Sequence record: DRR723986_1723 | Strand: one strand, 5' to 3' | DNA: 64,000 nt | Part shown: one piece after another, positions 1 to 64,000 of the stretch | Layout: each line of letters begins with the position of its first letter | Position numbering within the stretch: the stretch's first letter is position 1 | The notes under the pieces: generated by a model | The model's input: the letters and a program-made list of their open reading frames with translations, nothing else | The model's database searches: none | What the model was told of the DNA's origin: nothing | Made by a program: the position numbers and the translations under genes

Positions 1-1058
1 AGATAGAAATCGACAATTTCCGGAAACTGCCGGCGCAGCAAGGGCACCAACACCTCGTTCAAGGCGACACCCAGCACTGCTGGTTCATCAGGCGGACGCC
101 CGGTGTAAGTGCTGTGATAAATCGGGTTTTCACGGTGGCTAATATGCGTCACGGTGAACACAGGGAAGCGGTCGACTTCGTTGTAATAACCGGTGTGATC
201 GCCATAGGGGCCTTCGTCGGCCATCTCTTCCGGGTCGATGTAACCTTCGAGGATAAACTCACAATTGGCGGGCACCTGCAGGTCGTTGCTGAGGCTCTTC
301 ACCAACTCGGTTTTTTCACCGCGCAGCAAACCGGCAAAGGCGTATTCGCTGAGTGTGTCGGGCACCGGCGTCACCGCGCCAAGGGTCGTCGCTGGGTCGG
401 CCCCCAGCGCAACAGAAACGGGAAAACGCTCACCCGGGTGCTGCTGTTTGAACTCCTGAAAATCCAGTGCGCCGCCGCGGTGAGATAACCAACGCATAAT
501 CAGCTTGTTTTTGCCGATCACCTGCATGCGATAAATGCCCAGATTTTGCCGCTCTTTGTTGGGACCGCGGGTAATGACCAGCGGCCAGGTAATCAGCGGC
601 GCGGCGTCTTCCGGCCAGCAGGTTTGAATAGGCAGCAAGTGTAAGTTGACGGCGTCGCCCTGAATCACCTTTTGCTGGCACACCGCCTTGGACACCATCT
701 TCGGGCCCATATTGAGCACTTGCTTGAAGATCGGCAGCTTACTCCAGGCATCGCGCAGACCTTTCGGGGGATCAGGCTGGCGCAAAAATGCCAACAACTC
801 ACCCACCTCTTGCAGCGCCTCGATATCTTTTTGGCCCATGCCCATGGCCACACGCTTTTCAGTGCCGAATAAATTTGCCAGCACCGGCACGGAGTAACCC
901 TTGGGGTTTTCAAACAACAATGCCGGTCCGCCTGCTCGCAGTACGCGGTCGCAGATTTCGGTCATTTCCAGGTTGGGGTCTACAGGATAGCTGATACGCT
1001 TCAACTCGCCTTGTTGCTCAAGGTAGTTGAGAAAATCGCGGAGGTCTTTGTGCTTCAT
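1..1058 (-). CDS. ubiD: 4-hydroxy-3-polyprenylbenzoate decarboxylase UbiD (3' end runs off the window)
   Basis: Not in the ORF track because it is open at the edge. Manual translation from ATG at 1058 gives [22 protein letters not shown]...QNLGIYRMQ...[11 protein letters not shown]...YTGRPPDEP. It lies downstream of rho, as is usual. Confidence 0.95.
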
Positions 1059-1096
1059 AATCCGGTGTCCGATATCCGGCGCCCGGCGGGCGGGGG

Positions 1097-1124
1097 CGGG
1101 GTTTCGCCACTGCGGCGAACCCCG
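1097..1124 (-). other. GC-rich stem-loop between rho and ubiD
   Basis: cggggtttcgcc-actgc-ggcgaaccccg with a one-base bulge and no clear U-tract. Confidence 0.45.
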
Positions 1125-1133
1125 ACAGCGGCC

Positions 1134-2402
<1,269 letters not shown>

Positions 2403-2575
2403 AGGTTTTGGGTTGTTGGCTTCGATTTGATAAGGCTTGGACGATACGCAGGAACGGCAAAGTCTCGGCCGGCGCGTGCTCGACGTATTAAGCAGATATG
2501 AAAAAATTAAGGTGTTATTTTTGAATATTTTGGGGATTGATCGAACTCTATCACCGAATGGCAGGTCCGTAAAGC

Positions 2576-2610
2576 AGAAAAGAAAAGGCCCCGCGTTAGG
2601 CGAGGCCCTT
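2576..2610 (-). terminator. Intrinsic terminator after trxA
   Basis: The minus strand reads aagggcctcgc-ctaac-gcggggcctt followed by a T-rich tract. Confidence 0.7.
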
Positions 2611-2614
2611 GCTA

Positions 2615-2941
2615 TTACAGTGCGCTGTCAACGAAGTCGCACAGCTGCGACTTGGACAAGGCGCCTACTTTGGTGGCTTCAGCATTACCGCCTTTGAAGA
2701 TCATCAGCGTTGGAATGCCACGAACACTGAATTTGGCAGGGGTTTCTGAATTGGCGTCAACGTCGATCTTGCAGATCTTGATCTTGCCAGCGTAATCGCC
2801 AGAGATCTCATCAAGGACCGGCGCGATCATTTTACAGGGGCCACACCACTCCGCCCAGAAGTCTACCAGTACTGGCAGATCGGACTTCAGCACTTCTTCT
2901 TCAAAGCTGCTGTCGGTGACGTGAACGATGTTGTCGCTCAT
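2615..2941 (-). CDS. trxA: Thioredoxin 1
   Basis: WCGPC active site; trxA-rho synteny. Confidence 0.98.
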
Positions 2942-3093
2942 CTTGGTTCTCCAAGTTGATATCGTGATAACGGAATCGCGGATGATAACACAGCTCTAGA
3001 CGCGATGTGAAAGCCATCAACATCGGCCTGCGCTGGCCAGCGTCGCCAGCGACCGCTATGCTAGCCGCCGTATCACTGACTAAGCTTAACGCC

Positions 3094-4362
3094 ATGCCGC
3101 GCCTACTCTACAGCCTGTTCTTCTACCTGATTTTACCACTGGTCCTGTTGCGGCTAGGCTACCGAGCACTGCGCGCGCCCGACTACCGCCGCCGCATCGG
3201 CGAGCGCTTTGGCTTTGTCTCAGTGCCCGAGCAAACAGGGGGGCTGTGGGTACACGCGGTTTCCGTTGGCGAAAGCATCGCTGCTGCGCCGCTGATACAA
3301 CATATGCTGGACCGACACCCAGAACTGCCCATTGTCGTCACCTGCATGACACCCACCGGCTCCAGCCGGATTCGCGCCATGTTTGGCCAACAGGTGCACC
3401 ATGTCTACGCCCCCTACGACCTGCCTGGTGCCGTAGCCCGCTTCCTGCGCCGCACCCAGCCGCGCGCGGCGGTCATTATGGAAACCGAGATCTGGCCAAA
3501 TATGGTGCAAATGACAGCGAAGCGCGGCATTCCTGTTGTGCTCGCTAACGCCCGTCTTTCCGCGCGCTCAGCCAGAGGCTACCAACGCCTATCCGGACTG
3601 AGCCGGCCGGTGATAAAAGCCTTTAGCCGGATCGTCGCCCAGGGCCAGGACGACGCCGAACGCTTTCTGAGCATTGGCGCCCACGCCGATCAACTGCGCG
3701 TTTCCGGCAGCATAAAGTTTGATGTCGCCATTCCCGATACCCTGCGCCAACACGCGCGGCAGACGCGTGAGCAATTTGGCCAGGACCGTCCCGTGTGGAT
3801 CGCCGCCAGCACCCACGACGGCGAAGACAGCATATTACTGGACGCCCACCAGCGCGTACTCAAACAACAACCCGATGCCCTGTTGGTATTGGTGCCCAGG
3901 CACCCCGAACGCTTTGACGCCGTCGCCAAGTTGGTCGCCGCCAAGGGCCTGCCCTGCCAGCGTCGCAGTACCGAGAGCGCTATATCCCCCGACACTCAAG
4001 TTCTGCTGGGCGATACCATGGGTGAACTACTGCTGCTTTTGGGCACCGCAGATATTGCCTTTATCGGTGGCAGCCTGGTGCCGCGCGGCGGCCACAACAG
4101 TTTGGAAGCTGCCGCCTGGGGCTTACCGGTACTGGCCGGCCCCAGCGACTTCAACTTTGCACAGATTAGTGAATTATTGCAGACCGCTGGCGGCCTGAGC
4201 CTGCTAGACAGTGCCGAAAGCATCGCCGCTGAACTCATCGCCTTGTTTGCCGACAGCGAGATGAGAGAAACCCGCGGACGCAACGCCCTGGCCGTTGTCG
4301 AGGCCAACCGCGGCGCACTGGCAAAACTGATCGAGGAAGTTGAGGGCGCGCTAACTCGTTAG
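3094..4362 (+). CDS. waaA: 3-deoxy-D-manno-octulosonic acid (Kdo) transferase
   Basis: WVHAVSVGE, ETEIWPN, PRHPERF, GGHN motifs. Start moved to ATG 3094 (MPRLLYS). Confidence 0.95.
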   Translation: MPRLLYSLFFYLILPLVLLRLGYRALRAPDYRRRIGERFGFVSVPEQTGGLWVHAVSVGESIAAAPLIQHMLDRHPELPIVVTCMTPTGSSRIRAMFGQQVHHVYAPYDLPGAVARFLRRTQPRAAVIMETEIWPNMVQMTAKRGIPVVLANARLSARSARGYQRLSGLSRPVIKAFSRIVAQGQDDAERFLSIGAHADQLRVSGSIKFDVAIPDTLRQHARQTREQFGQDRPVWIAASTHDGEDSILLDAHQRVLKQQPDALLVLVPRHPERFDAVAKLVAAKGLPCQRRSTESAISPDTQVLLGDTMGELLLLLGTADIAFIGGSLVPRGGHNSLEAAAWGLPVLAGPSDFNFAQISELLQTAGGLSLLDSAESIAAELIALFADSEMRETRGRNALAVVEANRGALAKLIEEVEGALTR

Positions 4363-4371
4363 TGCGCCCTC
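4342..4371. terminator. Hairpin between convergent waaA and tolC
   Basis: gagggcgcgctaac-tc-gttagtgcgccctc inverted repeat spanning the waaA stop. Confidence 0.5.
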
Positions 4372-4418
4372 CGAAAAGGCAAATTACGCGGCGGGAACCG
4401 CGTTAGCAGGCGGGAATA

Positions 4419-5855
4419 TCAGCGTTTGCCATTGCCGTTCAGCAATACTGCATCACCTTCCTGCAGCCACTGATTAAGCCCCTGCACATCCGCCGGGCTC
4501 AGAGTGCCGGCGTTCAGCTTGAGCTTGAGCATATCGACAACGTAGTCGTAGCGGGCGTTACTGTAGTCACGCAGTGCCGCATATAACTTACGCTGGGCGT
4601 CCAATACATCAACCACGTTGCGCGTGCCGACATCGTAACCGGCTTCGGTCGCATCCAGGGCGCTACGCGCAGAGACAATATTCAGTTTGCGCGCCTTCAC
4701 CGTTTGCACGGCGGTATTCACTGCAATGTGCTGGGCGCGCGTGCCGGCAATAACCTGGCGCTGCGTTAGCTGCGCGGTGTACTGCGCCGAATTGTATTGC
4801 TCGTAGGCTTGGCGACGACCCGCACTAACACCACCACCGGTAAACAGCGGCACCGTCAGCGTGACACGCAGGGCCTCAGTTTCATACTCACTGTCTGGCG
4901 GCACAGCAAAGGAACTGCTGGGGTTGAAACGCCGCGAGCCGTCCAGGTCTTCCTTGGTGTAGCTGAAGCTACCGCTAATCTTTGGCAAGTGCTCGCTCTT
5001 TTTCGCACGGGCATTTTCATAGGCGGAACCAGACGCCGCCGCTGCCACCTTAAGCTGGTAATTGTTCTTTAAAGCCATATCGACCCAGGCTGCGCGACTG
5101 GCAGGCAGTGGATTATCGATAGGGAAACTCTCTTTCAATGACCACAGCTTGCCGTGATCTTTGCCTGTAAGGGTAGTGAGGTTCTCGCGGGCGATCGCCA
5201 GTGCGCCCTCAAAACCAAGGCGCTGAGCCACGGTAGAGTCGTATACCGCGCGCGACTCATGCACGTCGGTAATCGCGATCAGGCCAACATCAAAGCGCTG
5301 CTGCGTTTGCTCAAGCTGGCGCTTGGCCGCGCGCTCTTCTGCACGCGAGGCATCGAGATTTTCCCGCGCCTTTAGCACTTCAAAATACGCTTCGGATACA
5401 CGCACAATCAGCTCTTGCTGGTCATACGCCAACTGCGCCTTGGCGCGCTCGGTGACTTTTTGGCCCGCCTTAAAGCTGAACCACGCCGGCAGATCGAAAA
5501 TGGCCTGGCTCAGGCTCAAGGAGTAATTTTCCGTTTCCGAGCCGGTATGCACCTTCTGGTCAATTATCGACGTCGACCCACCACCGAAACCGCCACCGGA
5601 GAACGTTGTGCTTTTTGACTGCGAGTCGGTTTCGGTATCCTGGTAGTAGGCTTGGCCACTCAGCTGGGGTAACAGCGCTGAGCGACTGAGGTTTTCAGAC
5701 TCCAGATCGGCGCGGTAGGTCGCCTCTGCGGCTTTTAACTGCGGATCGTTATTCACTGCAAGCTCGTAGACATCTAGCAATGTGTCGGCATGGGCGCCGG
5801 AAATACCCATAGCCAGTGCAACAGCTGCACTGAGAAAGTGACGTTTGGCAATCAT
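4419..5855 (-). CDS. tolC: TolC-family outer membrane channel
   Basis: Signal peptide, two OEP repeats, RFDVGLIAITDV and GYDVGTRNVVDVL motifs; waaA/tolC/parE context. Confidence 0.92.
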   Translation of the reverse strand: MIAKRHFLSAAVALAMGISGAHADTLLDVYELAVNNDPQLKAAEATYRADLESENLSRSALLPQLSGQAYYQDTETDSQSKSTTFSGGGFGGGSTSIIDQKVHTGSETENYSLSLSQAIFDLPAWFSFKAGQKVTERAKAQLAYDQQELIVRVSEAYFEVLKARENLDASRAEERAAKRQLEQTQQRFDVGLIAITDVHESRAVYDSTVAQRLGFEGALAIARENLTTLTGKDHGKLWSLKESFPIDNPLPASRAAWVDMALKNNYQLKVAAAASGSAYENARAKKSEHLPKISGSFSYTKEDLDGSRRFNPSSSFAVPPDSEYETEALRVTLTVPLFTGGGVSAGRRQAYEQYNSAQYTAQLTQRQVIAGTRAQHIAVNTAVQTVKARKLNIVSARSALDATEAGYDVGTRNVVDVLDAQRKLYAALRDYSNARYDYVVDMLKLKLNAGTLSPADVQGLNQWLQEGDAVLLNGNGKR

Positions 5856-5975
5856 AGAGTTAACCTGTTCTGCTAACGGAGGGGCTGCGTCAGGCCCGCA
5901 GTGTATCAGACTCGTCCTATGCGAGAATGATTATTAAAAAATCTTATTGAATTAGAACGCAAATTCGGGAGCCTT

Positions 5976-6437
5976 GTGAAGACGCCGAACTACCAAGTTG
6001 ACCTCAACGCGCATCTCGCCGACTGTGAGATGAATTATCTGCGTTTGCAGAAGTTACTGCCCGACGCCCTTCAGGCCGGTGACGAGCTCTGCATTGGGGT
6101 AGGCAATCACGCGCTCAATATTCGTGTGCGCGAGTGCGCGCCGTACACCAGCTTTCTCGACTTGCGGCTGGCCCAGGCAAAAACACAAGCCTGGGCCGCT
6201 ATGTGCTTACAGGTGCGTATCTATCACGACGCAAAGCTTGCCGAGGTCAGTGGTGCCGAGCAGGTCTACGCCCTGCGGCAACGCTACGACTACCCGAATA
6301 ATAAAATGTTTCAACGCGACGAAAAGGCCCAGCTAAACCGTTTTCTTGGCGAATGGCTAAGCCAGTGCTTGCGGCACGGTCACCGGCACGACAGCGCCGT
6401 ATTAGAAAAGGTCAGCGCGACCGGCACACAATTTTAG
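5976..6437 (+). CDS. DUF1249 (YqiB-like) protein
   Basis: CEMNYLRL, VRIYHDAKLAEV and YPNNKMFQRDEKAQLNRFLGEWL motifs; upstream of cpdA. Confidence 0.88.
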   Translation: MKTPNYQVDLNAHLADCEMNYLRLQKLLPDALQAGDELCIGVGNHALNIRVRECAPYTSFLDLRLAQAKTQAWAAMCLQVRIYHDAKLAEVSGAEQVYALRQRYDYPNNKMFQRDEKAQLNRFLGEWLSQCLRHGHRHDSAVLEKVSATGTQF

Positions 6438-6559
6438 CAGCGAGACTGCAGTCGCAAATCACACATTTATTGTCGCGGGGCAACGCCCTCTGATGGACTG
6501 CGTCTGGATTTGTGGCAACCCATACCGTATAAAAGCCGAAGATATTAACGAGGCTTACT

Positions 6560-7363
6560 GTGAACAGCGCCAACGCAACAGCGACTCCCGCTTTCTGCTT
6601 AGTGCAGATTACCGACTGCCACCTGGGCGCCAGCCCGGGCAGCTCGCTGTTGGGCATGGATACCGACCACAGCCTCGACGAAGTGCTCGCTTTGGTGCAA
6701 CGCCAGCACCCACACATCGACATGCTGGTGGTCTCTGGCGACCTCTCGGGTGACAGCAGCGCCGCCGCGTATCAACGCCTCCTTCCCAAGCTCGAGGGGC
6801 TCGCGGACACGATTATATGGCTACCCGGCAACCACGACGAACCCGCCACCATGCACCAATGTGCGGGCGAGGCGCTGATGCCAAAGCAGGCGACACTCGG
6901 CAACTGGCAGCTGTTATTTTTAAACTCGGCGGTTAGCGGCCAAGTAGGCGGTCATCTCGCTGAAAGTGAATTGGCGCTGTGCCGCCAGCACCCCTGCGAC
7001 AGCAACACCTTAATCTTTGTTCACCACCACCTGAATAAGCTCGGTGCCGAATGGCTGGATGAGCAACTGATTGATAACGCCGATGCGCTGTTCGATATTC
7101 TCGACGACAAACCAGGCGTGGCGGCCATTGTATCCGGCCACGTACACCAAGCCTCCGCGCAGCGCCATCGCCAGCAACGCTTGCTGACGACGCCTTCAAC
7201 CTGTATACAATTCGCGCCTGGCAGCCGCGACTTTGCCCTGGACGACCTAAACCCCGGCTACCGTTGGTTCGCCCTGCACACCGACGGCAACTGGCAGACA
7301 GGCGTGGAGCGCGTTAGCGGTGTGGAATTTACGGTAGATAAAACGGCAAACGGCTACGAATGA
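6560..7363 (+). CDS. cpdA: 3',5'-cyclic AMP phosphodiesterase
   Basis: Metallophosphoesterase motifs DCH, GDL, GNHD, HHH, GHVH; synteny. Confidence 0.92.
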   Translation: MNSANATATPAFCLVQITDCHLGASPGSSLLGMDTDHSLDEVLALVQRQHPHIDMLVVSGDLSGDSSAAAYQRLLPKLEGLADTIIWLPGNHDEPATMHQCAGEALMPKQATLGNWQLLFLNSAVSGQVGGHLAESELALCRQHPCDSNTLIFVHHHLNKLGAEWLDEQLIDNADALFDILDDKPGVAAIVSGHVHQASAQRHRQQRLLTTPSTCIQFAPGSRDFALDDLNPGYRWFALHTDGNWQTGVERVSGVEFTVDKTANGYE

Positions 7364-7947
7364 GCGCAACAGTCATTTATATACACGGCTTTCTCTCCTC
7401 CCCCCAATCACACAAAGCACAACTGGTTAAACACTACTTTGCCCAGCACCACCCGTCGGTCAGGCTGTGTATTCCCAGCATGCCCAACAACCCGGCAGGC
7501 GCCTTTGCCAAACTGGAGCAAGTGGTGGAAGAGGAACTGGCTGCAGCGCCGGACACCCTGGCACTTATCGGTAGCTCGCTGGGCGGCTTCTTCTCGACCG
7601 TACTGGCCGAGCGCCACCAGCTAAAAGCCGTGCTGGTCAACCCGGCGGTTACCCCGGGGGAGTGGGGAGAGCAGTTCATCGGTGAATACGACAACCCCTA
7701 TACCGGCGAGCATTTCAGCGTGACCGAAGAAGACCTCGCCTGCCTGCGCAGGCTAACGCCAGCCGACATTACACCCGGGCACTACTGGCTAATGGTGCAA
7801 GAGGGCGACGAAACGCTGGATTACCGCCTTGCCGTGGCGGCTTATCACAACTGTAAGCAGCTCGTTGAGCCCGGCGGTGACCACAGCTTCGTGAATTTCG
7901 AAGCGCATTTGCCCGCAATAGTGGAATTTCTGGGCGTGGCTGGTTAA
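7360..7947 (+). CDS. yqiA: YqiA-family esterase (UPF0227)
   Basis: YIHGFLSSP, GSSLGG nucleophile elbow, GGDHSF; ATGA overlap with cpdA. Confidence 0.9.
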   Translation: MSATVIYIHGFLSSPQSHKAQLVKHYFAQHHPSVRLCIPSMPNNPAGAFAKLEQVVEEELAAAPDTLALIGSSLGGFFSTVLAERHQLKAVLVNPAVTPGEWGEQFIGEYDNPYTGEHFSVTEEDLACLRRLTPADITPGHYWLMVQEGDETLDYRLAVAAYHNCKQLVEPGGDHSFVNFEAHLPAIVEFLGVAG

Positions 7948-8008
7948 CAATAGCCGACCCAAACCGATTCATTCACGGCGCCGCGATGCGGCCTCGCAGT
8001 GGTAGAGC

Positions 8009-9898
8009 ATGTCACAATACACCTCACAATCGATCGAAGTCCTCACTGGCCTTGAGCCTGTGCGCAAGCGTCCGGGCATGTACACCGACACCGCCCGCCC
8101 CAACCATCTGGCGCAGGAAATTATCGACAACAGCGTCGACGAAGCACTGGCCGGCCACGCCAGCCAGATCATCGTCACCCTGCACAACGATGGCTCGCTG
8201 AGCTGCGCCGACGACGGCCGCGGTATGCCGGTAGACATCCACCCGGAGATGGGCCTGCCAGGTGTCGAAGTGATTCTCTCCACCCTGCACGCCGGGGGTA
8301 AATTCTCCAACGACAACTATCAGTTCTCCGGCGGCCTCCACGGCGTGGGGGTATCGGTGGTCAACGCGCTGTCATCCCTACTGGAAGTCACCATAAAACG
8401 GGACGGCCAGGTTCACCAGATGCGCTTTGCCAATGGCGACAAAGCCTCCGACCTGGAAGTCATCGACAGCTGCGGCAAGCGCAATACCGGCACCCTGCTG
8501 CGGTTTTGGCCCGATGCCCAATACTTCGACAGCGCCAAGTTTTCCGTGCGCCGCCTCAAGCATGTGTTGCGTGCCAAAGCCGTACTCTGCCCGGGCCTGA
8601 AAGTTATTTTCAAAGATGAAACCGGCGAAGAGAGCGAGGAGTGGTACTACGAAGATGGCCTGCCCGACTACCTGGCCAGCCACACTCGCGAATACGAAAC
8701 GCTGCCTGCGCAACCCTTTGTCGGCCATTTCAGTGGCAATACCGAGGGCGTGGACTGGGCTGTGCAATGGCTGCCCGAAGGCGGCGAGCCGCTGGCCGAG
8801 TCCTACGTTAACCTGATCCCCACCGCTCAGGGTGGCACCCACGTTAACGGCCTGCGCAGCGGCTTGCTGGATGCCATGCGCGAGTTCTGCGAGTTCCGCA
8901 ATATGATCCCGCGCGGCGTAAAATTGACCCCAGACGATATCTGGGACAAGTGCAGCTATGTGCTGTCTTCCAAGCTGGCCGACCCACAATTTTCCGGCCA
9001 GACCAAAGAGCGCCTCAGCTCCCGCGAAGCCTCTGCCTTTGTATCGGGCGTGGCCAAAGATGCCTTCAGCCTGTGGCTTAACCAGCATACCGAAGAAGCC
9101 GAAAAACTCGCCGAGCTGTGCATCAGCAATGCCCAAAGCCGACTACGCAAAGCCAAAAAAGTGGTGCGCAAGAAAGTCTCCGCCGGACCGGCACTGCCCG
9201 GCAAACTGGCAGACTGTGCCGGTGTAGAGAGCGAGCGTTCAGAATTGTTCCTGGTGGAAGGGGACTCAGCGGGGGGCTCGGCTAAACAGGCTCGCGACCG
9301 TCAGTTTCAGGCCATCTTGCCGCTGCGCGGTAAAATTCTGAATACTTGGGAGGTGGACTCCCAGCAAATTCTCGCCTCGCAGGAAGTTCACGACATCTCC
9401 GTGGCACTGGGGGTCGACCCCGACTCCGATGATTTAAGCGGCCTGCGTTACGGTAAGATCTGTATTCTTGCCGATGCGGACTCCGACGGCGCCCACATCG
9501 CCACGCTATTGTGCGCGCTGTTCCTGCGTCATTTCCGCACAATGGTCGAGCAGGGTCACGTGTTTATTGCCATGCCACCGCTGTACCGCATCGACGTTGG
9601 CAAAGAGGTGTTTTACGCCCTCGACAACGACGAAAAGCAGGGCATTATCGACCGCATAGAGGCGGAAAAAATCAAAGGCAAAGTGTCTGTCACGCGCTTT
9701 AAGGGCCTCGGTGAAATGAACCCCTTACAGCTGCGCGAAACTGTTATGGACCCGGATACTCGCCGGCTGGTGCGCCTTGGCATCGAGCCCGGCGACGACA
9801 CCGATGCCCTAATGGATATGCTGCTCGGCAAAAAGCGCGCTGCAGACCGCAAACAGTGGCTTGAACGCAACGGTGACGAGGCCGACATCATCGTTTAA
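8009..9898 (+). CDS. parE: DNA topoisomerase IV subunit B
   Basis: EIIDNSVDE, GGLHGVGVSVVN, LVEGDSAGGS, PLRGKILN, DADSDG. Confidence 0.98.
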   Translation: MSQYTSQSIEVLTGLEPVRKRPGMYTDTARPNHLAQEIIDNSVDEALAGHASQIIVTLHNDGSLSCADDGRGMPVDIHPEMGLPGVEVILSTLHAGGKFSNDNYQFSGGLHGVGVSVVNALSSLLEVTIKRDGQVHQMRFANGDKASDLEVIDSCGKRNTGTLLRFWPDAQYFDSAKFSVRRLKHVLRAKAVLCPGLKVIFKDETGEESEEWYYEDGLPDYLASHTREYETLPAQPFVGHFSGNTEGVDWAVQWLPEGGEPLAESYVNLIPTAQGGTHVNGLRSGLLDAMREFCEFRNMIPRGVKLTPDDIWDKCSYVLSSKLADPQFSGQTKERLSSREASAFVSGVAKDAFSLWLNQHTEEAEKLAELCISNAQSRLRKAKKVVRKKVSAGPALPGKLADCAGVESERSELFLVEGDSAGGSAKQARDRQFQAILPLRGKILNTWEVDSQQILASQEVHDISVALGVDPDSDDLSGLRYGKICILADADSDGAHIATLLCALFLRHFRTMVEQGHVFIAMPPLYRIDVGKEVFYALDNDEKQGIIDRIEAEKIKGKVSVTRFKGLGEMNPLQLRETVMDPDTRRLVRLGIEPGDDTDALMDMLLGKKRAADRKQWLERNGDEADIIV

Positions 9899-9900
9899 GC

Positions 9901-9967
9901 CCTGTCATAAATTCACAGTAAAAGCGTCGCCAGCAAGCATTCACTAATTGTGGCCGCCGCGTAGTAT
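9901..9967 (+). promoter_or_regulatory. Putative AraC-type tandem operator plus promoter for the DUF1295 gene pair
   Basis: CCTGTCATAAATTCACA matches the sites at 23472 and 27803 at 14/17. A second half-site CGTC-N7-AGCA lies 22 bp later, then TTCACT-N16-TAGTAT. Confidence 0.65.
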
Positions 9968-10002
9968 CGGCAGGCACACACTAACAATAATAGGAATGCA
10001 CC

Positions 10003-10788
10003 ATGGAACAGCAACGGGAACCGATTCCCGGCTGGGCGCGCGCTTTTCTCGCCCTCGTCGACAAACTTATCTGGAACGCACCGGGCAAACCGCGCATTCG
10101 CGTTGCCTGGGCGGTGGACTTCCACAAGATTTTTACCCTGTTCATCATCTACGCCATGATGAATTACTACGACAATTTCACCACCACCGCCTGGGTCTAC
10201 CTTGGCCTGCACGGTATTTATGGTTACTGCTGGCTGATTAAAGACTTCGGTTTTCGCGACCACCAATTCAACGACCGTATCAGCGTACTTGCCTCCATCA
10301 ACCTCTATGTTTTTCTCATCGGCTGGTACTGGATCACCCCGTGGCTGCTGATTTCGCGCTTCATCGAGCCCAGCGGCGCGGTCGTATTTGCCGCCATTGC
10401 CATTCACACGCTCGGCGTTGTCACCATGATGGCTGCCGACGGCCAGCGCCACTGGATACTTAAATACCGCCGACAACCAGGGCTGATTACCGACGGCGTC
10501 TACCGCTACACCCGCAACCCGAATTACCTCGGCGAGCTAATGCTGTACGCCGCCTACCCGATGCTGGCCCAACACTGGATCGCCTGGGCGATCTACGCGT
10601 ATATGGCTAGCTATTTCCTGGCGCGGATGAAGAACAAAGATCACGCGATCTCCCGTCACCCGGGCTGGCAGGAATACAAACAACAAACCGGCTTGCTGAT
10701 ACCCTGGCGCTTACTGACCGGCGCCGCCATTGCCGACCGCCTGAAGCAATCCCCCTCGCACCCGGAGGCCAGCATCAATGCAAAATGA
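10003..10788 (+). CDS. DUF1295 / steroid 5-alpha-reductase-like (ICMT-fold) membrane protein
   Basis: Several TM helices and the GLITDGVYRYTRNPNYLGE motif. Confidence 0.75.
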   Translation: MEQQREPIPGWARAFLALVDKLIWNAPGKPRIRVAWAVDFHKIFTLFIIYAMMNYYDNFTTTAWVYLGLHGIYGYCWLIKDFGFRDHQFNDRISVLASINLYVFLIGWYWITPWLLISRFIEPSGAVVFAAIAIHTLGVVTMMAADGQRHWILKYRRQPGLITDGVYRYTRNPNYLGELMLYAAYPMLAQHWIAWAIYAYMASYFLARMKNKDHAISRHPGWQEYKQQTGLLIPWRLLTGAAIADRLKQSPSHPEASINAK

Positions 10789-11188
10789 AACTTCCTGGAA
10801 ACGCTTTTACCGCTTCGCCGCATTCTTCAACTTCGCGGCGGCGTTTATGCTGCTATTTGCCACTGAGGCCTTCTTTGCCCTGCTGCAAATGCAAAGCCTC
10901 TATGTGCCCGAGCTACTGCCCTGGGCCCATCAATTTGGCGTGCTGGTATTGGTGTTTGGCTTTGGTTATTGGCGCATTGCCGGCAACCCAAAAAACCACA
11001 AAGACATTATCTGGATGGGCTGCATCGGCAAAACCCTGGTCTTCGTTGCGGCCTGGGTGGATACATTGAGCTTTCCGGCACTGATGCCCTTCGCTATTTT
11101 TGTGATCGCCGATCTCGCCTTTGCGGTGTTTTACGGCCTGTACCTACTCAACCATGCCCGATACGAGGGTCAGCGCCAATTGCGCTAG
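10778..11188 (+). CDS. Small 4-TM membrane protein of unknown function
   Basis: Four hydrophobic segments; start overlaps the DUF1295 gene end, with an SD-like GGAGG upstream. Confidence 0.75.
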   Translation: MQNETSWKRFYRFAAFFNFAAAFMLLFATEAFFALLQMQSLYVPELLPWAHQFGVLVLVFGFGYWRIAGNPKNHKDIIWMGCIGKTLVFVAAWVDTLSFPALMPFAIFVIADLAFAVFYGLYLLNHARYEGQRQLR

Positions 11189-11239
11189 CGCTCAACGCAC
11201 GCGTAGTGCTTGTGGGAGGCTCCTGGGCCTTCCACCTTT

Positions 11240-11449
11240 TTAATTCTCGTCAGACTCTATGGCCCGACGCTCGCGATCATAGTCATCGTAGGGCTGCACC
11301 GTCTGCGCGATACATGCCTCGTACTGAGAAGGCGGCAGCTTATCGCACTCGAAACGATTACTCGCCTGAATACTCTCGTATAACTCTCGGCTCGCACAGC
11401 CGCTGAATAAAATCAGCGCGCCAACCGCCAATACACCTTTCATCCGCAT
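11240..11449 (-). CDS. Small lipoprotein
   Basis: Lipobox FSGC, a Cys pair (FEC...EAC), GGAG SD upstream; follows rluF. Confidence 0.7.
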   Translation of the reverse strand: MRMKGVLAVGALILFSGCASRELYESIQASNRFECDKLPPSQYEACIAQTVQPYDDYDRERRAIESDEN

Positions 11450-11464
11450 ACTCCAACAATGTCG

Positions 11465-12265
11465 CTAGCGCCGGCGGCCGCCTGTTTTGGGGCCATTCTG
11501 TCGCCGTGGACGCGACTTGCCAGCCGCCCCTGCGTTGCCCGACAAACCGCCCACGGCTTGATTGATCTCTGCCATTTCCTCAGCGCTGAGATTGCGCCAC
11601 TGACCGAGCTTCAATGCATCCAGTTTGACGTTCATAATCCGCGTGCGCTTGAGCCGCGTTACTTCATAGCCAAAGTGTTCGCACATTCGCCGAATCTGGC
11701 GATTCATACCCTGCACCAAGATAATTTTGAACACATTGCGACTGAGGATCATGACCTTGCAGGGCTTGGTAACGGTGCCAAGGATAGGCACGCCTTTGGC
11801 CATTCGCTCGGCAAACTGTCCGCTCAACGGCTTATCGACGGTGACGATATATTCCTTTTCGTGGGCATTTTCAGCACGCAGAATTTTATTGACGATGTCG
11901 CCATCGCTGGTCAGAAAAATCAGCCCCTCGGAATCTTTATCCAGACGACCCACGGGAAAAATGCGCTTTTTGTGGCCGACGGCGTCGATAATATTGCCCG
12001 GCACATGGGCTTCGGTGGTACAGGTGATGCCCACCGGCTTGTGGTAGGCGATATACACCCTGTCGGTTTTATCCGGGTTTACCGTGCGAATGCGTTTGCC
12101 TTCCACCATCACGACATCGCCGGGCATCACCTGTGCGCCGAGACCGGGGCGTTTACCATTGATACTGACTTGATTCTGCAAAATCAGCTTGTCGGCTTCG
12201 CGACGCGAGCAATAGCCCGAGTCACTGATAAACTTATTTAAGCGCCGTCCTTCACCATTACTCAC
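11465..12265 (-). CDS. rluF: 23S rRNA pseudouridine synthase F
   Basis: S4 domain RLNKFISDSGYCSRREAD, GRLDKDSEGL, GMNRQIRRM. Confidence 0.9.
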   Translation of the reverse strand: MSNGEGRRLNKFISDSGYCSRREADKLILQNQVSINGKRPGLGAQVMPGDVVMVEGKRIRTVNPDKTDRVYIAYHKPVGITCTTEAHVPGNIIDAVGHKKRIFPVGRLDKDSEGLIFLTSDGDIVNKILRAENAHEKEYIVTVDKPLSGQFAERMAKGVPILGTVTKPCKVMILSRNVFKIILVQGMNRQIRRMCEHFGYEVTRLKRTRIMNVKLDALKLGQWRNLSAEEMAEINQAVGGLSGNAGAAGKSRPRRQNGPKTGGRRR

Positions 12266-12385
12266 GCTGTATCTCTCTTTACTTGCTACTCACGCCCGTT
12301 ACCGATGGTGGTCTCGGGATAACAAGTCTGACACAGAAATCATTGAGATGAACTACAAGCGCGGAGCAAAGCAGGGGCGAGGGAG

Positions 12386-12423
12386 AAAAAAGAGGTGGTC
12401 GCCAGGGCGATAGCGGCCACCTC
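12386..12423 (-). terminator. Intrinsic terminator ending the cluster operon
   Basis: The minus strand reads gaggtggccgct-N8-ggcgaccacctc followed by tttttt. Confidence 0.8.
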
Positions 12424-12440
12424 CCTCCCCGAGGGGATTC

Positions 12441-13220
12441 TTAACGGGCGGTATAGCCACCGTCCATAACCAGTTCCGAGCCGGTCATATAACTTGCCGC
12501 GTCGGAAAGCAAAAATACAATACCCTGGGCAATTTCCTCTGCCCGCGCCATACGTCCCATCGGGATACTGGCCACCACGCGCGTAGCAAAGGCATTGGCG
12601 TCGTCCTCTGACAGCTTGGCCAGCGCGCCGCTTACCAGAGGCGTTTCTACATAACCGGGGTGAAGGGAGTTCACGCGAATACCGTAGTCGCGATCGGCAC
12701 AATACAGCGCCAGTGACTTGGTCAGTGCGCGCACGGCGCCTTTGCTGGCGTTGTACGCTGGCAGCATTGGGTCGCCGACAATACCTTCAATCGACGAGAC
12801 ATTAACGATCGCACCGCCGCGCGATTTCATGGCCTGAATGGCCGCACGACTGCCGAGAAAAACCGCGTCGCTATTGATGGTCTGGGTGCGCCGCCACCCC
12901 TCCAGACTTTCTTCCTCGGGGCCGCAAATTACCGCGATACCCGCGTTGTTCACAACGCCATCCAGCTGACCAAAGCTGGCGACAACCGTTTCCATGCAAT
13001 GCTGCCACTGCCGCTCGTCGCACACGTCCAAGGGAAAGAATTCCGCATCGGCGCCCGCCGCGCGCAGTGCCTCGCACAGCGCTCGGCCAGCGTCCTGATC
13101 GATATCGCTCACCGCCAGCTTCGCACCTGCTGCCGCCAGGGCATGGCACGCCGCCGCGCCAATGCCTTTGGCGGCACCCGTGATCAACACCACTTTGTCT
13201 TTACAATGAATACTCATCAC
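12441..13220 (-). CDS. Short-chain dehydrogenase (3-beta/17-beta-HSD or cyclopentanol dehydrogenase-like)
   Basis: TGAAKGIG, NNAG, YNASK catalytic motif, IRVNSLHPG. Confidence 0.85.
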   Translation of the reverse strand: MMSIHCKDKVVLITGAAKGIGAAACHALAAAGAKLAVSDIDQDAGRALCEALRAAGADAEFFPLDVCDERQWQHCMETVVASFGQLDGVVNNAGIAVICGPEEESLEGWRRTQTINSDAVFLGSRAAIQAMKSRGGAIVNVSSIEGIVGDPMLPAYNASKGAVRALTKSLALYCADRDYGIRVNSLHPGYVETPLVSGALAKLSEDDANAFATRVVASIPMGRMARAEEIAQGIVFLLSDAASYMTGSELVMDGGYTAR

Positions 13221-13226
13221 ACTCTC

Positions 13227-14045
13227 CTACGCTGCGGTGAAACCGCCATCCACAGTCAGCTCAGCGCCACTGATATAGGCGCTGGCATCACTGGCGAGAA
13301 ACAGCGCCGCATTGGCAATATCCTCTGCTGTGCCGAGCCGCCCCATCGGGATCATCTGCTGCTCCAATACCGCACTGGCTTCCTCGCGAGACTGGGTGAG
13401 CCCAACATCCACAAAGTCGTCGTAAACCTGCTCGGCCATGGCGGTATCGATCAAACCGGGGTGCAGCGAATTGACGCGAATGCCGTAGCCAAAGCGGGCG
13501 AACTCAACCGCAGAGTGCTTGCTGATGGAGCGCACCGAGCCCTTGGTTGCACCGTAAATGCTGTGACCAGGGACGCCGATCAAGCCGGCGATAGACGACA
13601 GATTTATCACGCTGCCGCCGCGACCAAAGCAGCCGCTGGGCTGCATCGTTTCAGCCGCATAGCGCAGGCCGAGAAACACCGATTGCACATTGACCTCGTG
13701 GATACGGGTCAGTTGCTCTACCGAGTTGTCTTCCAGGCGGCCGCCAATGTAAATGCCGGCGTTGTTCACCAGAATATCCCAGCGGTTGTGCCACTGTCTC
13801 AACTCTGCCACCAAGGCCTGCCAGTCTTCCTCCAGCACCACATCTTGCTGAATAGCGCGCGCGTCAAAGCCCTGTTCATTCAGCTCCGCTGCCAGGCGCT
13901 GACAGGCGGCCACATCGATATCACTTAGCAGCACCGAGGCGCCCGAGTAAGCCATGCGCTGGGCGCAGGCCTTGCCAATGCCCGCCGCTGCTCCGGTCAC
14001 CACAGCGACTTTGCCCTGCAGCGAAAAAGGATTGTTCTCTTTCAT
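13227..14045 (-). CDS. Short-chain dehydrogenase (hydroxysteroid/cyclic alcohol dehydrogenase-like)
   Basis: TGAAAGIG, NNAG, YGATK, IRVNSLHPG. Confidence 0.85.
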   Translation of the reverse strand: MKENNPFSLQGKVAVVTGAAAGIGKACAQRMAYSGASVLLSDIDVAACQRLAAELNEQGFDARAIQQDVVLEEDWQALVAELRQWHNRWDILVNNAGIYIGGRLEDNSVEQLTRIHEVNVQSVFLGLRYAAETMQPSGCFGRGGSVINLSSIAGLIGVPGHSIYGATKGSVRSISKHSAVEFARFGYGIRVNSLHPGLIDTAMAEQVYDDFVDVGLTQSREEASAVLEQQMIPMGRLGTAEDIANAALFLASDASAYISGAELTVDGGFTAA

Positions 14046-14071
14046 TGTTATTTTCCGTTGAGTATTGATGT

Positions 14072-15067
14072 TCAGCGCGCGGCGATATTCACGACCGCGC
14101 GACCACGAATTTGCCCCTGCAAGATTTGCCCAGCGGCGTCAGGAAGATTGTCGAAATCAATCTCAACTGCCATCGCTTCTAGTTTGTTCAGGTCGACAGA
14201 CTCGGCCAAACGCTGCCATGCGCGCTCACGGAGCGCCATTGGCGCGTGTACCGAGTCCACGCCCAGCAGGGCGACATTGCGCAGTGCAAAGGGCATCATA
14301 TTGCCGGGTAAGTCCAGGCCCTGGGCCAGGCCGCACGCGGCCACGGCGCCGTTGTAGTGAAGTTGGGCAATAACATTGGCCAGGGTATGGCTGCCACAGG
14401 AATCCACCGCCGCTGCCCAGCGGGGCGCCTGCATCATCTCACCGGCTTCTGACAACTCGCGGCGATCAATCACGGAGTTTGCACCCAGGCTCTTTAAATA
14501 GTCGCTTTCTTCAAGGCGACCCGTCGACGCTGCCACGGTATAGCCCAGGCCCGCCAACAACATAATGGACACGCTGCCCACTCCCCCCGACGCGCCGGTT
14601 ACCAGCACTTCGCCCGACTCAGGGCCAATACCGAGCTGCTCCAGTCGCAGCAGAGACAACATCGCGGTGTAGCCCGCGGTACCCAGCAGCATGGCGTGGC
14701 GGGTAGTGAAAGCCTCAGGCACCTTCAACAGGTAGTCGCTCGAAATACGCAGGCGCTGGGTATAGCCGCCATTGTGCGTTTCTGAGGCGCCATAGCCATT
14801 CATCAGCACCTTGTCACCGACCTGAAAGCGGCTGCTCTCAGACTTAACCACAGTGCCTGCCATATCAATGCCGAGAATCAGCGAAGGCTTTTGAACAATG
14901 GGAATGGCGTCGCTCATCGCCAGGCCATCTTTGTAGTTAACGGTAGAGTATTCCACCGCTACCTCCACATCACCGTCGCCAAGTTGTTCGCTGCTGAGCT
15001 GCTGAAATTCAACGCGGTAGCCACTGTCGTCGCGTACGCCAAGCAAGGCTTTGTATGTCTCTGTCAT
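14072..15067 (-). CDS. YhdH/AcuI-family MDR enoyl-CoA (acryloyl-CoA) reductase
   Basis: YSTVNYKDG, GTAGYTA, VTGASGGVGS, ACGLAQG, LLGVDSV. Confidence 0.85.
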   Translation of the reverse strand: MTETYKALLGVRDDSGYRVEFQQLSSEQLGDGDVEVAVEYSTVNYKDGLAMSDAIPIVQKPSLILGIDMAGTVVKSESSRFQVGDKVLMNGYGASETHNGGYTQRLRISSDYLLKVPEAFTTRHAMLLGTAGYTAMLSLLRLEQLGIGPESGEVLVTGASGGVGSVSIMLLAGLGYTVAASTGRLEESDYLKSLGANSVIDRRELSEAGEMMQAPRWAAAVDSCGSHTLANVIAQLHYNGAVAACGLAQGLDLPGNMMPFALRNVALLGVDSVHAPMALRERAWQRLAESVDLNKLEAMAVEIDFDNLPDAAGQILQGQIRGRAVVNIAAR

Positions 15068-15084
15068 GGTGAGTCCTTTTGTTG

Positions 15085-16461
15085 TTAGTTACCCAAGCGG
15101 CGCAGGGCGCCGTTGGTTAAATAGCGGTTATAAATATCGTGATCGTTCACGCGCATCCGGTGGCCGCCAGAGATTTCTGCCAGCTGCTCTATGCGGGTCA
15201 TTTTTCCGGTCTGCACATCGAAAGCGTGAACATGGCACCACGACCAATAGGGGTGCTTACCGTCCATTACCCGGCGATCGCCGTCTTCGTATAGCCCATA
15301 GGCACCATCGAAGGAACGGAACAGATCGCCGCGCCGGTCAAAGGTGACCATGCCCAGCGGCAACTGGGTGCGCGCATCAAACCACACCCGTTTAACGCCG
15401 ACGGGGGCGCGCGGGAAGCCCGTGGGCTTGGCATCAACGGCAATGGCTTCGGGCACTAATTCCACGTCGGTATCCCAGAAGGTTTCTCCCTGTGGGCCGC
15501 CATGGGTGTTGTGCGACCAATCCTCACTTTGCGAGGCCCAGCCACCGCTGACGGCGGCCAGCATGGGGCCGCGCCACACCACTTTGTAGTCGCCCCAGGT
15601 GTGCAGGGGGTCACCCGCCGCCCAGGCGTCGGACAGGTATAGCGATGAACCCGGCACCAATGGTTCAAAGCGCTGGTCGGTGGGGAAGCGGCGAATGCGT
15701 TTAAAATCGGGAATGTAGCCGTATAACTCGGGAAATTTGTTTTGGTCGTAGTGCCAAATGTTCAAGAAGGACGTGCCGCGTACGCTGTCTGGCGCCGTGA
15801 AAAAGACACTCTGATAGCGCAGCTTGTCTTCGTGGCCCTTCCAGTAAACGCCGGGCAGTACCAAACGCCCTGTCGGCGCATATTCAGCCCAGCCATTTTC
15901 GTAGCCGTAGCTGACTTTGCCGTCGCGGTTGAGGTCGTATTCGCGGATCGCATAGAACGAAGCATCATGTCGCCCCCAGCTTAACGTTAGGCCCGCAAAA
16001 AGCTCCACACCGGTCTTGGCATCAGGAAAGGGCAAGCCACCAATCCAGGGTTTGCCGTCGGCCGTCACAACATTGCCATTGTCGTCAAAGCGCGCTTGGC
16101 CGCGGTGGCGAAAGCTCGCTTCCATATATTCCCATGGGCTCAGCTTCATCACATCGCGAGTGGTCTCACGCAACCTCAAACGACGCCCCATGTCTTTGAC
16201 TTGCATGTACTTCACCGGCTCGAGAAGATCTTTTACCAGCTCGACATTCCCGGCGTCGATGACATCGCCGACCTTGAGCTTGCCGCCGGTATATTGCTCT
16301 ATCGACAGCAACTCCTCTGGATAAGCCGCCGCATAATCGCCGTGTTTTTCCATTGCCGCCCAAGCCGGCATCAGCAGGCCCGCCCCGACAAAACCCGAGC
16401 CTACACGCAAAAACTCACGCCGGGAAAACTGCCGGTCAAACCGCCTGATATGAAAACTCAT
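15085..16461 (-). CDS. DUF1329-family periplasmic protein (paralog B) with Tat signal
   Basis: Start reassigned to ATG 16461 after GAGGA SD. FSRREFL twin-arginine motif and GLPFP motif; colinear with 19430..20809. Confidence 0.8.
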   Translation of the reverse strand: MSFHIRRFDRQFSRREFLRVGSGFVGAGLLMPAWAAMEKHGDYAAAYPEELLSIEQYTGGKLKVGDVIDAGNVELVKDLLEPVKYMQVKDMGRRLRLRETTRDVMKLSPWEYMEASFRHRGQARFDDNGNVVTADGKPWIGGLPFPDAKTGVELFAGLTLSWGRHDASFYAIREYDLNRDGKVSYGYENGWAEYAPTGRLVLPGVYWKGHEDKLRYQSVFFTAPDSVRGTSFLNIWHYDQNKFPELYGYIPDFKRIRRFPTDQRFEPLVPGSSLYLSDAWAAGDPLHTWGDYKVVWRGPMLAAVSGGWASQSEDWSHNTHGGPQGETFWDTDVELVPEAIAVDAKPTGFPRAPVGVKRVWFDARTQLPLGMVTFDRRGDLFRSFDGAYGLYEDGDRRVMDGKHPYWSWCHVHAFDVQTGKMTRIEQLAEISGGHRMRVNDHDIYNRYLTNGALRRLGN

Positions 16462-16477
16462 ACAACATCCTCGCGGT

Positions 16478-16504
16478 AAAAAAGCCGGCGACAAAGTCGC
16501 CGGC
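16478..16504 (-). terminator. Intrinsic terminator-like hairpin inside the operon
   Basis: The minus strand reads gccggcgac-ttt-gtcgccggc followed by tttttt. Confidence 0.7.
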
Positions 16505-16542
16505 AAGGTCCCATTACTTCCTGAGGGTGGGGGTAGGGTTCG

Positions 16543-18459
16543 CTAGAATTGGTAGGCTACGCGCAGACCAAATTCATCGGCCCAGTCCACGGTTTGCATG
16601 ATATTTTCGTTCTCGTTGGCGCCATCAACGTAGCCGTCCATGTGGTTGTAGAACATTTCTATGTTCCAGTTACCGGAGGGCTTCCATTTCAGAGCCGGCT
16701 GCACAAACAAGCCGCCGCGCGTGTCATACAACACCGACAAATCTGCTCGCCATACCAAACCAGGGAAGGGCTGCTGAAGGGCTAATACCAAACCATTCCA
16801 GCCACCATCCACACCTTTAGGCGTGTTGTTTACCGTGCCGCCCATACCACTTAAGTGGCGGCCAAACAGATCGCTCTCGCTGCGGTGCATCCACTGGAAA
16901 ACCATGTAGGTAGCAGGGAAACTGCGGCTGAAGCGCTGATATTTTTCTAATACCAGGGCAGTCACGTATTCATCTTCAACAATGTATTCCTGCCCCAGGT
17001 CGATAGGGGTAAAGGTTTTGTCCGGCGTGAAGGAAACCTCGAAGTTCAGAATCAACTGATCCGTCCAACTACCGGGCTCGCCACTGAATACATAGCTGAC
17101 ACCAGTGCCGAAAACATCTTCGCGGTGGTATGTGCGCTCAATGTGACCACGCAGACCGCCGCCGCCCTGACCAGACAGTGGGTTATTCAGGAAACCACCC
17201 GTCAGGATAAAGAACAGATCGAGCTCTTCTTTTGCCGCATCGATGCCCTGAACAGGCCGCGCCAGCAGCAATTGCGATGCGGGGAAGTCGGTAACAATTT
17301 TGTTCAGACCTTCGGTGCCGTCAAGGCGCGCCATACCCGCATAGGTAAACCACTCCTCAGCACTCCATACCCCGGTGGGGTCAATTTCAAGCGGGGTCTC
17401 CGCAAGGATGGCGCCCGAAAATGGGATGCCCGGTGCATCGCGGTTCACACCCGATTTGGTCCAGCGCACAACACCGTCAGGGTTGTAGCGGTTGGTATAC
17501 ATAAACTGCAGACCAAAGTCGCCAATAAAGCCTTTCAAGCGGAAACCGCTATTCACTTCTTCGTCAACACTGCTGTAGCGATCGTGCACGGTAAACTGCG
17601 AAGGAATCACGTTGTAGGGTGTGTTCGGGTTGCCGTAAATGGTCGGCTGGAAGCTCTGCGCAAACATGTCCAGTTCCCAGTTGGAATTCAGCTGGTAGGA
17701 CACGCGGATGGCCGGTGAGGCGATACGCTCATCGGCGTACTCCTCGGAAGCGAAATCGAAGATTGAGTGACGGCGCAAGTCCAAGCCGTTGGCCACGTCG
17801 AATACCCGGAAGAACAAGGCCTGTCCCCAGGCAATTTGCTGGTTACCGGCGCGCACCAATAACGGCCCGTTCTGATAGTCCAGGTACAGCGACGGAAAGT
17901 CGACCATGTAGTTGTCGCCAGCGATCTCCAGAGGATTCTGTTCACCGCCGTTTTCAAAGTCGTCGTACTCGAAATAATTGGGCTCGCCATAGAGGTAACC
18001 CGCGGCGTTGCTGTTCACCGAATCCGGATCAAATTCATCGTATTCGGCTGCGTCAAAAATGCCGCGCAGCTTTGCCGTCGCTGACCAGTTGTCACTAAAC
18101 TTCAGCTGCAAGGTGCTCTCTAAACGCACCTGGCTGTGATTAAAATCGTTGTCGGCCGGAACACCGTTGCGCGTCGCGGTATCCGAGATCGGCGCACTGA
18201 TAGGAATGGGTAAATTCAGGCCGAGCAACGTACCCACGTTGAGGCCACCGTTACGCTCAACCTCCTTGCCATTAAAGAGGTTACCGCGCTGGTTGTAGGG
18301 GTTTTCGTCACTTACCGTTTTGGCAGCCAGCTCTACACGAATCAAACCACTAAGGCTGTAGTCGACACCCAGCAGCTCACCACTGGCCGACCACGATGGA
18401 CTAGACAGTGCCATCGCCGTTGTGGCGAGAGCCCAATTAAGCCGATTATTATTTTTCAT
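16543..18459 (-). CDS. DUF1302-family outer membrane beta-barrel protein
   Basis: Signal peptide, RAGNQQIAWGQALF motif, C-terminal VAYQF barrel signature; DUF1329/RND context. Confidence 0.8.
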   Translation of the reverse strand: MKNNNRLNWALATTAMALSSPSWSASGELLGVDYSLSGLIRVELAAKTVSDENPYNQRGNLFNGKEVERNGGLNVGTLLGLNLPIPISAPISDTATRNGVPADNDFNHSQVRLESTLQLKFSDNWSATAKLRGIFDAAEYDEFDPDSVNSNAAGYLYGEPNYFEYDDFENGGEQNPLEIAGDNYMVDFPSLYLDYQNGPLLVRAGNQQIAWGQALFFRVFDVANGLDLRRHSIFDFASEEYADERIASPAIRVSYQLNSNWELDMFAQSFQPTIYGNPNTPYNVIPSQFTVHDRYSSVDEEVNSGFRLKGFIGDFGLQFMYTNRYNPDGVVRWTKSGVNRDAPGIPFSGAILAETPLEIDPTGVWSAEEWFTYAGMARLDGTEGLNKIVTDFPASQLLLARPVQGIDAAKEELDLFFILTGGFLNNPLSGQGGGGLRGHIERTYHREDVFGTGVSYVFSGEPGSWTDQLILNFEVSFTPDKTFTPIDLGQEYIVEDEYVTALVLEKYQRFSRSFPATYMVFQWMHRSESDLFGRHLSGMGGTVNNTPKGVDGGWNGLVLALQQPFPGLVWRADLSVLYDTRGGLFVQPALKWKPSGNWNIEMFYNHMDGYVDGANENENIMQTVDWADEFGLRVAYQF

Positions 18460-18480
18460 CTCGCTTCTCCGAGGCTATTT

Positions 18481-19428
18481 TTAAAGAGAAATTTTGATCA
18501 CTTTGGCTTGTTCACCGACGGCATAAAAAGCGTTACCGAGTACCGCAATATCGCTGTACCAGCTTTCTAAAAATGCGTCGTGATTCAGTACCCGCGCCTG
18601 ACTGCTGGTCGGCGAAATACTCAAGGCCTGACGAATTCCCGTCGCGACCGCCTTGCCATCCGCGCGGATGGCAACATCCATCAAGATGGCGTCGCTATTA
18701 CTGGTTATGGCTTTCCAGCTGTCGCCACCATCCTTGCTGCGCAATACCGTTCCGCTCTGACCAACCGCATAGGCCAAACCGGTATCGCTGAGGGCGAGGC
18801 CAAACAGCGACGCTTCACCGCTGTGCAGCGACTGCCAGCTTTTCCCGGCGTCATCAGAGCGGGCGATCATGCCAAACTCACCGACAATGTAGATGCGACC
18901 GCGCGCATCAATTGCCGCGTTATACACATGTGGCTGATAGTTCTGTCCGATCAGTGCCGGCCAATCGATCTGCGACTGCTGCCAGCTGCGACCACCGTCT
19001 TGTGAACACAGCACCGCACCAAAAGCACCCGTGGCAACCGCCAGACCAAAGTCTCCCTGCGCAACGGCAAACAAGCGCTCTTTCACAGGTGCCTCGACAG
19101 CCTTCCAGCCGTCGCCGGCATTGTGAAAAATGCCGCCCTGCTGGCCCACAGCCAACAAGTTGCCCTGGCGCTCCGACACCGCCAGTAGCGCGCGACTATC
19201 ACCAACATTGCTGTTGCTCTGCCACTGGCTACCGTCGCGGCTCTGCCACAAGCGGCCATTGCTACCCACGGCAAGCAAGCCGTCACTGCTGGTATTCACG
19301 CCGAAGAGCACATCGTGGGGATGACCTCGGTGTACCTGTTCACTGCTGGCTGCGGCGGCGGGCATCGCCCCCGCCGTCAGCAGCAGCGCACAAACCCCCG
19401 CGGCAACGCGGTTCTTAACGCTAGCCAT
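18481..19428 (-). CDS. YCF48/BNR (Asp-box) beta-propeller protein
   Basis: Start reassigned to ATG 19428. Signal peptide and repeated SxDGGxSW / SDDAGKSW Asp-boxes. Confidence 0.85.
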   Translation of the reverse strand: MASVKNRVAAGVCALLLTAGAMPAAAASSEQVHRGHPHDVLFGVNTSSDGLLAVGSNGRLWQSRDGSQWQSNSNVGDSRALLAVSERQGNLLAVGQQGGIFHNAGDGWKAVEAPVKERLFAVAQGDFGLAVATGAFGAVLCSQDGGRSWQQSQIDWPALIGQNYQPHVYNAAIDARGRIYIVGEFGMIARSDDAGKSWQSLHSGEASLFGLALSDTGLAYAVGQSGTVLRSKDGGDSWKAITSNSDAILMDVAIRADGKAVATGIRQALSISPTSSQARVLNHDAFLESWYSDIAVLGNAFYAVGEQAKVIKISL

Positions 19429-19429
19429 A

Positions 19430-20809
19430 TCAGCCTCCCAGGCGCTGCATCGCTTGCACGGTGAGGTACTTGTTGTACACGTCGACATCGCCGGGATTGA
19501 AGTTGGTCTTGTAACCGCCCGTTACGCCCTTGGCCTGTACAAAACGGCTCATGCGGTTGGACTGCACGTCGTGGCTGTGAACACTGGACCAGGACCACGC
19601 GGGATGGGCGCCGTCCATATTGGTCATCTTGTCGTTCGACTGCTGCGCGTAATGCGGCTCGAAGGACTTCCAGATCTCACCGCGACGGTCGTAGGTCACG
19701 TAGGCGACATACATTTGGTTGCGTACATCGATCCATACACGGCGCTTACCCACGGGCGCACGTGCATAGCCGGTTGGCTCCGACTCCAGCACGATGCACT
19801 CAGGCACCAGTTCCATGTAGGTGTCGAAGAAGGTCTGGTCTTTAGGGCCACCGTGCACGGGTTTTTCCCAGTTGTCGTGATAGCCGCCGTGGAAATTGCG
19901 CGGACCGATGCAACCCAGCATTGGCTGGCGGCCGACAATTTTGTAGTTGCCCCAGGTTTGCAGCGGGTCACCCGCCGCCCAGGCATCTGACAGGAACAAA
20001 GTGATACCCGGTACCAGCGGTTCAAAACGCTGGTTAGTGGGGAACTGTCTTACCCGACGGAAAGCGGGGATATAACCGTGCAGTTCGGGGAATTTACGTT
20101 GATCGTAATGCCAAATATTCAGGAACGAGGTACCGGCACTGTCGTTAGGCGCGGTGAAGAATACCGACTGGTAGCGCAGCAAGTCTTCTTTGCCCTTCCA
20201 AACCTGACCGTCGGAACGTGACGTGGTATTCAGCTCACTCCATACAAAGTCGTACTGGTAAGACAGACTGCCGTTATTGTCTATATCCCAGTCGCGAACC
20301 GCGTACTGCGACCAGTCGTGACGACCCCAGCTCATCGTTAGGTTGTACTGCGCCTCTACACCATTTTTGGGTTCGGGGAAGGGGTTACCGCCAACCCAGG
20401 GCTTGCCGTCTTTTGTCCACACATTGCCGTCACTGTCGAGCACAGCCTTACCCTTATTGCGCAGGGTGGCCTCGAGGTACTCAGCGGGGTAGAGCTGCGT
20501 AATATCTTTCACCGGTTCAACAATGTGAATACGGCGACCCATGGTTTTTACTTGCATATACGCAACGGGGTCGAGCAAGTGCTTCACATGTTCAACGTTA
20601 TCGGCGGTAATCACATCGCCCGGTTTGATCTTGCCCTTGGTTTGCATCTCGATAGACAACAGTTCATCGGGATAGGCCTTACTCATGTCAGCGCCGTTGG
20701 CGATCAGTGGCCACAGCGGCGCAATCACGCCCGCTGCACCAATACCTTTAACGGTTTTTTCCAGGAAACTGCGACGGCTAAAGTCTGTATCGTATTTTTT
20801 AATATGCAT
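19430..20809 (-). CDS. DUF1329-family periplasmic protein (paralog A) with Tat signal
   Basis: FSRRSFL twin-arginine motif, GNPFPEPKNGVE motif, GGAGG SD. Confidence 0.82.
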   Translation of the reverse strand: MHIKKYDTDFSRRSFLEKTVKGIGAAGVIAPLWPLIANGADMSKAYPDELLSIEMQTKGKIKPGDVITADNVEHVKHLLDPVAYMQVKTMGRRIHIVEPVKDITQLYPAEYLEATLRNKGKAVLDSDGNVWTKDGKPWVGGNPFPEPKNGVEAQYNLTMSWGRHDWSQYAVRDWDIDNNGSLSYQYDFVWSELNTTSRSDGQVWKGKEDLLRYQSVFFTAPNDSAGTSFLNIWHYDQRKFPELHGYIPAFRRVRQFPTNQRFEPLVPGITLFLSDAWAAGDPLQTWGNYKIVGRQPMLGCIGPRNFHGGYHDNWEKPVHGGPKDQTFFDTYMELVPECIVLESEPTGYARAPVGKRRVWIDVRNQMYVAYVTYDRRGEIWKSFEPHYAQQSNDKMTNMDGAHPAWSWSSVHSHDVQSNRMSRFVQAKGVTGGYKTNFNPGDVDVYNKYLTVQAMQRLGG

Positions 20810-20868
20810 CGTTTACCTCCGGGTGGAACCCTTGATTATCTTTTTATTGATTGTCGGTCAGCTCAGGC

Positions 20869-23328
20869 TCAGCTGACCGCCTCGGCCCTGATTGCAGCGC
20901 GTTGCTGAACGGCTGCGCGCTCGTCTTCTTCTAAAAGTTTGCTAATGTCCATGCCCTCGCCCAAGACCAAAATGTCTTTGCTGGACACGAATTTCGGCTT
21001 CATTACCCACACCAACAACGGCAGCACCACCAGCGCGATCACCATGTTGATCAGCATCACCAGCACCAGCAGCAAGCCCATGTCGGCCAGGAATTTCAGG
21101 CCGGACAGGAAGTACCAGGGGAGAATGCCCAGCAGCATGATGCTGGCGGTGAACATGATGGCTTTACCGGTAGTGGTCAGCGCGGAGGTAATGGCCACGC
21201 CATAGTCCTCACACTCGTGATATTCCTCACAGATGCGGCTGAGCAGATAGATGCCGTAGTCGATACCAACGCCGACACCAATGGCAGCAACCATCAGCGA
21301 GTTGATGTCCAGACCAATGCCCATGAACGACATGCTGGTGGTTAAAATCATGTTGGATAGGTTAACCGGGATCAGCAGTACCACACCGGCAACCACCGAG
21401 TGATAGGCATAGCTCGACACCGCCAGAATGACCAGGTTGAGCAAACCCATAATCAACCAGTGATAACGCTCTACCACATGGTTAATGGCCTGCTGGATAG
21501 CGATGGTGCCGCTGCCAAGGCGCACAGTGAAAGCGTCGTGGTCTGCACCCACTTGCTCCACAGCAGCCCGCGCGGCCGCCAGCGCGTTGTCGACGGTGTC
21601 TTGTTTGTTATCGGCATACCAAAAGGACACGGTGGAGTTTTGCAATTCAAAGTCCACGACATTCGAGAACGCTTTGGGGCTCGTTCCCATCAGTACTGCC
21701 GACGCCGCAGCGTTAACGGCTCGGTCGTTATTGTCCAGCGGCAACCACTTGCTGTGGCCACCGGAGATCAGCCGGTTGGCATCCATTAAGTAATCGGCAA
21801 AAGACAACGTCGCCCGCGGCGCGTGCTCGCCCGACTCCATAATCGATTGCAGCTGCAACATCGTTGCCACCGCATCGGCTTGTTTGGCCACGCGATCGCT
21901 TCCGCTGTCGCCCTTCGCCTCCAGGATCACTTCGAGGGTATTCACACCGGGGAAGTGATTATTGATCTGGGCCACCGATACGTTGTACTCAGAGTCCTCC
22001 CACAACAGGTTGCTGCCCTCCACCGGATTACCGATCTGAATACGCATCGAGTGGTACAGCGAGAACACACCCACCGCGATCACAACAATCATGGTGTAGG
22101 GAGCAATACGACCTTGGGACAGACGGGAAATACTGGCTAATGCTGCTTTCACCTTGCCGTGGAAACCACCGGAATGATCGCTGACAATTTTTTTCAGGTT
22201 GCGCGGCTCAGGCAGCACTGACAGCAACAGCGGCGCAAGAAATACCCCAGTCGGCGCCAACATCATTGCCCAGAAACCGCAGAACAGCGCGAAGCGTTCC
22301 ATTGCCGGAATCGGTGCGATAGAGATCAGGAAGATACCCGCAGCGTCGGTGATAATGCCCAGAATAGAGGGCGCCATCATCACGCTGGTTGTTAAACCCG
22401 CGGCTTTTACCTTGTCGCCGAGTTGATCGAAAATTTCATAGAAACGCTCGGTGAATTGTACGCAGTGACTAAACGAACGCGCGATCAACAGCAGCGGCAC
22501 GATCATCAACAATGGCTCGATCGGCATCTTCATCCAACCGGCAAAACCAAAGCCCCAGATCGCGGCCACAATACTGGCAAATATCGGTGTAACAACACCC
22601 GCCATGTTCTGCGTATACAGCACCAGGGCGATGACCAATGCACTCAGGGTAATGGCGAAAATACCGATCATTTGATGCTGGTATTCATAGACCCAACCGG
22701 TCAGTGCGGGCTGGCCCGCCATGTATACATCGTGATTCGCATCCGTCGCATCATCGGCCAGTTTTTTAACAAAAGCGAAGGCCTCGCCGTAGTCCAGGCG
22801 CTGCTCAATAAATGTTGCGGTTACCAATGTAGCGGTTTCGTCTTCTGAAATAAGAAACCGACGTGCATTCGGCGACTTGCGAACATTGTCTTTAAATTGC
22901 TGCACTTCTTCGGGCGTTGCCGGTACCGAATCACCCATTAAAGGTTGGGCGTCAATACCGAAAGGCGTAGCCTCTGCGTAGCGCGCTTTTGCCGATGCGA
23001 TCGATAGTATCTGGTCGTGATCCACCCCCGGCGACAAGTCGATGTCGCGAGTGAGATCCCAGACTTTCGACAGCGTTTCAGCATTGTATATATCGCCGTT
23101 TTTATTCTTCACCATCAAGGTGAATGTCAGTGGATTACCGAAATTCGGATGGTCCTTAAAAACATGAATAAACGGATCGTCCTTGGGAAGCAGGTCTGAA
23201 AAAATGGTTTCTAAACGGACATTTTTCAAACCGGCGGCAAAGAACAGGGTTATTGCGAGAAACAATATCGAAGCAATTATTCGGTGCTCAAGCACCGCCA
23301 TTGCAATTCGGCCTCTTATATTATTCAT
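20869..23328 (-). CDS. MMPL/RND-family inner membrane transporter
   Basis: Two repeats of TM plus periplasmic loop plus 5 TM; GVGVGIDYGIYLLSR and TTGKAIMFTA motifs. Confidence 0.88.
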   Translation of the reverse strand: MNNIRGRIAMAVLEHRIIASILFLAITLFFAAGLKNVRLETIFSDLLPKDDPFIHVFKDHPNFGNPLTFTLMVKNKNGDIYNAETLSKVWDLTRDIDLSPGVDHDQILSIASAKARYAEATPFGIDAQPLMGDSVPATPEEVQQFKDNVRKSPNARRFLISEDETATLVTATFIEQRLDYGEAFAFVKKLADDATDANHDVYMAGQPALTGWVYEYQHQMIGIFAITLSALVIALVLYTQNMAGVVTPIFASIVAAIWGFGFAGWMKMPIEPLLMIVPLLLIARSFSHCVQFTERFYEIFDQLGDKVKAAGLTTSVMMAPSILGIITDAAGIFLISIAPIPAMERFALFCGFWAMMLAPTGVFLAPLLLSVLPEPRNLKKIVSDHSGGFHGKVKAALASISRLSQGRIAPYTMIVVIAVGVFSLYHSMRIQIGNPVEGSNLLWEDSEYNVSVAQINNHFPGVNTLEVILEAKGDSGSDRVAKQADAVATMLQLQSIMESGEHAPRATLSFADYLMDANRLISGGHSKWLPLDNNDRAVNAAASAVLMGTSPKAFSNVVDFELQNSTVSFWYADNKQDTVDNALAAARAAVEQVGADHDAFTVRLGSGTIAIQQAINHVVERYHWLIMGLLNLVILAVSSYAYHSVVAGVVLLIPVNLSNMILTTSMSFMGIGLDINSLMVAAIGVGVGIDYGIYLLSRICEEYHECEDYGVAITSALTTTGKAIMFTASIMLLGILPWYFLSGLKFLADMGLLLVLVMLINMVIALVVLPLLVWVMKPKFVSSKDILVLGEGMDISKLLEEDERAAVQQRAAIRAEAVS

Positions 23329-23420
23329 CTTGCCGGTCCTTCAAGATCGCGGAAAATTAGTCATTAATTTTCCCGCGTATTATTTTTTTTAACGTATCAA
23401 CGAGAACGTGATTAGCAGTC

Positions 23421-23498
23421 AGATTAATCGCTTATTAAAAGGCCGGTAATGCCTGTTCCCGACCCTTTTGCTGTTAATTTACGACAGCGTTTTCCAGC
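23421..23498 (-). promoter_or_regulatory. Putative AraC-activated promoter of the RND-DUF1329-YCF48-DUF1302 operon
   Basis: The minus strand has GCTGTCGTAAATTAACA, a second half-site GGTC-N7-GGCA at +22, then TAATCT 23 nt later. 23472-23498 is 24/27 identical to 27803-27829. Confidence 0.7.
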
Positions 23499-25102
23499 TA
23501 TGACGCGAAGTCATAAACATGATTTTTTTGCTCTTGGAAAAGCTGATAACAGAAGCGCGCCTGCGGTTTTTCCGAGGCGGTTTTCGGTATTTCTGACATG
23601 ACCTGGATGTAGCTCGGCAGCTCTGTTCTACCCAGCACGGCTCGACAGTGATCGAGTAGTTTTTGCGGGCTGAACAAACACACATCCACCGGCACTACCG
23701 CGGCAATGACATCTTTCTCGCCGGGCACACCACTGGTGGCGGGAATACCATAGACAAAAACATCGGCGACATCGGGATACTCGGCGATGGTTTTTTCAAT
23801 TTTTGCGGTATCGATAAATTCGCCATTACGGCGAATTTCATCACCCTTACGGCTGTCGAAATAAAACCACCCGTCCTCATCACGGTGACCAATATCGCCG
23901 GTAAAGAACACACCGTTTTGTACTTTCTTCGCCGATGCTTCTGGATTTTTAAAGTAGCTTACTGCCAGTGTGGGTTGCCCTGGCGCCGCCTCGAACACAA
24001 TTTCGCCGCGCTCATTCGGGGCGCATTCGCGGCCGTCTTCGTCGATGACTTTGGCAATCAGGCTGGCGGGGGGCTTACCGATACTGCCGATCGGACCACC
24101 CGGTGGATTAAAGGTCATCCCACCTTCGGCGGCGCCGTAAAATTCGAACAGCTCAACGTCGAAACGCTGTTTGAAATCTTCCCATATTGCGGCGGGCATA
24201 CCCGCACTGAGAATATAGCGAACCGGGTTATCGGCATCGTCGGCTTTGCGCGGCTCACTGTATATTGCCGTGGTCATGCCGCCGAGCAGGTTAAACATGG
24301 TGCAGCCATAGTGGCGGCAAATATCCCATAAACGGGATTTACTAAACTTGCGGCTAATGACCCCGCGCAGGCCCATTTTCAACACATTGCCCAGGGTAAC
24401 CAGCTGCGCGTTAGCGTGGGTTAGCGACAGGCCGGTGTAGGGGCGGTCCTCACTTTGCAAACCGATCGCGGGCCCAATTGATGCCACATTGTCAAAGCGT
24501 GTATAGGGCGCGCGTATCGCTTTTGGGTCGCCGGTAGTGCCAGAGGTATACAGCATTTGCATAACCTCGTCGGCGCTCTCTACCCGACAGACGCGCTCTT
24601 CATAGGGACCGGAAATCACGTCGCTGTATCGTGCCACGCGCTCGTCAGCCGATTGCAGGCTAACCTTCTCGCCGGTGTCCATCACCCAGATCCAGCGGAT
24701 CTGCGGCATGTCCTTACACACTTGGTAAACGCTATTAAAGCAGTAGTCTGCGCAGACCACGCCCGAGCACTCGGCCCAGCTCAGCATATAGCGCAAACGG
24801 TCGCCGCCGGTACGCGGATCAATCGGCACGTATACCGTGCCCGCCAGCGAGCTGCCAACCATGCAGTCGATAAATTCCGGGTGGTTTTGCATCACTAAAG
24901 CAAAGCTACTGCCGCGCTCCATGTTCTGCTCCAACAAGGCCTGGTTGACTCGCTGACCTTGTTCCCACAAATCGCGGTAGCTTCGCTTTTCATCTTCAAA
25001 GCCACCACAGGGTTTAATGTTTACAAATGTCAGCACGTCCAGATCGGGCTGTTGCTGCATTTTCGCCTCAATTAAATTGGCGAATATTCGTTGATCTTTC
25101 AT
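23498..25102 (-). CDS. Acyl-CoA ligase (CaiC-like AMP-binding enzyme)
   Basis: YTSGTTGDPK, EFYGAAEG, FFTGDIG, PKTASEK. Start reassigned to ATG 25102. Confidence 0.88.
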   Translation of the reverse strand: MKDQRIFANLIEAKMQQQPDLDVLTFVNIKPCGGFEDEKRSYRDLWEQGQRVNQALLEQNMERGSSFALVMQNHPEFIDCMVGSSLAGTVYVPIDPRTGGDRLRYMLSWAECSGVVCADYCFNSVYQVCKDMPQIRWIWVMDTGEKVSLQSADERVARYSDVISGPYEERVCRVESADEVMQMLYTSGTTGDPKAIRAPYTRFDNVASIGPAIGLQSEDRPYTGLSLTHANAQLVTLGNVLKMGLRGVISRKFSKSRLWDICRHYGCTMFNLLGGMTTAIYSEPRKADDADNPVRYILSAGMPAAIWEDFKQRFDVELFEFYGAAEGGMTFNPPGGPIGSIGKPPASLIAKVIDEDGRECAPNERGEIVFEAAPGQPTLAVSYFKNPEASAKKVQNGVFFTGDIGHRDEDGWFYFDSRKGDEIRRNGEFIDTAKIEKTIAEYPDVADVFVYGIPATSGVPGEKDVIAAVVPVDVCLFSPQKLLDHCRAVLGRTELPSYIQVMSEIPKTASEKPQARFCYQLFQEQKNHVYDFAS

Positions 25103-25119
25103 GGTGTCCCCCAACAGTC

Positions 25120-26355
25120 TTATTCTTTGGACAAAATGCTTAACACCAGCGCAGCAGCGTCGCTGCCAATGAAGCCGCCGCCGTTTTCAGCCAGAGCATG
25201 CTTCGCGCCGTGAACTTGTCGGTCTCCCGCCTCGCCGCGCAGCTGTGTTACCAACTCGACGATTTGGGCGGCACCAGTGGCGCCAATCGGGTGACCCTTG
25301 CGCATTAGTCCACCCGAGGTATTCACCGGCACGCGACCGCCCAGCGTGGATTCACCGCGAGCGACAAAGTCGCCGCCTTCGCCTTCTGCACACAGGCCGA
25401 GGTATTCGTAGTATTTAATTTCAGAGATCGCCGAAGCATCGTGCAGCTCGACGCAGTCGACATCGTCGGCGCCGATGCCCGCTTGCTGATAAATGGCTTC
25501 CGCGGCCTGCGGCACCATTTCCGGCTCGTCGTCAACGCGGTCCCAACCACTGTGCAGAGAAGAGGCGCGTACGCGCACGCAGCGCGACATACCCAGCTCT
25601 CGCGCTTTCTTTTCACTCACCATGACCAGCGCCGCCGCGCCGTCGCCAATGGGCGCGCACATTGGCAGGGTCAATGGGTCGACAATCGCACGCGCCGACA
25701 AGACGTCTTCGGCGGTAATACGGTGGCGAAATTGAGAGAGCGGGTTGAGGCTGCCGTGAATGGAGTTCTTCGCCGACACCGCCGCCAGTTGTTCACGGGT
25801 GGTGCCATACTGGTGCATATGTTCACGCGCCCAGGTGGCGTAAATATCGATAAACAGCGATCGACTGATACCGGCCTGGCTCATATCCAGGTCCATGCCG
25901 ATGGCGGCATTGCGGGCTTGCAGGCCTTCTCGAATACTGTCCATCTGGTCGATATCCACCGCGCCGGTAAATACCGAAAAGGTTTTTTCTTTATCTTGGT
26001 GATAGAGCTTTTCGTAACCGCACACCAACACCACATCGTAGACGCCGAGGCTGATCATGGTGGCGGCTTGCTGAAAGGCCGTCGCCGAGGTGGCGCAGGC
26101 ATTTTCGACATTGATAACAGGGATGCGCCCAATGCCCATGTTGCGCAGCACCACCTGGCCTGGCACACAGACTTGGCCGGTAATGACCGCCGCCGCGCCA
26201 TTTCCCATGTAGGCGGCGTTCAACTCAGAGGCTTCCACATCAGCATCGCGCAGGGCCTGCTGAATAGCAGCGCCGGCGAGCTGACTCAAACTCTGGTCAA
26301 TAGCATTCCCAAAGGGCGTCATGCCGACGCCCGCAATATAGGCTTTTTGTTCCAC
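25120..26355 (-). CDS. SCP2-type thiolase-family protein
   Basis: NVENACAT, VELHDA, NTSGGL..KGHPIGATG; ENGGG at the C-terminus with no second Cys. Confidence 0.88.
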   Translation of the reverse strand: MEQKAYIAGVGMTPFGNAIDQSLSQLAGAAIQQALRDADVEASELNAAYMGNGAAAVITGQVCVPGQVVLRNMGIGRIPVINVENACATSATAFQQAATMISLGVYDVVLVCGYEKLYHQDKEKTFSVFTGAVDIDQMDSIREGLQARNAAIGMDLDMSQAGISRSLFIDIYATWAREHMHQYGTTREQLAAVSAKNSIHGSLNPLSQFRHRITAEDVLSARAIVDPLTLPMCAPIGDGAAALVMVSEKKARELGMSRCVRVRASSLHSGWDRVDDEPEMVPQAAEAIYQQAGIGADDVDCVELHDASAISEIKYYEYLGLCAEGEGGDFVARGESTLGGRVPVNTSGGLMRKGHPIGATGAAQIVELVTQLRGEAGDRQVHGAKHALAENGGGFIGSDAAALVLSILSKE

Positions 26356-26368
26356 AGGGTTCTCCGGC

Positions 26369-27697
26369 TTAGTTGCCCAGTTTTTCTTCGTCGATCAAGT
26401 AGCTGCCGCCCTTAATAGCGAGCACTTCGTTGCAGCCGTCTTCAATCATTGATGCGCGGGCATCGCGGAGCATTTTTTCCATCGGGTACTCGCGAGTCAG
26501 GCCATTGCCGCCGAATATTTGTAGCGCATCGCTGCACACTTCGAAGGCCTGTTGCGTGCCGGTGGTTTTCGAGAACATGGCTGAACACAGCGAGGGGATC
26601 GCCGTTGCCGGGTCGTTGTTGTAGTCGAGGGCACGACGCGTCACTGCGCGCGAGGTCTCCACCTTGCGGAACATATGGAAGAGGCGGCTTTTCACCGATT
26701 GGTGATGAATAATCTGCGTGCCACCAGCAACGCGTTCGTGAGCGTAGTCGAGCGCCATGTCCGCGGCCGCCTGCGCCAAGCCGGTGAAGGTAGCCCCCAT
26801 CAGTGCGTTGGCTTCAGCGTGAATGCAGTACACCGCGCGCTGGTAATCTTCAGGACCAGCCAGCAGATATTTGCGTGGCAGCCGAACATTATCGAAGAAG
26901 ATTTCACCTTGGTTCAGCGCGCGCTGCCCCATTTTATCCAGCGGCTTGCCGCGAGAGATGCCCGGCAGGTTCATCGGGAAAACCAGCACGCAGCCATTGT
27001 GCGGATCAACACCATTACCGCTGTCGGCCGCACAGTACAGAATACAAACGTCGGCGATCACGCCGTTGGAAACCCACGCCGCTTTCTGGCCGTTCAGAAT
27101 AATGTCGTCGCCGGTCAAATCGGCAACCAGATTCGGGCGGCCGTACTTGCCACCCGGCTGAGCGGCAGCGCCGTTGGGGTCGAGCATATCTGAACCGTGG
27201 TCGGGCTCGGTGATACCCCAGCAGCCAAGCATCGCGTCGGGGAATTCTTCCAGTAGGTCAGCGCGACCAAATTTGGCAGACAACCACTGCGGCAAAATAC
27301 CGGCACCCACAGAAATCGCCAGACCGGCGTCGCCATAGCCCAGCTCTTCAAACAGTATGCTAAACAGCAGGGCGGCCTCGCGCGGCGGCATCTCTGACAA
27401 GGCTTCAATCGTTACGCCCAGCTCCAAGTACTTCTCACGGAATTCCCAAAAGCGCGAATCCTTGGCAATCACCTCTTCCGGGCTCAGCTTATCCAGTTCA
27501 ATACCAATGGGGCGCACCACGTTAATCGCAAAGTCGCGCAGGGTTTGTTGGAATTCAGCAATATGCTCGGGCAAACTCGCCTCGGCACCTGAGATGGTCA
27601 GCTTGCTTTTGGGGGTAGCGGGCCAGCGGTACAGAGGGGCTTCTAAGTTGCGGTAGTCAACATCCACAGGGCCTGTGGCAAGAGCGGTATCGTTCAT
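26369..27697 (-). CDS. Acyl-CoA dehydrogenase
   Basis: GITEPDHGSD, NGQKAWVSNG, QIFGGNG..EYPMEKMLRDAR..IEDG. Confidence 0.9.
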   Translation of the reverse strand: MNDTALATGPVDVDYRNLEAPLYRWPATPKSKLTISGAEASLPEHIAEFQQTLRDFAINVVRPIGIELDKLSPEEVIAKDSRFWEFREKYLELGVTIEALSEMPPREAALLFSILFEELGYGDAGLAISVGAGILPQWLSAKFGRADLLEEFPDAMLGCWGITEPDHGSDMLDPNGAAAQPGGKYGRPNLVADLTGDDIILNGQKAAWVSNGVIADVCILYCAADSGNGVDPHNGCVLVFPMNLPGISRGKPLDKMGQRALNQGEIFFDNVRLPRKYLLAGPEDYQRAVYCIHAEANALMGATFTGLAQAAADMALDYAHERVAGGTQIIHHQSVKSRLFHMFRKVETSRAVTRRALDYNNDPATAIPSLCSAMFSKTTGTQQAFEVCSDALQIFGGNGLTREYPMEKMLRDARASMIEDGCNEVLAIKGGSYLIDEEKLGN

Positions 27698-27751
27698 GAC
27701 ATTTCCTCTACTTCGTTATGTTTGTTATGTGTAAGCGATATCGATGTGAGG

Positions 27752-27829
27752 ATAGTAGCCAGCGCCCCGGCAAAGTTAGATGTTTACAGCAGACAATCTG
27801 GTTGTTAATTTACGACAGCAATTTTCAGC
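27752..27829 (-). promoter_or_regulatory. Putative AraC-activated promoter of the acyl-CoA dehydrogenase-thiolase-ligase operon
   Basis: The minus strand has TGTC-N7-AACA twice at 22 bp spacing, then TACTAT 23 nt later; divergent from the araC gene at 27843. Confidence 0.72.
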
Positions 27830-27842
27830 GCGTGACGTGTTC

Positions 27843-28883
27843 ATGGAGATTCGATCTTCTTTATCAGTGCCGCCGGCCAGACATCTTGGCTACGGTCTAA
27901 ACCCCCTGATTACCCTGCTCAAGGAGCATGGTGCCGACCCGTTGCTGGTGCTGGATAAAGCCAATATTCCACCCGAAGCCTTGGACAGCCCCACCTACCA
28001 ACTTACCCCACAGCAGGAATTGAGCTTTACCTCCGAGGTGATTCGCGCACTGGATAAGCCCGAGCTGGGGCTGGTGGTGGGCAGCCGCTATCACCTGTCG
28101 GCGTATGGCTTATTGGGGCTGGCGGTGATGACCAGCGAGAACCTGCTTCAGGGTATGCAGGTGCTGTATAAAAATATTCTGATGACGTGGACCTATATGC
28201 AATGGATAACCACCATTCGCGACGACCGCGCCTATATCAGTTTGGAGCCTCTGCGCGACCTCGGTGACAGCCACCAATACATGATTGATCGCGGCCTAGT
28301 CGCCTCGCATATTATTTTTAAGGAAGCCCTCGGCCAGCCCATTCCCGTACACGAGGTGCATTTACGCCAGCCGGAACCCAGCTACGCAGAAGAGTACCGG
28401 CGCTATTTCAACTGCCCGGTGTATTTCGAAGCTGCCGAAAACTGCTATGTCTTCGACAGCGCGCTGCTGTACCAAGAATTGCTGCAGGCCGAACCAGAAA
28501 CTGCCCGCATTTACGACAGTCAGTGCGAAAAGATATGCGAACAACTGGCCAAGAATTACACCTTCTCGGACGTGGTGCGCAATCAAATCCTGTCATCACC
28601 GCGGGAAATTTTTACACTGGAAACCATCGCCGATCGCTTAGGCATGACCGCTCGCACGGTGCAGCGCAAGCTCAGCCAGGAAGACAGCAGCTACAAAACC
28701 ATTCTGGAGGACGTGCGCAAAAATCTGGCGGTGGAGTACCTGCAAACCACCTCATTTACGCTGGAAGAAATTGCCGTGCGCCTCGGCTATGCCGACTCAT
28801 CCAGCTTTTGTCACGCTTACAAACGCTGGACCGGCGTTAACCCCGGCGAGCGCCGTCAGGCGGCAGGCGCGCCGCGAAACTGA
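27843..28883 (+). CDS. AraC-family transcriptional regulator (Arabinose_bd_2/OruR type), AraC1
   Basis: YGLLGLAVMTS N-domain; C-terminal HTH with IAVRLGYADSSSFCHAYKRWTG. Start reassigned to ATG 27843. Confidence 0.9.
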   Translation: MEIRSSLSVPPARHLGYGLNPLITLLKEHGADPLLVLDKANIPPEALDSPTYQLTPQQELSFTSEVIRALDKPELGLVVGSRYHLSAYGLLGLAVMTSENLLQGMQVLYKNILMTWTYMQWITTIRDDRAYISLEPLRDLGDSHQYMIDRGLVASHIIFKEALGQPIPVHEVHLRQPEPSYAEEYRRYFNCPVYFEAAENCYVFDSALLYQELLQAEPETARIYDSQCEKICEQLAKNYTFSDVVRNQILSSPREIFTLETIADRLGMTARTVQRKLSQEDSSYKTILEDVRKNLAVEYLQTTSFTLEEIAVRLGYADSSSFCHAYKRWTGVNPGERRQAAGAPRN

Positions 28884-29863
28884 GAGGGCGGACAGCCCGA
28901 CCAGCGCCGAAAGGCATGGCAAAAGTGAGCGGCATCGCTGTAGCCCAGCAGCGATGCCACCTGCTCAATCGACATTGCCGTGCCCTGTAAATACTCCCGC
29001 GCTAGCTCATAGCGCAGGTCATCAACAATTTTTTGATAGCCGCTACCACTGGCCCGCAAGCGGCGCCGCAGTGTGCGCCCCGAGATATTTAACTTTTCCG
29101 CCACCGCCTCAATACCAGGAAAGTAACCCGGCCTGAGCAGAAGCATTTCCCTCACTTCATCGACAATATTGTGCTCTTCTGACAGGCGCGCCTTGATGCG
29201 CTCGCAGCGATCTATGCACAGCGCCGCGGTATCGCTGTCGCACTGCAACAACGGTGTTTCCAATACATCGAGGGAGAAGCGCATGGCGTTCTCTGTTGCG
29301 CCAAACGTGGGAGCCACGCCAAATACTTCCCGGTAACGGCTCAACTCCACCTGCCGGGCGTGGCGAAAACACACCTCAGCAGGGTGGAAGTCATCGCCCA
29401 GCAAGCCGCGCAAAATCATGAAAGTGGCGGTCATTTCCCGCTCGCTGAGCATGGGTAGATCTTCGACGTGGTAATCATCGGCGGCCATTGCCATCACCAC
29501 AAAGCCGTCTTCAACGCGCATGTGGTGCTCGTAAAAGGCAAAACTCAGCTCCACAAAGTGGTAGGCCAACTTCAGCGCCTCGCGCATTGTCGAGGCACTC
29601 ATCAATGCGTAGCCATACAAGCCGAATACGCTCAGTGGATAGCAACTGCCCACATACAAACCTATACCGGGGTCACCGCTCACCCGGCGCAGGTTGCGCA
29701 GGAAGGTCAGCTCCTGACTGAGGTTAACGTGCTGTTCCGGGCGCTCCAGGATCGACAGCGACAAACCCGTGGCTGTGAGCGACTGCGCGACAGAAATGCC
29801 CTCGCTGCGCAGCTTCATCAACGGCGCAAGAATGGTTTTGGCAGAGTGGTATTTGGGCTTCAT
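28856..29863 (-). CDS. AraC-family transcriptional regulator, AraC2
   Basis: FGLYGYALMSA, VASLLGYSDAAHFCHAFRRWSG. Confidence 0.9.
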   Translation of the reverse strand: MKPKYHSAKTILAPLMKLRSEGISVAQSLTATGLSLSILERPEQHVNLSQELTFLRNLRRVSGDPGIGLYVGSCYPLSVFGLYGYALMSASTMREALKLAYHFVELSFAFYEHHMRVEDGFVVMAMAADDYHVEDLPMLSEREMTATFMILRGLLGDDFHPAEVCFRHARQVELSRYREVFGVAPTFGATENAMRFSLDVLETPLLQCDSDTAALCIDRCERIKARLSEEHNIVDEVREMLLLRPGYFPGIEAVAEKLNISGRTLRRRLRASGSGYQKIVDDLRYELAREYLQGTAMSIEQVASLLGYSDAAHFCHAFRRWSGCPPSQFRGAPAA

Positions 29864-29894
29864 GGGTCACCGATTTTTTGCTCACGCTAGCATC

Positions 29895-29961
29895 GCTGTC
29901 CTCATTTCGCAAATAGCTGTCCTCATTTCGCATTCAGACGAGAGCATCACTTAATTAACGT
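29895..29961 (+). promoter_or_regulatory. Perfect 17-bp direct repeat (putative AraC2 operator) plus promoter
   Basis: GCTGTCCTCATTTCGCA at 29895-29911 and 29916-29932 (21 bp period), then TTCAGA-N17-TAACGT. Confidence 0.75.
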
Positions 29962-30037
29962 AATTAGCGACGCAAATCGCCGCTCAGGCGGCGTGGCCAA
30001 GTACTCACTGAAAAACAAAAATTACAGGAGCAAGACC

Positions 30038-31150
30038 ATGTCAGAAGCACCCAAAATTCTCATCTATGGCGCAAGCGGTTACACCGGCAAACTCGTGGCC
30101 GAGTGCCTGGCGCAGCGCAACCTGCCCTTCTACTTTGTTGGTCGCAACCAGCAAAAACTCGAAGACGCCCTCGCCATCGTGGAAGAGCGACTGGGCCACA
30201 AAGCCCCGGCCACCATCGTTCGCGCCAGCAACGACAAAGCCGAATTGGCGCCACTGTTTGCAAAAGTGGAAGTGGTTATCAACGTTGCCGGCCCCTTCAT
30301 GCAGCTGGCATGGCCGGTGGTTGAAGCCTGCCTGGAAAACAACTGCCACTACCTGGACACCACTGGCGAGCAAGACTTCGTGATCGCCGTTCGCGACAAA
30401 TACGGCAAGGCTTTCGCCGACAAAAACCTGTTGCTCAACCCCGCCAACTCCTACATGTGGGCAGCGGGTGCCCTGGCCGCTGAAGTTGTACTGGAAACCG
30501 AAGGCGTCGACACTCTCGACATTACCTACCAGATCAATAACGCGCTGCCTTCGCAGGCCTCAACCAAATCCTTCCTGCGCATGGTAAACAACCCGCAGTA
30601 CATGATTAAAGAGGGCGAAATGGTTGAGTGGCAGGGCGACCGTCACTTCACTGTTTGCGTTCCCCACCTGTCGCAGCCGGTGCTGGCCCTGCCCTGGAGC
30701 GGTGGCTGTGAGCCCGCTTGGTACGAGCACGACGACCGCGTGCGCAACTGTCGCGTACTGACCGCTTTCGGTGATGAAATCATTGAAAACGTCGTTGCGG
30801 TTATCCATCGCTTCAACGAAGAATCCAAGGGTATGAGTCAGGAAGAAAAGGAAGAGCTCACCAACCGCTACGGCGATGAAATGACCCCTGCCGAGCCACC
30901 CAAAGACGATCGCGACCTGCACCGCACCGTGATCACCTGTATTGGTCAGGGCCGCCAAGTGACGACGGTATTCCCGCTGTCGCTGAACGCTCCGTATACC
31001 TTTACTGGTGAAATCTGCGCCGAGGCCGCACAACGCCTGCTCAACGGCCAACTCAAAGCCGCCGGTTTCCAAAGCGCCACAGGGGCATTCGGACACCGCG
31101 AGCTGCTACAAACCTTCCACGAACTGGGTTACACCAACCTGCCAGCGTAA
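30038..31150 (+). CDS. Saccharopine dehydrogenase-like / trans-acting enoyl reductase family protein (DUF5938-type)
   Basis: IYGASGYTGKL Rossmann motif, INVAGPF, HYLDTTGEQ. Start reassigned to ATG 30038 after AGGAG. Confidence 0.8.
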   Translation: MSEAPKILIYGASGYTGKLVAECLAQRNLPFYFVGRNQQKLEDALAIVEERLGHKAPATIVRASNDKAELAPLFAKVEVVINVAGPFMQLAWPVVEACLENNCHYLDTTGEQDFVIAVRDKYGKAFADKNLLLNPANSYMWAAGALAAEVVLETEGVDTLDITYQINNALPSQASTKSFLRMVNNPQYMIKEGEMVEWQGDRHFTVCVPHLSQPVLALPWSGGCEPAWYEHDDRVRNCRVLTAFGDEIIENVVAVIHRFNEESKGMSQEEKEELTNRYGDEMTPAEPPKDDRDLHRTVITCIGQGRQVTTVFPLSLNAPYTFTGEICAEAAQRLLNGQLKAAGFQSATGAFGHRELLQTFHELGYTNLPA

Positions 31151-31154
31151 AACT

Positions 31155-31186
31155 AACAAGCCCCGCTGTCGCGGGGCTTGTTGTTT
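31155..31186 (+). terminator. Intrinsic terminator
   Basis: aacaagccccgc-tgtc-gcggggcttgtt followed by gttt. Confidence 0.75.
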
Positions 31187-31281
31187 GGCTGACGACGGCT
31201 TAAGAATGTACGAATTAAGGCGAGTAAACGCCGCGAATCGCGGTCAGGGCGGCAGGCAAAACAAAACGGTTGATCTGCCGC

Positions 31282-32370
31282 CTACAGCCGCCACGTGTAA
31301 CTCAAACTTAAACCGAACGCTTTCGCATCACTCGGTTTGATGGCGTCGCTTTTTAGGTCTAATTTCAAGCCCTGATAATTTACACCCAGCATCAGCGCCT
31401 GCTGTTCTATATCCACCCCCAGCTGCCACTGCGTCCCGCTACTCACCCAAGACGCATGAAGCTGTGGGAACAGGTATTTGTCGACACTGCGCAGTCCAGC
31501 AGTGAGTTGCACACTGCCGCGCCATTGATGGCTAAGCATGGCGGCAATCCGGCGGGGCAGGGTCTGACTGTGGTCGCGATAGGACTCAATCCCCGACACC
31601 GTCGGCTTTACGTCGATAAAGCCCTGATCGTCGTAGCTTACGGTATCGCTTATGGCTGTTGCTCGCGTGTAGGTAACATCTCGCCAACGGATCTCTGACA
31701 CCAGGTCGCGGGCACGCACATCCAGCGTCCATCGCTCGGCAAATGGCCAGCTCAGGTCAAGGTCGAGGCTGAGGCCATTGCCTCGGACATTTTCCTCTTC
31801 GCGCTTTAGCAAGGCATCTCGGGAATAGTTGTAGTCGAGGACAAGATCGGCCTCGACCTTGTCTTCAAGGGTGCGCAGCTGGCCACTCAGCGTGCCATCG
31901 GTCAGCTCTTCCGCACGGAGGTAGTTGGCGCGCAGTTTCAGTTTGGCCTTACCCGGTAGCGAAAAATAATAGCCAAGCCCTAAGCCCTTAGCGCGCAAGT
32001 GGTTGGGCTCGATATACAGGTGATAGTTGCGCTGCTTATCCAGTTCTTTGTCGTTTTTATCAGCATAGGCGACTTCTGCGGTGTCATTGCTGAATTCCAG
32101 GAAGTAGTCATAGCGATAAAAGACGCTCACTTCCCAGTTGCCGTCGCGTTCGCCGACTTCAAATTTATTGTGAGTGAAGGCGAGATCGCCTCGACTGAAG
32201 CGCGGACCGTTTAGGTCATCTAATAGCTGCTTTATCGGCGCGATTTCGCTATAGGCATCGGATTCTGCTTGGAAATAAAAAGCATTTTCGGCATGGCTGA
32301 GCGGCATGCTAAGTAGCCCTGCGAGCAATACGATTACTGAGTATGTACGTGTATGGGTTTGCGCTTTCAC
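31282..32370 (-). CDS. Hypothetical outer membrane beta-barrel protein
   Basis: Signal peptide, alternating amphipathic strands, C-terminal GLSLSYTWRL. Confidence 0.65.
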   Translation of the reverse strand: MKAQTHTRTYSVIVLLAGLLSMPLSHAENAFYFQAESDAYSEIAPIKQLLDDLNGPRFSRGDLAFTHNKFEVGERDGNWEVSVFYRYDYFLEFSNDTAEVAYADKNDKELDKQRNYHLYIEPNHLRAKGLGLGYYFSLPGKAKLKLRANYLRAEELTDGTLSGQLRTLEDKVEADLVLDYNYSRDALLKREEENVRGNGLSLDLDLSWPFAERWTLDVRARDLVSEIRWRDVTYTRATAISDTVSYDDQGFIDVKPTVSGIESYRDHSQTLPRRIAAMLSHQWRGSVQLTAGLRSVDKYLFPQLHASWVSSGTQWQLGVDIEQQALMLGVNYQGLKLDLKSDAIKPSDAKAFGLSLSYTWRL

Positions 32371-32395
32371 GGTAAACGCTCTGTGTAAGAAATAG

Positions 32396-32416
32396 AAAAG
32401 GGAGGCTAGGCCTCCC
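32396..32416 (-). terminator. Intrinsic terminator after the large lipoprotein gene
   Basis: The minus strand reads gggaggc-cta-gcctccc followed by ttttctattt. Confidence 0.65.
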
Positions 32417-32442
32417 TGTTTACGTTTATTTAACGCGCTTAC

Positions 32443-34833
32443 TTAGAACGATTCAAACTCGCCATCAGTATAGGTGATAACCGGCGCGCCGGCGTCTTCA
32501 TCTATGTCGGCATATTTTACGCCGTCCTGCTCAATGGTACCGCTCAGTTCGCCGTCGGCATCTTCCGTCAGGGTCATAACCACATCGTTGTGGTTGCTAA
32601 CGGTAACGCTGCCACCCTCAGGCGCATCCTCGGAGAGGTCTGCGGTGTGGGCAATTGTCAGCGTATTGCCACTGTAGGCAAGCTCAACATCCAGATCAGC
32701 TTCTTCAAGGCCGGTGCGGGTTCCCGTCGCTGTGAGCTTCACAAAGTCGGCTACGCCGTCCAGCGCGATATCAAAGCTGACTGCAATGGCGGCACTGGCG
32801 TATTGCTCAGCGCTTTCCTGCAAGCTGCAATCGTAGCTGGCATCCCACTGGTAGGGCTCATCCATCGAATAGGAGTAGCTATACTCGTCTGTGCAAACCT
32901 CGTGGATACCGTCAGCTTGCAGAGCCAGGCTGGCGTTGAAGGCATCACCGTCGTTGTTGGCAATGGAACCCGACAGGGTGAGTTCAAAGCCATCAACCAT
33001 TACCGTGCTTTGGCTATTGTCGTAGCCGCTACCGCTTGCCTCTTGCCAATTGGACTGGTCTCCCCGCTCCTCAGAGTACTCAGAGTTGAAACGCTCAACG
33101 CCAAGCTCCAGGCCGCCGCTGAACGTCACCGTCTGCTCACCTTCTAGCGCTGTTTCCAAGCTGCCATTGATAATGGCGCGCAAATTGGTAACGGTGAATT
33201 CGTCGGTATATTGGCCGTCATACTGGTAGCCGTTTGCTGACTGAGTGTCGGTTTCGCTGCCGCTCCACTCCCCGACCAGGCTGCCTTCAAAAAGCGAGCC
33301 TTCGGCGATGGTAAAGGTCACGGTATCCGTGCTGGCTGAGCCGCTAAGCTGCATATCCGCCGTAATTTCCGACGTGCCAGATTCGGTGGTTTCCGTGGTG
33401 CCATTCTGCGGGCCTTCAATGGCCACCGCACGCGCGGTTTTCACCTCACCAGCCTGCTCTTGCTCAGCAGGGGTGAACTCGGTGGTCTCGGTGCTTTGCT
33501 CATCGATCTCCGAGTCATCCAGCGCCGTCAATACAACCGCCGCACCGTTAATGGTTTGATCGATGCTGTAGCGAATACCGCCTTCCACTTGTGCAATGGC
33601 GACAGTGACACCCTCTTGCTCGAAACTTTCGGGCAGCGGTTCTTCATCCGCCTTGGCATCTTGCACCGCCTCAAAGGCATAGGAAATGGCGTTCAATCCC
33701 ATCGCCGCTGCTTCAACAACCGCAGAGGCGTCAGTGGACAGCACATCGCTGGCCATACCCACTTGCTTGGCAAAACCAGTCAAGGCCTCGCCGTCTTCAC
33801 CCTCTGGTTCTAGGAAGGCGGCCGTGCCAACATTGCGCAGCTGCTTAACGAAGGCCTTACTCGCCTGCAAGCCCTGCGAGCCGACATCATCAGGCACATC
33901 ACCCTGACTGGGTGTCGTCGAACCGTTGGTTTCCGCATCGCCCTCTTCAACATCAATTTCAGTGGCTAGTGCGTCAATATCTTCATTGTCTGCGCCGTCG
34001 ACCTCGGCCACTTTATCCATCAATTCCTGAGCAGCTTCGAGCAGCTCTTCCACAGAAACAGAGGGGTCGCCGTCCTCTTTGTCGGCCATCCCTGTCGACT
34101 TATACTGATTGGCAAATGCCGTGAGGGCGTCTTCAATGCGCCCGTCTGCCAGCGCGGCGGCAATGGCCGCTGCGGCTTTCACGTTGTATTCAAGCGCCTC
34201 TTTGCCCGCCGCATTCAGTGACTCGGCATTGGTAATGTCGACAATTGGCTGACTCAGCAAGTCGCTGCTTGCCAGGCCAAGTTTATTGGCCACCTGGGCA
34301 TTGGCTGCAATGGCTGCGTCTCCTGCACGTGCACCAGCGGCGACTTTCTGCAAACCAAGTGCGGCCGCGGCGCTAGTGAGAGGAGTGATGCTGGCTGACA
34401 CAGTACCCGAGGCAGAAGGCAGCATGGCCTGCATGCTAAAGTCGGCCGCCAATGGGTAATCATCGCCGAAGCTAACCGTTGGCGTGCCTTGGCTGTCACG
34501 CTGGCAAACCGCCAAGTCACAGCGCATGGTGGTGCCATCTTCTGCCGTAATTTCTATCAGCAGAGCGCCGCCCTGGTAATTGCGATTAAGGGTCAGAGAA
34601 TAGCTGCCATCGTCCGCCGTCGTGGCCGGTTCAGCAACGCTGCTGCTTTTGTCTACCGAGCCATCGTCGGCAATGGCGTAGGCGTTAACCACACCACCGA
34701 TAACAATACCTTTAGACGCACCACCGCTGACAGTGCCCGGCGAGCTGCTACCACCTCCACTGCTGCTACCACCGCCGCCACAGGCGGCTAGCGTGGCAGT
34801 GATGGCGGAAGCCAGAATCCAATTCTTATTCAT
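32443..34833 (-). CDS. Large acidic lipoprotein of unknown function
   Basis: Start reassigned to ATG 34833 after GGAG. Lipobox LAAC followed by a Gly/Ser tether; very Asp/Glu-rich. Confidence 0.85.
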   Translation of the reverse strand: MNKNWILASAITATLAACGGGGSSSGGGSSSPGTVSGGASKGIVIGGVVNAYAIADDGSVDKSSSVAEPATTADDGSYSLTLNRNYQGGALLIEITAEDGTTMRCDLAVCQRDSQGTPTVSFGDDYPLAADFSMQAMLPSASGTVSASITPLTSAAAALGLQKVAAGARAGDAAIAANAQVANKLGLASSDLLSQPIVDITNAESLNAAGKEALEYNVKAAAAIAAALADGRIEDALTAFANQYKSTGMADKEDGDPSVSVEELLEAAQELMDKVAEVDGADNEDIDALATEIDVEEGDAETNGSTTPSQGDVPDDVGSQGLQASKAFVKQLRNVGTAAFLEPEGEDGEALTGFAKQVGMASDVLSTDASAVVEAAAMGLNAISYAFEAVQDAKADEEPLPESFEQEGVTVAIAQVEGGIRYSIDQTINGAAVVLTALDDSEIDEQSTETTEFTPAEQEQAGEVKTARAVAIEGPQNGTTETTESGTSEITADMQLSGSASTDTVTFTIAEGSLFEGSLVGEWSGSETDTQSANGYQYDGQYTDEFTVTNLRAIINGSLETALEGEQTVTFSGGLELGVERFNSEYSEERGDQSNWQEASGSGYDNSQSTVMVDGFELTLSGSIANNDGDAFNASLALQADGIHEVCTDEYSYSYSMDEPYQWDASYDCSLQESAEQYASAAIAVSFDIALDGVADFVKLTATGTRTGLEEADLDVELAYSGNTLTIAHTADLSEDAPEGGSVTVSNHNDVVMTLTEDADGELSGTIEQDGVKYADIDEDAGAPVITYTDGEFESF

Positions 34834-35199
34834 TGCTATTCTCCAGTACAACATGCGGACGGTCGGTACAGACAGCCACAGCATCGCGACGCCAAATTAG
34901 CGATACTCTGTGTTGAGGCTGAAAACGCGGCTGCGTCATAGGACTCGTCCTTGATTTATATGAGGGCGTGTAACGTGGCTGTTCTCTGGCTTCCCTTCCG
35001 TCGACAACCGCTTGCGCACTAAAATCACACAGGGGCAATATTTAGCAGCGCACTAAATATTTATAGCCGATGGCCTACCCATTGACAAGCAAGTCCTAAA
35101 AAACGTGGGCTAAACCGGTTTTCAATCAAGCTCGAACACCCCATGCTGCACAGGTACCCGTCAGGCGTAATACCCGAGCGCCAACCAACAGGAGAGTTT

Positions 35200-36258
35200 A
35201 TGTTCCAGCTAGGTAATGCGCATTTTCGCCACCCAGTGATTCAAGCACCGATGGCGGGTTCGCAAGACAGTGAACTCGCGCTGGCCGTCGGCCGTGCCGG
35301 CGGGCTGGGTTCGCTGCCCTGTGCCATGCTAAGCCTCGATAAGCTGGAGCAGGAACTCCAGGCATTGCGGAGCCTGGAGAGCTATAACCTCAATTTCTTT
35401 TGCCACGATGCAGCAGCAGCCGAGCTCACTCGCAATGCCGAGAAACTCCAGCACTGGCAGCAGCTATTGCAACCTTTTTACGAAGCGTGGGAAATCGCCC
35501 CACCCGACCCAATGACACCTGCCAGCCGCCAACCCTACAGTGCGGCGCAGGCAGAGTTGCTGGCCGCGTATCAGCCACCGGTAGTGAGTTTCCACTTCGG
35601 ATTGCCGAAAGCCGCTTTGCTGCGCCAAATAAAAAGCTGGGGCAGCGCCGTTATTTCAACCGCCTGCACCGTCGATGAGGCAGTGCATCTGCAGAGTGAA
35701 GGGGTAGACGCCATTATCTTGCAGGGACTGGAGGCAGGAGGGCACCGCGGTCACTTCCTGCGCGGCGACCTGGCGGGGCAGATGCCCACACTGAAGCTAT
35801 TGGAAGCTTGCCGAGATAAAATTTCGCTGCCACTTATTGCGGCTGGCGGCCTTAGCACCGCCTCTGCGGTTCGCCTCGCCATTGCCTCGGGCGCCAATGC
35901 CGTACAGGCTGGCACCGCCTATTTGTTGTGCCCGGAGGCAAAAACCTCTGCGGTCCACCGCCACGCCATAACATCGACAGCCGATGCCTCCACAGCTGAG
36001 GCAACCCAGCTGACAAATGTATTCTCCGGACGACCGGCGCGCGGACTGAGCAACCAGCTCATGCAAACCCTGGGGGCACTTCGCGACGACCTGCCCGCCT
36101 TCCCACTTTGCAGCGGCCTGCTTGCGCCGCTACGCGCCGCAGCAGAAGCGCAAAACAGGGACGACTTTTCGCCGCTATGGGCCGGAACCGCTCTGCAAGA
36201 CTGTCGCGTTACGTCCGCTGCAGAGGTAACTCAGCGGCTGGTCGCGGAAACTTTCTAA
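35200..36258 (+). CDS. Nitronate monooxygenase family flavoprotein
   Basis: IQAPMAG, VSFHFG, QGLEAGGHRG, TNVFSGRPARG. Start reassigned to ATG 35200. Confidence 0.9.
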   Translation: MFQLGNAHFRHPVIQAPMAGSQDSELALAVGRAGGLGSLPCAMLSLDKLEQELQALRSLESYNLNFFCHDAAAAELTRNAEKLQHWQQLLQPFYEAWEIAPPDPMTPASRQPYSAAQAELLAAYQPPVVSFHFGLPKAALLRQIKSWGSAVISTACTVDEAVHLQSEGVDAIILQGLEAGGHRGHFLRGDLAGQMPTLKLLEACRDKISLPLIAAGGLSTASAVRLAIASGANAVQAGTAYLLCPEAKTSAVHRHAITSTADASTAEATQLTNVFSGRPARGLSNQLMQTLGALRDDLPAFPLCSGLLAPLRAAAEAQNRDDFSPLWAGTALQDCRVTSAAEVTQRLVAETF

Positions 36259-36355
36259 GGCTGACGAGCCGCATACAAGGCTAGGAAAGCGAACACAGAT
36301 CGTTGCACAATTGGACTGATCGCGAATCGCTAACAGCCTTGTCAGGGAGACAACA

Positions 36356-36769
36356 ATGGAACCACAAAGCGCCAACCTTCGCAGCCCCTTCGACTGCTAT
36401 ATAAACGCATGGCGACATTACGCCGACTTTAGCGGTCGCTCACGGCGGCGCGAATATTGGTTTTTTGTGCTGTTCAATATATTGATCAGCATGGCGCTAA
36501 GCATAATCGACAGCGCTTTGGGCCTAGGCAATGCCGAAATTGGCGCCGGGCTGTTTAGCGGCTTGTACGGCTTGGCGGTGTTGTTGCCATCGATCGGCTA
36601 CGCTGCGCGCCGCCTGCACGATATCGGCCGCAGCGCGTGGTGGCTGCTTGTGATCTTCATTCCGTTGTTGGGCCCCCTGATTATGCTGGTGTTTACCGTG
36701 CTCGACAGCCAGCCCGGCGACAATGCCTTCGGGCCCAACCCAAAAGGCATTGACGACCCCGAGCGCTAG
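36356..36769 (+). CDS. DUF805 membrane protein (YhaH-like)
   Basis: FSGRSRRREYW, RRLHDIGRSAWW, NAFGPNP. Confidence 0.9.
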   Translation: MEPQSANLRSPFDCYINAWRHYADFSGRSRRREYWFFVLFNILISMALSIIDSALGLGNAEIGAGLFSGLYGLAVLLPSIGYAARRLHDIGRSAWWLLVIFIPLLGPLIMLVFTVLDSQPGDNAFGPNPKGIDDPER

Positions 36770-37431
36770 GAAATCAGCGTGGCGACATCCTCTAGCGGCG
36801 CGCGATCCATAATCACCTTATTGATCTGCTCACCGGGCTGCTCGTAGCCGAAAGACAGCCCGCAGATAATGCCGTGCCCCTCAGGCAGGTTGGCGATCTC
36901 TTTGACCGGATCGGGAAAAAATGCGAGCGCGCCCTGGGGGATACTGGCCAGGCCGTAATCGACGAGCAGTAACATTAGCGTCTGCAGGTATATGCCAATA
37001 TCGATGGCATTAACCGAACCCATACCGGTGGGCATAGAAATGAATGCGACATGCGGCGCGCCGAAGAACTGCCAGTTCTTCAACATTAGGGCCTGACGCT
37101 TGTCTTTTTCGTGGCGCTCAATGCCCATGGTGCCGTAGTAGGTCATCGCGCAGTCGAATTGCCGCTCTTTATACACGCCGTCTAGATCGGCGTCGCCGGG
37201 TTTAAAGGCGGGCGAGGGTGCCTTGCCACTAAGAATTTCTGTGACAATGGCATCTTCCAGCTTGTTGCGCGCCTCGCCACTCACCACCGTGATATGCCAG
37301 GGCTGGGTATTGCAGTTTGAGGGGGCATGGCGGGCAATATCCAAAATTTCACGCAACAGTTCTTCAGGCACCGGGTCGGGCTTAAAGCCCCGAATGGAAC
37401 GTCGGGCTTTTACGGCTTCAGCTACACGCAT
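36766..37431 (-). CDS. Nitroreductase family protein
   Basis: RRSIRGF, APSNCNTQPW, FFGAP. Confidence 0.9.
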   Translation of the reverse strand: MRVAEAVKARRSIRGFKPDPVPEELLREILDIARHAPSNCNTQPWHITVVSGEARNKLEDAIVTEILSGKAPSPAFKPGDADLDGVYKERQFDCAMTYYGTMGIERHEKDKRQALMLKNWQFFGAPHVAFISMPTGMGSVNAIDIGIYLQTLMLLLVDYGLASIPQGALAFFPDPVKEIANLPEGHGIICGLSFGYEQPGEQINKVIMDRAPLEDVATLIS

Positions 37432-37594
37432 AATCTCTCACTGTCTTTGGCTCAAACGCCCTAGTCTAAACCAGTCGCGACAATGGGCAAGAGTTCACAG
37501 CCCGGTAAAATCATTATGACAGTTCAGCACCTTGTTCCTACAATACAGTAAAGGCAATTAGCGCAGACCCGCAGCAGCACTACGGAGCATACCC

Positions 37595-39397
37595 ATGGCC
37601 CTTCGCGGCTTTTTCAACCACTACTACTCCGACGCAGCCGCCGCACGCCTGTTACGGGATGTGCGCTATATCCATATTCTGGCGGCAACAGGCGCCACCG
37701 CACTGATGATCCTGCTGAGCCAGGAGCTTCCTCGCTATTTCATTACCAGCTGGTTGAGTACCCTGCTGTGTATACAGGGCGGACTCACCCTTGTTCCACT
37801 ATTATTCCGCCACTATGGCTGCACGAACACGGTAAAAAACTGGCTGGTGCCTTACGGGGCACTCAGCGCCCTGGGACACCTGACCTGGGGCTGCTTGTTT
37901 TTGACGTTTGCCGACCATTTAACGCTGTGGCAGCAGATTTTAGTGATGCTGCTTTTGTTTGTGATTCTGTCCATGTCGATGCCCATGCTGGCGCGTTTTT
38001 ACCCGCTGTTTTGCCTGGATGTGGTGATGCTTGGCCTGCCGTTTTTGGCGCTTCTGGCCGAGCGGCAGGACTTTGCATGGCAACTATGGTTTGTGGCGGG
38101 GCTGCTACTAATGGGCACCCTCAGCCTGTTGTGTCGCGGCCACACTGAGGCTCAACAGCACCTGGATGCGGTAAAGCGCGACCCACTTACCGGCCTGCTA
38201 AACCGCGAAGCCTGCATTACCGCCCTGGCAAGCACAGCGGGAGAAACGCGCGGCGCGCTTATTTGCCGCCTGCACAACTATCGCGCGATCTGCGATGCTT
38301 TTGGCAATCGCGCTGGCGATGCGGTGCTACAACACTGCGCCAACAGCCTGCGCTATGTCAGCGAACAGCAAAAGCTCACTGGCCGTGTTGGCGAAAACGA
38401 ATTCTTTCTACCGCTGGCCGTTGCCGACTCGACACTCTGGCAAAAACGCAGCCGACACCTGCTTCGCCAGATCGGCGCACAAATGAGCTGGGGAGAGCAC
38501 CTTATCGCCCTCGATATCGGCATCGGCCTGGCGGAATTAGCGGGTACGCCCGAAGAAGCCCTGCGTCATGCACAGCTGGCGGCTGCCGTGCGCAACCCAC
38601 ACAGCCAGATCAACCAGTATCACCCCGAATTGTGGGACCGGCTGCAGCGCGATGTCAGTCTGCGCTCGGCACTGCAAAGCACCGCGCTATACGAACAACT
38701 AACGCTTCACTTTCAGCCTAAGAAGCAGCTGCGCGACGGCGCAATCAACGGCGCTGAGGCGCTGTTGCGCTGGCAGCATCCCGAGCTTGGGGCCATACCG
38801 CCCGACGAGTTTATCGCGATTGCAGAACAGAGCGAGGTGATCAATGACCTTGGCGACTGGGTGATCCAACAAGCCGCCAGGCACCTGGCCGAGATCCCCG
38901 GGGATGCGCCGTTTTGCATTGCCGTGAACGTATCGATGGCGCAATTTACCAGCCCGCGCTTACTGGCAAGCCTTCGCGATGCCGTCGCCGAACTGCCGAG
39001 CAATCGACGCCTGGAGTTAGAAATTACCGAGAGCGTGATGATGCTGGAGCCTTCGGTGGTTAGCGATACGCTGGCAACCCTCGCCAGCCTCGGTGTCAAT
39101 GTTGCCCTTGACGACTTTGGCACGGGCTACTCGTCGCTGCAGTACTTGGCAACACTGCCCATACACACGCTGAAAATCGATCGCAGTTTTGTCTCTGACC
39201 TGACTCAGGATAAACACCGAGCCGTGATCAAGGTCATTATTGAAATGGCCCATGCACTGGGTATTAAGGTTGTTGCCGAAGGCGTGGAGAGCGCCGAGCA
39301 ACTGGCTGTTCTCGCGGAGTATCACTGCGACGAAGTCCAGGGTTACCACATTGCTCGACCGGCGCCATTTAGCTCGCTTGTTGCCGCACTGCGCTAA
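37595..39397 (+). CDS. Membrane-bound GGDEF(degenerate)-EAL protein, probable c-di-GMP phosphodiesterase
   Basis: N-terminal TMs and DPLTGLLNR; GENEF in place of GGDEF; intact EAL, DDFGTGYSS, EGVE and QG motifs. Confidence 0.85.
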   Translation: MALRGFFNHYYSDAAAARLLRDVRYIHILAATGATALMILLSQELPRYFITSWLSTLLCIQGGLTLVPLLFRHYGCTNTVKNWLVPYGALSALGHLTWGCLFLTFADHLTLWQQILVMLLLFVILSMSMPMLARFYPLFCLDVVMLGLPFLALLAERQDFAWQLWFVAGLLLMGTLSLLCRGHTEAQQHLDAVKRDPLTGLLNREACITALASTAGETRGALICRLHNYRAICDAFGNRAGDAVLQHCANSLRYVSEQQKLTGRVGENEFFLPLAVADSTLWQKRSRHLLRQIGAQMSWGEHLIALDIGIGLAELAGTPEEALRHAQLAAAVRNPHSQINQYHPELWDRLQRDVSLRSALQSTALYEQLTLHFQPKKQLRDGAINGAEALLRWQHPELGAIPPDEFIAIAEQSEVINDLGDWVIQQAARHLAEIPGDAPFCIAVNVSMAQFTSPRLLASLRDAVAELPSNRRLELEITESVMMLEPSVVSDTLATLASLGVNVALDDFGTGYSSLQYLATLPIHTLKIDRSFVSDLTQDKHRAVIKVIIEMAHALGIKVVAEGVESAEQLAVLAEYHCDEVQGYHIARPAPFSSLVAALR

Positions 39398-39479
39398 TCC
39401 TGCGCTGGCCGAGTAGGCTTTGCAGCCGGTATCATGCGCCGTCAAACCCTTGCGCTGTGCCGTAATTTAAAGAGCTGTA

Positions 39480-40250
39480 ATGACCGAACTCGCACCCCTG
39501 CAATATATCCTGATTGGGCTGATTTTTGTCTGGAGTGGCTTTGTTCGCTCCGGCCTTGGCTTCGGTGGCGCCGTGCTCTCGCTGCCCTTTCTGTTGCTGG
39601 TACACAACGCACCGCTCGTTTACCTGCCGCTGATCTCCGTTCACTTACTGGTGTTTTCATCGTTAACCATCGCCCTGAATAATCGTCGGCGCCTCGGGGG
39701 CAGCAGCGCTCAGAGCACGGTGGACTGGCAGTATTTATGGAAGGCGCTGGCGGTGATGATCGGCCCCAAATTACTCGGCGTGTTCGGTTTGATTACCCTG
39801 CCCAGCGGCGTACTCAGCGGTATTATTTTTAGTATCGTGATGCTGTATTCACTGAGTTATATCTTTAATAAGCCATTTCGCAGCAACAACCGCCTGGTCG
39901 ATGCGGTGTTTCTAATGGCCGGAGGCTATATCAGCGGTACCTCACTCATCGGCGCGCCGCTGATCATAGCGGTGGTCGCCCAACACGTCGCCAAGGAGCG
40001 TCTGCGCGACACACTGTTTGCGCTATGGTTTATTCTGGTGACGATTAAAATGGCTGCCTTCGTCTGGGCCGGTGTCGACCTGCAGCTCATTCACCACCTC
40101 TGGTTGCTCCCCTGTGCTGCCGTTGGCCATGTTATCGGCCTGCGGGTGCACGACCGCTTGCTACAGGCCGAAACGCCGATATTTTTCCGGGTAGTGGGTA
40201 GCGTGCTGTTGGCCATTAGTGTGGTTGGTTTATTTTCAGCGTTTCGCTAG
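39480..40250 (+). CDS. TauE/SafE-family membrane transporter
   Basis: SGFVRSGLGFGG motif; about 8 TMs. Confidence 0.8.
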   Translation: MTELAPLQYILIGLIFVWSGFVRSGLGFGGAVLSLPFLLLVHNAPLVYLPLISVHLLVFSSLTIALNNRRRLGGSSAQSTVDWQYLWKALAVMIGPKLLGVFGLITLPSGVLSGIIFSIVMLYSLSYIFNKPFRSNNRLVDAVFLMAGGYISGTSLIGAPLIIAVVAQHVAKERLRDTLFALWFILVTIKMAAFVWAGVDLQLIHHLWLLPCAAVGHVIGLRVHDRLLQAETPIFFRVVGSVLLAISVVGLFSAFR

Positions 40251-40270
40251 GGCGACGCGCTACCTTCTAT

Positions 40271-41695
40271 TCAGGAGATCGCTTCCGCCACTGGCTGCCC
40301 GCGCCGGTAAATACGACTGACCCCATACACCGCCACCCCGGCAAGAATACCGGGCAGGCCTTCATAGACCATGTTGTGAAGGTCGAAATAACGCCACAGT
40401 AGCGCCGTGCTGATCCCAACCACACTCATCGCAATACTCACGCCCTGGCCTGGGCGGCCGCCAAAAATAAGCACCAGCAACAGCGGCACAAACGCACTGG
40501 CTAATCCGGACCACGCCATAACCACCATGGCGAAAACGCTTTGCGCACTGAGTAGCGCCCAAGCCAGAGCCGTGGCGGTAATACCAAACGTCGACAGCTT
40601 TAGCAGCCAGGGTTTTTCAATATTGTGTGGCAACAAATCGTGGGTCAGTGCCGCCGATGAACTCAAAATTAATGAATCGGCGGTGGAGAGCGTCGCGGCA
40701 AACACCCCGGCGAGAATTAAGCCGACCAGCACCGGTGGTAAAAGCTGTTGCGCCATGGTTGGCAGAGCGAGTTCAGCGTCGAAGCTGCCGGCCTCGGGCA
40801 GGTAGAGCCGCGACAGCAAGCCGACCGACGTGGCCATTAAGTAAAAAGCGGTAAACCACAGGTAATACCACTGGCGTGCGCGGTTCATATCCCCACCTTC
40901 TCGCAGGGTCATAAACCGCACCATCACATGGGGCTGACCAACCACGGACAGGCCGGCAAACAACCAACCCAATGCGAATAACACCGCCCCCATTACGCCG
41001 GGAAAGGCGAGATCCTGGGGAAACCAATTCATATAATCGGGCACGTCGCGCAACTGAGAGAGAGTCGCCTGCGCCCCACCGAGGCCGTCGACCGCCACCC
41101 ACAACAGCAGCCCCATCGCAGAGATCATCACCATCGACTGTGCGGCATCGGTCCAGATTGATGCGCGGATGCCGCCCGCCAGGCAGTACATCAACACCAG
41201 TACGGCACCACTGACCGCCCCCGCCCAAATTGGCCAATCAAACAAGACGTGCAAGGCCTTACTACCGGCAAGCAGTTGCGCGGCGGCGTAAGCGACTAAC
41301 AGCAACAAACAAATGCTTGCAGCCAGCCGTTGGTAGGCGGGTTTTGTGCCACCGGACCAGGACGACAACACGCCGATATAACTGACCTCGCCGCGTTTTT
41401 CCGTCATCGTCCGCAGGCGACGGTGCACAAAGTGGGACGCGATAAAGTCGCCACTAATCCAGCCCAACATAACCCAAAAAGCGGATAAACCGACGGTGTA
41501 GGTATAGCCGATAACGCCAATAAACATATAGCCACTGTTATTCGTGGCCACAGCAGAAAGGCCCACGAGCCAGGGCTTAACGCTATTGCTGGCAAGGTAG
41601 TAATCCTTGCTCTGGTGACTACTAAAGAAAAGGGAAGAGAGGCCAATAAGGACGAATAGGCTTAAAAAAGCAATAAAACTCCAGGCAGTAAGCAT
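40271..41695 (-). CDS. Sodium:solute (proline-like) symporter, SSS family
   Basis: DYYLA, SAVATNNSGYMFIG, GGIRASIWTD, GQPHVMVRFM, AATLSTADS. Confidence 0.88.
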   Translation of the reverse strand: MLTAWSFIAFLSLFVLIGLSSLFFSSHQSKDYYLASNSVKPWLVGLSAVATNNSGYMFIGVIGYTYTVGLSAFWVMLGWISGDFIASHFVHRRLRTMTEKRGEVSYIGVLSSWSGGTKPAYQRLAASICLLLLVAYAAAQLLAGSKALHVLFDWPIWAGAVSGAVLVLMYCLAGGIRASIWTDAAQSMVMISAMGLLLWVAVDGLGGAQATLSQLRDVPDYMNWFPQDLAFPGVMGAVLFALGWLFAGLSVVGQPHVMVRFMTLREGGDMNRARQWYYLWFTAFYLMATSVGLLSRLYLPEAGSFDAELALPTMAQQLLPPVLVGLILAGVFAATLSTADSLILSSSAALTHDLLPHNIEKPWLLKLSTFGITATALAWALLSAQSVFAMVVMAWSGLASAFVPLLLVLIFGGRPGQGVSIAMSVVGISTALLWRYFDLHNMVYEGLPGILAGVAVYGVSRIYRRGQPVAEAIS

Positions 41696-41731
41696 AGGCT
41701 TCCTATTGTTACTGCCCAGTGCCGAGCAGCG

Positions 41732-42622
41732 TTAAATATTATCGTTAACCGTTGGCTCTAGCAGCTCGTGTACCAGCGGGTGCTCACGCAGTGATTCCAG
41801 TGCGGGGTCCCGCTCCAGCTCTTCGCGATAGGCCTCAGCCTGAGCAACCGCTTTGGCAAAGTAGCGAGCGGCATCGTCGAGATTGCCCATTGCCGAGTGT
41901 GCACAGGCCAACTGGTAAAACGCGTGACCGTTGGTTTCGTCGAGACTCAGCGCCTGATTACACAGGTTAACCGCCCACTGGGGCTCACCCTGATCCAGCG
42001 CGGCATCGGCCTTATAGGTAATGGCTTCAATATCGCTGGGGCGAATGGCAAGTATTTGATCGTAGATGCCAATTTTACCCGCCGGACTGGCCTCCTGACT
42101 GGCGCGCAACCACAGCGAATGGATCTCCTGCGTACGGTTGATTTCCTCGCGGTTGGACTCGATGTGCTCAGTTTCTTGTTTGAGCTGTCGCTCTATCACG
42201 CGCAGGCGCTTTTCGTATTCTTCAACGATGTCCGCAACCTGCTCATTGGCAACGCTGTGAACCTTGTCGCGAATATCACGCAGGGAATTCCAGCCGATCA
42301 ACACCAGCGCCGAGCTGACACCGGCGATCAGATAGAAGAAGTAGGTAACCGTGTTGGTGGCGTAAGACACCGCTTTATCTGCAGCGCCAAGCTCGCGATC
42401 CACCACTTCCTGAGTGAGTTCGCGGTGCTTGCGCTCCATATCCACCCGCAGCGAACGCACTTCATCGAGGATATAGCGCTCGATGAAGGGCGAGTAGAGC
42501 GGCTCTTGCAGTTGATCAATATGCTGATCAACTTGTGTGTCGCTGACCTCTTGCTCTGAGTCGGCAAACGCCATTAAGGGAAGTAGCGCTGCCACTATCC
42601 AGCACAGGGTCAAGCCACGCAT
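41732..42622 (-). CDS. Membrane-anchored coiled-coil/TPR protein
   Basis: Signal peptide, one internal TM (YFFYLIAGVSSALVLIGW), coiled coil, TPRs (AFYQLACAHS); start overlaps the ask stop. Confidence 0.8.
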   Translation of the reverse strand: MRGLTLCWIVAALLPLMAFADSEQEVSDTQVDQHIDQLQEPLYSPFIERYILDEVRSLRVDMERKHRELTQEVVDRELGAADKAVSYATNTVTYFFYLIAGVSSALVLIGWNSLRDIRDKVHSVANEQVADIVEEYEKRLRVIERQLKQETEHIESNREEINRTQEIHSLWLRASQEASPAGKIGIYDQILAIRPSDIEAITYKADAALDQGEPQWAVNLCNQALSLDETNGHAFYQLACAHSAMGNLDDAARYFAKAVAQAEAYREELERDPALESLREHPLVHELLEPTVNDNI

Positions 42623-44049
42623 ATTGCCTCTCCGTGATCATGGACTTCTACTAAACAACGGTGCAGGTTGGCGACCGCTGCCTCGTAGTCATCTTCATTG
42701 ATCACGAACTGCATGTCCACTTGACGCATAGACTGGTGCATAGCCAGCACACTGATATCTGCCGACGCCAATGCCGAGACCGTTTTTGCCAGCATGCCAG
42801 GCACTTTCATATCGCTGCCGATGGCGGACACAATAGCCACCTTGCGCGTACTGACCTCTGCCGTGGTAAACTCATCACTGACCGCTTTAACAATGCGCTT
42901 TACCGTTTTCAGGTTGGTGCCCAAGTAGTGGGTGATGGTGTTGGCGTTAATATCTTTGGTGATCACCGTCGCTTTAAAGCGAGAGATCGCACTGAGTATT
43001 TTCTGCTCGTAATCCCACAGCGAGCCGACCATGTCTTGGTCGAAAACTTCCAGCGCGTACACTTGCTTGCGGCCCGCAATAATTTCTACACAGGGTCGCT
43101 CACTGGTGTATTCACCATCGATTAAGGTGCCGCTGTGCTCAGGTTCAAAGGTGTTTTTCACCCGCAACGGAATATTGTCCTGGCGCAGGCCCTTGGCTGC
43201 ACGCGGGTGAATCGCCTCCATGCCGAGGTTGGCCAGCTGATCGGCAACATCGTAGTTAGTGCGGCCGATCGGCACGACCTTCTCGGCACCCACCAAACGC
43301 GGATCAGCACTACTGAGGTGATACTCCTTGTGAATAATCGCTTCGTCGGCCTTACTCATCACCGCCAAACGGCTAAAGGTCATCTCGCTGTAGCCGCGGT
43401 CAAAAGTCGCCATCAAGCCTTCGCTGCAGTAGGCGTAACCGGTGACGATGGGCAGCTCTTTTTGCACATCAATTTTATCCAGCTCGCGCAGAATGTGTGC
43501 ATCCAAGGGGATTGCCGACTCCATTCTCCAACCGGAAAGGTCAACAAAGCGCGCGTTAATACCGTCGCGCTGTAGCAGCTTGGCGGTATTCCAGGCACTG
43601 TGAACTTCGCCAATGCTGGCCAGCATTTCACGCACCGTTAGCAGGTGGTCTTCCAAACCAAAGTGGCCGTGCTGGCACAGGCGGTGCAAGTTGTCCATGC
43701 AGCGCTCGGCCTCGAATAAGCGGCCATCAATAAACGCATTGGCCTCATTGAGCTGCTCGGCGTCGTCGAACAGCTCCTCATTAATTTGGTGCAGGGCTTT
43801 GGCCACATTGCGCAGCGCTTCCCGCCACAATGCTTCGCTGCCTTCGTCGTCGGCAAATAAACCGTAGACACCGGGATTACCGTTGCGCTTGTTCTCCAGC
43901 AGCATGTCGGTCACACCACCGTAGGCAGACACAACAAAAATTCTGCCGTACAGGTGGTCGCCCTCGGCTCCCGCCAGGATGATATTGTCGCGCACCGCGG
44001 CGTAATCGCTCATCGACGTGCCGCCAATTTTTTCTACACTGTGTGACAT
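42610..44049 (-). CDS. ask: Ectoine-associated aspartate kinase (Ask_Ect)
   Basis: EKIGGTSM, VVSAYGG, FDRGYSE, LSSADP; follows ectC. Start reassigned to ATG 44049. Confidence 0.93.
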   Translation of the reverse strand: MSHSVEKIGGTSMSDYAAVRDNIILAGAEGDHLYGRIFVVSAYGGVTDMLLENKRNGNPGVYGLFADDEGSEALWREALRNVAKALHQINEELFDDAEQLNEANAFIDGRLFEAERCMDNLHRLCQHGHFGLEDHLLTVREMLASIGEVHSAWNTAKLLQRDGINARFVDLSGWRMESAIPLDAHILRELDKIDVQKELPIVTGYAYCSEGLMATFDRGYSEMTFSRLAVMSKADEAIIHKEYHLSSADPRLVGAEKVVPIGRTNYDVADQLANLGMEAIHPRAAKGLRQDNIPLRVKNTFEPEHSGTLIDGEYTSERPCVEIIAGRKQVYALEVFDQDMVGSLWDYEQKILSAISRFKATVITKDINANTITHYLGTNLKTVKRIVKAVSDEFTTAEVSTRKVAIVSAIGSDMKVPGMLAKTVSALASADISVLAMHQSMRQVDMQFVINEDDYEAAVANLHRCLVEVHDHGEAICVA

Positions 44050-44102
44050 CGTATTCTCCATTCGATCATTAAAAAGGACGTTTTCCGCGCGCTTTTTAAC
44101 AA

Positions 44103-44486
44103 TCAGTCAATGGGGTAAACGCCATTTTCATCGTGAACTTCCTTGCCACTCAGTGGCGGATTAAATACACAGGCCATTTTCATGTCTTCGCTGCCGCCGC
44201 GAAGCAGGTGCTTATCGTGCTTGTCGAGGATATACAGCGTACCGGGTTCAATTTTGTAGATTTTGCCGTCTTCAACCGTTTCAATCTCGCCATTGCCCGA
44301 CATGCAGTACACGGACTCAAGGTGATTCTGGTAGTGAATCGGCGTTTCGGTACCTGCAAGAATGGTGGTGATATGGAAAGAAAAACCCATATTGTCGTCT
44401 TTCAGCAGCATGCGCACACTTTGCCAATTGCCACCGTCAACTTTGCGTTCTGAATTTTCACACTCTTCTAATGTTCTTACGATCAT
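44103..44486 (-). CDS. ectC: Ectoine synthase
   Basis: [39 protein letters not shown]. Confidence 0.97.
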
Positions 44487-44577
44487 TACTCGGTTTCCAA
44501 TTTCTTTAGTCGATACAACGGTCCGCCATTACGGCGGACCCAAATCGAGCCCGGGCGGGCCCGAACACAAGGCGGGA

Positions 44578-45849
44578 TTAAGACGCTTTCTTAACGTCTT
44601 TCAACAACACTTCCGAAACGGCATCGGCGACGATATCCATGCCGCGAATCAGCTCGTCTTTGTCGATGGTCAGCGGGCAGAAACATTTTACGATATGCCC
44701 ACGGTTACCACAGGTTTCAATTACCAGACCTCGCTCAAAACAGGCGCGGGCGACTGCATCGGCAGTATCGCCATCGGCAAGGGCAATGCCCTGCATCATG
44801 CCGCGACCTTTAACCGCCGCGCGCGTAACGCCGTAGCGGTCAGAAATTTTCTTAAAGCGGTCGCGCACAATCGCCGACTTTTCGATGATCTCGTTAGAGA
44901 AGCTTTCATCTTTCCAGAAATGGCGGATGGCAGCCGCTGCGGTAACAAAAGCGTGGTTATTACCACGGAAAGTACCGTTGTGCTCACCCGGTGCCCACAC
45001 GTCCAGGTCGGGGCGCAGCAATACAATTGCGCAGGGCAGGCCGTAGCCACTCAGCGACTTCGACATGGTCACAATGTCGGGCTTAATACCGCTGGGCTCA
45101 AAGCTGAAGAAGGTGCCCGTGCGGCCACAGCCGGCCTGGATATCATCCACAATCAACAGGATATCGTGCTTGCGGCACAGTTTTTCCAGGCCGCGCAACC
45201 AATCGCTATTGGCGACATTCAAACCGCCTTCACCTTGCACACACTCCACCAGCATCGCCGCCGGCAGATCGATACCCGACGACGGATCGCTAAGCAGCTT
45301 GTCCATCATCTTGATGGTGTCGGCATCGCGACCGTGGTAACCGCAGAACGGCATACGCGAGATGTCGCCCAGCGCCACACCCGCACCGCCTCGGTGATGG
45401 CTGTTACCCGTTGCCGCAACACTGCCCAGAGTCACACCGTGAAAGCCGTTGGTGAACGATACAATGGTATTGCGACCAGTCACTTTGCGCGCCAGCTTCA
45501 TCGCCGCTTCAACGGCGTTGGTGCCAGTGGGACCAGTAAACTGGAAGGTGTACTCCATATCGCGCGGCTTGAGGATGTTCTCGTTAAACGCGTCGAGGAA
45601 GTCGGCCTTGGCGTCGGTGTGCATATCCAGACCATGGGTAATGCCGTCGCGCATGATGTACTCAACCAGCGCTTCTTTAAGCACTGGGTGGTTGTGGCCA
45701 TAGTTCAGCGTGCCCGCCCCGGCGAGAAAATCCAGGTATTTGTTGCCGTCAACGTCGTACAGGTATTCACCCTGCGCCTTATTAAACGTTACCGGGAATG
45801 AACGTGCATAACACTGCACTTCTGATTCAAGCTGATCAAAAATAGTCAT
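44578..45849 (-). CDS. ectB: Diaminobutyrate-2-oxoglutarate transaminase
   Basis: ESEVQCYARSFP, LNYGHN, GPTGTNAVEAA, DDIQAGCGRTG, SKSLSGYGLP. Confidence 0.97.
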   Translation of the reverse strand: MTIFDQLESEVQCYARSFPVTFNKAQGEYLYDVDGNKYLDFLAGAGTLNYGHNHPVLKEALVEYIMRDGITHGLDMHTDAKADFLDAFNENILKPRDMEYTFQFTGPTGTNAVEAAMKLARKVTGRNTIVSFTNGFHGVTLGSVAATGNSHHRGGAGVALGDISRMPFCGYHGRDADTIKMMDKLLSDPSSGIDLPAAMLVECVQGEGGLNVANSDWLRGLEKLCRKHDILLIVDDIQAGCGRTGTFFSFEPSGIKPDIVTMSKSLSGYGLPCAIVLLRPDLDVWAPGEHNGTFRGNNHAFVTAAAAIRHFWKDESFSNEIIEKSAIVRDRFKKISDRYGVTRAAVKGRGMMQGIALADGDTADAVARACFERGLVIETCGNRGHIVKCFCPLTIDKDELIRGMDIVADAVSEVLLKDVKKAS

Positions 45850-45887
45850 AATAATGTCCTCTTAGCATCCTTTAATGTTGTCGACCG

Positions 45888-46424
45888 CTATTGTTCTAAA
45901 GGGGGTCGAGGGAAGGGTCCGATGCGAAGCAACGCCTCGCTGTCGTGTTTTCCGTGGAAGTGGGCCTCGCGCTCGAACCAGATATCGTGGTTCAGCTCGG
46001 TGTTCATATCCCGAGCAAAGCTGCGGAACAGTGCCCATGACGCCTCGTTGTCTGGCGTGATCGTCGTTTCTAAAAATCGCACATTGGCGCAGGCTGGCCG
46101 CTGCACAATTTCCTGCATCATTTTCTTCGCCAATCCCCGGCCACGTTGACTCTTATCAACCACAACCTGCCACACGAATACCGTGTCGGGCTTTGCCGGT
46201 GGAATGTAAGCGGAAATAAAGCCAACCAGTTGGCCGTTTTCTTCGACGGCAACCGAGGTTTCTGCAAAGTGGGTGCACTGCAGTAAATTGCAGTAGACCG
46301 AATTCGGATCGAGGGGGGGGCTGTTCGCCACCAATTGATTGAGTGGATAGCCATCTTCCGCCGTTGGTTGGCGAAAATTTAGCTCAAAAGCGTCCGCTGA
46401 CGTCGCTTCATTTGATTTCAACAC
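45888..46424 (-). CDS. ectA: Diaminobutyrate acetyltransferase (start GTG/TTG uncertain)
   Basis: PPLDPNSVYCNLL, FVWQVVV, LETTITPDNEASWALF. Confidence 0.95.
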   Translation of the reverse strand: MLKSNEATSADAFELNFRQPTAEDGYPLNQLVANSPPLDPNSVYCNLLQCTHFAETSVAVEENGQLVGFISAYIPPAKPDTVFVWQVVVDKSQRGRGLAKKMMQEIVQRPACANVRFLETTITPDNEASWALFRSFARDMNTELNHDIWFEREAHFHGKHDSEALLRIGPFPRPPLEQ

Positions 46425-46524
46425 AATTTATTTGTGTTCATTGTAAACAGGGCGCAATAATGGGCAAAAATTAGACAATATTTGCCGTTTTCGGCCTGTT
46501 TATGAACTCAACCTCCCAAATAAT

Positions 46525-46571
46525 TACTTAGTACACGAAGCATTATAACCTCGGCACTGAGCATTTTTCAA
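46525..46571 (-). promoter_or_regulatory. ectA sigma70 promoter with overlapping EctR-like pseudopalindrome
   Basis: The minus strand has TTGAAA-N18-TATAAT (46571-46542). TACTTAGT-AC-ACGAAGCA at 46525-46542 overlaps the -10 edge. Confidence 0.6.
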
Positions 46572-46655
46572 ACAAAGGCTTAGAGAGCGATGCATTATAG
46601 CGATGCATTTTTGCCGCAAGCGCACTAAAATGGGCCGATTGCGAGGACATCCAAC

Positions 46656-47177
46656 ATGAAAGATGACGACAATATCGAAGAGGTTTTGATTGCTTTGCGG
46701 CGCGTTACCCGCGCCGTTGATTTGCACTCCAAACACCTGATGAAGACCTCCGGCCTGACAGCGCCACAGATGCTGATTCTGCAAACTCTGCGCGACCAGG
46801 GCGACGCCATCATTTCCGATATCGCCAAGCAGGTGAGCCTGAGCCAAGCGACCGTTACCAGCATCATAGACCGGCTGGAAAAGCGCCAGCTGGTGGTACG
46901 GGAGCGCTCCAGCCAGGATAAGCGCAAGGTGTTTGCCTGCCTGACGGAGCAGGGCGCAGAGATTATTCGCAACGCGCCAACACCGCTCCAGGAATACTTC
47001 AAGCGGCAGTTCCGCGACCTGCAGGACTGGGAACAAATGCAGATCATCAGCTCGCTACAGCGCGTTGCACAGATGATGGACGCGCAACATATTGATGCTG
47101 CACCGCTGCTGGATGTGGGCGCCATCGACCGTCAGAGTGAACATGAGCAACCGAGCTTTGGTTTCAATGAAAAATAG
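46656..47177 (+). CDS. ectR: MarR-family regulator of ectoine genes (EctR/CosR-like)
   Basis: LIALRRVTRAVDLHSKHL, LSQATVTSIIDRLE, DKRKV; divergent from ectA. Confidence 0.85.
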   Translation: MKDDDNIEEVLIALRRVTRAVDLHSKHLMKTSGLTAPQMLILQTLRDQGDAIISDIAKQVSLSQATVTSIIDRLEKRQLVVRERSSQDKRKVFACLTEQGAEIIRNAPTPLQEYFKRQFRDLQDWEQMQIISSLQRVAQMMDAQHIDAAPLLDVGAIDRQSEHEQPSFGFNEK

Positions 47178-47523
47178 TCGCACGGCCGTTGTTCTTTCAG
47201 CCGTGCTGCTGGCCGCTTGCGGCAAGCCCGGCAACAAGGCGGTGATGCCATCATCCCCTGACTTAAAGACGCTCTATATTCAGAGTTGCTATAGCTGCCA
47301 TAGTCGCGGCACTAAAGGAGCCCCTCGCAGCGGCAATGCCGAAGACTGGCGGCCGCGACTCGAAAAGGGCATGGATACCCTTCTGCAGCACACCGCAGGT
47401 GGCTTTAAGGCCATGCCAGCAAAAGGGATGTGCGGTAGCTGCAGCCGCGAAGACTATCGTGCGCTGATTACATTTATGGCCACGCCGCATCAAACCTCGC
47501 CTGACGCGGCCGAAAACGACTAA
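47167..47523 (+). CDS. Lipoprotein cytochrome c5-like protein
   Basis: Start ATG 47167, lipobox LAAC, CYSCH heme motif, GAP..G, MPAKGMCGSC. Confidence 0.85.
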   Translation: MKNSRTAVVLSAVLLAACGKPGNKAVMPSSPDLKTLYIQSCYSCHSRGTKGAPRSGNAEDWRPRLEKGMDTLLQHTAGGFKAMPAKGMCGSCSREDYRALITFMATPHQTSPDAAEND

Positions 47524-47541
47524 GCTAGAACCTCGTGGCGC

Positions 47542-47569
47542 TGATCTAGCGCCAATGCAAACACGTATT
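47542..47569 (+). promoter_or_regulatory. Putative RpoE/ChrR-type ECF promoter
   Basis: TGATCT-N16-CGTATT upstream of the ybgA-phrB pair. Confidence 0.55.
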
Positions 47570-47603
47570 TTGACTCATAAGAACGTGCGCAGAGGACGCT
47601 GCT

Positions 47604-48563
47604 ATGGAACTCCCCCACCCGATTCAAATTGGTATCAGTGCTTGCCTGCTCGGCGACCAGGTTCGTTATGATGGCGGCCACAAGCGCCTCCCTTTTGCTA
47701 CCGATGAGCTCAGCCGACACTTCGACTTTGTAAAAGTCTGTCCCGAGCAGGCCATCGGTATGGGCGTACCGCGCCCAACCATCCGCCTGGTCGGCGACCC
47801 GGAGAATCCGCGCTTACAGGGTAGCAAGGAAGGCCCGGATCTGGATGTCACCGAGAAAATACAGGTTTTCGCCAGCGACACGGCCGCCAAGCTCGGGCAT
47901 ATCAGTGGCTATATTTTTTGCGCCAAGTCGCCCAGCTGCGGCATGGAGCGCGTTCCCGTTGTCTCTGAAACGGGTCAGGGCTTAGGCAAGGTCGGCGTGG
48001 GCATTTATGCTCGCAAGTTGATGGAAGCCTTGCCGCTACTTCCTGTAGAGGAAAATGGCCGCTTGAACGACCTGCCCCTGCGAGAGAACTTTGTACTGCG
48101 CGTTATCGCTTACTCGCGCTGGCAGGCCATACAAGCAGAGGGGCTGACGGTGGCCGCACTGCAGGAATTCCATCGCCGACATAAGTTTTTGTTGCTCGCA
48201 CACAACCAGTCGATCTATCGGCAGTTGGGGCCACTGGTTGCCGACACCCTTAGTGCCAACCTAGAGAAAAGTGCCGACGAGTACATCCGCCGCTTTATGG
48301 ACGCTCTAAAGAAACCCGCCAACCCCAAAAACCATCGCAACACGCTGATGCATATTCAGGGCTTTTTCAAAGACCACTTGGAAAAAGAGGACCGCGCACA
48401 ATTAAGCAAGGTGATTGAGGACTACTCCAACGGCCTGCTGCCACTGCTGGTGCCACTGGAGATGCTGGCCATGTTTTTGAAAAAGTACCAAGTCGACTAC
48501 TTATTGGATCAATACTATTTCGATCCGTATCCGCGCGACCTTAAATTGCGGGTGGGCCTGTGA
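47604..48563 (+). CDS. DUF523/DUF1722 (YbgA-like) protein
   Basis: GISACLLGDQVRYDGGHK, CPE..GMGVPR, KSPSCG, NTLMHIQGFFK. Confidence 0.9.
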   Translation: MELPHPIQIGISACLLGDQVRYDGGHKRLPFATDELSRHFDFVKVCPEQAIGMGVPRPTIRLVGDPENPRLQGSKEGPDLDVTEKIQVFASDTAAKLGHISGYIFCAKSPSCGMERVPVVSETGQGLGKVGVGIYARKLMEALPLLPVEENGRLNDLPLRENFVLRVIAYSRWQAIQAEGLTVAALQEFHRRHKFLLLAHNQSIYRQLGPLVADTLSANLEKSADEYIRRFMDALKKPANPKNHRNTLMHIQGFFKDHLEKEDRAQLSKVIEDYSNGLLPLLVPLEMLAMFLKKYQVDYLLDQYYFDPYPRDLKLRVGL

Positions 48564-49930
48564 CAGCACTGGTCTGGTTTCGCAACGACCTTCGCAGCCT
48601 CGACCACGCCGCTCTCAGCGCCGCGGTGGCAGCCGGCCCCTGCCGGGCCGTCTACTTCCTGTGCCCGGCGCAGCTCGACGAGCACGGCATTGCACCGATA
48701 CGTCGCCACTATTTGCGCCGCGCATTGCAGGCCTTGGCGGAACAGCTCGCCGAATTGGGAATACCCTTCGATATTATCGATGCGGCGCATTTTCGCCATG
48801 TTCCAAAGATGCTGGCGGACTACTGCCAGCAATACGGCATTGCACAAGTATTCGCGCATGAAGAGCTCCTGGTTGATGAAATGCAGCGCGATGCCGCCTG
48901 CAAGCGGGCGCTTTCAATTCCTTTGACGCTGTTTGATGATTGCCTGATTCATCCAAGCCTTGGTACCAAAGACGACGGCAGCGCCTACAAGGTGTTTACG
49001 CCGTATTCGCGCCGTGCCCGCCAGCGCTTGCGCGAGCACTTCCCACGCGTATTGCCGCGCCCCCAAGCGCAAGCGGCCGCTACGGCGACCGCCCGCATTG
49101 AGGCCTTTGGCGAAGAGCGCGACTCCGACCCCTGGCCGGTGACAGAAAAGGCGGTGCTTGATCAACTTCGCGAATTCTGTGCCCAGCGCGCCGTCAAATA
49201 CAGTGACCAGCGCAATTTTCCCGCTGTCGACGGTACCTCGCGCTTATCGGCGGCCTTAGCGCTGGGCGTTATCAGCCCCAGGCAATGCTTGGCGCGCCTG
49301 CAACTGGAGTGCGGCGAGGCCATGTGGGACGCCAAGTCCAGTGCCGGAAACTGGTTTAATGAATTACTGTGGCGCGAGTTTTACCGACAGGTGGCCTTCC
49401 ACTTTCCCCAAGTGGTTAAGGGCCGCGCCTTTCAAGCCGATACCGAAAGACTACGCTGGCGTAACAAGCGCGAACACTTTGCCGCCTGGCAAGCCGGGGA
49501 GACCGGCTACCCGATCGTCGATGCCGGCATGCGTCAGCTCGCCCAGACCGGCTGGATGCACAACCGCTTGCGCATGGTCACCGCGTCGTTCCTGTGCAAA
49601 CACCTCCACATTGACTGGCGCTGGGGTGAGCGGCATTTTCTCGAGCAGCTTATCGACGCCGATTTCGCATCAAATAATGGCGGCTGGCAGTGGGCGGCCT
49701 CCACCGGCACCGATGCCGTGCCTTACTTCCGCATTTTTAACCCCACCACGCAGAGTCAGCGCTTCGACGCCGATGGCGAGTTCATCAAGCAGTTTATTCC
49801 CGAACTGCGCGAGCTCTCCGGCAAGGCGCTGCACCAACCCAAAAATGTCGCCGGCTACCCCCAGGCGATTGTCGACCACAAAGAAAGTCGCGAAACCTGT
49901 TTAGCACTTTTTCAGGAAATTAGAGACTAA
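48560..49930 (+). CDS. phrB: Deoxyribodipyrimidine photolyase (class I CPD)
   Basis: WFRNDLRSLD, TSRLSAAL, GETGYPIVDAGMRQL, WMHNRLRM, NNGGWQW, RIFNP. Confidence 0.95.
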   Translation: MTALVWFRNDLRSLDHAALSAAVAAGPCRAVYFLCPAQLDEHGIAPIRRHYLRRALQALAEQLAELGIPFDIIDAAHFRHVPKMLADYCQQYGIAQVFAHEELLVDEMQRDAACKRALSIPLTLFDDCLIHPSLGTKDDGSAYKVFTPYSRRARQRLREHFPRVLPRPQAQAAATATARIEAFGEERDSDPWPVTEKAVLDQLREFCAQRAVKYSDQRNFPAVDGTSRLSAALALGVISPRQCLARLQLECGEAMWDAKSSAGNWFNELLWREFYRQVAFHFPQVVKGRAFQADTERLRWRNKREHFAAWQAGETGYPIVDAGMRQLAQTGWMHNRLRMVTASFLCKHLHIDWRWGERHFLEQLIDADFASNNGGWQWAASTGTDAVPYFRIFNPTTQSQRFDADGEFIKQFIPELRELSGKALHQPKNVAGYPQAIVDHKESRETCLALFQEIRD

Positions 49931-50034
49931 AGCCCGGCAAGCCCTGTTCAGACTTTAACGCTGGCGCCGTCACAGCGCGGTGTTCTATGCTAGAGAACCA
50001 ACGACGACGCCACCATCGATTACCGGGAGAAGAT

Positions 50035-50613
50035 GTGAAACTACTTCGACACAGTCTATTGATCGTTAGCGCCGCCATGAGCCTGTCGGCAGCCGCCATG
50101 TCCAATGCGCAAACCGTGAGCGAGGCGAAGACCGTCTTCGGCATCAGTGAGTATGTCTATATCGAAGAACTGGGAGTCCGCTACAAAGCCAAAATTGACA
50201 CTGGTGCAGAGAGCGCCTCCATCAACGCCATTAACCCAAAAGTGAAGAAGGGGCGCGGCGACGAGCCCGACATGGTGCACTTCGACTTGGTACTGCCAAG
50301 TGGCGAGCTCAAATCCGTTTCGCAGCCATTGGAGAAACACATCCGTATTATTCGTCGGGCTGGCGACATGGATGAAGACGACAAATACTACCACCGCCGC
50401 CCAGTGCTTGAATTGACCCTGTGTATCGGCGGCACCTCTCGTAAAGTTGAAGTGAACCTGGCCGATCGCCGACAATTTTCAAAGGCCATGCTGGTCGGCT
50501 CTGACCCATTGATAGCCTTCAACGCGATTGTCGACCCCAGCGAAAAATACCTTCAAGACAAAAACGCCTGCGCAAAAAAGGCAAAAAAACTCGATAAGGA
50601 GAGCGCCGAATGA
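50035..50613 (+). CDS. Secreted retropepsin-like protease ('ATP-dependent zinc protease', RimB-like)
   Basis: Start reassigned to GTG 50035. Signal peptide, AKIDTGAESASI, RRPV..LCIG, VNLADR. Confidence 0.8.
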   Translation: MKLLRHSLLIVSAAMSLSAAAMSNAQTVSEAKTVFGISEYVYIEELGVRYKAKIDTGAESASINAINPKVKKGRGDEPDMVHFDLVLPSGELKSVSQPLEKHIRIIRRAGDMDEDDKYYHRRPVLELTLCIGGTSRKVEVNLADRRQFSKAMLVGSDPLIAFNAIVDPSEKYLQDKNACAKKAKKLDKESAE

Positions 50614-52145
50614 AAGGCGTCAAACTGCACGTTAAAGTGCTTGCCGCAGCCTTGCTGTTACTCGGGGCGGCGGCCACGGCCTGGCAGATTTTTGCGTTGA
50701 ACATTCCGGTCAGCGCGGAGACCACCGAGCCAGTCTGGGTTATCGACACCAAAATCAGCTTTAACGCGCGGGAAAAAACGCCAGTGAAGGTGCAGATGTA
50801 TCTGCCACCAAGCTGGAGTAAATTCATCACCCTTGATGAAAGCTTCATCGCTCGCAACTACGGGGTGAACATCGATGAACTAGAACAGAACCGGCGTGCT
50901 GTGTGGTCGGCGCGCCGCGCCGAAGGCCAGCAGCAACTGTTCTACCGGCTGATGCTGACCCAGCGCAGCAATACGCGCCTGTCGAATGAAGAACCCGGCC
51001 CCCAGTTTCGTGAGAGCCCCAATCTCAAAGGTGTTGAAAAAGTGGCCGTTGAGGCCCTGCTAAAACCCATTCGCGAACATTCCGCCGATATTGAAACCTT
51101 TATTCGCGAAGCCATTAAGCTGATTAATGACAGCAGCAACGACAATGCGCGGCTGTTGCTGCGCAACGACTATTCTCAGCTGAGCAAGTCCCGCGTACTT
51201 GAGCTGTTGCTGTCTTCGGCCCACATTCCCGTTGAGCAGGTACATACCCTGCGCCTGTTGAGCAGCGGCACCCAACAGCCCGAGCTGTGGATGCGCAGCT
51301 ACAATGGCCAGCGCTGGCTGTACTTCAATACCGAAACCGGCGTCTTTGGCCTGCCCGATGACCGCATTGTGTGGTGGACGGGACGCGACCCACTGGTGAA
51401 AGTAGATGGCGGCCGACAGGTTAAGGTGGAAATCAATTCAACCCGACAAACCATGAACTCCATCATGCTGGCGCAAAGCATTAATGAAAGCCGCCAGGAA
51501 AACAGCTGGGCGCTGTCGATGTACAGCCTGCCACTGCAGTCTCAGCAGACCTTTGAAATTATTCTGATGATTCCCATTGGAGTGATGTTGATCCTGTTCC
51601 TGCGCAACATTGTCGGCATTGAAACACTGGGCACCTTCACCCCCGTGTTAATCGGCTTGGCCTTCAGGGAAACGCAGGTGGTGTGGGGCATCATCCTCTT
51701 CACCACCATTTCCGCCCTCGGCCTGGGACTGCGCTCCTACTTGGAGCACTTGCACCTGCAGTTACTGTCGCGGCTTTCGGTTGTGCTGACCTTCGTCGTC
51801 ATTGTGATGGCGCTGATCAGTGTGCTCGGCCACCAGCTGGGGCTCGACCGCGGCCTGTCGATTGCGCTGTTCCCAATGGTGATCCTGACCATGTCGATAG
51901 AGCGACTGTCGATCGTCTGGGAGGAGCGGGGCGGACTGCACAGTCTAAAAGTGGGCATCGGCACCCTGATAGCGGCTACGCTGGCCCACTTGATGATGAG
52001 CTACGCACCGTGGATTTATTTCGTGTTTACCTTCCCCGGCGTGTTATTGATGCTAATGGCGATTATGCTGGCCATGGGCCACTACCGAGGCTATCGCATC
52101 AGCGAGTTATTCCGCTTTAAAGCAATGCTTAAGGACGGCCAATGA
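50610..52145 (+). CDS. Inactive transglutaminase fused to 7-TM domain
   Basis: N-terminal TM, periplasmic domain, C-terminal TMs with GIETLGTFTPVLI, LFPMVILTMSIERLS, GHYRGYRISELFRF. Confidence 0.85.
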   Translation: MKGVKLHVKVLAAALLLLGAAATAWQIFALNIPVSAETTEPVWVIDTKISFNAREKTPVKVQMYLPPSWSKFITLDESFIARNYGVNIDELEQNRRAVWSARRAEGQQQLFYRLMLTQRSNTRLSNEEPGPQFRESPNLKGVEKVAVEALLKPIREHSADIETFIREAIKLINDSSNDNARLLLRNDYSQLSKSRVLELLLSSAHIPVEQVHTLRLLSSGTQQPELWMRSYNGQRWLYFNTETGVFGLPDDRIVWWTGRDPLVKVDGGRQVKVEINSTRQTMNSIMLAQSINESRQENSWALSMYSLPLQSQQTFEIILMIPIGVMLILFLRNIVGIETLGTFTPVLIGLAFRETQVVWGIILFTTISALGLGLRSYLEHLHLQLLSRLSVVLTFVVIVMALISVLGHQLGLDRGLSIALFPMVILTMSIERLSIVWEERGGLHSLKVGIGTLIAATLAHLMMSYAPWIYFVFTFPGVLLMLMAIMLAMGHYRGYRISELFRFKAMLKDGQ

Positions 52146-53281
52146 CCTCGCTATTCAAAACCTGGAAGACCCTTCGCGAGAAGGGGATTATGGGCATCAA
52201 CGAGCGCAACTCAGACTATGTGTTGCGCTATAACGCTCGCCACCTTTACCCCTTGGTTGACGACAAAATTCTCACCAAGCAAAAGGCGATAGACAACGGC
52301 ATTCATGTGCCGCCCATGTACGGCATTATTGATTCCGAGAAACAAATTAGTCGGATTCGCGACATTATCGGCAGCCACCGTGACTTCGTCATCAAGCCGT
52401 CTCAGGGTGCTGGCGGCGATGGCATTATGGTGATCGCCGATCAATTCGAGGGCTATTACCGCAGCGCCGGGGGCCGCTTACTCAGCCTTGAGGATATTGA
52501 ATTCCACCTGTCGGGCATACTCTCGGGAATCTATTCCCTCGGGGGTCATCGCGATCGCGCGCTAATCGAGTACCGCGTGATCCCCGACCCTATCTTCAGT
52601 GCCATCAGCTACGAGGGCGTGCCCGATATTCGCATAATCGTGCTCAAAGGCTATCCCGTCCTGGCAATGCTGCGCCTGCCCACCCGCCAGTCTGGCGGCA
52701 AGGCCAACCTCCACCAAGGCGCCATTGGCGTCGGCGTTGATCTGGCCACCGGCATCACCCTCGACGGCACCTGGCTGAACAAAAAGATTCAAACCCACCC
52801 CGACACCACCAACCCCGTTCGCGGTGTTGAACTGCCGTTTTGGGAGGGCTTTATTTCCCTGGCAACGCGCTGCTATGAGCTGACCGGCCTGGGTTATATC
52901 GGAGTTGATATGGTGCTGGACAAGGATCTGGGCCCTATGATGTTAGAGCTCAATGCGCGGCCGGGGCTCAACATTCAAATCGCCAACGACACCGGCCTGT
53001 CGGCGCGCTGCCAAGCCGTCGAGGCCGAGATAGAGCGCTTGGCTAAACAAGGGCTGCACAACCCGCCGCCAGAACAGCGCCTTGCGTTCTGCCAGAGCAC
53101 CTTTGCCAACGCACAGTGCGCTGCCCTAGCGAAAGAACTCGCCGAGCAACGCGCCGCACAAGAGGCGGCCGATGAAGAAGCGGCCATCCATGCAGCAAGC
53201 AAACCGGGCGCAGACGACCCCTCGGTCGATGCCGGCATTCGGGTGCCCCAGTCAGGCAATCCACCGCCGGCCCGACAGTAG
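52142..53281 (+). CDS. Alpha-L-glutamate ligase-like (RimK-related) ATP-grasp protein
   Basis: LYPLVDDK, FVIKPSQGAGGDG, GVPDIRI, GKANLHQG, LELNARPGLNIQIAN. Confidence 0.88.
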   Translation: MTSLFKTWKTLREKGIMGINERNSDYVLRYNARHLYPLVDDKILTKQKAIDNGIHVPPMYGIIDSEKQISRIRDIIGSHRDFVIKPSQGAGGDGIMVIADQFEGYYRSAGGRLLSLEDIEFHLSGILSGIYSLGGHRDRALIEYRVIPDPIFSAISYEGVPDIRIIVLKGYPVLAMLRLPTRQSGGKANLHQGAIGVGVDLATGITLDGTWLNKKIQTHPDTTNPVRGVELPFWEGFISLATRCYELTGLGYIGVDMVLDKDLGPMMLELNARPGLNIQIANDTGLSARCQAVEAEIERLAKQGLHNPPPEQRLAFCQSTFANAQCAALAKELAEQRAAQEAADEEAAIHAASKPGADDPSVDAGIRVPQSGNPPPARQ

Positions 53282-53294
53282 CGGCCATCGGCCC

Positions 53295-54443
53295 CTATGC
53301 AACCGCCTGCTCCAGAATCTCGCGGCTTTCCTTTGGCGTTATCGCGCGATTTTCACCCAGCTTGACCATGCCGTGCGCTTCCAGCTGCGCAACAATTGCA
53401 TCGATCGCAGCCGCTTTGTCAGCGCCGTGCTCAGTGAGCTGCGTGGCAACCCCCAGACTGTGATAAAAGTGCTCAATCGCGTCGATACAGCGTTCAGCGA
53501 GATCTTCAGAATCTGCCAAGCCAAAGACATTGCGCGCCATTTGCTCCAGTTTGTCGCGCTTGACGGCAATTTGATGGCGCAACAATGAGGGTTGAACAAT
53601 GGCCAGGGAACGACCGTGATCCACCCCATAGAGGGCGGTGAGTTCGTGGCCGATCATATGGGTAGCCCAGTCCTGCGGCACACCGCTGCCAATAAAACCG
53701 TTCAACGCCTGGTTGGCAGCCAGCATCAAGTTCGCTCGCCAACTGTCAGCATCGCGCTCGGCGTACTGCTCGCCCAGGGTTTTAAGCGTTCTGAGCAAGG
53801 CTTCCGCGTAGCCTTCCTGAACCATTGCCTCCGTGGGCAGGGTCAGATATTGCTCACACGTATGTACCCAGGCATCGACCAGGCCATTGGCAAGCTGGCG
53901 CTCGGGGAGCGTCTTCATCACGTCTGGGTCGAGCACGGCAAAGCCGGGTTGAACCGCTGGCGACATAAAATTCAACTTATCGCGGGTTGCCTTTTTCGTA
54001 ATCACCGAGCCACCGTTAGACTCTGAGCCCGTCGCGGGCAGGGTCAGCACGGCGCCAATCGGCAGCGCTTGTTTTACCCGGTGTTTGCCCAGCAAGATAT
54101 CCCAGCCCTCGCCGTCATACAGCGCGGCGGCGGCAACATATTTAGCGCCGTCAATAACCGAGCCTCCACCGACCGCCAGAATATAATCCAGACCACTGTC
54201 TTTTACTTGAGCTACCGCTTTGTCCAGGGTCTCAACCGTCGGGTTGGGTTCGACCCCGGCGAACTCCTGCCACTGATGCTCGGCTAAGGCGCTAACCACC
54301 TGCTCATACACACCGTTGGTCTTTATCGAGCCACCACCATAGAGCAGTAAAACCTTGCGATCAGCGGGAATAGCGTCGGCGATACGGGCAATCTGGCCCT
54401 GACCAAAATGAATTTGAGTTGGGTTCACAAACGAAAATTTCAT
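53295..54443 (-). CDS. yqhD: NADPH-dependent aldehyde reductase (iron-containing ADH family)
   Basis: Start ATG 54443 (MKFSFVNPTQIHFG); GVEPNP, GGGSVID, TLPATGSE, DWATHMIGHE. Confidence 0.9.
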   Translation of the reverse strand: MKFSFVNPTQIHFGQGQIARIADAIPADRKVLLLYGGGSIKTNGVYEQVVSALAEHQWQEFAGVEPNPTVETLDKAVAQVKDSGLDYILAVGGGSVIDGAKYVAAAALYDGEGWDILLGKHRVKQALPIGAVLTLPATGSESNGGSVITKKATRDKLNFMSPAVQPGFAVLDPDVMKTLPERQLANGLVDAWVHTCEQYLTLPTEAMVQEGYAEALLRTLKTLGEQYAERDADSWRANLMLAANQALNGFIGSGVPQDWATHMIGHELTALYGVDHGRSLAIVQPSLLRHQIAVKRDKLEQMARNVFGLADSEDLAERCIDAIEHFYHSLGVATQLTEHGADKAAAIDAIVAQLEAHGMVKLGENRAITPKESREILEQAVA

Positions 54444-54599
54444 ACTAAACCTCATTGCTAACACAGGGAGTCGCGCCAACAGCAGCGCCACCATGTGATG
54501 TACAATACGAGCTATTAATGGGAATAAAAACCGCAATTACTGGATTTTATTTGCCTATTCCTGCCAAAATACAAAAAACACCTCACAAACAATAATTCT

Positions 54600-55487
54600 A
54601 TGAATACGATTAGTGAGCTGCTTCAGCGCTATATCAGCAGCCAATCGCTGGATACATTGGAAGGCAGCCGTAGCACGATAATTCCCGGTGTTCACATCTA
54701 CCGGGCAAGCCGCGGCAGCGCCCGCCAGCCCTTTGTGTATCAGTCTGGCATTATCGTGATGGCCCAGGGCCGCAAACGCATTTATCTCAACGGCCAGCAA
54801 GTAGACTACGGCCCCGGCCGCTACCTAGTGCAAGGTGTACCGCTGCCACTCGAGTGCGAAGCACATAGCGACGGCAACTTACCCTTGCTGGGCATATCCA
54901 TCAGCATTAATCCCGCATTGCTCCAGGAGCTCATTGACGCCACACCCAGCCTCGGCCAAAAGCGCGGCGATAGTGGCGACTGCGGCCTAAGCTCCGACCG
55001 CTTGAGCCCGAATATGAGCGACACGCTCAAACGCTTGCTCGAGGCCCTGCTTAGCCCTCAGGACGCACAGATTCTGGGGCCGGCAATTGTTCGAGAGTTT
55101 ATCTACCGAATACTGATTGGCCCGAAGGGGCATGTACTCACCGAGCTTGCTCAACACGATGGCCACTACGCACGCGTAGCGCGGGTATTGGTGCATATGC
55201 ACCGGCATTATGCCGAAGACCTGAATGTCGATGCCCTGTCTGACTATGCGGGAATGAGTCCCTCGAGTTTTCATCGCGCCTTTCGCCAGGTGACCCGAGA
55301 AACACCCCTGCAATACTTAAAGAAACTGCGCCTGAGCAAGGCGAAAGAACTAATGGCCAACGAGGGACGGCGCGCAAATGAAGCCGCAATACTGGTCGGC
55401 TACCGCAGCCCCTCGCAATTCAGCCGCGAATTCAAACGCCACTTTCAGCAGGCACCGGCGCGTATGCTCAGCCAACGTTCGGCTTAG
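54600..55487 (+). CDS. YqhC-like AraC-family regulator
   Basis: AraC_N domain (QGRKRIYL, VPLPLECE), PLQYLKKLRL, SPSQFSREFKR; divergent from yqhD. Confidence 0.88.
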   Translation: MNTISELLQRYISSQSLDTLEGSRSTIIPGVHIYRASRGSARQPFVYQSGIIVMAQGRKRIYLNGQQVDYGPGRYLVQGVPLPLECEAHSDGNLPLLGISISINPALLQELIDATPSLGQKRGDSGDCGLSSDRLSPNMSDTLKRLLEALLSPQDAQILGPAIVREFIYRILIGPKGHVLTELAQHDGHYARVARVLVHMHRHYAEDLNVDALSDYAGMSPSSFHRAFRQVTRETPLQYLKKLRLSKAKELMANEGRRANEAAILVGYRSPSQFSREFKRHFQQAPARMLSQRSA

Positions 55488-55496
55488 CGATACCCG

Positions 55497-56414
55497 CTAT
55501 TGAGGGCGCAGCCCGGTTTTTTCGACGCGCTGTGATTTACTGAATATCACCAGTGCCAAGCCACCAATAATTGCCGCCGACACCAGCAAAAAGTGCAGGG
55601 TGAAAGGCTCGGCAAGTAGCAAAATACCGCCAAGTGCCGTCATTAGTGGCACGCTCAGCTGCACACTTGCCGCCGTTGTCGCCCGGAGCGCCGGCAGTGC
55701 GGAATACCATACGATATAGCCCAGCGCCGAAGCGCCCGCGCCGGATAGCAGGGCGTATACAACACCCTCTGCGCCTAACCGGGGCGGCTCGACGGCCCAC
55801 ATCGCCAGGCTAAGAAGCGCGGCAAAAGGCAGGGAGTAGAGGAAGTTGTGCGCAGAGATCACGCGGGGATCGCCCACCCTTCGCCCCAGCAAAGAGTAGA
55901 CTCCCCACGCCGCGCCCGAGATCAACATAATGAGGCACGCCAGCAGCGAGGGGGCGCCCTCTAATGCGCCCGTGGCACTGGGCAGCATGAGTGCCAACAG
56001 GCCACCGTAGGCAAGGAGCAGACCCAGCCATTGCAAGCCGTTAAAGCGCTCCCCGCGGTAGAAGCCGTAGCCGATCATCACCGTTTGCACCGCGGCAAAT
56101 AGAATCAGGGCACCCGCGCCAGCGGATACTCGAGCGTAGGCATAGGAAAACGCGGCGGCATACGCAAACAATACAAAACCGGAGATAACGCGCGCGGATA
56201 CCGGGGGAGAGACGTCGCGATGGGGAATGTTGCGTACCGCAATAATCGCCCACAACATAGCGGCTCCCGACAGCAGGCGCAGCGCTGTAAAACTGGCCGC
56301 ATCTATCGTGCCGCCCAACAGCGCTGCACGACAAATCAGCGCATTGCCGGTGAAGGCCAACATCGACAGGGCGGTGAAAACAGCGATACGAAGTGGCGAC
56401 ATAAAACGGTCCAC
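55497..56414 (-). CDS. DMT/EamA-family transporter
   Basis: About 10 TMs; IDAASFTALRLLSGA, AASVQLSVP. Confidence 0.85.
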   Translation of the reverse strand: MDRFMSPLRIAVFTALSMLAFTGNALICRAALLGGTIDAASFTALRLLSGAAMLWAIIAVRNIPHRDVSPPVSARVISGFVLFAYAAAFSYAYARVSAGAGALILFAAVQTVMIGYGFYRGERFNGLQWLGLLLAYGGLLALMLPSATGALEGAPSLLACLIMLISGAAWGVYSLLGRRVGDPRVISAHNFLYSLPFAALLSLAMWAVEPPRLGAEGVVYALLSGAGASALGYIVWYSALPALRATTAASVQLSVPLMTALGGILLLAEPFTLHFLLVSAAIIGGLALVIFSKSQRVEKTGLRPQ

Positions 56415-56546
56415 AAAGCGCGGGAAAGAAAGAGTATGAAGGGGCGTTTCGCTGATGCATAGGCGACTTTAGTCGCCACATAGCCGCGTCGCTAAGCCAG
56501 CGCGACTGGGCCGCGCTGGCGGGGTCAAACTAACTGGCGGAAGCGC

Positions 56547-57260
56547 TTAGCGGGCGGCGCGCTCTTGCTCAATAAGCTGCTCAGCCACCTTCAACATATT
56601 GGCTTTGCTGCCTGCTGCGCGGCCAGTAACCCGGTATTTGCCATTGACGATCAGCTCCGGGGTACCCGCAATACCGTAGCTACGCGCACGGGAATCGGCT
56701 TGCCGTACCTGGCTCTTCACACCAAAGGAATCAAAGGTTTTACGAAAGGTCTCGGCATCAATATTGCTGTGCTCAAGAAACAGTTTTTCAATCGCATCGC
56801 GATTTCGCAGCGGGTTTTTCTTGAGGTTGATCTCGTCAAACAGCGGCTCGTGCACCTGGTCGAGAATGTTCAGCGCTTTGGCGGTGTAAAAGGCCTGAGC
56901 GTGCAGCACCATTAAGTCGTTCCACATTGCCGGTGACTGCACAAACGCCACATCCTCAGGCAACTGTTTCGCCCACGCGCTCACCATAGGCTCGAAGTCA
57001 AAACAGTGGCTACAGCCGTACCAAAAAACTTCCACGACTTCGATTTTATTCGCATCGGATGTGCGCACCGGCTGGGCAATACGGACAAAGCCTTCGCCGT
57101 TAACCGCTGTGGCTGGTGGCGCGGTGCGCGTTTCAGCGGTCGTTTTAGCAGCAACCTGGGCGGTCTGCCCACCTGTCGCATCACCATTGCTACAGGCCGA
57201 TACCAACAGCGCCATCAGGCCAAACAGATACATTGAGATGTGTTTCTTCATCATTCCCAT
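56547..57260 (-). CDS. dsbA: Thiol:disulfide interchange protein DsbA (lipoprotein-type N-terminus)
   Basis: EVFWYGCSHCFDF CxxC, GTP cis-Pro loop, VSAC lipobox. Confidence 0.88.
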   Translation of the reverse strand: MGMMKKHISMYLFGLMALLVSACSNGDATGGQTAQVAAKTTAETRTAPPATAVNGEGFVRIAQPVRTSDANKIEVVEVFWYGCSHCFDFEPMVSAWAKQLPEDVAFVQSPAMWNDLMVLHAQAFYTAKALNILDQVHEPLFDEINLKKNPLRNRDAIEKLFLEHSNIDAETFRKTFDSFGVKSQVRQADSRARSYGIAGTPELIVNGKYRVTGRAAGSKANMLKVAEQLIEQERAAR

Positions 57261-57356
57261 CCTAGTTACTTATGCGAGTCGAGTGCGCGATGCCGATAGA
57301 GTGTATCAGACACGCCGACGGCTGTGCGGTTCCTACAGCTCAACAATTCAACGGCG

Positions 57357-57384
57357 AAAAAAAAGGCGGCTATTGCCGCCTTTC
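57357..57384 (-). terminator. Intrinsic terminator after cytochrome c4
   Basis: The minus strand reads aaaggcggc-aata-gccgcc followed by a poly-T tract. Confidence 0.8.
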
Positions 57385-57400
57385 ACAAGCTCTGCACGCC

Positions 57401-58027
57401 TTAGTTATGCAGACCTTGAATGAAGTTTGAGACCGCTTCAATCTCGGCATCGCTCATTTTGAAAGCGATCATGCGCATGGTCTTCGCTTCGCCGTCATTG
57501 TCGCGACCTTCGCGTCCATCCATTGCTGCACGGAAAGCCTTAAGCTGCGCTGCGGTGTAGTCAGCGTATTGGCCGCTCAATTTGGGGAAGCCAGCTGCTG
57601 CCATCCCTGCACCCGTAGGTGAGTGACAAGCAGAGCACGCTGGAATACCGCGCTCGGCAATGCCGCCACGGTAAATCGCTTCGCCTTTCTTAACCAGCGC
57701 CGGATCCGCTTGGCCAACAGAGCCAGTCTGGCTCGCGTAGTAAGCGGCGATATCAGCAATGTCCTGATCGCTCAGGTTGTCGGTCTGGCCGGCCATCATT
57801 GGCACAGGACGCGCACCCGACTTGATGTCATGAATTTGCTTGATCAGGTAGCGCTCACCCTGGCCAGCCAATTTCGGAAAGGTGGGTGCCGGGCTGTTGC
57901 CGTCTTGACCGTGACAGGCGGCGCATGAGGCAGATTTTGACTTGCCGGCAGCAGCGTTACCTTCCACAGCCACCGCAACATTACTCAGCAGCAGGGAAGC
58001 AAGAAAAACTAGCAAAGGTTTGTTCAT
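57401..58027 (-). CDS. Diheme cytochrome c4
   Basis: CAACH and CSACH motifs, signal peptide; dsbA/c4/c5/yihA synteny. Confidence 0.93.
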   Translation of the reverse strand: MNKPLLVFLASLLLSNVAVAVEGNAAAGKSKSASCAACHGQDGNSPAPTFPKLAGQGERYLIKQIHDIKSGARPVPMMAGQTDNLSDQDIADIAAYYASQTGSVGQADPALVKKGEAIYRGGIAERGIPACSACHSPTGAGMAAAGFPKLSGQYADYTAAQLKAFRAAMDGREGRDNDGEAKTMRMIAFKMSDAEIEAVSNFIQGLHN

Positions 58028-58065
58028 GATCACTTACTCTTTAAAAACAGAAGTTCTAGCGCGCC

Positions 58066-58362
58066 TTACTTGGCCGTCGCCATATACTCAATCAGCGCTT
58101 GGAAGTCGGCATCGCTGCAATCAAAGCACAAACCCATTGGCGGCATAGCGTTCAAGCCTTCACGAGCGTGTTTTACGAGCGTTTCCATTCCCTTTTCCAA
58201 ACGCGGAGTCCAGGCGGCAACATCACCAGTTTTCGGCGCGCCATTGGCACCAAAACCGTGACAGGCGTAACACGACTTCTTGTAACGCGCCTCGACATCG
58301 GCGTTGGCACTAGCGGCTACGCTGGTAATGGCAAGAAGTACTGCGAATAAGCATTTTTTCAT
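58066..58362 (-). CDS. Cytochrome c5
   Basis: CYACH, GAPKTGD, MPPMGLCFDC. Confidence 0.9.
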   Translation of the reverse strand: MKKCLFAVLLAITSVAASANADVEARYKKSCYACHGFGANGAPKTGDVAAWTPRLEKGMETLVKHAREGLNAMPPMGLCFDCSDADFQALIEYMATAK

Positions 58363-58524
58363 GGTTTACCCTCTCTTCTGACCGGCGCCCGCGATGAAAG
58401 CTGCGACACGCTGGGTGATGACCCCCAGTAAAAACTGCGGCATTATACACAACAAGCCCGAGTCTGGGCCATTTTTTGGCTCCCCCAGACTTGCTATGCA
58501 CCGCAATACTCCCCCGGATATTTT

Positions 58525-59175
58525 ATGCCCAAGGCCAATTCTGTTAATTACCGCCGTGCCGTCTACATGAAAAGTGCACCCAAACTTGCCCAATGCCCCG
58601 AAGACAGCGGCGCGGAGGTCGCATTTGCCGGCCGTTCGAACGCAGGCAAGTCGAGTGCCATTAATCGCTTGACGGAAAACAGCAAGATGGCCAAGACCAG
58701 TAAAACACCAGGTCGTACCCAGCTTATCAACTTTTTCTCTGTGAACGAACAAGACAGCATGCGACTTGTTGACCTACCCGGCTACGGTTTCGCCAAAGTG
58801 CCGCTGAAGGTGAAGCAAGAATGGGAGCGCAATCTGGAGTATTACCTGCAGCACCGCCAATCACTGCGCGGCCTGGTGCTAATGATGGATATTCGCCACC
58901 CGCTCACCGACTTCGACACCACCATGCTGAATTGGGCCCACCAGGCGGGGATGCCGGTTCGCATCCTGCTGACAAAGGCCGACAAACTCAAGCGCGGGCC
59001 GGCGATGTCGACCCTACTACAAGTGCGAAAAGCCCTTCAGCCCTACGGCGGGCTGGTAAACGCGCAGCTGTTTTCAGCTCCGCGTGGCGACGGTCTGGAT
59101 GACCTTCGCGAACAGCTCGACGTGTGGCTAACCGCTCGCTTTGAAGAAGACGAGGAGCTCGACGAGCTCGACTGA
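58525..59175 (+). CDS. yihA: Ribosome biogenesis GTPase YihA/EngB
   Basis: [25 protein letters not shown]. Confidence 0.97.
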
Positions 59176-59184
59176 GACCCGGCG

Positions 59185-61920
59185 CTAGTGCGCCTCGTCC
59201 CAGTTATCGCCACTTCCCACTCCCACCTCTAACGGTATAGCCAGCTCGGCGGCGCTCTCCATCAACGCGACAACGCGCCCCTGAACGCTATCGAGCTGAT
59301 CCTCGGCAACCTCAAGAATCAGTTCGTCGTGAACCTGCATAATCATTTTCGCGTCGGGCTGCTGCTCGCTCAGATAGGCATCCACGGCGATCATTGCCCG
59401 CTTGATAATATCAGCAGCCGTGCCTTGCATGGGGGCATTGATTGCCGTGCGCTCGGCAGCCTGACGCCGCTGGCCATTGCGCGCGTTAATTTCCGGCAGG
59501 TGCAGGCGGCGGCCGAACAGGGTTTCCACATAACCTTTTTCCGCCGCGAGCGCGCGGGTATTGTCCATATACTCTCTGACACCCGGATAGCGCTCAAAGT
59601 AGCGGTCGATATATTGCTGGGCCTCGTTGCGCCCGATATGGAGCTGGCGCCCCAGGCCAAAGGCCGACATTCCGTAGATCAGCCCAAAGTTAATGGCTTT
59701 GGCGTTGCGGCGCTGCTCATCGCTCACAGCGTCTAACTCCACACCGAATACCTCGGCAGCGGTGGCGCGGTGAATGTCCTCACCATTTTTAAAGGCGTTG
59801 ATCAGGCCCTCGTCACCAGAGAGGTGGGCCATTATGCGAAGCTCGATTTGCGAATAGTCCGCCGCCAGTATTTTGTAACCCTGCGGCGCCACGAAGGCCT
59901 TTCGTATGCGGCGGCCTTCGGCACTGCGAATGGGAATGTTCTGCAGGTTAGGGTCAGACGACGACAAACGCCCGGTAGCGGCAACAGCCTGATGGTAGGA
60001 GGTATGCACGCGCCCGGTTTGCGGGTCGATCAACTGCGGCAACTTGTCGGTATACGTCGACTTCAGTTTCGCCAACCCGCGGTAATCGAGAATAACTTGC
60101 GGCAGGGGGTAGTCGTGAGCCAACTCAACGAGCACTTCTTCGGCCGTAGACGGCGCGCCCTTGGGCGTTTTGCGGATGACGGGGATTTCCAGTCGTTCAA
60201 ACAGAATTTCACCTAGCTGCTTGGGCGAGGACAAATTAAACTCGCCACCGGCAATGTCGTAGGCCTGCTGCTCCAGCTGCTTGAGCTTGTCGGCAATCTC
60301 CATGCTCTGCACCGCCAACATGTCTCGGCTGATCAGGGCGCCGTTGCGCTCGATCCGTGACAGCACTCCCACCAAGGGCAATTCAATATCCCGGTACACG
60401 GAAACAAGGGATGGCGCCTCGCTGAGCTTGGGCGCCAGGGCCTGATGCAAGCATAGGGTGACGTCGGCATCCTCAGCGGCGTAGGGGCCGGCTTGCTCGA
60501 GTGCGATTTGATTAAAACTAAGCTGCTTAGCGCCTTTGCCAGCAATGTCTTCAAAGTGGATGGTTGATTGGCCCAGGTATTTCAACGCCAGGCTATCCAT
60601 ATCGTGACGGCTGCCCGTGGAATCCAGCACATACGACTCAAGCATGGTGTCTTCGGCGATACCCCGCAGGGTAATGCCGTGGTTCGCCAAGACATTCGCA
60701 TCGTACTTAAGGTTTTGCCCCAGCTTGGCGACCTTGGCATCTTCCAACAAGGGCTTTAACGCACCGAGCACGCGCTCCTCACTGAGCTGCGTTGGCGCGT
60801 CGATATAGTCGTGGCCAAAGGGCACATAGGCCGCCTCGCCAGGCTCAATGGCAAAAGACACCCCAACAACCCGGGCCTGCATATAATTCAGACTGGTTGT
60901 CTCGGTATCGAAGGCGAACAATGCCGCTGCGCTCAGTCGATCCAGCCACTGCTGAAAACTCTCCTCGTCGAGAATAACGCTGTACTGCTTCTCCGAGCAG
61001 GGGTTACCAGGCTGATCGTCGCCTACCTCGGCTGCAGCTGCCCCCTCATTGCGCTGCAGCTCGTCGACCCAACCTTTAAACTCCATGTCGCGAAACAGCG
61101 CCAATAACTGCTCATTGTCGACGCTACCCGGCTGAAGATCCGCCACCGCAACATCGAGCGCCACATCGCACTTAATCGTGGCCAACTCGTAGGACAACTC
61201 AGCCGCCTCGCGCGAGGCCTCTAACTTTTTCGCCAGGCTCTTGGCGCCGCGAATGGATAGGTCCGCAACCTCATCTAACCGGGCATAGATATCTTTTATG
61301 CCACCCAGGGCCTGCAGCAGGGCCAGGGCGGTTTTTTCGCCAACGCCAGCCACGCCCGGAATATTGTCGACTTTGTCCCCCATTAGCGCGAGGTAGTCGA
61401 TAATCAGCGAGGGTGGGATACCAAATTTTTCAGCAACGGCAGCCTCATCCATTTTGGTATCGGTCATGGTATTCACCAACGTGACATGGGCATTCACTAG
61501 CTGCGCCATATCCTTATCTCCGGTCGACACCACCACCGGCCGCTCCGCGCCCGCCTGGGCCGCCAGGGTGCCAATCACATCGTCGGCTTCCACACCATCG
61601 ATCACCAGTCTCGGCAAACCCATGGCGTCGACAATGTCGTGAATAGGTTGAATTTGCGCCCGCAGGTCGTCCGGCATCGGTGGGCGGTTGGCCTTGTAGT
61701 CGCTGTACATGTCGTCGCGAAAGGTTTTGCCCTTGGCGTCAAATACCACGGCAATGGGGCTATCGGGGTAATCCTTCTGCAGGCGGCGCAACATGCTGAT
61801 AACCCCTTTCACCGCACCGGTGGGCTGCCCTTTGGAATTGGTCAGCGGAGGCAAGGCATGGAAGGCCCGGTATAAATAAGAAGAACCGTCTACCAGTACA
61901 AGAGGGGTTGTCGCAGTCAT
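59185..61920 (-). CDS. polA: DNA polymerase I
   Basis: Start reassigned to ATG 61920 ([16 protein letters not shown]). 5'-3' exonuclease domain, FDTET 3'-5' exonuclease motif, [24 protein letters not shown]. Confidence 0.98.
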
Positions 61921-62177
61921 TGTCGAAATATTCATTGCCAGCCGAAGAAACCGCGAGTGTATCACGAAGCCAGAAATCGAGTGACCCACATAGCAAGACA
62001 AAGTGTTACCGAAAACCTCCCCAGGTAACACCCAAATACCCTTATGAACAGCGCATTACACCAATATGAACAAAGTTTAAGCATATTGAGCCGTCGGCAA
62101 TGTGTTACCTTACGTAACACAAGGTGACAGCAGCATCTTGTTCCGGGGCAACAGCGCCCCACAGAGGAGAAAGAGAG

Positions 62178-62447
62178 ATGAAAAAGCTAAGCAGCGCAGT
62201 ACTACTTTTGATTGCCAGCACCGCAGCGTTTGCCGCTGACGAGGACACGGCGTCGGGCGCGCCGCTGGTATTAGCCTACAGTGAAGCCACTGCAAGTTAT
62301 GCACAGGAGAATACGGCTGTTAACAACACCGTTAATGCCGAACGCGTACTGGCAAACACACTGGATGTGGTCTCAGCCTCACTGAGCGTAGCCCTGGACA
62401 ACTTCGAAGCGCCGTCACTGCCTGGCGCCAAAAACCTCGACCAGTAA
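62178..62447 (+). CDS. Small secreted hypothetical protein
   Basis: GAGGAG SD, ATG 62178, Sec signal MKKLSSAVLLLIASTAAFA. Confidence 0.7.
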   Translation: MKKLSSAVLLLIASTAAFAADEDTASGAPLVLAYSEATASYAQENTAVNNTVNAERVLANTLDVVSASLSVALDNFEAPSLPGAKNLDQ

Positions 62448-62450
62448 ACG

Positions 62451-63287
62451 CTAAGGACTTGCGACCAAACAGCTCGCAAATGCCTCACCAAGCTGGCGGT
62501 AAAAGCCCATAAAGCCGCCAGCTGTCATGGTCTCACCCGCCATCGGGTCCAGCTCGACAACCGGCACGTCCAGTCCCTGCGTCAACACCCTCAACATCGC
62601 GGCAGGATATTGCGGCTCGCGAAATACACACTGTATCTCACCCGCCTGCAATTGCTCGCGCAACTCGGCCAGGTGTCGCGCTCCCGCCATACGGCCCTCA
62701 CCACCCGACAGCACCAGCCCGCCACGCAAATCATAGCGAGCCTCAAAACGGGAAAAGCCGTCATGCAAAAACAGATAGCGCTGATCACCTGCTCGCTGCA
62801 AGCGGGACGCCAACGATTTGTCATACAGGCGCAGGGCAGAAGTGAGGCGCGCCGCGTTGGCATGGAAGTATGCACTGCGACTGGGCACCCGATCTGACAG
62901 CAGCTTAGCGATGCGCCGCGCCATATAGTGAATTTGCTCAACATCCAGCCAGTAGTGGGCATCAACATCGCCGGGCTGGTCATCCGGATACAGAGCAACC
63001 GCATGGTCAAAGCGGCGGATGGGCTTGCTTAGGTAGTGCTCCAACGCGGGCCCAAACCACAACACCATATCCGCTTTAGCCAAACGGCCGAGGTCAGAGC
63101 TGCGCAACTGAAAATCGTGAGGTGACGTCGCGGCAGACTGCAGCAACGCAACCTCGGCGGCATCGCCGGCAATGTCGACCACCAACAACTGCAGCGGCTT
63201 AACGGTAGTAATCAGTTGCAAGGACGACGCGTAAGCCGGCACAGAAATACAGCAAAAACACAGCAATATCAGCCAGCAGCGGCGCAT
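62451..63287 (-). CDS. znuA: Zinc ABC transporter substrate-binding protein
   Basis: TTVKPLQL, SPHDFQL, DAHYWLD, HDGF, CVFREPQ, LDP; divergent from zur-znuC. Start likely ATG 63287. Confidence 0.88.
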   Translation of the reverse strand: MRRCWLILLCFCCISVPAYASSLQLITTVKPLQLLVVDIAGDAAEVALLQSAATSPHDFQLRSSDLGRLAKADMVLWFGPALEHYLSKPIRRFDHAVALYPDDQPGDVDAHYWLDVEQIHYMARRIAKLLSDRVPSRSAYFHANAARLTSALRLYDKSLASRLQRAGDQRYLFLHDGFSRFEARYDLRGGLVLSGGEGRMAGARHLAELREQLQAGEIQCVFREPQYPAAMLRVLTQGLDVPVVELDPMAGETMTAGGFMGFYRQLGEAFASCLVASP

Positions 63288-63328
63288 GATCGACAGTAAC
63301 CTCAACGTCAGGTGGTGTAACAGAAAGA

Positions 63329-63351
63329 AAATTGAAATATTATAACATTAT
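63329..63351. promoter_or_regulatory. Zur box
   Basis: AAATTGAAATA-T-TATAACATTAT resembles GAAATGTTATA-N-TATAACATTTC; lies between znuA and zur. Confidence 0.65.
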
Positions 63352-63373
63352 TATTTCTACTAGGTGCTGACCA

Positions 63374-63865
63374 ATGCCTACCGAGGCACCCGAGCAACAT
63401 CACAACCATCAACATTGCATTGATGAAGCCCTGCAGCGTGCGCGCCAGATATGTGCCGCCCGCGGTGCACGACTCACGCCGATTCGCGAGCATGTTCTCA
63501 GCCTGATCTGGGAGAGCCACAAACCAGTGGGCGCCTATAGCTTGCTGGAGTCGCTCGACGCACAAAGCGAACGTCGCAGCACACCCCCCACCGTCTATCG
63601 CGCCTTGGATTTTTTACTGGAGCAGGGGCTGGTTCACCGCATTGCGTCGCTCAACGCCTTTGTCGGCTGCGCGGACCCAAGCCATCGACACTCCGGGCAC
63701 TTCCTCATTTGCCGGCACTGCAATACCGCCATTGAACTCGACGCCGAGGCGATCGATAGCGCCATCCGCCAAGCCGCCGAGGGGCGCGGCTTCCACGCAG
63801 AAGAGCAGTGCGTAGAGGTTGTCGGCAGCTGCCAGCGCTGCCAGGAGCAACCCGAGAGTGCGTGA
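63374..63865 (+). CDS. zur: Zinc uptake regulator
   Basis: RLTPIR, PPTVYRALDFL, FLICRHC and C..C; znu context. Confidence 0.93.
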   Translation: MPTEAPEQHHNHQHCIDEALQRARQICAARGARLTPIREHVLSLIWESHKPVGAYSLLESLDAQSERRSTPPTVYRALDFLLEQGLVHRIASLNAFVGCADPSHRHSGHFLICRHCNTAIELDAEAIDSAIRQAAEGRGFHAEEQCVEVVGSCQRCQEQPESA

Positions 63866-64000
63866 CGGCCAACTTCTGCAGCTTGAAAAGGTGTCGCTTA
63901 GCCTCCGCCAGCAAACCCTGCTGTCAGAGATTGACCTGAACCTGGCGAGGCGAGAAATCATGACAATTATCGGCCCGAATGGCGCCGGTAAAAGCACCCT
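63858..64000 (+). CDS. znuC: Zinc ABC transporter ATPase (partial)
   Basis: GTG at 63858 gives VRDGQLLQLEKV...TIIGPNGAGKST (Walker A); runs off the window. Confidence 0.88.
   Translation, partial: MRDGQLLQLEKVSLSLRQQTLLSEIDLNLARREIMTIIGPNGAGKST

Follow-up and report, generated by a model that had tools for sequence, protein, structure and literature searches.

A conserved candidate regulon of Neomelitea salexigens for the acquisition and CoA-dependent breakdown of a hydrophobic substrate

The window analysed here, a stretch of 64,000 nucleotides of DNA from the marine bacterium Neomelitea salexigens DSM 19753, raises the question whether a group of transporter and acyl-CoA enzyme genes forms one system for a hydrophobic compound, and in which direction the transporter would work. 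The eleven minus-strand genes named in the original prediction, i.e. acyl-CoA dehydrogenase (ACAD), thiolase, CoA ligase, RND transporter, DUF1329-A, Ycf48-like BNR protein, DUF1302, DUF1329-B, AcuI-like reductase and two SDRs, were all found in the claimed order (ORF list, Pfam and NCBIfam profiles). We propose, with a probability of roughly 0.55, that they belong to one regulon, which acquires a hydrophobic growth substrate and breaks it down via CoA thioesters.

Shared operator-like sites and conservation of the locus

As predicted, two AraC genes and a DUF5938-type gene lie beside the run. The claimed DUF1295 pair holds for one gene of the DUF1295/PEMT/ICMT clan, but its second member is an overlapping membrane ORF without Pfam family. 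These genes and the putative control sites are:

9902..9918, plus strand: O1, 17-bp operator-like site, some 93 bp ahead of the DUF1295 start
10003..10788, plus strand: membrane protein of the DUF1295/PEMT/ICMT/steroid-5-alpha-reductase clan, 261 aa (PEMT 1e-8, DUF1295 2e-8, ICMT 6e-8, Steroid_dh 5.6e-6)
10778..11188, plus strand: orf136, partner ORF of 136 aa with hydrophobic segments, sharing 11 nt with the end of DUF1295
16484..16504, minus strand: terminator-like hairpin in the DUF1302/DUF1329-B gap, 9-bp stem with 8 G-C pairs followed by a T run
23471..23487, minus strand: O2, 17-bp operator-like site within the spacer of 169 bp between ligase and RND, some 150 bp ahead of the RND start
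27780..28883, plus strand: AraC regulator 1, PF12625 ligand domain and HTH_18 (Pfam)
27802..27818, minus strand: O3, 17-bp operator-like site in the region where ACAD and AraC1 diverge, some 113 bp ahead of the ACAD start
28856..29863, minus strand: AraC regulator 2, PF12625 and HTH_18 (Pfam, NCBIfam)
29895..29932, plus strand: two exact copies of a direct 17-bp repeat, 21 bp apart, in the AraC2/DUF5938 gap
29993..31150, plus strand: oxidoreductase with Sacchrp_dh_NADP Rossmann part (3.5e-15) and DUF5938 (2.4e-36)

The 17-bp site CTGTCRTAAATTMACAG, searched with up to two mismatches, has three matches in the 64 kb, against 0.02 expected, and this number was reached in 0 of 100 shuffles. In eight related Spongiibacteraceae loci of roughly 22 kb each, among them Zhongshania, a search allowing up to three mismatches gave 22 matches, every one of them on the gene strand and located 5' of DUF1295 (six loci, equivalent to O1), ACAD (eight, the place of O3) or RND (eight, the place of O2). 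The site occurs nowhere else within these eight loci, and the distant locus L015 has none. The expectation that catabolic, transporter and DUF1295 genes share an operator was thus borne out by both match number and placement; the regulon is real and conserved. For the direct repeat GCTGTCCTCATTTCGCA, a TGTCCnnATTTCGCA-type pair is present in nine of nine Spongiibacteraceae loci, with both copies degenerate in one of them (L008).

The whole run is not a single unbroken operon: an operator-bearing spacer lies 5' of the RND gene and the terminator-like hairpin 5' of DUF1329-B. Judged by eye, a hairpin with T run and altered stem sequence recurs in 12 of 18 adjacent DUF1302/DUF1329-B pairs. The region covered by the prediction also contains the housekeeping gene rluF (11465-12265) and a small lipoprotein ORF, neither of which is part of the system. 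Several listed starts are too long: the BNR protein begins at M21 of its listed ORF, DUF1329-B at an ATG at 16461 and the DUF5938 protein at about 30038, a start conserved across loci; that of AraC1 is probably also too long, its true start lying 3' of O3.

All eight other Spongiibacteraceae loci retain ACAD-thiolase-ligase and the five-gene transporter cassette together with the two AraC genes and the DUF5938 gene; seven of them also have AcuI-SDR-SDR, and in six DUF1295-orf136 stands next to DUF5938. In these six, orf136 follows DUF1295 on its 3' side with 52-55% identity; L005, whose contig begins inside the ORF, also has it (65%), as does the window's own locus in the set (L007). No Pfam family matches orf136 and its nearest clusters are only 'hypothetical', while the nearest Atlas cluster of its partner is DUF1295/ICMT/PEMT (score 0.97). 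PDB matches of the DUF5938 protein are weak and confined to the Rossmann part, and AraC1 scores below cut-off against the NCBIfam models for QhpR, CypR and GliR. In L015, ACAD, thiolase and ligase (58-59% identity) lie downstream of the cassette, that is on its other side and in a different arrangement. Across eleven distant loci the cassette again has lipid, ketone or hydrocarbon enzymes as neighbours: AMP-ligase (5), SCP2-type thiolase (4), SDR (4), MDR reductase (3), hydantoinase/acetone-carboxylase-like (3), P450 (2) and FMO/BVMO-like (1). This gene-order comparison supports the view that transport and catabolic genes make up one conserved unit.

Parts of the transporter cassette

The cassette has the order RND, DUF1329-A, BNR, DUF1302, DUF1329-B, a five-gene form seen in 19 of 36 related loci:

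20869..23328, minus strand: MMPL/HAE3-like RND inner-membrane transporter, 819 aa (MMPL 4e-21, Pfam)
19430..20809, minus strand: DUF1329-A, periplasmic LolA-like protein with Tat signal, 459 aa (DUF1329 4.8e-66, LolA_like 5.5e-10, Pfam)
18481..19428, minus strand: Ycf48-like BNR beta-propeller with Sec signal (PSII_BNR 6.7e-13, Pfam)
16543..18459, minus strand: DUF1302 outer-membrane beta-barrel, 638 aa, Sec signal, C-terminal YQF (DUF1302 9.8e-31, Pfam)
15085..16461, minus strand: DUF1329-B, periplasmic LolA-like protein with Tat signal (DUF1329 1.5e-50, LolA_like 2.5e-7, Pfam)

The RND protein matches the HAE3 model TIGR00921 at 7e-44 (150 bits, under the 351.9 cut-off of NCBIfam). Its TM4 Asp (D328) and TM10 Asp-Tyr (D690-Y691) are invariant in all 34 sequences, i.e. 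the window protein and 33 homologues, and compare with those of MmpL3. The Tat motif of DUF1329-A (R12, R13, F15) is invariant in 22 of 22 sequences; DUF1329-B carries an SRREFL motif and is 53% identical to DUF1329-A. Since the two fall into separate clades of the tree, they are, on phylogenetic grounds, ancient and distinct paralogues. The BNR protein resembles the Ycf48-like structure 5ojp (4.6e-12), and the predicted DUF1302 structure (pLDDT 75, pTM 0.78) has the porins OmpU, OmpF and MOMP as best PDB fold matches (probability 1.00, TM by target about 0.5).

Catabolic enzymes and the steroid question

The enzymes that flank the cassette are:

26369..27697, minus strand: ACAD, 442 aa (Acyl-CoA_dh_1 and _M, Pfam)
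25120..26355, minus strand: thiolase-like enzyme of the SCP2/BbsB group, 411 aa (6hsj 1.2e-64, BbsB 7pxp 3.5e-63)
23498..25114, minus strand: AMP-forming acyl-CoA ligase, 538 aa (AMP-binding 8.4e-49, Pfam)
14072..15067, minus strand: YhdH/AcuI-family NADPH enoyl-CoA (acrylyl-CoA-type) reductase, 331 aa (TIGR02823 398 bits, cut-off 297)
13227..14045, minus strand: SDR oxidoreductase 1, 272 aa (adh_short_C2 9.4e-61; generic SDR and glucose 1-dehydrogenase subfamily)
12441..13220, minus strand: SDR oxidoreductase 2, 259 aa (adh_short_C2 2.5e-62, Pfam)

ACAD matches SCAD and MCAD at about 1e-31 and no NCBIfam equivalog; the ligase reaches no equivalog either (best PRK06155, 269 bits versus 722), and the reductase stays slightly below the AcuI equivalog (432.4 bits, cut-off 440). 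The predicted SCP2-thiolase does belong to the SCP2/BbsB group, but its active site, judged by its residues, is BbsB-like and not SCP2 type-1: the nucleophile Cys and the His are retained, whereas the SCP2 HDCF cysteine is replaced (HDAS), as it is in BbsB (HDAF), so that the second catalytic cysteine is missing. BbsB-type enzymes work with a DUF35-type partner, for which we found no gene near the thiolase (window ORFs, annotations). Nor does the cluster contain an enoyl-CoA hydratase (Pfam and flanking-ORF scan), which leaves its beta-oxidation cycle incomplete, and it combines ACAD and an enoyl-CoA reductase, two seemingly opposed activities, within one regulon. These four points count against the acquisition and breakdown of a growth substrate.

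A dedicated module for uptake and degradation of sterols or steroids (side chains) would fit published passages in which growth on cholesterol is described for a Zhongshania strain as well as for Spongiibacteraceae (BD1-7 clade) and Halieaceae. Steroid clusters are also known to contain DUF1329 genes and SCP2-group thiolases, although ORF61 of C. testosteroni is not required there, and the ligase is distantly similar to the steroid-22-oyl-CoA synthetase CasI (195 bits versus 900) and to FadD17. However, the scan of 29 flanking ORFs revealed no steroid ring-degradation gene, be it KshA, HsaC or another 9,10-seco gene, and Pfam detected neither a MaoC-type hydratase nor a heteromeric ACAD pair. 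The thiolase retains the nucleophile Cys that Ltp2-type aldolases lack, and matches Ltp2 (6ok1) at just 1.7e-31 versus 1.2e-64 for the best match. Two more pointers of the original prediction turned out to be weak. Its HSD-like SDRs are not HSD equivalogs (NCBIfam; 160 bits against the 7alpha-HSD model, cut-off 350) and score best with generic (R)-alcohol and glucose dehydrogenase models, SDR 2 reaching 257 bits with the (R)-specific alcohol dehydrogenase model (cut-off 400); and the Steroid_dh score of the 5-alpha-reductase-like protein is no better than those for PEMT, ICMT or DUF1295. Moreover, in other loci this cassette stands beside P450/BVMO or carboxylase genes. The steroid reading is therefore weak, and we regard it as highly improbable.

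Direction of transport and relation to known systems

According to our proposal, an AraC-type regulator would sense the compound and activate the three promoters with the common site, those of DUF1295-orf136, ACAD-thiolase-ligase and RND-DUF1329A-BNR-DUF1302, while AraC2 probably acts at the direct repeat 5' of the DUF5938 gene. The substrate would pass the outer membrane via the DUF1302 barrel, the two Tat-exported LolA-like DUF1329 paralogues would shield the lipid in the periplasm, and its handling at the inner membrane would fall to the Ycf48-like propeller together with the proton-driven RND protein of the HAE3/MMPL type, an assembly that we infer from the parts. The ligase would then trap it as CoA ester, and ACAD, the thiolase-like enzyme, the YhdH/AcuI-type reductase, both SDRs and the accessory reductases would process a chain that may bear double bonds and hydroxyl or oxo groups and is possibly branched or alicyclic. 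For a net inward direction we see somewhat less than an even chance.

Alternatively, the cassette could be a pump of the Ame type, induced by the substrate and serving efflux or tolerance: it would remove an excess of toxic hydrophobic substrate, or a toxic intermediate, from the inner membrane and the periplasm by way of the DUF1302 barrel, and the adjoining enzymes would degrade what remains. The one study that deleted a cassette of this type, in Castellaniella defragrans, reports in the passages concerned that loss of ameABCD lowers monoterpene tolerance, with partial rescue by acetate, and raises Nile Red accumulation. The bacterial RND transporters in literature passages on Ame and MMPL proteins, HpnN and the MMPL family included, are all described as outward, betaproteobacterial cassettes inside phenol and toluene regulons have been read as protection against solvent stress, and the conserved acidic residues of the RND protein suit a proton-driven exporter. 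Co-regulation is equally compatible with tolerance pump and importer, which likewise counts against acquisition and breakdown. However, published passages on P. putida, which confirm the link to fatty esters named in the original prediction, report that DUF1302/DUF1329 and BNR/RND mutants fail on Tween 20 and butyl stearate; what depends on these homologues is growth on non-toxic esters and not tolerance. In T. oleivorans a related MMPL and LolA-like protein and the adjoining porin are, in the passages concerned, induced on solid, insoluble n-C28; both data sets support a growth-substrate role. Furthermore, no membrane-fusion or OEP/TolC-type partner of tripartite pumps was found in the cassette (Pfam), which is wedged between the ligase and more catabolic genes and is accompanied by ACAD-thiolase-ligase in two different arrangements. 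We consider an efflux or tolerance function rather unlikely.

Price et al. proposed export of a cell-wall component on the basis of pleiotropic phenotypes. Export of the cell's own envelope lipid or cell-wall component, with catabolic neighbours reflecting envelope remodelling on hydrophobic substrates (surface hydrophobicity, vesicles), agrees with such phenotypes and cofitness in Shewanella, Kangiella and Pseudomonas, with DUF1302 and DUF1329 proteins in Delftia outer-membrane vesicles or nanopods, and with HpnN, the characterised HAE3 member, which in the published passages moves an own lipid, hopanoid. It is nevertheless highly improbable here, given the specific operator common to cassette and catabolic operons and the lineage-dependent catabolic company, which is more in keeping with an accessory for particular substrates than with a housekeeping role in the envelope. 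Transport in both directions, or in none of these three ways, takes the remaining probability. Acquisition and breakdown of a growth substrate is thus the reading we prefer, weakened as it is by the outward RND precedents, the ameABCD phenotype, the phenol and toluene cassettes and the proposal of Price et al.

As a type, the transporter is not uncharacterised, as had been assumed: the AmeABCD type, an envelope-spanning and so far poorly understood lipid transporter consisting of DUF1302, DUF1329, a Ycf48-like BNR protein and an HAE3/MMPL RND protein, has been published and is known from the neighbourhood of genes that degrade terpenes, esters and aromatics. A role in substrate transport had been proposed earlier for DUF1302 and DUF1329 proteins from AlphaFold models, according to published passages. 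The published data on import versus efflux point both ways. The cassette of C. defragrans, which is of the same type as that of N. salexigens, was deleted and phenotyped and, in the passages of that study, interpreted as an efflux system.

Gene content and conservation of the locus

As put forward in the original prediction, the locus comprises a minus-strand run of ACAD (acyl-CoA dehydrogenase), thiolase-like, AMP-ligase, RND, DUF1329-A, BNR, DUF1302, DUF1329-B, YhdH/AcuI-type reductase, SDR and SDR genes, as assigned from the ORF list, Pfam and NCBIfam. Past the ACAD end lie two AraC genes with a PF12625 effector domain and the gene of a Sacchrp_dh_NADP+DUF5938 oxidoreductase. The opposite end carries a gene for a DUF1295/PEMT/ICMT-clan membrane protein, whose stop codon overlaps the 5' end of orf136, a family-less, hydrophobic ORF of 136 aa.

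10003-10788, plus: DUF1295-clan membrane protein
10778-11188, plus: orf136
12441-13220, minus: SDR
13227-14045, minus: SDR
14072-15067, minus: YhdH/AcuI-type reductase
15085-16461, minus: DUF1329-B
16543-18459, minus: DUF1302 protein
18481-19428, minus: BNR protein
19430-20809, minus: DUF1329-A
20869-23328, minus: RND protein
23498-25114, minus: AMP-ligase
25120-26355, minus: thiolase-like enzyme
26369-27697, minus: ACAD
27780-28883, plus: AraC1
28856-29863, minus: AraC2
29993-31150, plus: DUF5938 oxidoreductase

Both AraC proteins combine an N-terminal Arabinose_bd domain (PF12625) with a C-terminal HTH_18 domain and are of the AraC/XylS type (Pfam); the QhpR, CypR and GliR models all remained below their cut-offs, and no NCBIfam equivalog was reached. 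The two genes are convergent; as listed, their 3' ends share 28 bp (28856-28883). For the DUF1295-clan protein, the Pfam scores (PEMT 36, DUF1295 34.4, ICMT 33.5 and Steroid_dh, PF02544, 26.8 bits, the last with a cut-off of 22.6) do not separate a reductase from a methyltransferase. Between the DUF1295 pair and the SDR genes lies rluF, a housekeeping gene (348.7 bits against a cut-off of 318, NCBIfam). It is outside the system, as is the small family-less ORF between orf136 and rluF (11243-11449, minus strand, ~68-69 aa), which has a lipoprotein-like signal (…LFSGC). The remaining genes of the window, among them rho, ubiD, waaA, an OEP gene, parE, polA and znuA, are housekeeping or unrelated; scans against Rfam and for tRNAs gave no match in the window.

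Beyond the DUF5938 gene, a 362-aa family-less protein with a signal peptide (31282-32370, minus strand) is followed by an 813-aa predicted lipoprotein (32443-34884, minus strand), which is very acidic, carries an LAAC lipobox with a Gly/Ser-rich linker behind it and belongs to no Pfam or NCBIfam family. The latter adjoins the cluster in Neomelitea only, and the former is present in the window's own locus only among 36 loci. Pfam searches at E up to 1 with the 362-aa, 813-aa, 136-aa and 69-aa ORFs returned nothing usable. Elsewhere in the window, genes for a putative Zn protease, an inactive-transglutaminase/7TM protein and an ATP-grasp (ATPgrasp_ST) protein form a recurrent combination (49987-53281, plus strand), and two long ORFs overlap on opposite strands (44362-45801, plus, 479 aa and without a Pfam family; 44578-45849, minus).

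Scanning the RND protein against one genome per species yielded 36 loci including that of the window (L007, Neomelitea salexigens DSM 19753, Spongiibacteraceae), onto all of which 21 window proteins were mapped by tblastn. Eight other Spongiibacteraceae loci (L001-L006, L008 and L009, from Zhongshania species and MAGs) have retained both AraC genes, ACAD-thiolase-ligase, all five transporter genes and the DUF5938 gene. AcuI-SDR-SDR is kept in seven of the eight; the contig of L008 ends before reaching these genes. In six of the eight, DUF1295-orf136 directly adjoins the DUF5938 gene, which indicates that the pair was relocated to the far end in Neomelitea and supports its inclusion in the system, as initially proposed. 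One Zhongshania MAG (Lab_640_Crude_bin.4) holds the whole cluster twice, on two contigs (L001 and L002), one copy being nearest to Z. aliphaticivorans and the other to Z. aquimaris/aquatica; either the cluster is duplicated or the bin mixes two populations.

Of the 36 loci, 19 show the order RND, A, BNR, DUF1302, B, among them those of Nevskiales, Sinimarinibacterium, Parvibaculum, Rhodobiaceae and Halieaceae. As exceptions, L010 and L022 have no B within reach, L012 has no A, B is displaced in L017, and L024 shows a different order; in L013, L016 and L019 the cassette is cut by contig ends. A MAG labelled Geothermobacter (L015) carries the ACAD, thiolase and ligase genes at 58-59% identity downstream of the cassette, an independent arrangement of the same partnership. 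In nine further loci (L028-L036) the RND homologue, at 54-64% identity, has no DUF1329, BNR or DUF1302 gene within 10 kb (for example L031, 8674-12412). Directly 5' of it, seven of these nine (all but L030 and L035) have an ACAD-like gene that is 22-26% identical to the ACAD of the window. These homologues belong to the same RND clade and represent a form of it that lacks the partners. Around the cassette in 11 more distant loci, where greedy ORF picking missed some genes, we found AMP-ligases, SCP2-type thiolases, SDRs, MDR reductases, P450s and an FMO/BVMO-like enzyme, as well as hydantoinase/acetone-carboxylase-like proteins, biotin carboxylases and an acetoacetate decarboxylase. Lipid, ketone or hydrocarbon enzymes again accompany it, and the cassette thus behaves as a module that attaches to various pathways for hydrophobes.

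Control elements and transcription units

A palindrome-like 17-mer, CTGTCRTAAATTMACAG, occurs three times in the window, where 0.02 matches are expected, at 9902 (+), 23471 (-) and 27802 (-), i.e. ~93, 150 and 113 bp upstream of the start codons of DUF1295, RND and ACAD, respectively. The second site is located in an A/T-rich, 169-bp ligase-RND spacer, which together with the 5' part of the RND gene falls into a G+C dip (22001-24000; down to 0.495 versus 0.53-0.59 elsewhere in the window). Nine loci, the eight related Spongiibacteraceae and L015, were scanned for the 17-mer with up to 3 mismatches. All matches in the relatives are on the gene strand and solely upstream of DUF1295 (6 loci), ACAD (8) and RND (8); L015 has none at this threshold. 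The AraC2-DUF5938 intergenic region holds a second element, in which GCTGTCCTCATTTCGCA occurs twice in the same orientation at a spacing of 21 bp; we take this spacing to be that of AraC-family sites. The TGTCCnnATTTCGCA-type repeat pair is kept in 9/9 Spongiibacteraceae loci, with both copies degenerate in L008. An exact-pattern search of both elements across the loci returned the window's own copy only, the copies of the relatives appearing once mismatches are allowed. Because the 17-mer and the direct repeat have the pattern TGTC...A.TT..CA in common, the two paralogous AraC regulators may recognize them, and the conserved common operator suggests co-regulation of the cassette and the catabolic genes.

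A strong terminator-like hairpin (16484-16504) is located between DUF1302 and the true start of DUF1329-B. On inspection of the printed sequence by eye, a hairpin with a T-run, its stem sequence differing, was seen in 12 of 18 adjacent DUF1302/DUF1329-B pairs. The run thus consists of at least three units, ACAD-thiolase-ligase, RND-A-BNR-DUF1302 and B-AcuI-SDR-SDR, the last expressed by read-through or separately. A promoter consensus scan of the window gave fewer matches than in shuffles and is uninformative. Both the regulon and the trans-envelope composition have good support. A chance adjacency of transporter and enzymes was rejected, as the conserved operator and the arrangement in L015 argue against it.

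Transporter components, catabolic enzymes and substrate

All four AmeABCD-type families stand side by side within 15085-23328 according to Pfam (DUF1302, 9.8e-31; DUF1329, 4.8e-66 and 1.5e-50; PSII_BNR, 6.7e-13; MMPL, 4e-21). The best NCBIfam model for the RND protein is TIGR00921 HAE3 (7.1e-44; 150 bits against a cut-off of 351.9), and its hydrophobic stretches form two blocks flanking two large loops. An Asp in TM4 (D328, GIITDAAG) and an Asp-Tyr pair in TM10 (D690-Y691, GIDYGIY) are invariant in 34/34 sequences, i.e. the window protein and 33 homologues, one over-long or over-short ORF of 35 having been omitted; we read these residues as a putative proton relay, resembling the one we recall for MmpL3.

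Both DUF1329 proteins begin with a twin-arginine motif (SRRSFL and SRREFL) and match LolA_like (Pfam); R12, R13 and F15 are invariant in 22/22 DUF1329-A sequences (the window protein and 21 homologues). A sequence search of the PDB with DUF1329-A gave no match, and the structure predicted from 22 sequences (mean pLDDT 45) was too poor for a fold search, so that Pfam is the sole source of the LolA-like fold. In a quick IQ-TREE phylogeny of 43 proteins, 22 A sequences are split from 21 B sequences by a branch with SH-aLRT 100, and each side holds Gamma- and Alphaproteobacteria. The duplication is therefore old, with both copies retained; in the window the two share 53% identity.

The BNR and DUF1302 proteins carry Sec-type signals, and the latter ends in YQF. 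BNR is the least conserved component (26-55% identity versus 60-86% for DUF1329-A). The DUF1302 model (pLDDT 75, pTM 0.78) matches porin barrels in the PDB, with OmpU, OmpF and MOMP at the top (probability 1.00, TM by target ~0.5). This agrees with the barrel that the available text on ECLIPSE describes for a Pseudomonas homologue; ECLIPSE modelled the barrel both alone and paired with DUF1329. A complex prediction for DUF1329-A (42-458) and BNR (27-314), in which alignments were unused, scored 0.01 against a mark of 0.34 and has no bearing on binding. From published models of homologues we infer that the cassette may assemble physically.

None of the cluster's enzymes reaches an NCBIfam equivalog. 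The reductase belongs to the YhdH subfamily TIGR02823 (398 versus 297 bits) and scores 432.4 bits for AcuI NF051456, with its cut-off of 440. A DMSP or acrylate pathway, considered because of this AcuI-like gene, was rejected, since there is no other DMSP gene and the companions are of lipid type. The closest structural-database relatives of the thiolase-like enzyme are the SCP2-thiolase type-1 6hsj (1.2e-64) and BbsB 7pxp (3.5e-63). It shares with both the nucleophile Cys (Cys87) and the His of GHP(I/L)GATG (here GHPIGATG). The HDCF motif of SCP2 type-1, intact in 6hsj, reads HDAS in the window enzyme and 8 homologues and HDAT in L015 (Cys in 0/10), and no Cys was seen in the C-terminal ENGGGF stretch. 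As the acid/base Cys of HDCF is missing, the enzyme is probably not of the SCP2-thiolase type-1. BbsB (HDAF), 7yvy and 4yzo likewise have no HDCF cysteine. BbsB-type enzymes require a DUF35-type partner; by ORF list and Pfam, the cluster contains neither a DUF35-type (BbsA-like) ORF nor an enoyl-CoA hydratase.

The enzyme set suggests a substrate chain that carries C=C bonds together with hydroxyl or oxo groups, without naming the compound. As candidates we would place branched, isoprenoid or alicyclic acids, as well as oxygenated fatty compounds or esters, before steroids. The steroid pointers of the original prediction are weak, and nothing in the cluster is steroid-specific: the SDRs are nearer to secondary-alcohol and glucose dehydrogenases than to hydroxysteroid dehydrogenases (NCBIfam), and a Pfam comparison of 54 ORFs of the window revealed neither ring-degradation genes (KshA, HsaC type) nor side-chain sets (MaoC hydratase, paired ACADs). 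The 64-kb window does not hold an aerobic 9,10-seco steroid catabolic cluster. According to the accessible literature, cholesterol-degrading Zhongshania, Halieaceae and BD1-7 strains exist, so that the steroid idea is not absurd.

Direction of transport and relation to known systems

The DUF1302/DUF1329/BNR/RND cassette is widespread in Proteobacteria degrading oil, terpenes, aromatics and esters. As far as the available texts go, there has been disagreement over its function and direction since 2016, the proposals being cell-wall export, an esterase, efflux and substrate transport. In those parts of the reports, Price et al. describe the four families as cofit and propose export of a cell-wall component, Thompson et al. 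find that P. putida needs them to grow on Tween 20 and butyl stearate, from which an esterase role was proposed (10.1101/2020.07.04.188060), and Suvorova and Gelfand find the cassette in phenol and toluene regulons. Gregson et al., in the text available, report strong induction of an MMPL protein with a LolA-like domain and a porin in T. oleivorans on the long-chain alkane n-C28 (PMC6304351). The ester and n-C28 data, the adjacent ligase and the lack of classical efflux partners make us lean towards inward transport by the cassette, with a probability of about 0.45. With regard to such partners, Pfam detected neither an HlyD-type membrane-fusion protein nor an OEP/TolC-type channel in 9901-31186, and the window's only OEP gene (4419-5855) sits among housekeeping genes; the locus does not encode a tripartite HAE1-type RND efflux pump of the AcrAB-TolC kind. 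That the cassette is an efflux or tolerance system has, in the accessible literature, the only direct mutant evidence for this cassette type, since Puentes-Cala and Harder named and deleted AmeABCD and concluded efflux (PMC6394551); we regard this explanation as somewhat unlikely for the present locus.

As a specific form of inward transport, which we offer tentatively and regard as rather unlikely in its entirety, the five-gene cassette could be a proton-driven RND machine working inward, a bacterial counterpart of the NPC2-to-NPC1 hand-off with a division of labour between the DUF1329 proteins. In the eukaryotic NPC1-NPC2 cholesterol hand-off, a small soluble carrier delivers lipid, on the non-cytoplasmic side, to an RND-superfamily membrane protein, which inserts it into the membrane. 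The analogy is functional only; DUF1329 is LolA-like and not an ML-domain protein, and the bacterial system adds an outer-membrane barrel. The DUF1302 barrel would hand the lipid to DUF1329-B; DUF1329-A, bound together with the Ycf48-like propeller to the RND protein, would then take it to the inner membrane, where the adjacent CoA ligase would trap it. Ame and P. putida would do both jobs with one DUF1329. A cassette working in this way would be the first RND-dependent importer of nutrient lipids to be demonstrated in bacteria.

If inward transport by the cassette held true, RND transporters would no longer be seen as exporters only, and it would be explained how Gram-negative degraders carry insoluble lipids over the periplasm. 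The locus is useful as a test bed and no surprise in itself. It is compact and lies in non-pathogenic marine bacteria, with a single locus, two defined conserved cis-elements and two candidate regulators; the substrate range of the adjacent ligase would name the compound, and the two old DUF1329 paralogues, separately deletable, could tell the barrel-serving from the RND-serving copy. New here are the five genes, the two old DUF1329 paralogues and the defined operator set, whereas the four-family cassette type is already known. Neither the five-gene, two-DUF1329 form nor this Spongiibacteraceae regulon was found described in the accessible texts on DUF1302/DUF1329, HAE3/COG4447, BNR/RND/LolA, Zhongshania and Melitea salexigens.

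Among characterized RND proteins, the HAE3/MMPL-type lipid exporters HpnN and MmpL3 share the MMPL Pfam match and are otherwise only weakly matched by the window protein, as models or structures (HpnN 31 bits versus 752; best PDB match 1e-6). HpnN, as described in the available part of PMC6394551, has no encoded periplasmic or outer-membrane partners and exports its own lipid, whereas the window RND has partners encoded. In T. oleivorans, TOL_3187/TOL_3188 combine an MMPL-type RND with a LolA-like domain and adjoin a porin; the likeness is one of domain make-up, the LolA-like domain being fused to the MMPL protein and BNR and DUF1302 being unmentioned in the text available (PMC6304351). A link to AupA/AupB alkane uptake is not claimed, as the accessible part of their paper names no Pfam family. 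P. putida KT2440 has the same four cofit families in PP_0765/PP_0766 (DUF1302/DUF1329) and PP_2018/PP_2019 (BNR/RND), for which AlphaFold models of a barrel-DUF1329 pair and a DUF1329-BNR-RND trimer were read as substrate transport (10.1101/2020.07.04.188060; PMC10866462, the Foldy paper, both as available in part). That system is spread across two loci and has one DUF1329 and a LuxR-type regulator; in the window a single locus encodes two DUF1329 paralogues along with AraC-type regulators.

By family, a close likeness is to AmeABCD of Castellaniella defragrans 65Phen, as described in the accessible text of PMC6394551. All four families recur there, as an outer-membrane DUF1302 protein, a periplasmic DUF1329/LolA-like protein, a Ycf48-like BNR protein of COG4447 and an RND protein of HAE3 type. 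Their genes are grouped within a catabolic island whose substrate is hydrophobic, and the window cassette is likewise located among hydrophobe catabolic genes. The order is ameA-B-C-D with one DUF1329 in Ame and RND, A, BNR, DUF1302, hairpin, B in the window, which alone has the second, anciently diverged DUF1329. The neighbours are monoterpene enzymes at Ame and the CoA-ligase, ACAD and thiolase in the window.

Follow-up and report, generated by a model that had tools for sequence, protein, structure and literature searches.

This locus raises the question of whether three separate promoters in a 64-kb window (the whole stretch of DNA analysed here) answer to one AraC-type regulator through a common operator.

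The three sites and their target units

The original prediction placed a tandem operator at three promoters, here called A, B and C, and its three 39-bp strings were found in the window exactly at the coordinates and on the strands claimed. The sequence also bore out the 22-bp GTC-to-GTC register at all three sites, as well as the distances from the proximal box to the hexamers TACTAT (A, 23 nt), TAATCT (B, 23 nt) and TAGTAT (C, 22 nt). Each site combines a well-kept distal box, TGTCGTAAATTAACA, with a looser proximal GTC-N9-CA box. Site A (27819 to 27781, minus strand) comprises a distal box at 27819 to 27803 (GCTGTCGTAAATTAACA), a 7-nt spacer and a proximal box at 27795 to 27781 (TGTCTGCTGTAAACA), and is followed by its -10-like hexamer at 27757 to 27752. 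Site B, on the same strand (23488 to 23450; distal box 23488 to 23472, proximal box 23464 to 23450), begins 9 nt after the stop codon of the ligase gene and has its -10-like hexamer at 23426 to 23421. Site C, on the plus strand (9901 to 9939; distal box 9901-9917, CCTGTCATAAATTCACA; proximal box 9925-9939), begins 3 nt after the parE stop codon and precedes a -10-like hexamer at 9962-9967. A consensus sigma-70 promoter was looked for at the three sites and none was found, as expected of activator-dependent promoters. In geometry, which is the aspect that was tested, the sites agree with a class-II tandem-repeat arrangement, in which the repeats are spaced by about two helical turns and the proximal repeat adjoins or overlaps the -35 position. 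The proximal boxes are probably true half-sites. They have little in common beyond GTC...CA.

Pfam and NCBIfam models identify the genes behind the sites. Unit A (23498-27697, minus strand) encodes an acyl-CoA dehydrogenase (26369-27697), an SCP2-type thiolase-like protein (25120-26355) and an acyl-CoA ligase (23498-25114), an order that is unchanged in 17 of 17 related loci. Unit B (12441-23328, minus strand), whose order is also conserved, begins with an HAE3/MMPL RND pump (20869-23328; MMPL 75.7 bits, above the Pfam cut-off) that scores 150 bits against the NCBIfam HAE3 subfamily model, below its cut-off of 351.9. With it are found two DUF1329 proteins (19430-20809 and 15085-16506; 173 and 224 bits), a BNR/Ycf48-like protein (18481-19488; PSII_BNR, 49 bits) and a DUF1302 protein (16543-18459; 107.8 bits), all above their Pfam cut-offs, followed by a YhdH/AcuI-type reductase (14072-15067) and two SDRs (13227-14045 and 12441-13220). 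Unit C (10003-11188, plus strand) consists of a gene for an ICMT/PEMT/DUF1295-superfamily membrane protein (10003-10788) and an overlapping 136-aa ORF that matches no known family (10778-11188). These two genes remain adjacent in relatives; an ORF at 11459-12241 had no counterpart beside the pair in the 12 loci compared.

The co-location of DUF1302, DUF1329, BNR/Ycf48-like and HAE3-type RND genes gives unit B the composition of AmeABCD, the tetrapartite HAE3 RND system outlined for Castellaniella defragrans (PMC6394551). As in that account, the outer-membrane (DUF1302), LolA-like (DUF1329), BNR/Ycf48-like and RND components adjoin catabolic genes for a hydrophobic substrate (PMC6394551). Unit B differs from AmeABCD as outlined there in its gene order, its second DUF1329 copy and its three reductases, which are predicted to be co-transcribed. 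The direction of transport by AmeABCD was deduced from tolerance and dye data (PMC6394551), and Pseudomonas putida homologues have been linked, in a preprint account, to growth on fatty esters (bioRxiv 10.1101/2020.07.04.188060).

Conservation and specificity among relatives

The degenerate distal box CTGTCRTAAATTMACA has three exact matches in the window, and five at up to 3 mismatches against 0.75 expected, a number reached by none of 100 shuffles; the two additional 3-mismatch matches, at 28355 and 59484, are without the GTC. Among 40 genomes of the family, TGTCRTAAATTMACA has 26 exact matches. Of the 16 genomes with an AraC1 orthologue, 15 account for all of these matches, and the 24 AraC1-less genomes have none. 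The two-box skeleton TGTCNNNAATNNACANNNNNNNNGTC, which was derived from the sites themselves and is informative for specificity rather than sensitivity, matches exactly three times in each of five related genomes (3.4-4.3 Mb), and its reversed control has no match in the same five. The original prediction had called for a genome-wide scan; in these genomes of relatives the motif proved rare (3 per genome) and not randomly placed, 14 of the 15 skeleton matches being site A, B or C. Chance is excluded as the origin of the shared sites.

Conservation upstream of orthologues, also proposed as a check, was found for all three sites. Site A is present in 17/17 AraC1 loci and site B in 15/17, being missing from exactly the two loci without the RND cassette and retained in one where the RND gene is a remnant. 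With up to 3 mismatches allowed, site C lies approximately 100 nt before the third-target homologue in 11 of 15 loci; a twelfth has it in degenerate form, and the site C distal box of relative G040 carries 5 mismatches. Mean pairwise identities at A, B and C are 0.99, 0.94 and 0.81 for the distal box and 0.84, 0.65 and 0.71 for the proximal box, falling to 0.42-0.45 in the flanks of site A and 0.34-0.56 in the outer flanks of A-C. The hexamers are likewise preserved, as TAnTAT at promoter A, TAATAT or TAGCAT at promoter B and GCGTAGnTT at promoter C, each at unchanged distance while the ~20 nt between operator and hexamer diverge. By this comparison sites A, B and C are phylogenetic footprints, and the predicted shared operator and three-promoter regulon thus gain support from footprinting and from genome-wide specificity in relatives.

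Gene neighbourhoods indicate that unit C is a conserved member of the cluster in relatives and travels with it. In two Litorivivens-type loci its first gene directly follows the last SDR, inside unit B and without a site of its own, and in Zhongshania-type loci the third target neighbours the AraC pair. The nearest genome compared is without AraC1 (best match 32%) and has lost the cluster, but keeps site C as an orphan with two changes, which fits a recent deletion of ~18 kb and indicates that a site can persist in the absence of its regulator.

Within the window, sites B and C agree at more positions (32/41, spacer included) than site A shares with either (28/41 and 26/41), a hint that the promoter segments share a common descent. 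The similarity could reflect segments copied by duplication or gene conversion in the cluster and read by no regulator, or chance, but we regard this as highly improbable: across genera and two families it is the boxes that are conserved most and the flanks that diverge, no exact box was found in an AraC1-less genome, and the skeleton has its three matches per genome where the control has none. Common descent of the segments is in any case compatible with an operator role.

Assignment of the operator to AraC1 or AraC2

AraC1 (27843-28883, plus strand), encoded divergently from site A, consists of a PF12625 N-terminal domain and a double helix-turn-helix. The distance from its start codon to the distal box of site A is 23 nt; a longer ORF from 27780 was rejected as the start, not being conserved in relatives. 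AraC1 belongs to the AraC/XylS family (HTH_18, 62.5 bits, cut-off 33.6; HTH_AraC, 31.5 bits, cut-off 26.6) and to its PF12625 subgroup (125.1 bits, cut-off 27.6), and its best sequence matches with structures are 5chh (E 6.6e-26) and VirS (8rcx, 3.4e-16). Scores against the NCBIfam models for QhpR (172.6 bits, cut-off 250), CypR (125.7, cut-off 500) and GliR (119.9, cut-off 570) are all under the cut-offs, as is that for AraC (25.6 bits, far under 208), and AraC1 is therefore the equivalog of no named regulator, sharing with 5chh, VirS, QhpR, CypR and GliR the two-domain architecture of PF12625-type regulators.

A paralogue 30% identical to AraC1, AraC2 (28856-29863, minus strand; PF12625, 134.5 bits), is encoded convergently with it. 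In its divergent region lies a conserved repeat, TGTCC-N4-TTTCGCA, present twice with a 21-bp period and unlike the boxes of A, B and C. In the window this AraC2-type operator occupies 29897-29932 on the plus strand, as two TGTCCTCATTTCGCA boxes (29897-29911 and 29918-29932), with the hexamer TAACGT of a fourth promoter 23 nt after it (29956-29961). The fourth unit encodes a saccharopine-dehydrogenase-like/DUF5938 protein (30038-31150, plus strand) whose translation probably begins at the ATG at 30038, preceded by GGAG.

Sites A-C could be real operators with AraC2, or a mixed or competing pair of both paralogues, as the bound regulator in place of AraC1 alone. Of the 40 family genomes, the 16 with AraC1 are exactly those with AraC2, the two genes are always adjacent, the recognition helices of the two proteins are similar, and both operator types have the skeleton TGTC-N8/9-CA and a 23-nt distance to the hexamer. 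Since the two distributions are identical within the family, assignment to AraC1 depends on position and on a second bacterial family, in which 4 of the 12 genomes sampled encode AraC1 homologues of 53-55% identity. Beside the homologue stands GCTGTCGCAAACTAACA-N7-TGTCGTGCGTAAACA, 23 nt before TATAAC or TATAAA, with the spacing kept in otherwise unrelated GC-rich DNA, and the DUF5938 homologue lies within the AraC1-linked operon. No AraC2 orthologue was found in this family, the best AraC2 match (30-32%) being the AraC1 homologue itself. The A-type operator is kept there beside an AraC1 homologue, and within the first family AraC2 has its own, different repeat, recognisable in 12/12 related loci; both observations uphold the original assignment to AraC1. 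Both recognition helices also differ in group-specific residues: all 15 AraC1 orthologues compared have RT.QRKL and SF.HA.KRW unchanged, with Q274 replaced by R and S321 by H or N in AraC2. Binding of A-C by AraC2, or by the two paralogues together, is accordingly a decidedly unlikely reading.

Proposed mode of regulation and its relation to known systems

The best explanation as a whole, to which we assign a probability of roughly 0.75, is that A, B and C are operators of AraC1, a putative class-II activator acting on tandem direct repeats. The operator would consist of two tandem 15-bp half-sites, both built on the skeleton TGTC-N8-ACA and set in a 22-bp register, a strong distal one and a weaker proximal one that varies between promoters. 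The proximal half-site ends 22-23 nt before the -10-like hexamer and so abuts or overlaps the position of the absent -35 element. Two AraC1 protomers would occupy the two half-sites, one per DNA-binding domain, the two helix-turn-helix motifs of each domain reading the TGTC and ACA ends. A hydrophobic or acyl inducer may bind via the PF12625 domain, upon which AraC1 would recruit RNA polymerase in class-II fashion and co-induce the beta-oxidation-like trio (acyl-CoA dehydrogenase, SCP2-type thiolase and CoA ligase), the AmeABCD-like four-part envelope transporter with three reductases, and the ICMT-like membrane protein with its small ORF. The promoter of araC1, whose start codon is so close to the distal box, must overlap the operator, and autoregulation is therefore likely.

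It is the geometry, namely the 22-23 nt to a conserved -10-like hexamer and the lack of a consensus sigma-70 promoter, that points to activation. AraC1 might instead bind and mainly repress or roadblock, or the TAnnnT hexamers might not be -10 elements and the class-II geometry illusory. The hexamers are short and were picked by eye, unit B could be transcribed from promoter A by read-through across the 9 nt between the ligase stop codon and site B, and some repression, of araC1 itself, is likely from the overlap with site A. We nevertheless consider this unlikely, as the hexamers hold their distance amid diverging sequence, the AraC2 operator and the second family show equal spacing, a repressor would have no consensus sigma-70 promoter to block at A, B or C, and tandem direct repeats by the -35 position are the arrangement given for XylS at Pm (PMC5481539).

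At Pm of the Pseudomonas putida TOL plasmid, two XylS monomers are described as binding a pair of 15-bp direct repeats, in each of which the two recognition helices read a 5' and a 3' box, and as contacting RNA polymerase (PMC5481539). Sites A-C similarly have tandem 15-bp half-sites, with 5' TGTC and 3' ACA, by the -35 position; the XylS boxes as described there are TGCA-N6-GGTA. AraC1 further differs from XylS in having a PF12625 domain in place of the XylS effector domain, and A-C differ from Pm in their 22-bp period, in forming an operator common to three promoters and in being known from sequence alone. The operator string did not occur in the literature searched.

The strong distal and weak proximal boxes of A-C are also analogous to araI1-araI2 at pBAD of Escherichia coli, a direct repeat of a strong distal and a weak proximal half-site recognised by AraC. 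There the proximal half-site overlaps the -35 element and is occupied on induction, and the regulator gene is divergent and autoregulated. The ligand domain is a cupin in AraC and PF12625 in AraC1, and no looping site like that of AraC was identified here.

More tentatively, the locus may be a two-input, four-promoter circuit in which AraC1 and AraC2, as old paralogues, would have orthogonal half-site codes on a common skeleton: TGTC-GTAAATTA-ACA with a 22-bp period for AraC1, TGTC-CnnATTTCG-CA with a 21-bp period for AraC2, and a 23-nt offset to the -10 common to both. A portable operator-promoter cassette would have been copied at each splitting of an ancestral single operon, which would persist in the second family, and have moved with the split units when these were later rearranged. 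Such a circuit would govern the DUF1302/DUF1329 envelope transporter and a beta-oxidation-like route, so far undescribed, for a hydrophobic acid, and the AraC1 inducer would then name the substrate of that transporter.

The regulon is real but of an ordinary kind, and leaves the understanding of AraC-family regulation unchanged. For an AraC regulator of hydrocarbon-associated marine Spongiibacteraceae that had not been characterised, it provides a precisely defined operator and a predicted regulon, complete with three promoters. It also connects two proteins, one ICMT-like in the membrane and one DUF5938 reductase-like, with a cluster for catabolism and transport. With their apparently distinct specificity, the operators of AraC1 and AraC2 might be used as naturally paired, related regulator/operator parts. 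The cluster centres on a poorly understood DUF1302/DUF1329/BNR/HAE3 envelope system, and the AraC1 inducer, once found, would be a short route to its substrate.

Operator layout and neighbouring genes

The three sites of the original prediction were found in the window at the coordinates and on the strands it had named: reading of the window sequence places site A at 27819->27781 (minus strand), site B at 23488->23450 (minus strand) and site C at 9901->9939 (plus strand). Each begins with a 17-nt distal segment, GCTGTCGTAAATTAACA in A and B and CCTGTCATAAATTCACA in C, followed by a 7-nt spacer and, as proposed, by a proximal GTC-N9-CA box, with 22 bp from the distal GTC to the proximal one. 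The TAnnnT hexamers likewise stood as described, 23 nt past the proximal box at A (TACTAT, 27757->27752, minus strand), 23 nt at B (TAATCT, 23426->23421, minus strand) and 22 nt at C (TAGTAT, 9962-9967, plus strand). The degenerate distal box CTGTCRTAAATTMACA has three exact copies in the window, and allowing ≤3 mismatches gives five matches, a number reached in 0 of 100 shuffles, compared to 0.75 expected; the two extra matches, each with three mismatches, lack the GTC. Two other readings of the boxes were rejected by eye: as an ECF-sigma promoter, given an AAC-to-GTC distance of 8 nt, and as a sigma-54 promoter, given the absence of GG-N10-GC.

Site A separates AraC1 (27843-28883, plus strand; PF12625 plus HTH_18) from the minus-strand genes of unit A, which encode an acyl-CoA dehydrogenase (26369-27697), an SCP2-type thiolase-like protein (25120-26355) and an acyl-CoA ligase (23498-25114). 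A longer AraC1 ORF starting at 27780 would make site A coding; it was rejected because orthologue alignments begin at the methionine at 27843, its ATG is missing in Litorivivens-type sequences, and sites B and C share the motif without any such ORF. Site B begins 9 nt past the stop codon of the ligase gene and precedes unit B, running from 23328 down to 12441 and comprising an HAE3/MMPL RND pump, a DUF1329 protein, a BNR/Ycf48-like protein, a DUF1302 protein, a second DUF1329 protein, a YhdH/AcuI-type reductase and two SDRs. The same four transporter components make up AmeABCD of Castellaniella defragrans (PMC6394551), and Pseudomonas putida homologues have been tied to growth on fatty esters (bioRxiv 10.1101/2020.07.04.188060).

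Site C begins 3 nt past the stop codon of parE, ahead of unit C. The first gene of this unit encodes an ICMT/PEMT/DUF1295-superfamily membrane protein (10003-10788); it overlaps a 136-aa ORF that belongs to no family and for which an Atlas look-up returned hypothetical proteins only. A 260-aa ORF (11459-12241, plus strand) lies 270 nt past this small ORF and is 81% identical in the closest cluster-bearing relative, neighbouring genes there being 97-100% identical. It has no counterpart beside unit C in Zhongshania-type loci and is probably outside the regulon. Neither the 136-aa nor the 260-aa ORF matched a Pfam family at E 0.1 or better, bar one chance-level match.

Conservation and specificity of the sites in the Spongiibacteraceae

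AraC1 orthologues (65-100% identity) were identified in 16 of the 40 family genomes, the family being the Spongiibacteraceae (Neomelitea, Zhongshania, Litorivivens). All 17 AraC1 loci, two of which come from one genome, were compared over the 20 kb that extend from AraC1 towards the cluster. Conservation of the motif upstream of orthologues had been put forward as a check of the original prediction and was observed for each site. Site A is beside AraC1 in 17/17 loci and site B lies ~4.3 kb beyond it in 15/17, the two loci lacking site B also lacking the RND cassette. Among the 15 loci encoding an ICMT-like homologue, site C is present ~100 nt before the start codon in 11 at ≤3 mismatches, and in one more with five mismatches in the distal box and an unchanged skeleton and proximal box. 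Two Litorivivens-type loci have the ICMT-like gene without a promoter of its own, directly behind the last SDR and inside unit B, and one 51% homologue is without site C. One genome in which the ICMT-like gene has been lost still has a C-type site ahead of the small ORF.

Individual loci showed further variation. The RND cassette of locus L106 (4999-5637) has been deleted save for a pump fragment (residues 72-138, 85% identical), with site B kept ahead of it. Locus L040 (1-1700) has a 314-aa ORF inserted between AraC1 and the dehydrogenase gene and two distal boxes; the proximal box is broken in the copy next to AraC1, and the other copy belongs to a full site before the dehydrogenase gene. 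Genome G028 (84% complete, 7% contamination) has two full copies of the cluster, on contigs C92 and C120, with AraC1 copies 74% and 76% identical to that of the window, and may represent two strains binned together.

When distinct sequences were aligned on the box, their mean pairwise identity was highest in the distal box (0.99, 0.94 and 0.81 for A, B and C, respectively), followed by the proximal box (0.84, 0.65 and 0.71), with lower values for the upstream flank (0.42, 0.34 and 0.34) and the stretch between operator and hexamer (0.45, 0.42 and 0.54). TAnnnT hexamers are found at a constant distance from the operator in the relatives. This is how a protein-binding site together with a -10 element is conserved, as opposed to DNA that is conserved throughout.

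Exact matches to TGTCRTAAATTMACA number 26 in the 40 genomes and are spread over 15 genomes, all of which encode AraC1; the sixteenth AraC1 genome has a TGTCRTAAATTMACA site with one mismatch, and exact matches are absent from all 24 genomes that lack AraC1. One-mismatch matches elsewhere are about as common as reversed-control matches. The two-box skeleton TGTCNNNAATNNACANNNNNNNNGTC, which was derived from the sites themselves and so informs on specificity and not on sensitivity, has exactly three matches in each of five genomes (3.4-4.3 Mb), 14 of the 15 being site A, B or C, and its reversed control has none. The original prediction had named frequent occurrence at random positions genome-wide as an outcome that would refute it, and with three TGTCNNNAATNNACANNNNNNNNGTC matches per genome the motif does not lie dispersed over these five relatives. 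Several family genomes without AraC1 contain the variants TGTCGTAAATTGACA and TGTCATAAATTGACA, which also occur once outside the cluster in genome G019; they may be the operator of another PF12625 AraC paralogue, of which there are many (the nearest genome has 26 matches), or chance.

Probable AraC-type regulator of the operator

AraC2 (28856-29863, minus strand), the convergent neighbour of AraC1 and 30% identical to it, could be the regulator instead. It is always in the cluster within the family and occurs in the same 16/40 genomes, so co-occurrence alone is unable to separate the two proteins. The divergent region of AraC2 has a repeat of its own, comprising two TGTCCTCATTTCGCA boxes (29897-29911 and 29918-29932) with a 21-bp period and TAACGT 23 nt past the second box, the whole spanning 29897-29961. 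This repeat lies ahead of a saccharopine-dehydrogenase-like/DUF5938 gene (likely start 30038) and is recognisable in 12/12 related loci, the two of Litorivivens type having GGCC in place of GTCC. It probably serves as the site of AraC2 and gives the cluster a fourth promoter.

We also sampled 12 genomes of a second family of the same order, four of which encode a 53-55% AraC1 homologue. All four divergent regions contain GCTGTCGCAAACTAACA-N7-TGTCGTGCGTAAACA, or a sequence close to it, located 23 nt ahead of TATAAC or TATAAA in GC-rich surroundings that are otherwise unrelated, and the target is one long operon for the dehydrogenase, thiolase, ligase, DUF5938 protein and RND cassette. No second site and no AraC2 were identified within 10 kb, and the best genome-wide match to AraC2 was the AraC1 homologue itself (30-32%). 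Recognition-helix residues RT.QRKL and SF.HA.KRW are invariant in 15/15 AraC1 orthologues, whereas AraC2 has R in place of Q274 and H or N in place of S321; these differences match a shared TGTC...CA skeleton with a different middle. The separate AraC2 repeat, the second family and the helix residues thus favour AraC1 as the putative regulator of A, B and C.

Proposed cluster rearrangements and regulation

The position of the ICMT-like unit varies: in Zhongshania-type genomes it lies, with site C, beside the AraC pair and the DUF5938 gene; the window and its two closest relatives have it adjoining parE at the opposite cluster end; and in Litorivivens-type genomes it is fused to unit B. The second family has a single operon with a single operator. 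These four arrangements suggest that the operator accompanies each unit through rearrangements. The nearest genome (locus L012) is 96-98% identical in the flanks and lacks ~18 kb corresponding to ~12858-30887 of the window, a deletion that removes both AraC genes and units A and B and leaves remnants of the last SDR and DUF5938 genes abutting. This genome has no AraC1 orthologue (best match 32%) and keeps site C with two changes, which would make site C there an orphan operator left by a recent deletion. The next 4 kb (31219-35199 in the window) are replaced by ~500 bp of unrelated DNA. Two ORFs in this strain-variable stretch, of 362 aa (31282-32370, minus strand) and 813 aa (32443-34884, minus strand), belong to no Pfam family; the latter is near clusters of hypothetical proteins in the Atlas, one auto-named 'carboxypeptidase regulatory-like domain'.

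The half-sites are 15 bp long, in direct repeat and two helical turns apart; the distal box is strong, the proximal one is weak and ends at the place of the would-be -35 element, and a consensus sigma-70 promoter is lacking. We infer that this is the arrangement of class-II AraC/XylS activators, and the four-feature arrangement leads us to read AraC1 as an inducer-dependent activator that would act on all three promoters. The araI1/araI2 pair is a parallel to the strong distal and weak proximal boxes. XylS at Pm uses two 15-bp direct repeats, and in each of them two recognition helices read a 5' box and a 3' box (PMC5481539). A distance of 23 nt separates the AraC1 start codon from the distal box of site A, so that the AraC1 promoter must overlap the site and autoregulation is likely. 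Consensus scans gave only weak negative evidence: none of the three sites had a sigma-70 promoter, and no terminator was detected downstream of the ligase gene before site B. Assembled contigs from four runs labelled RNA libraries (≤3 samples, ≤3 studies; 90-99% likeness) cover parts of the cluster, contigs of this kind being uninformative on starts, strands and levels.

AraC1 falls short of the cut-off for each named equivalog (QhpR, CypR and GliR), its closest solved relatives are 5chh and VirS, and within the library searched no paper combines Zhongshania with AraC and none has the operator string. An operator and regulon of a familiar type, previously undescribed, are well supported, and their interest, which is moderate, lies chiefly in the route they offer to the substrate of the DUF1302/DUF1329 transporter.
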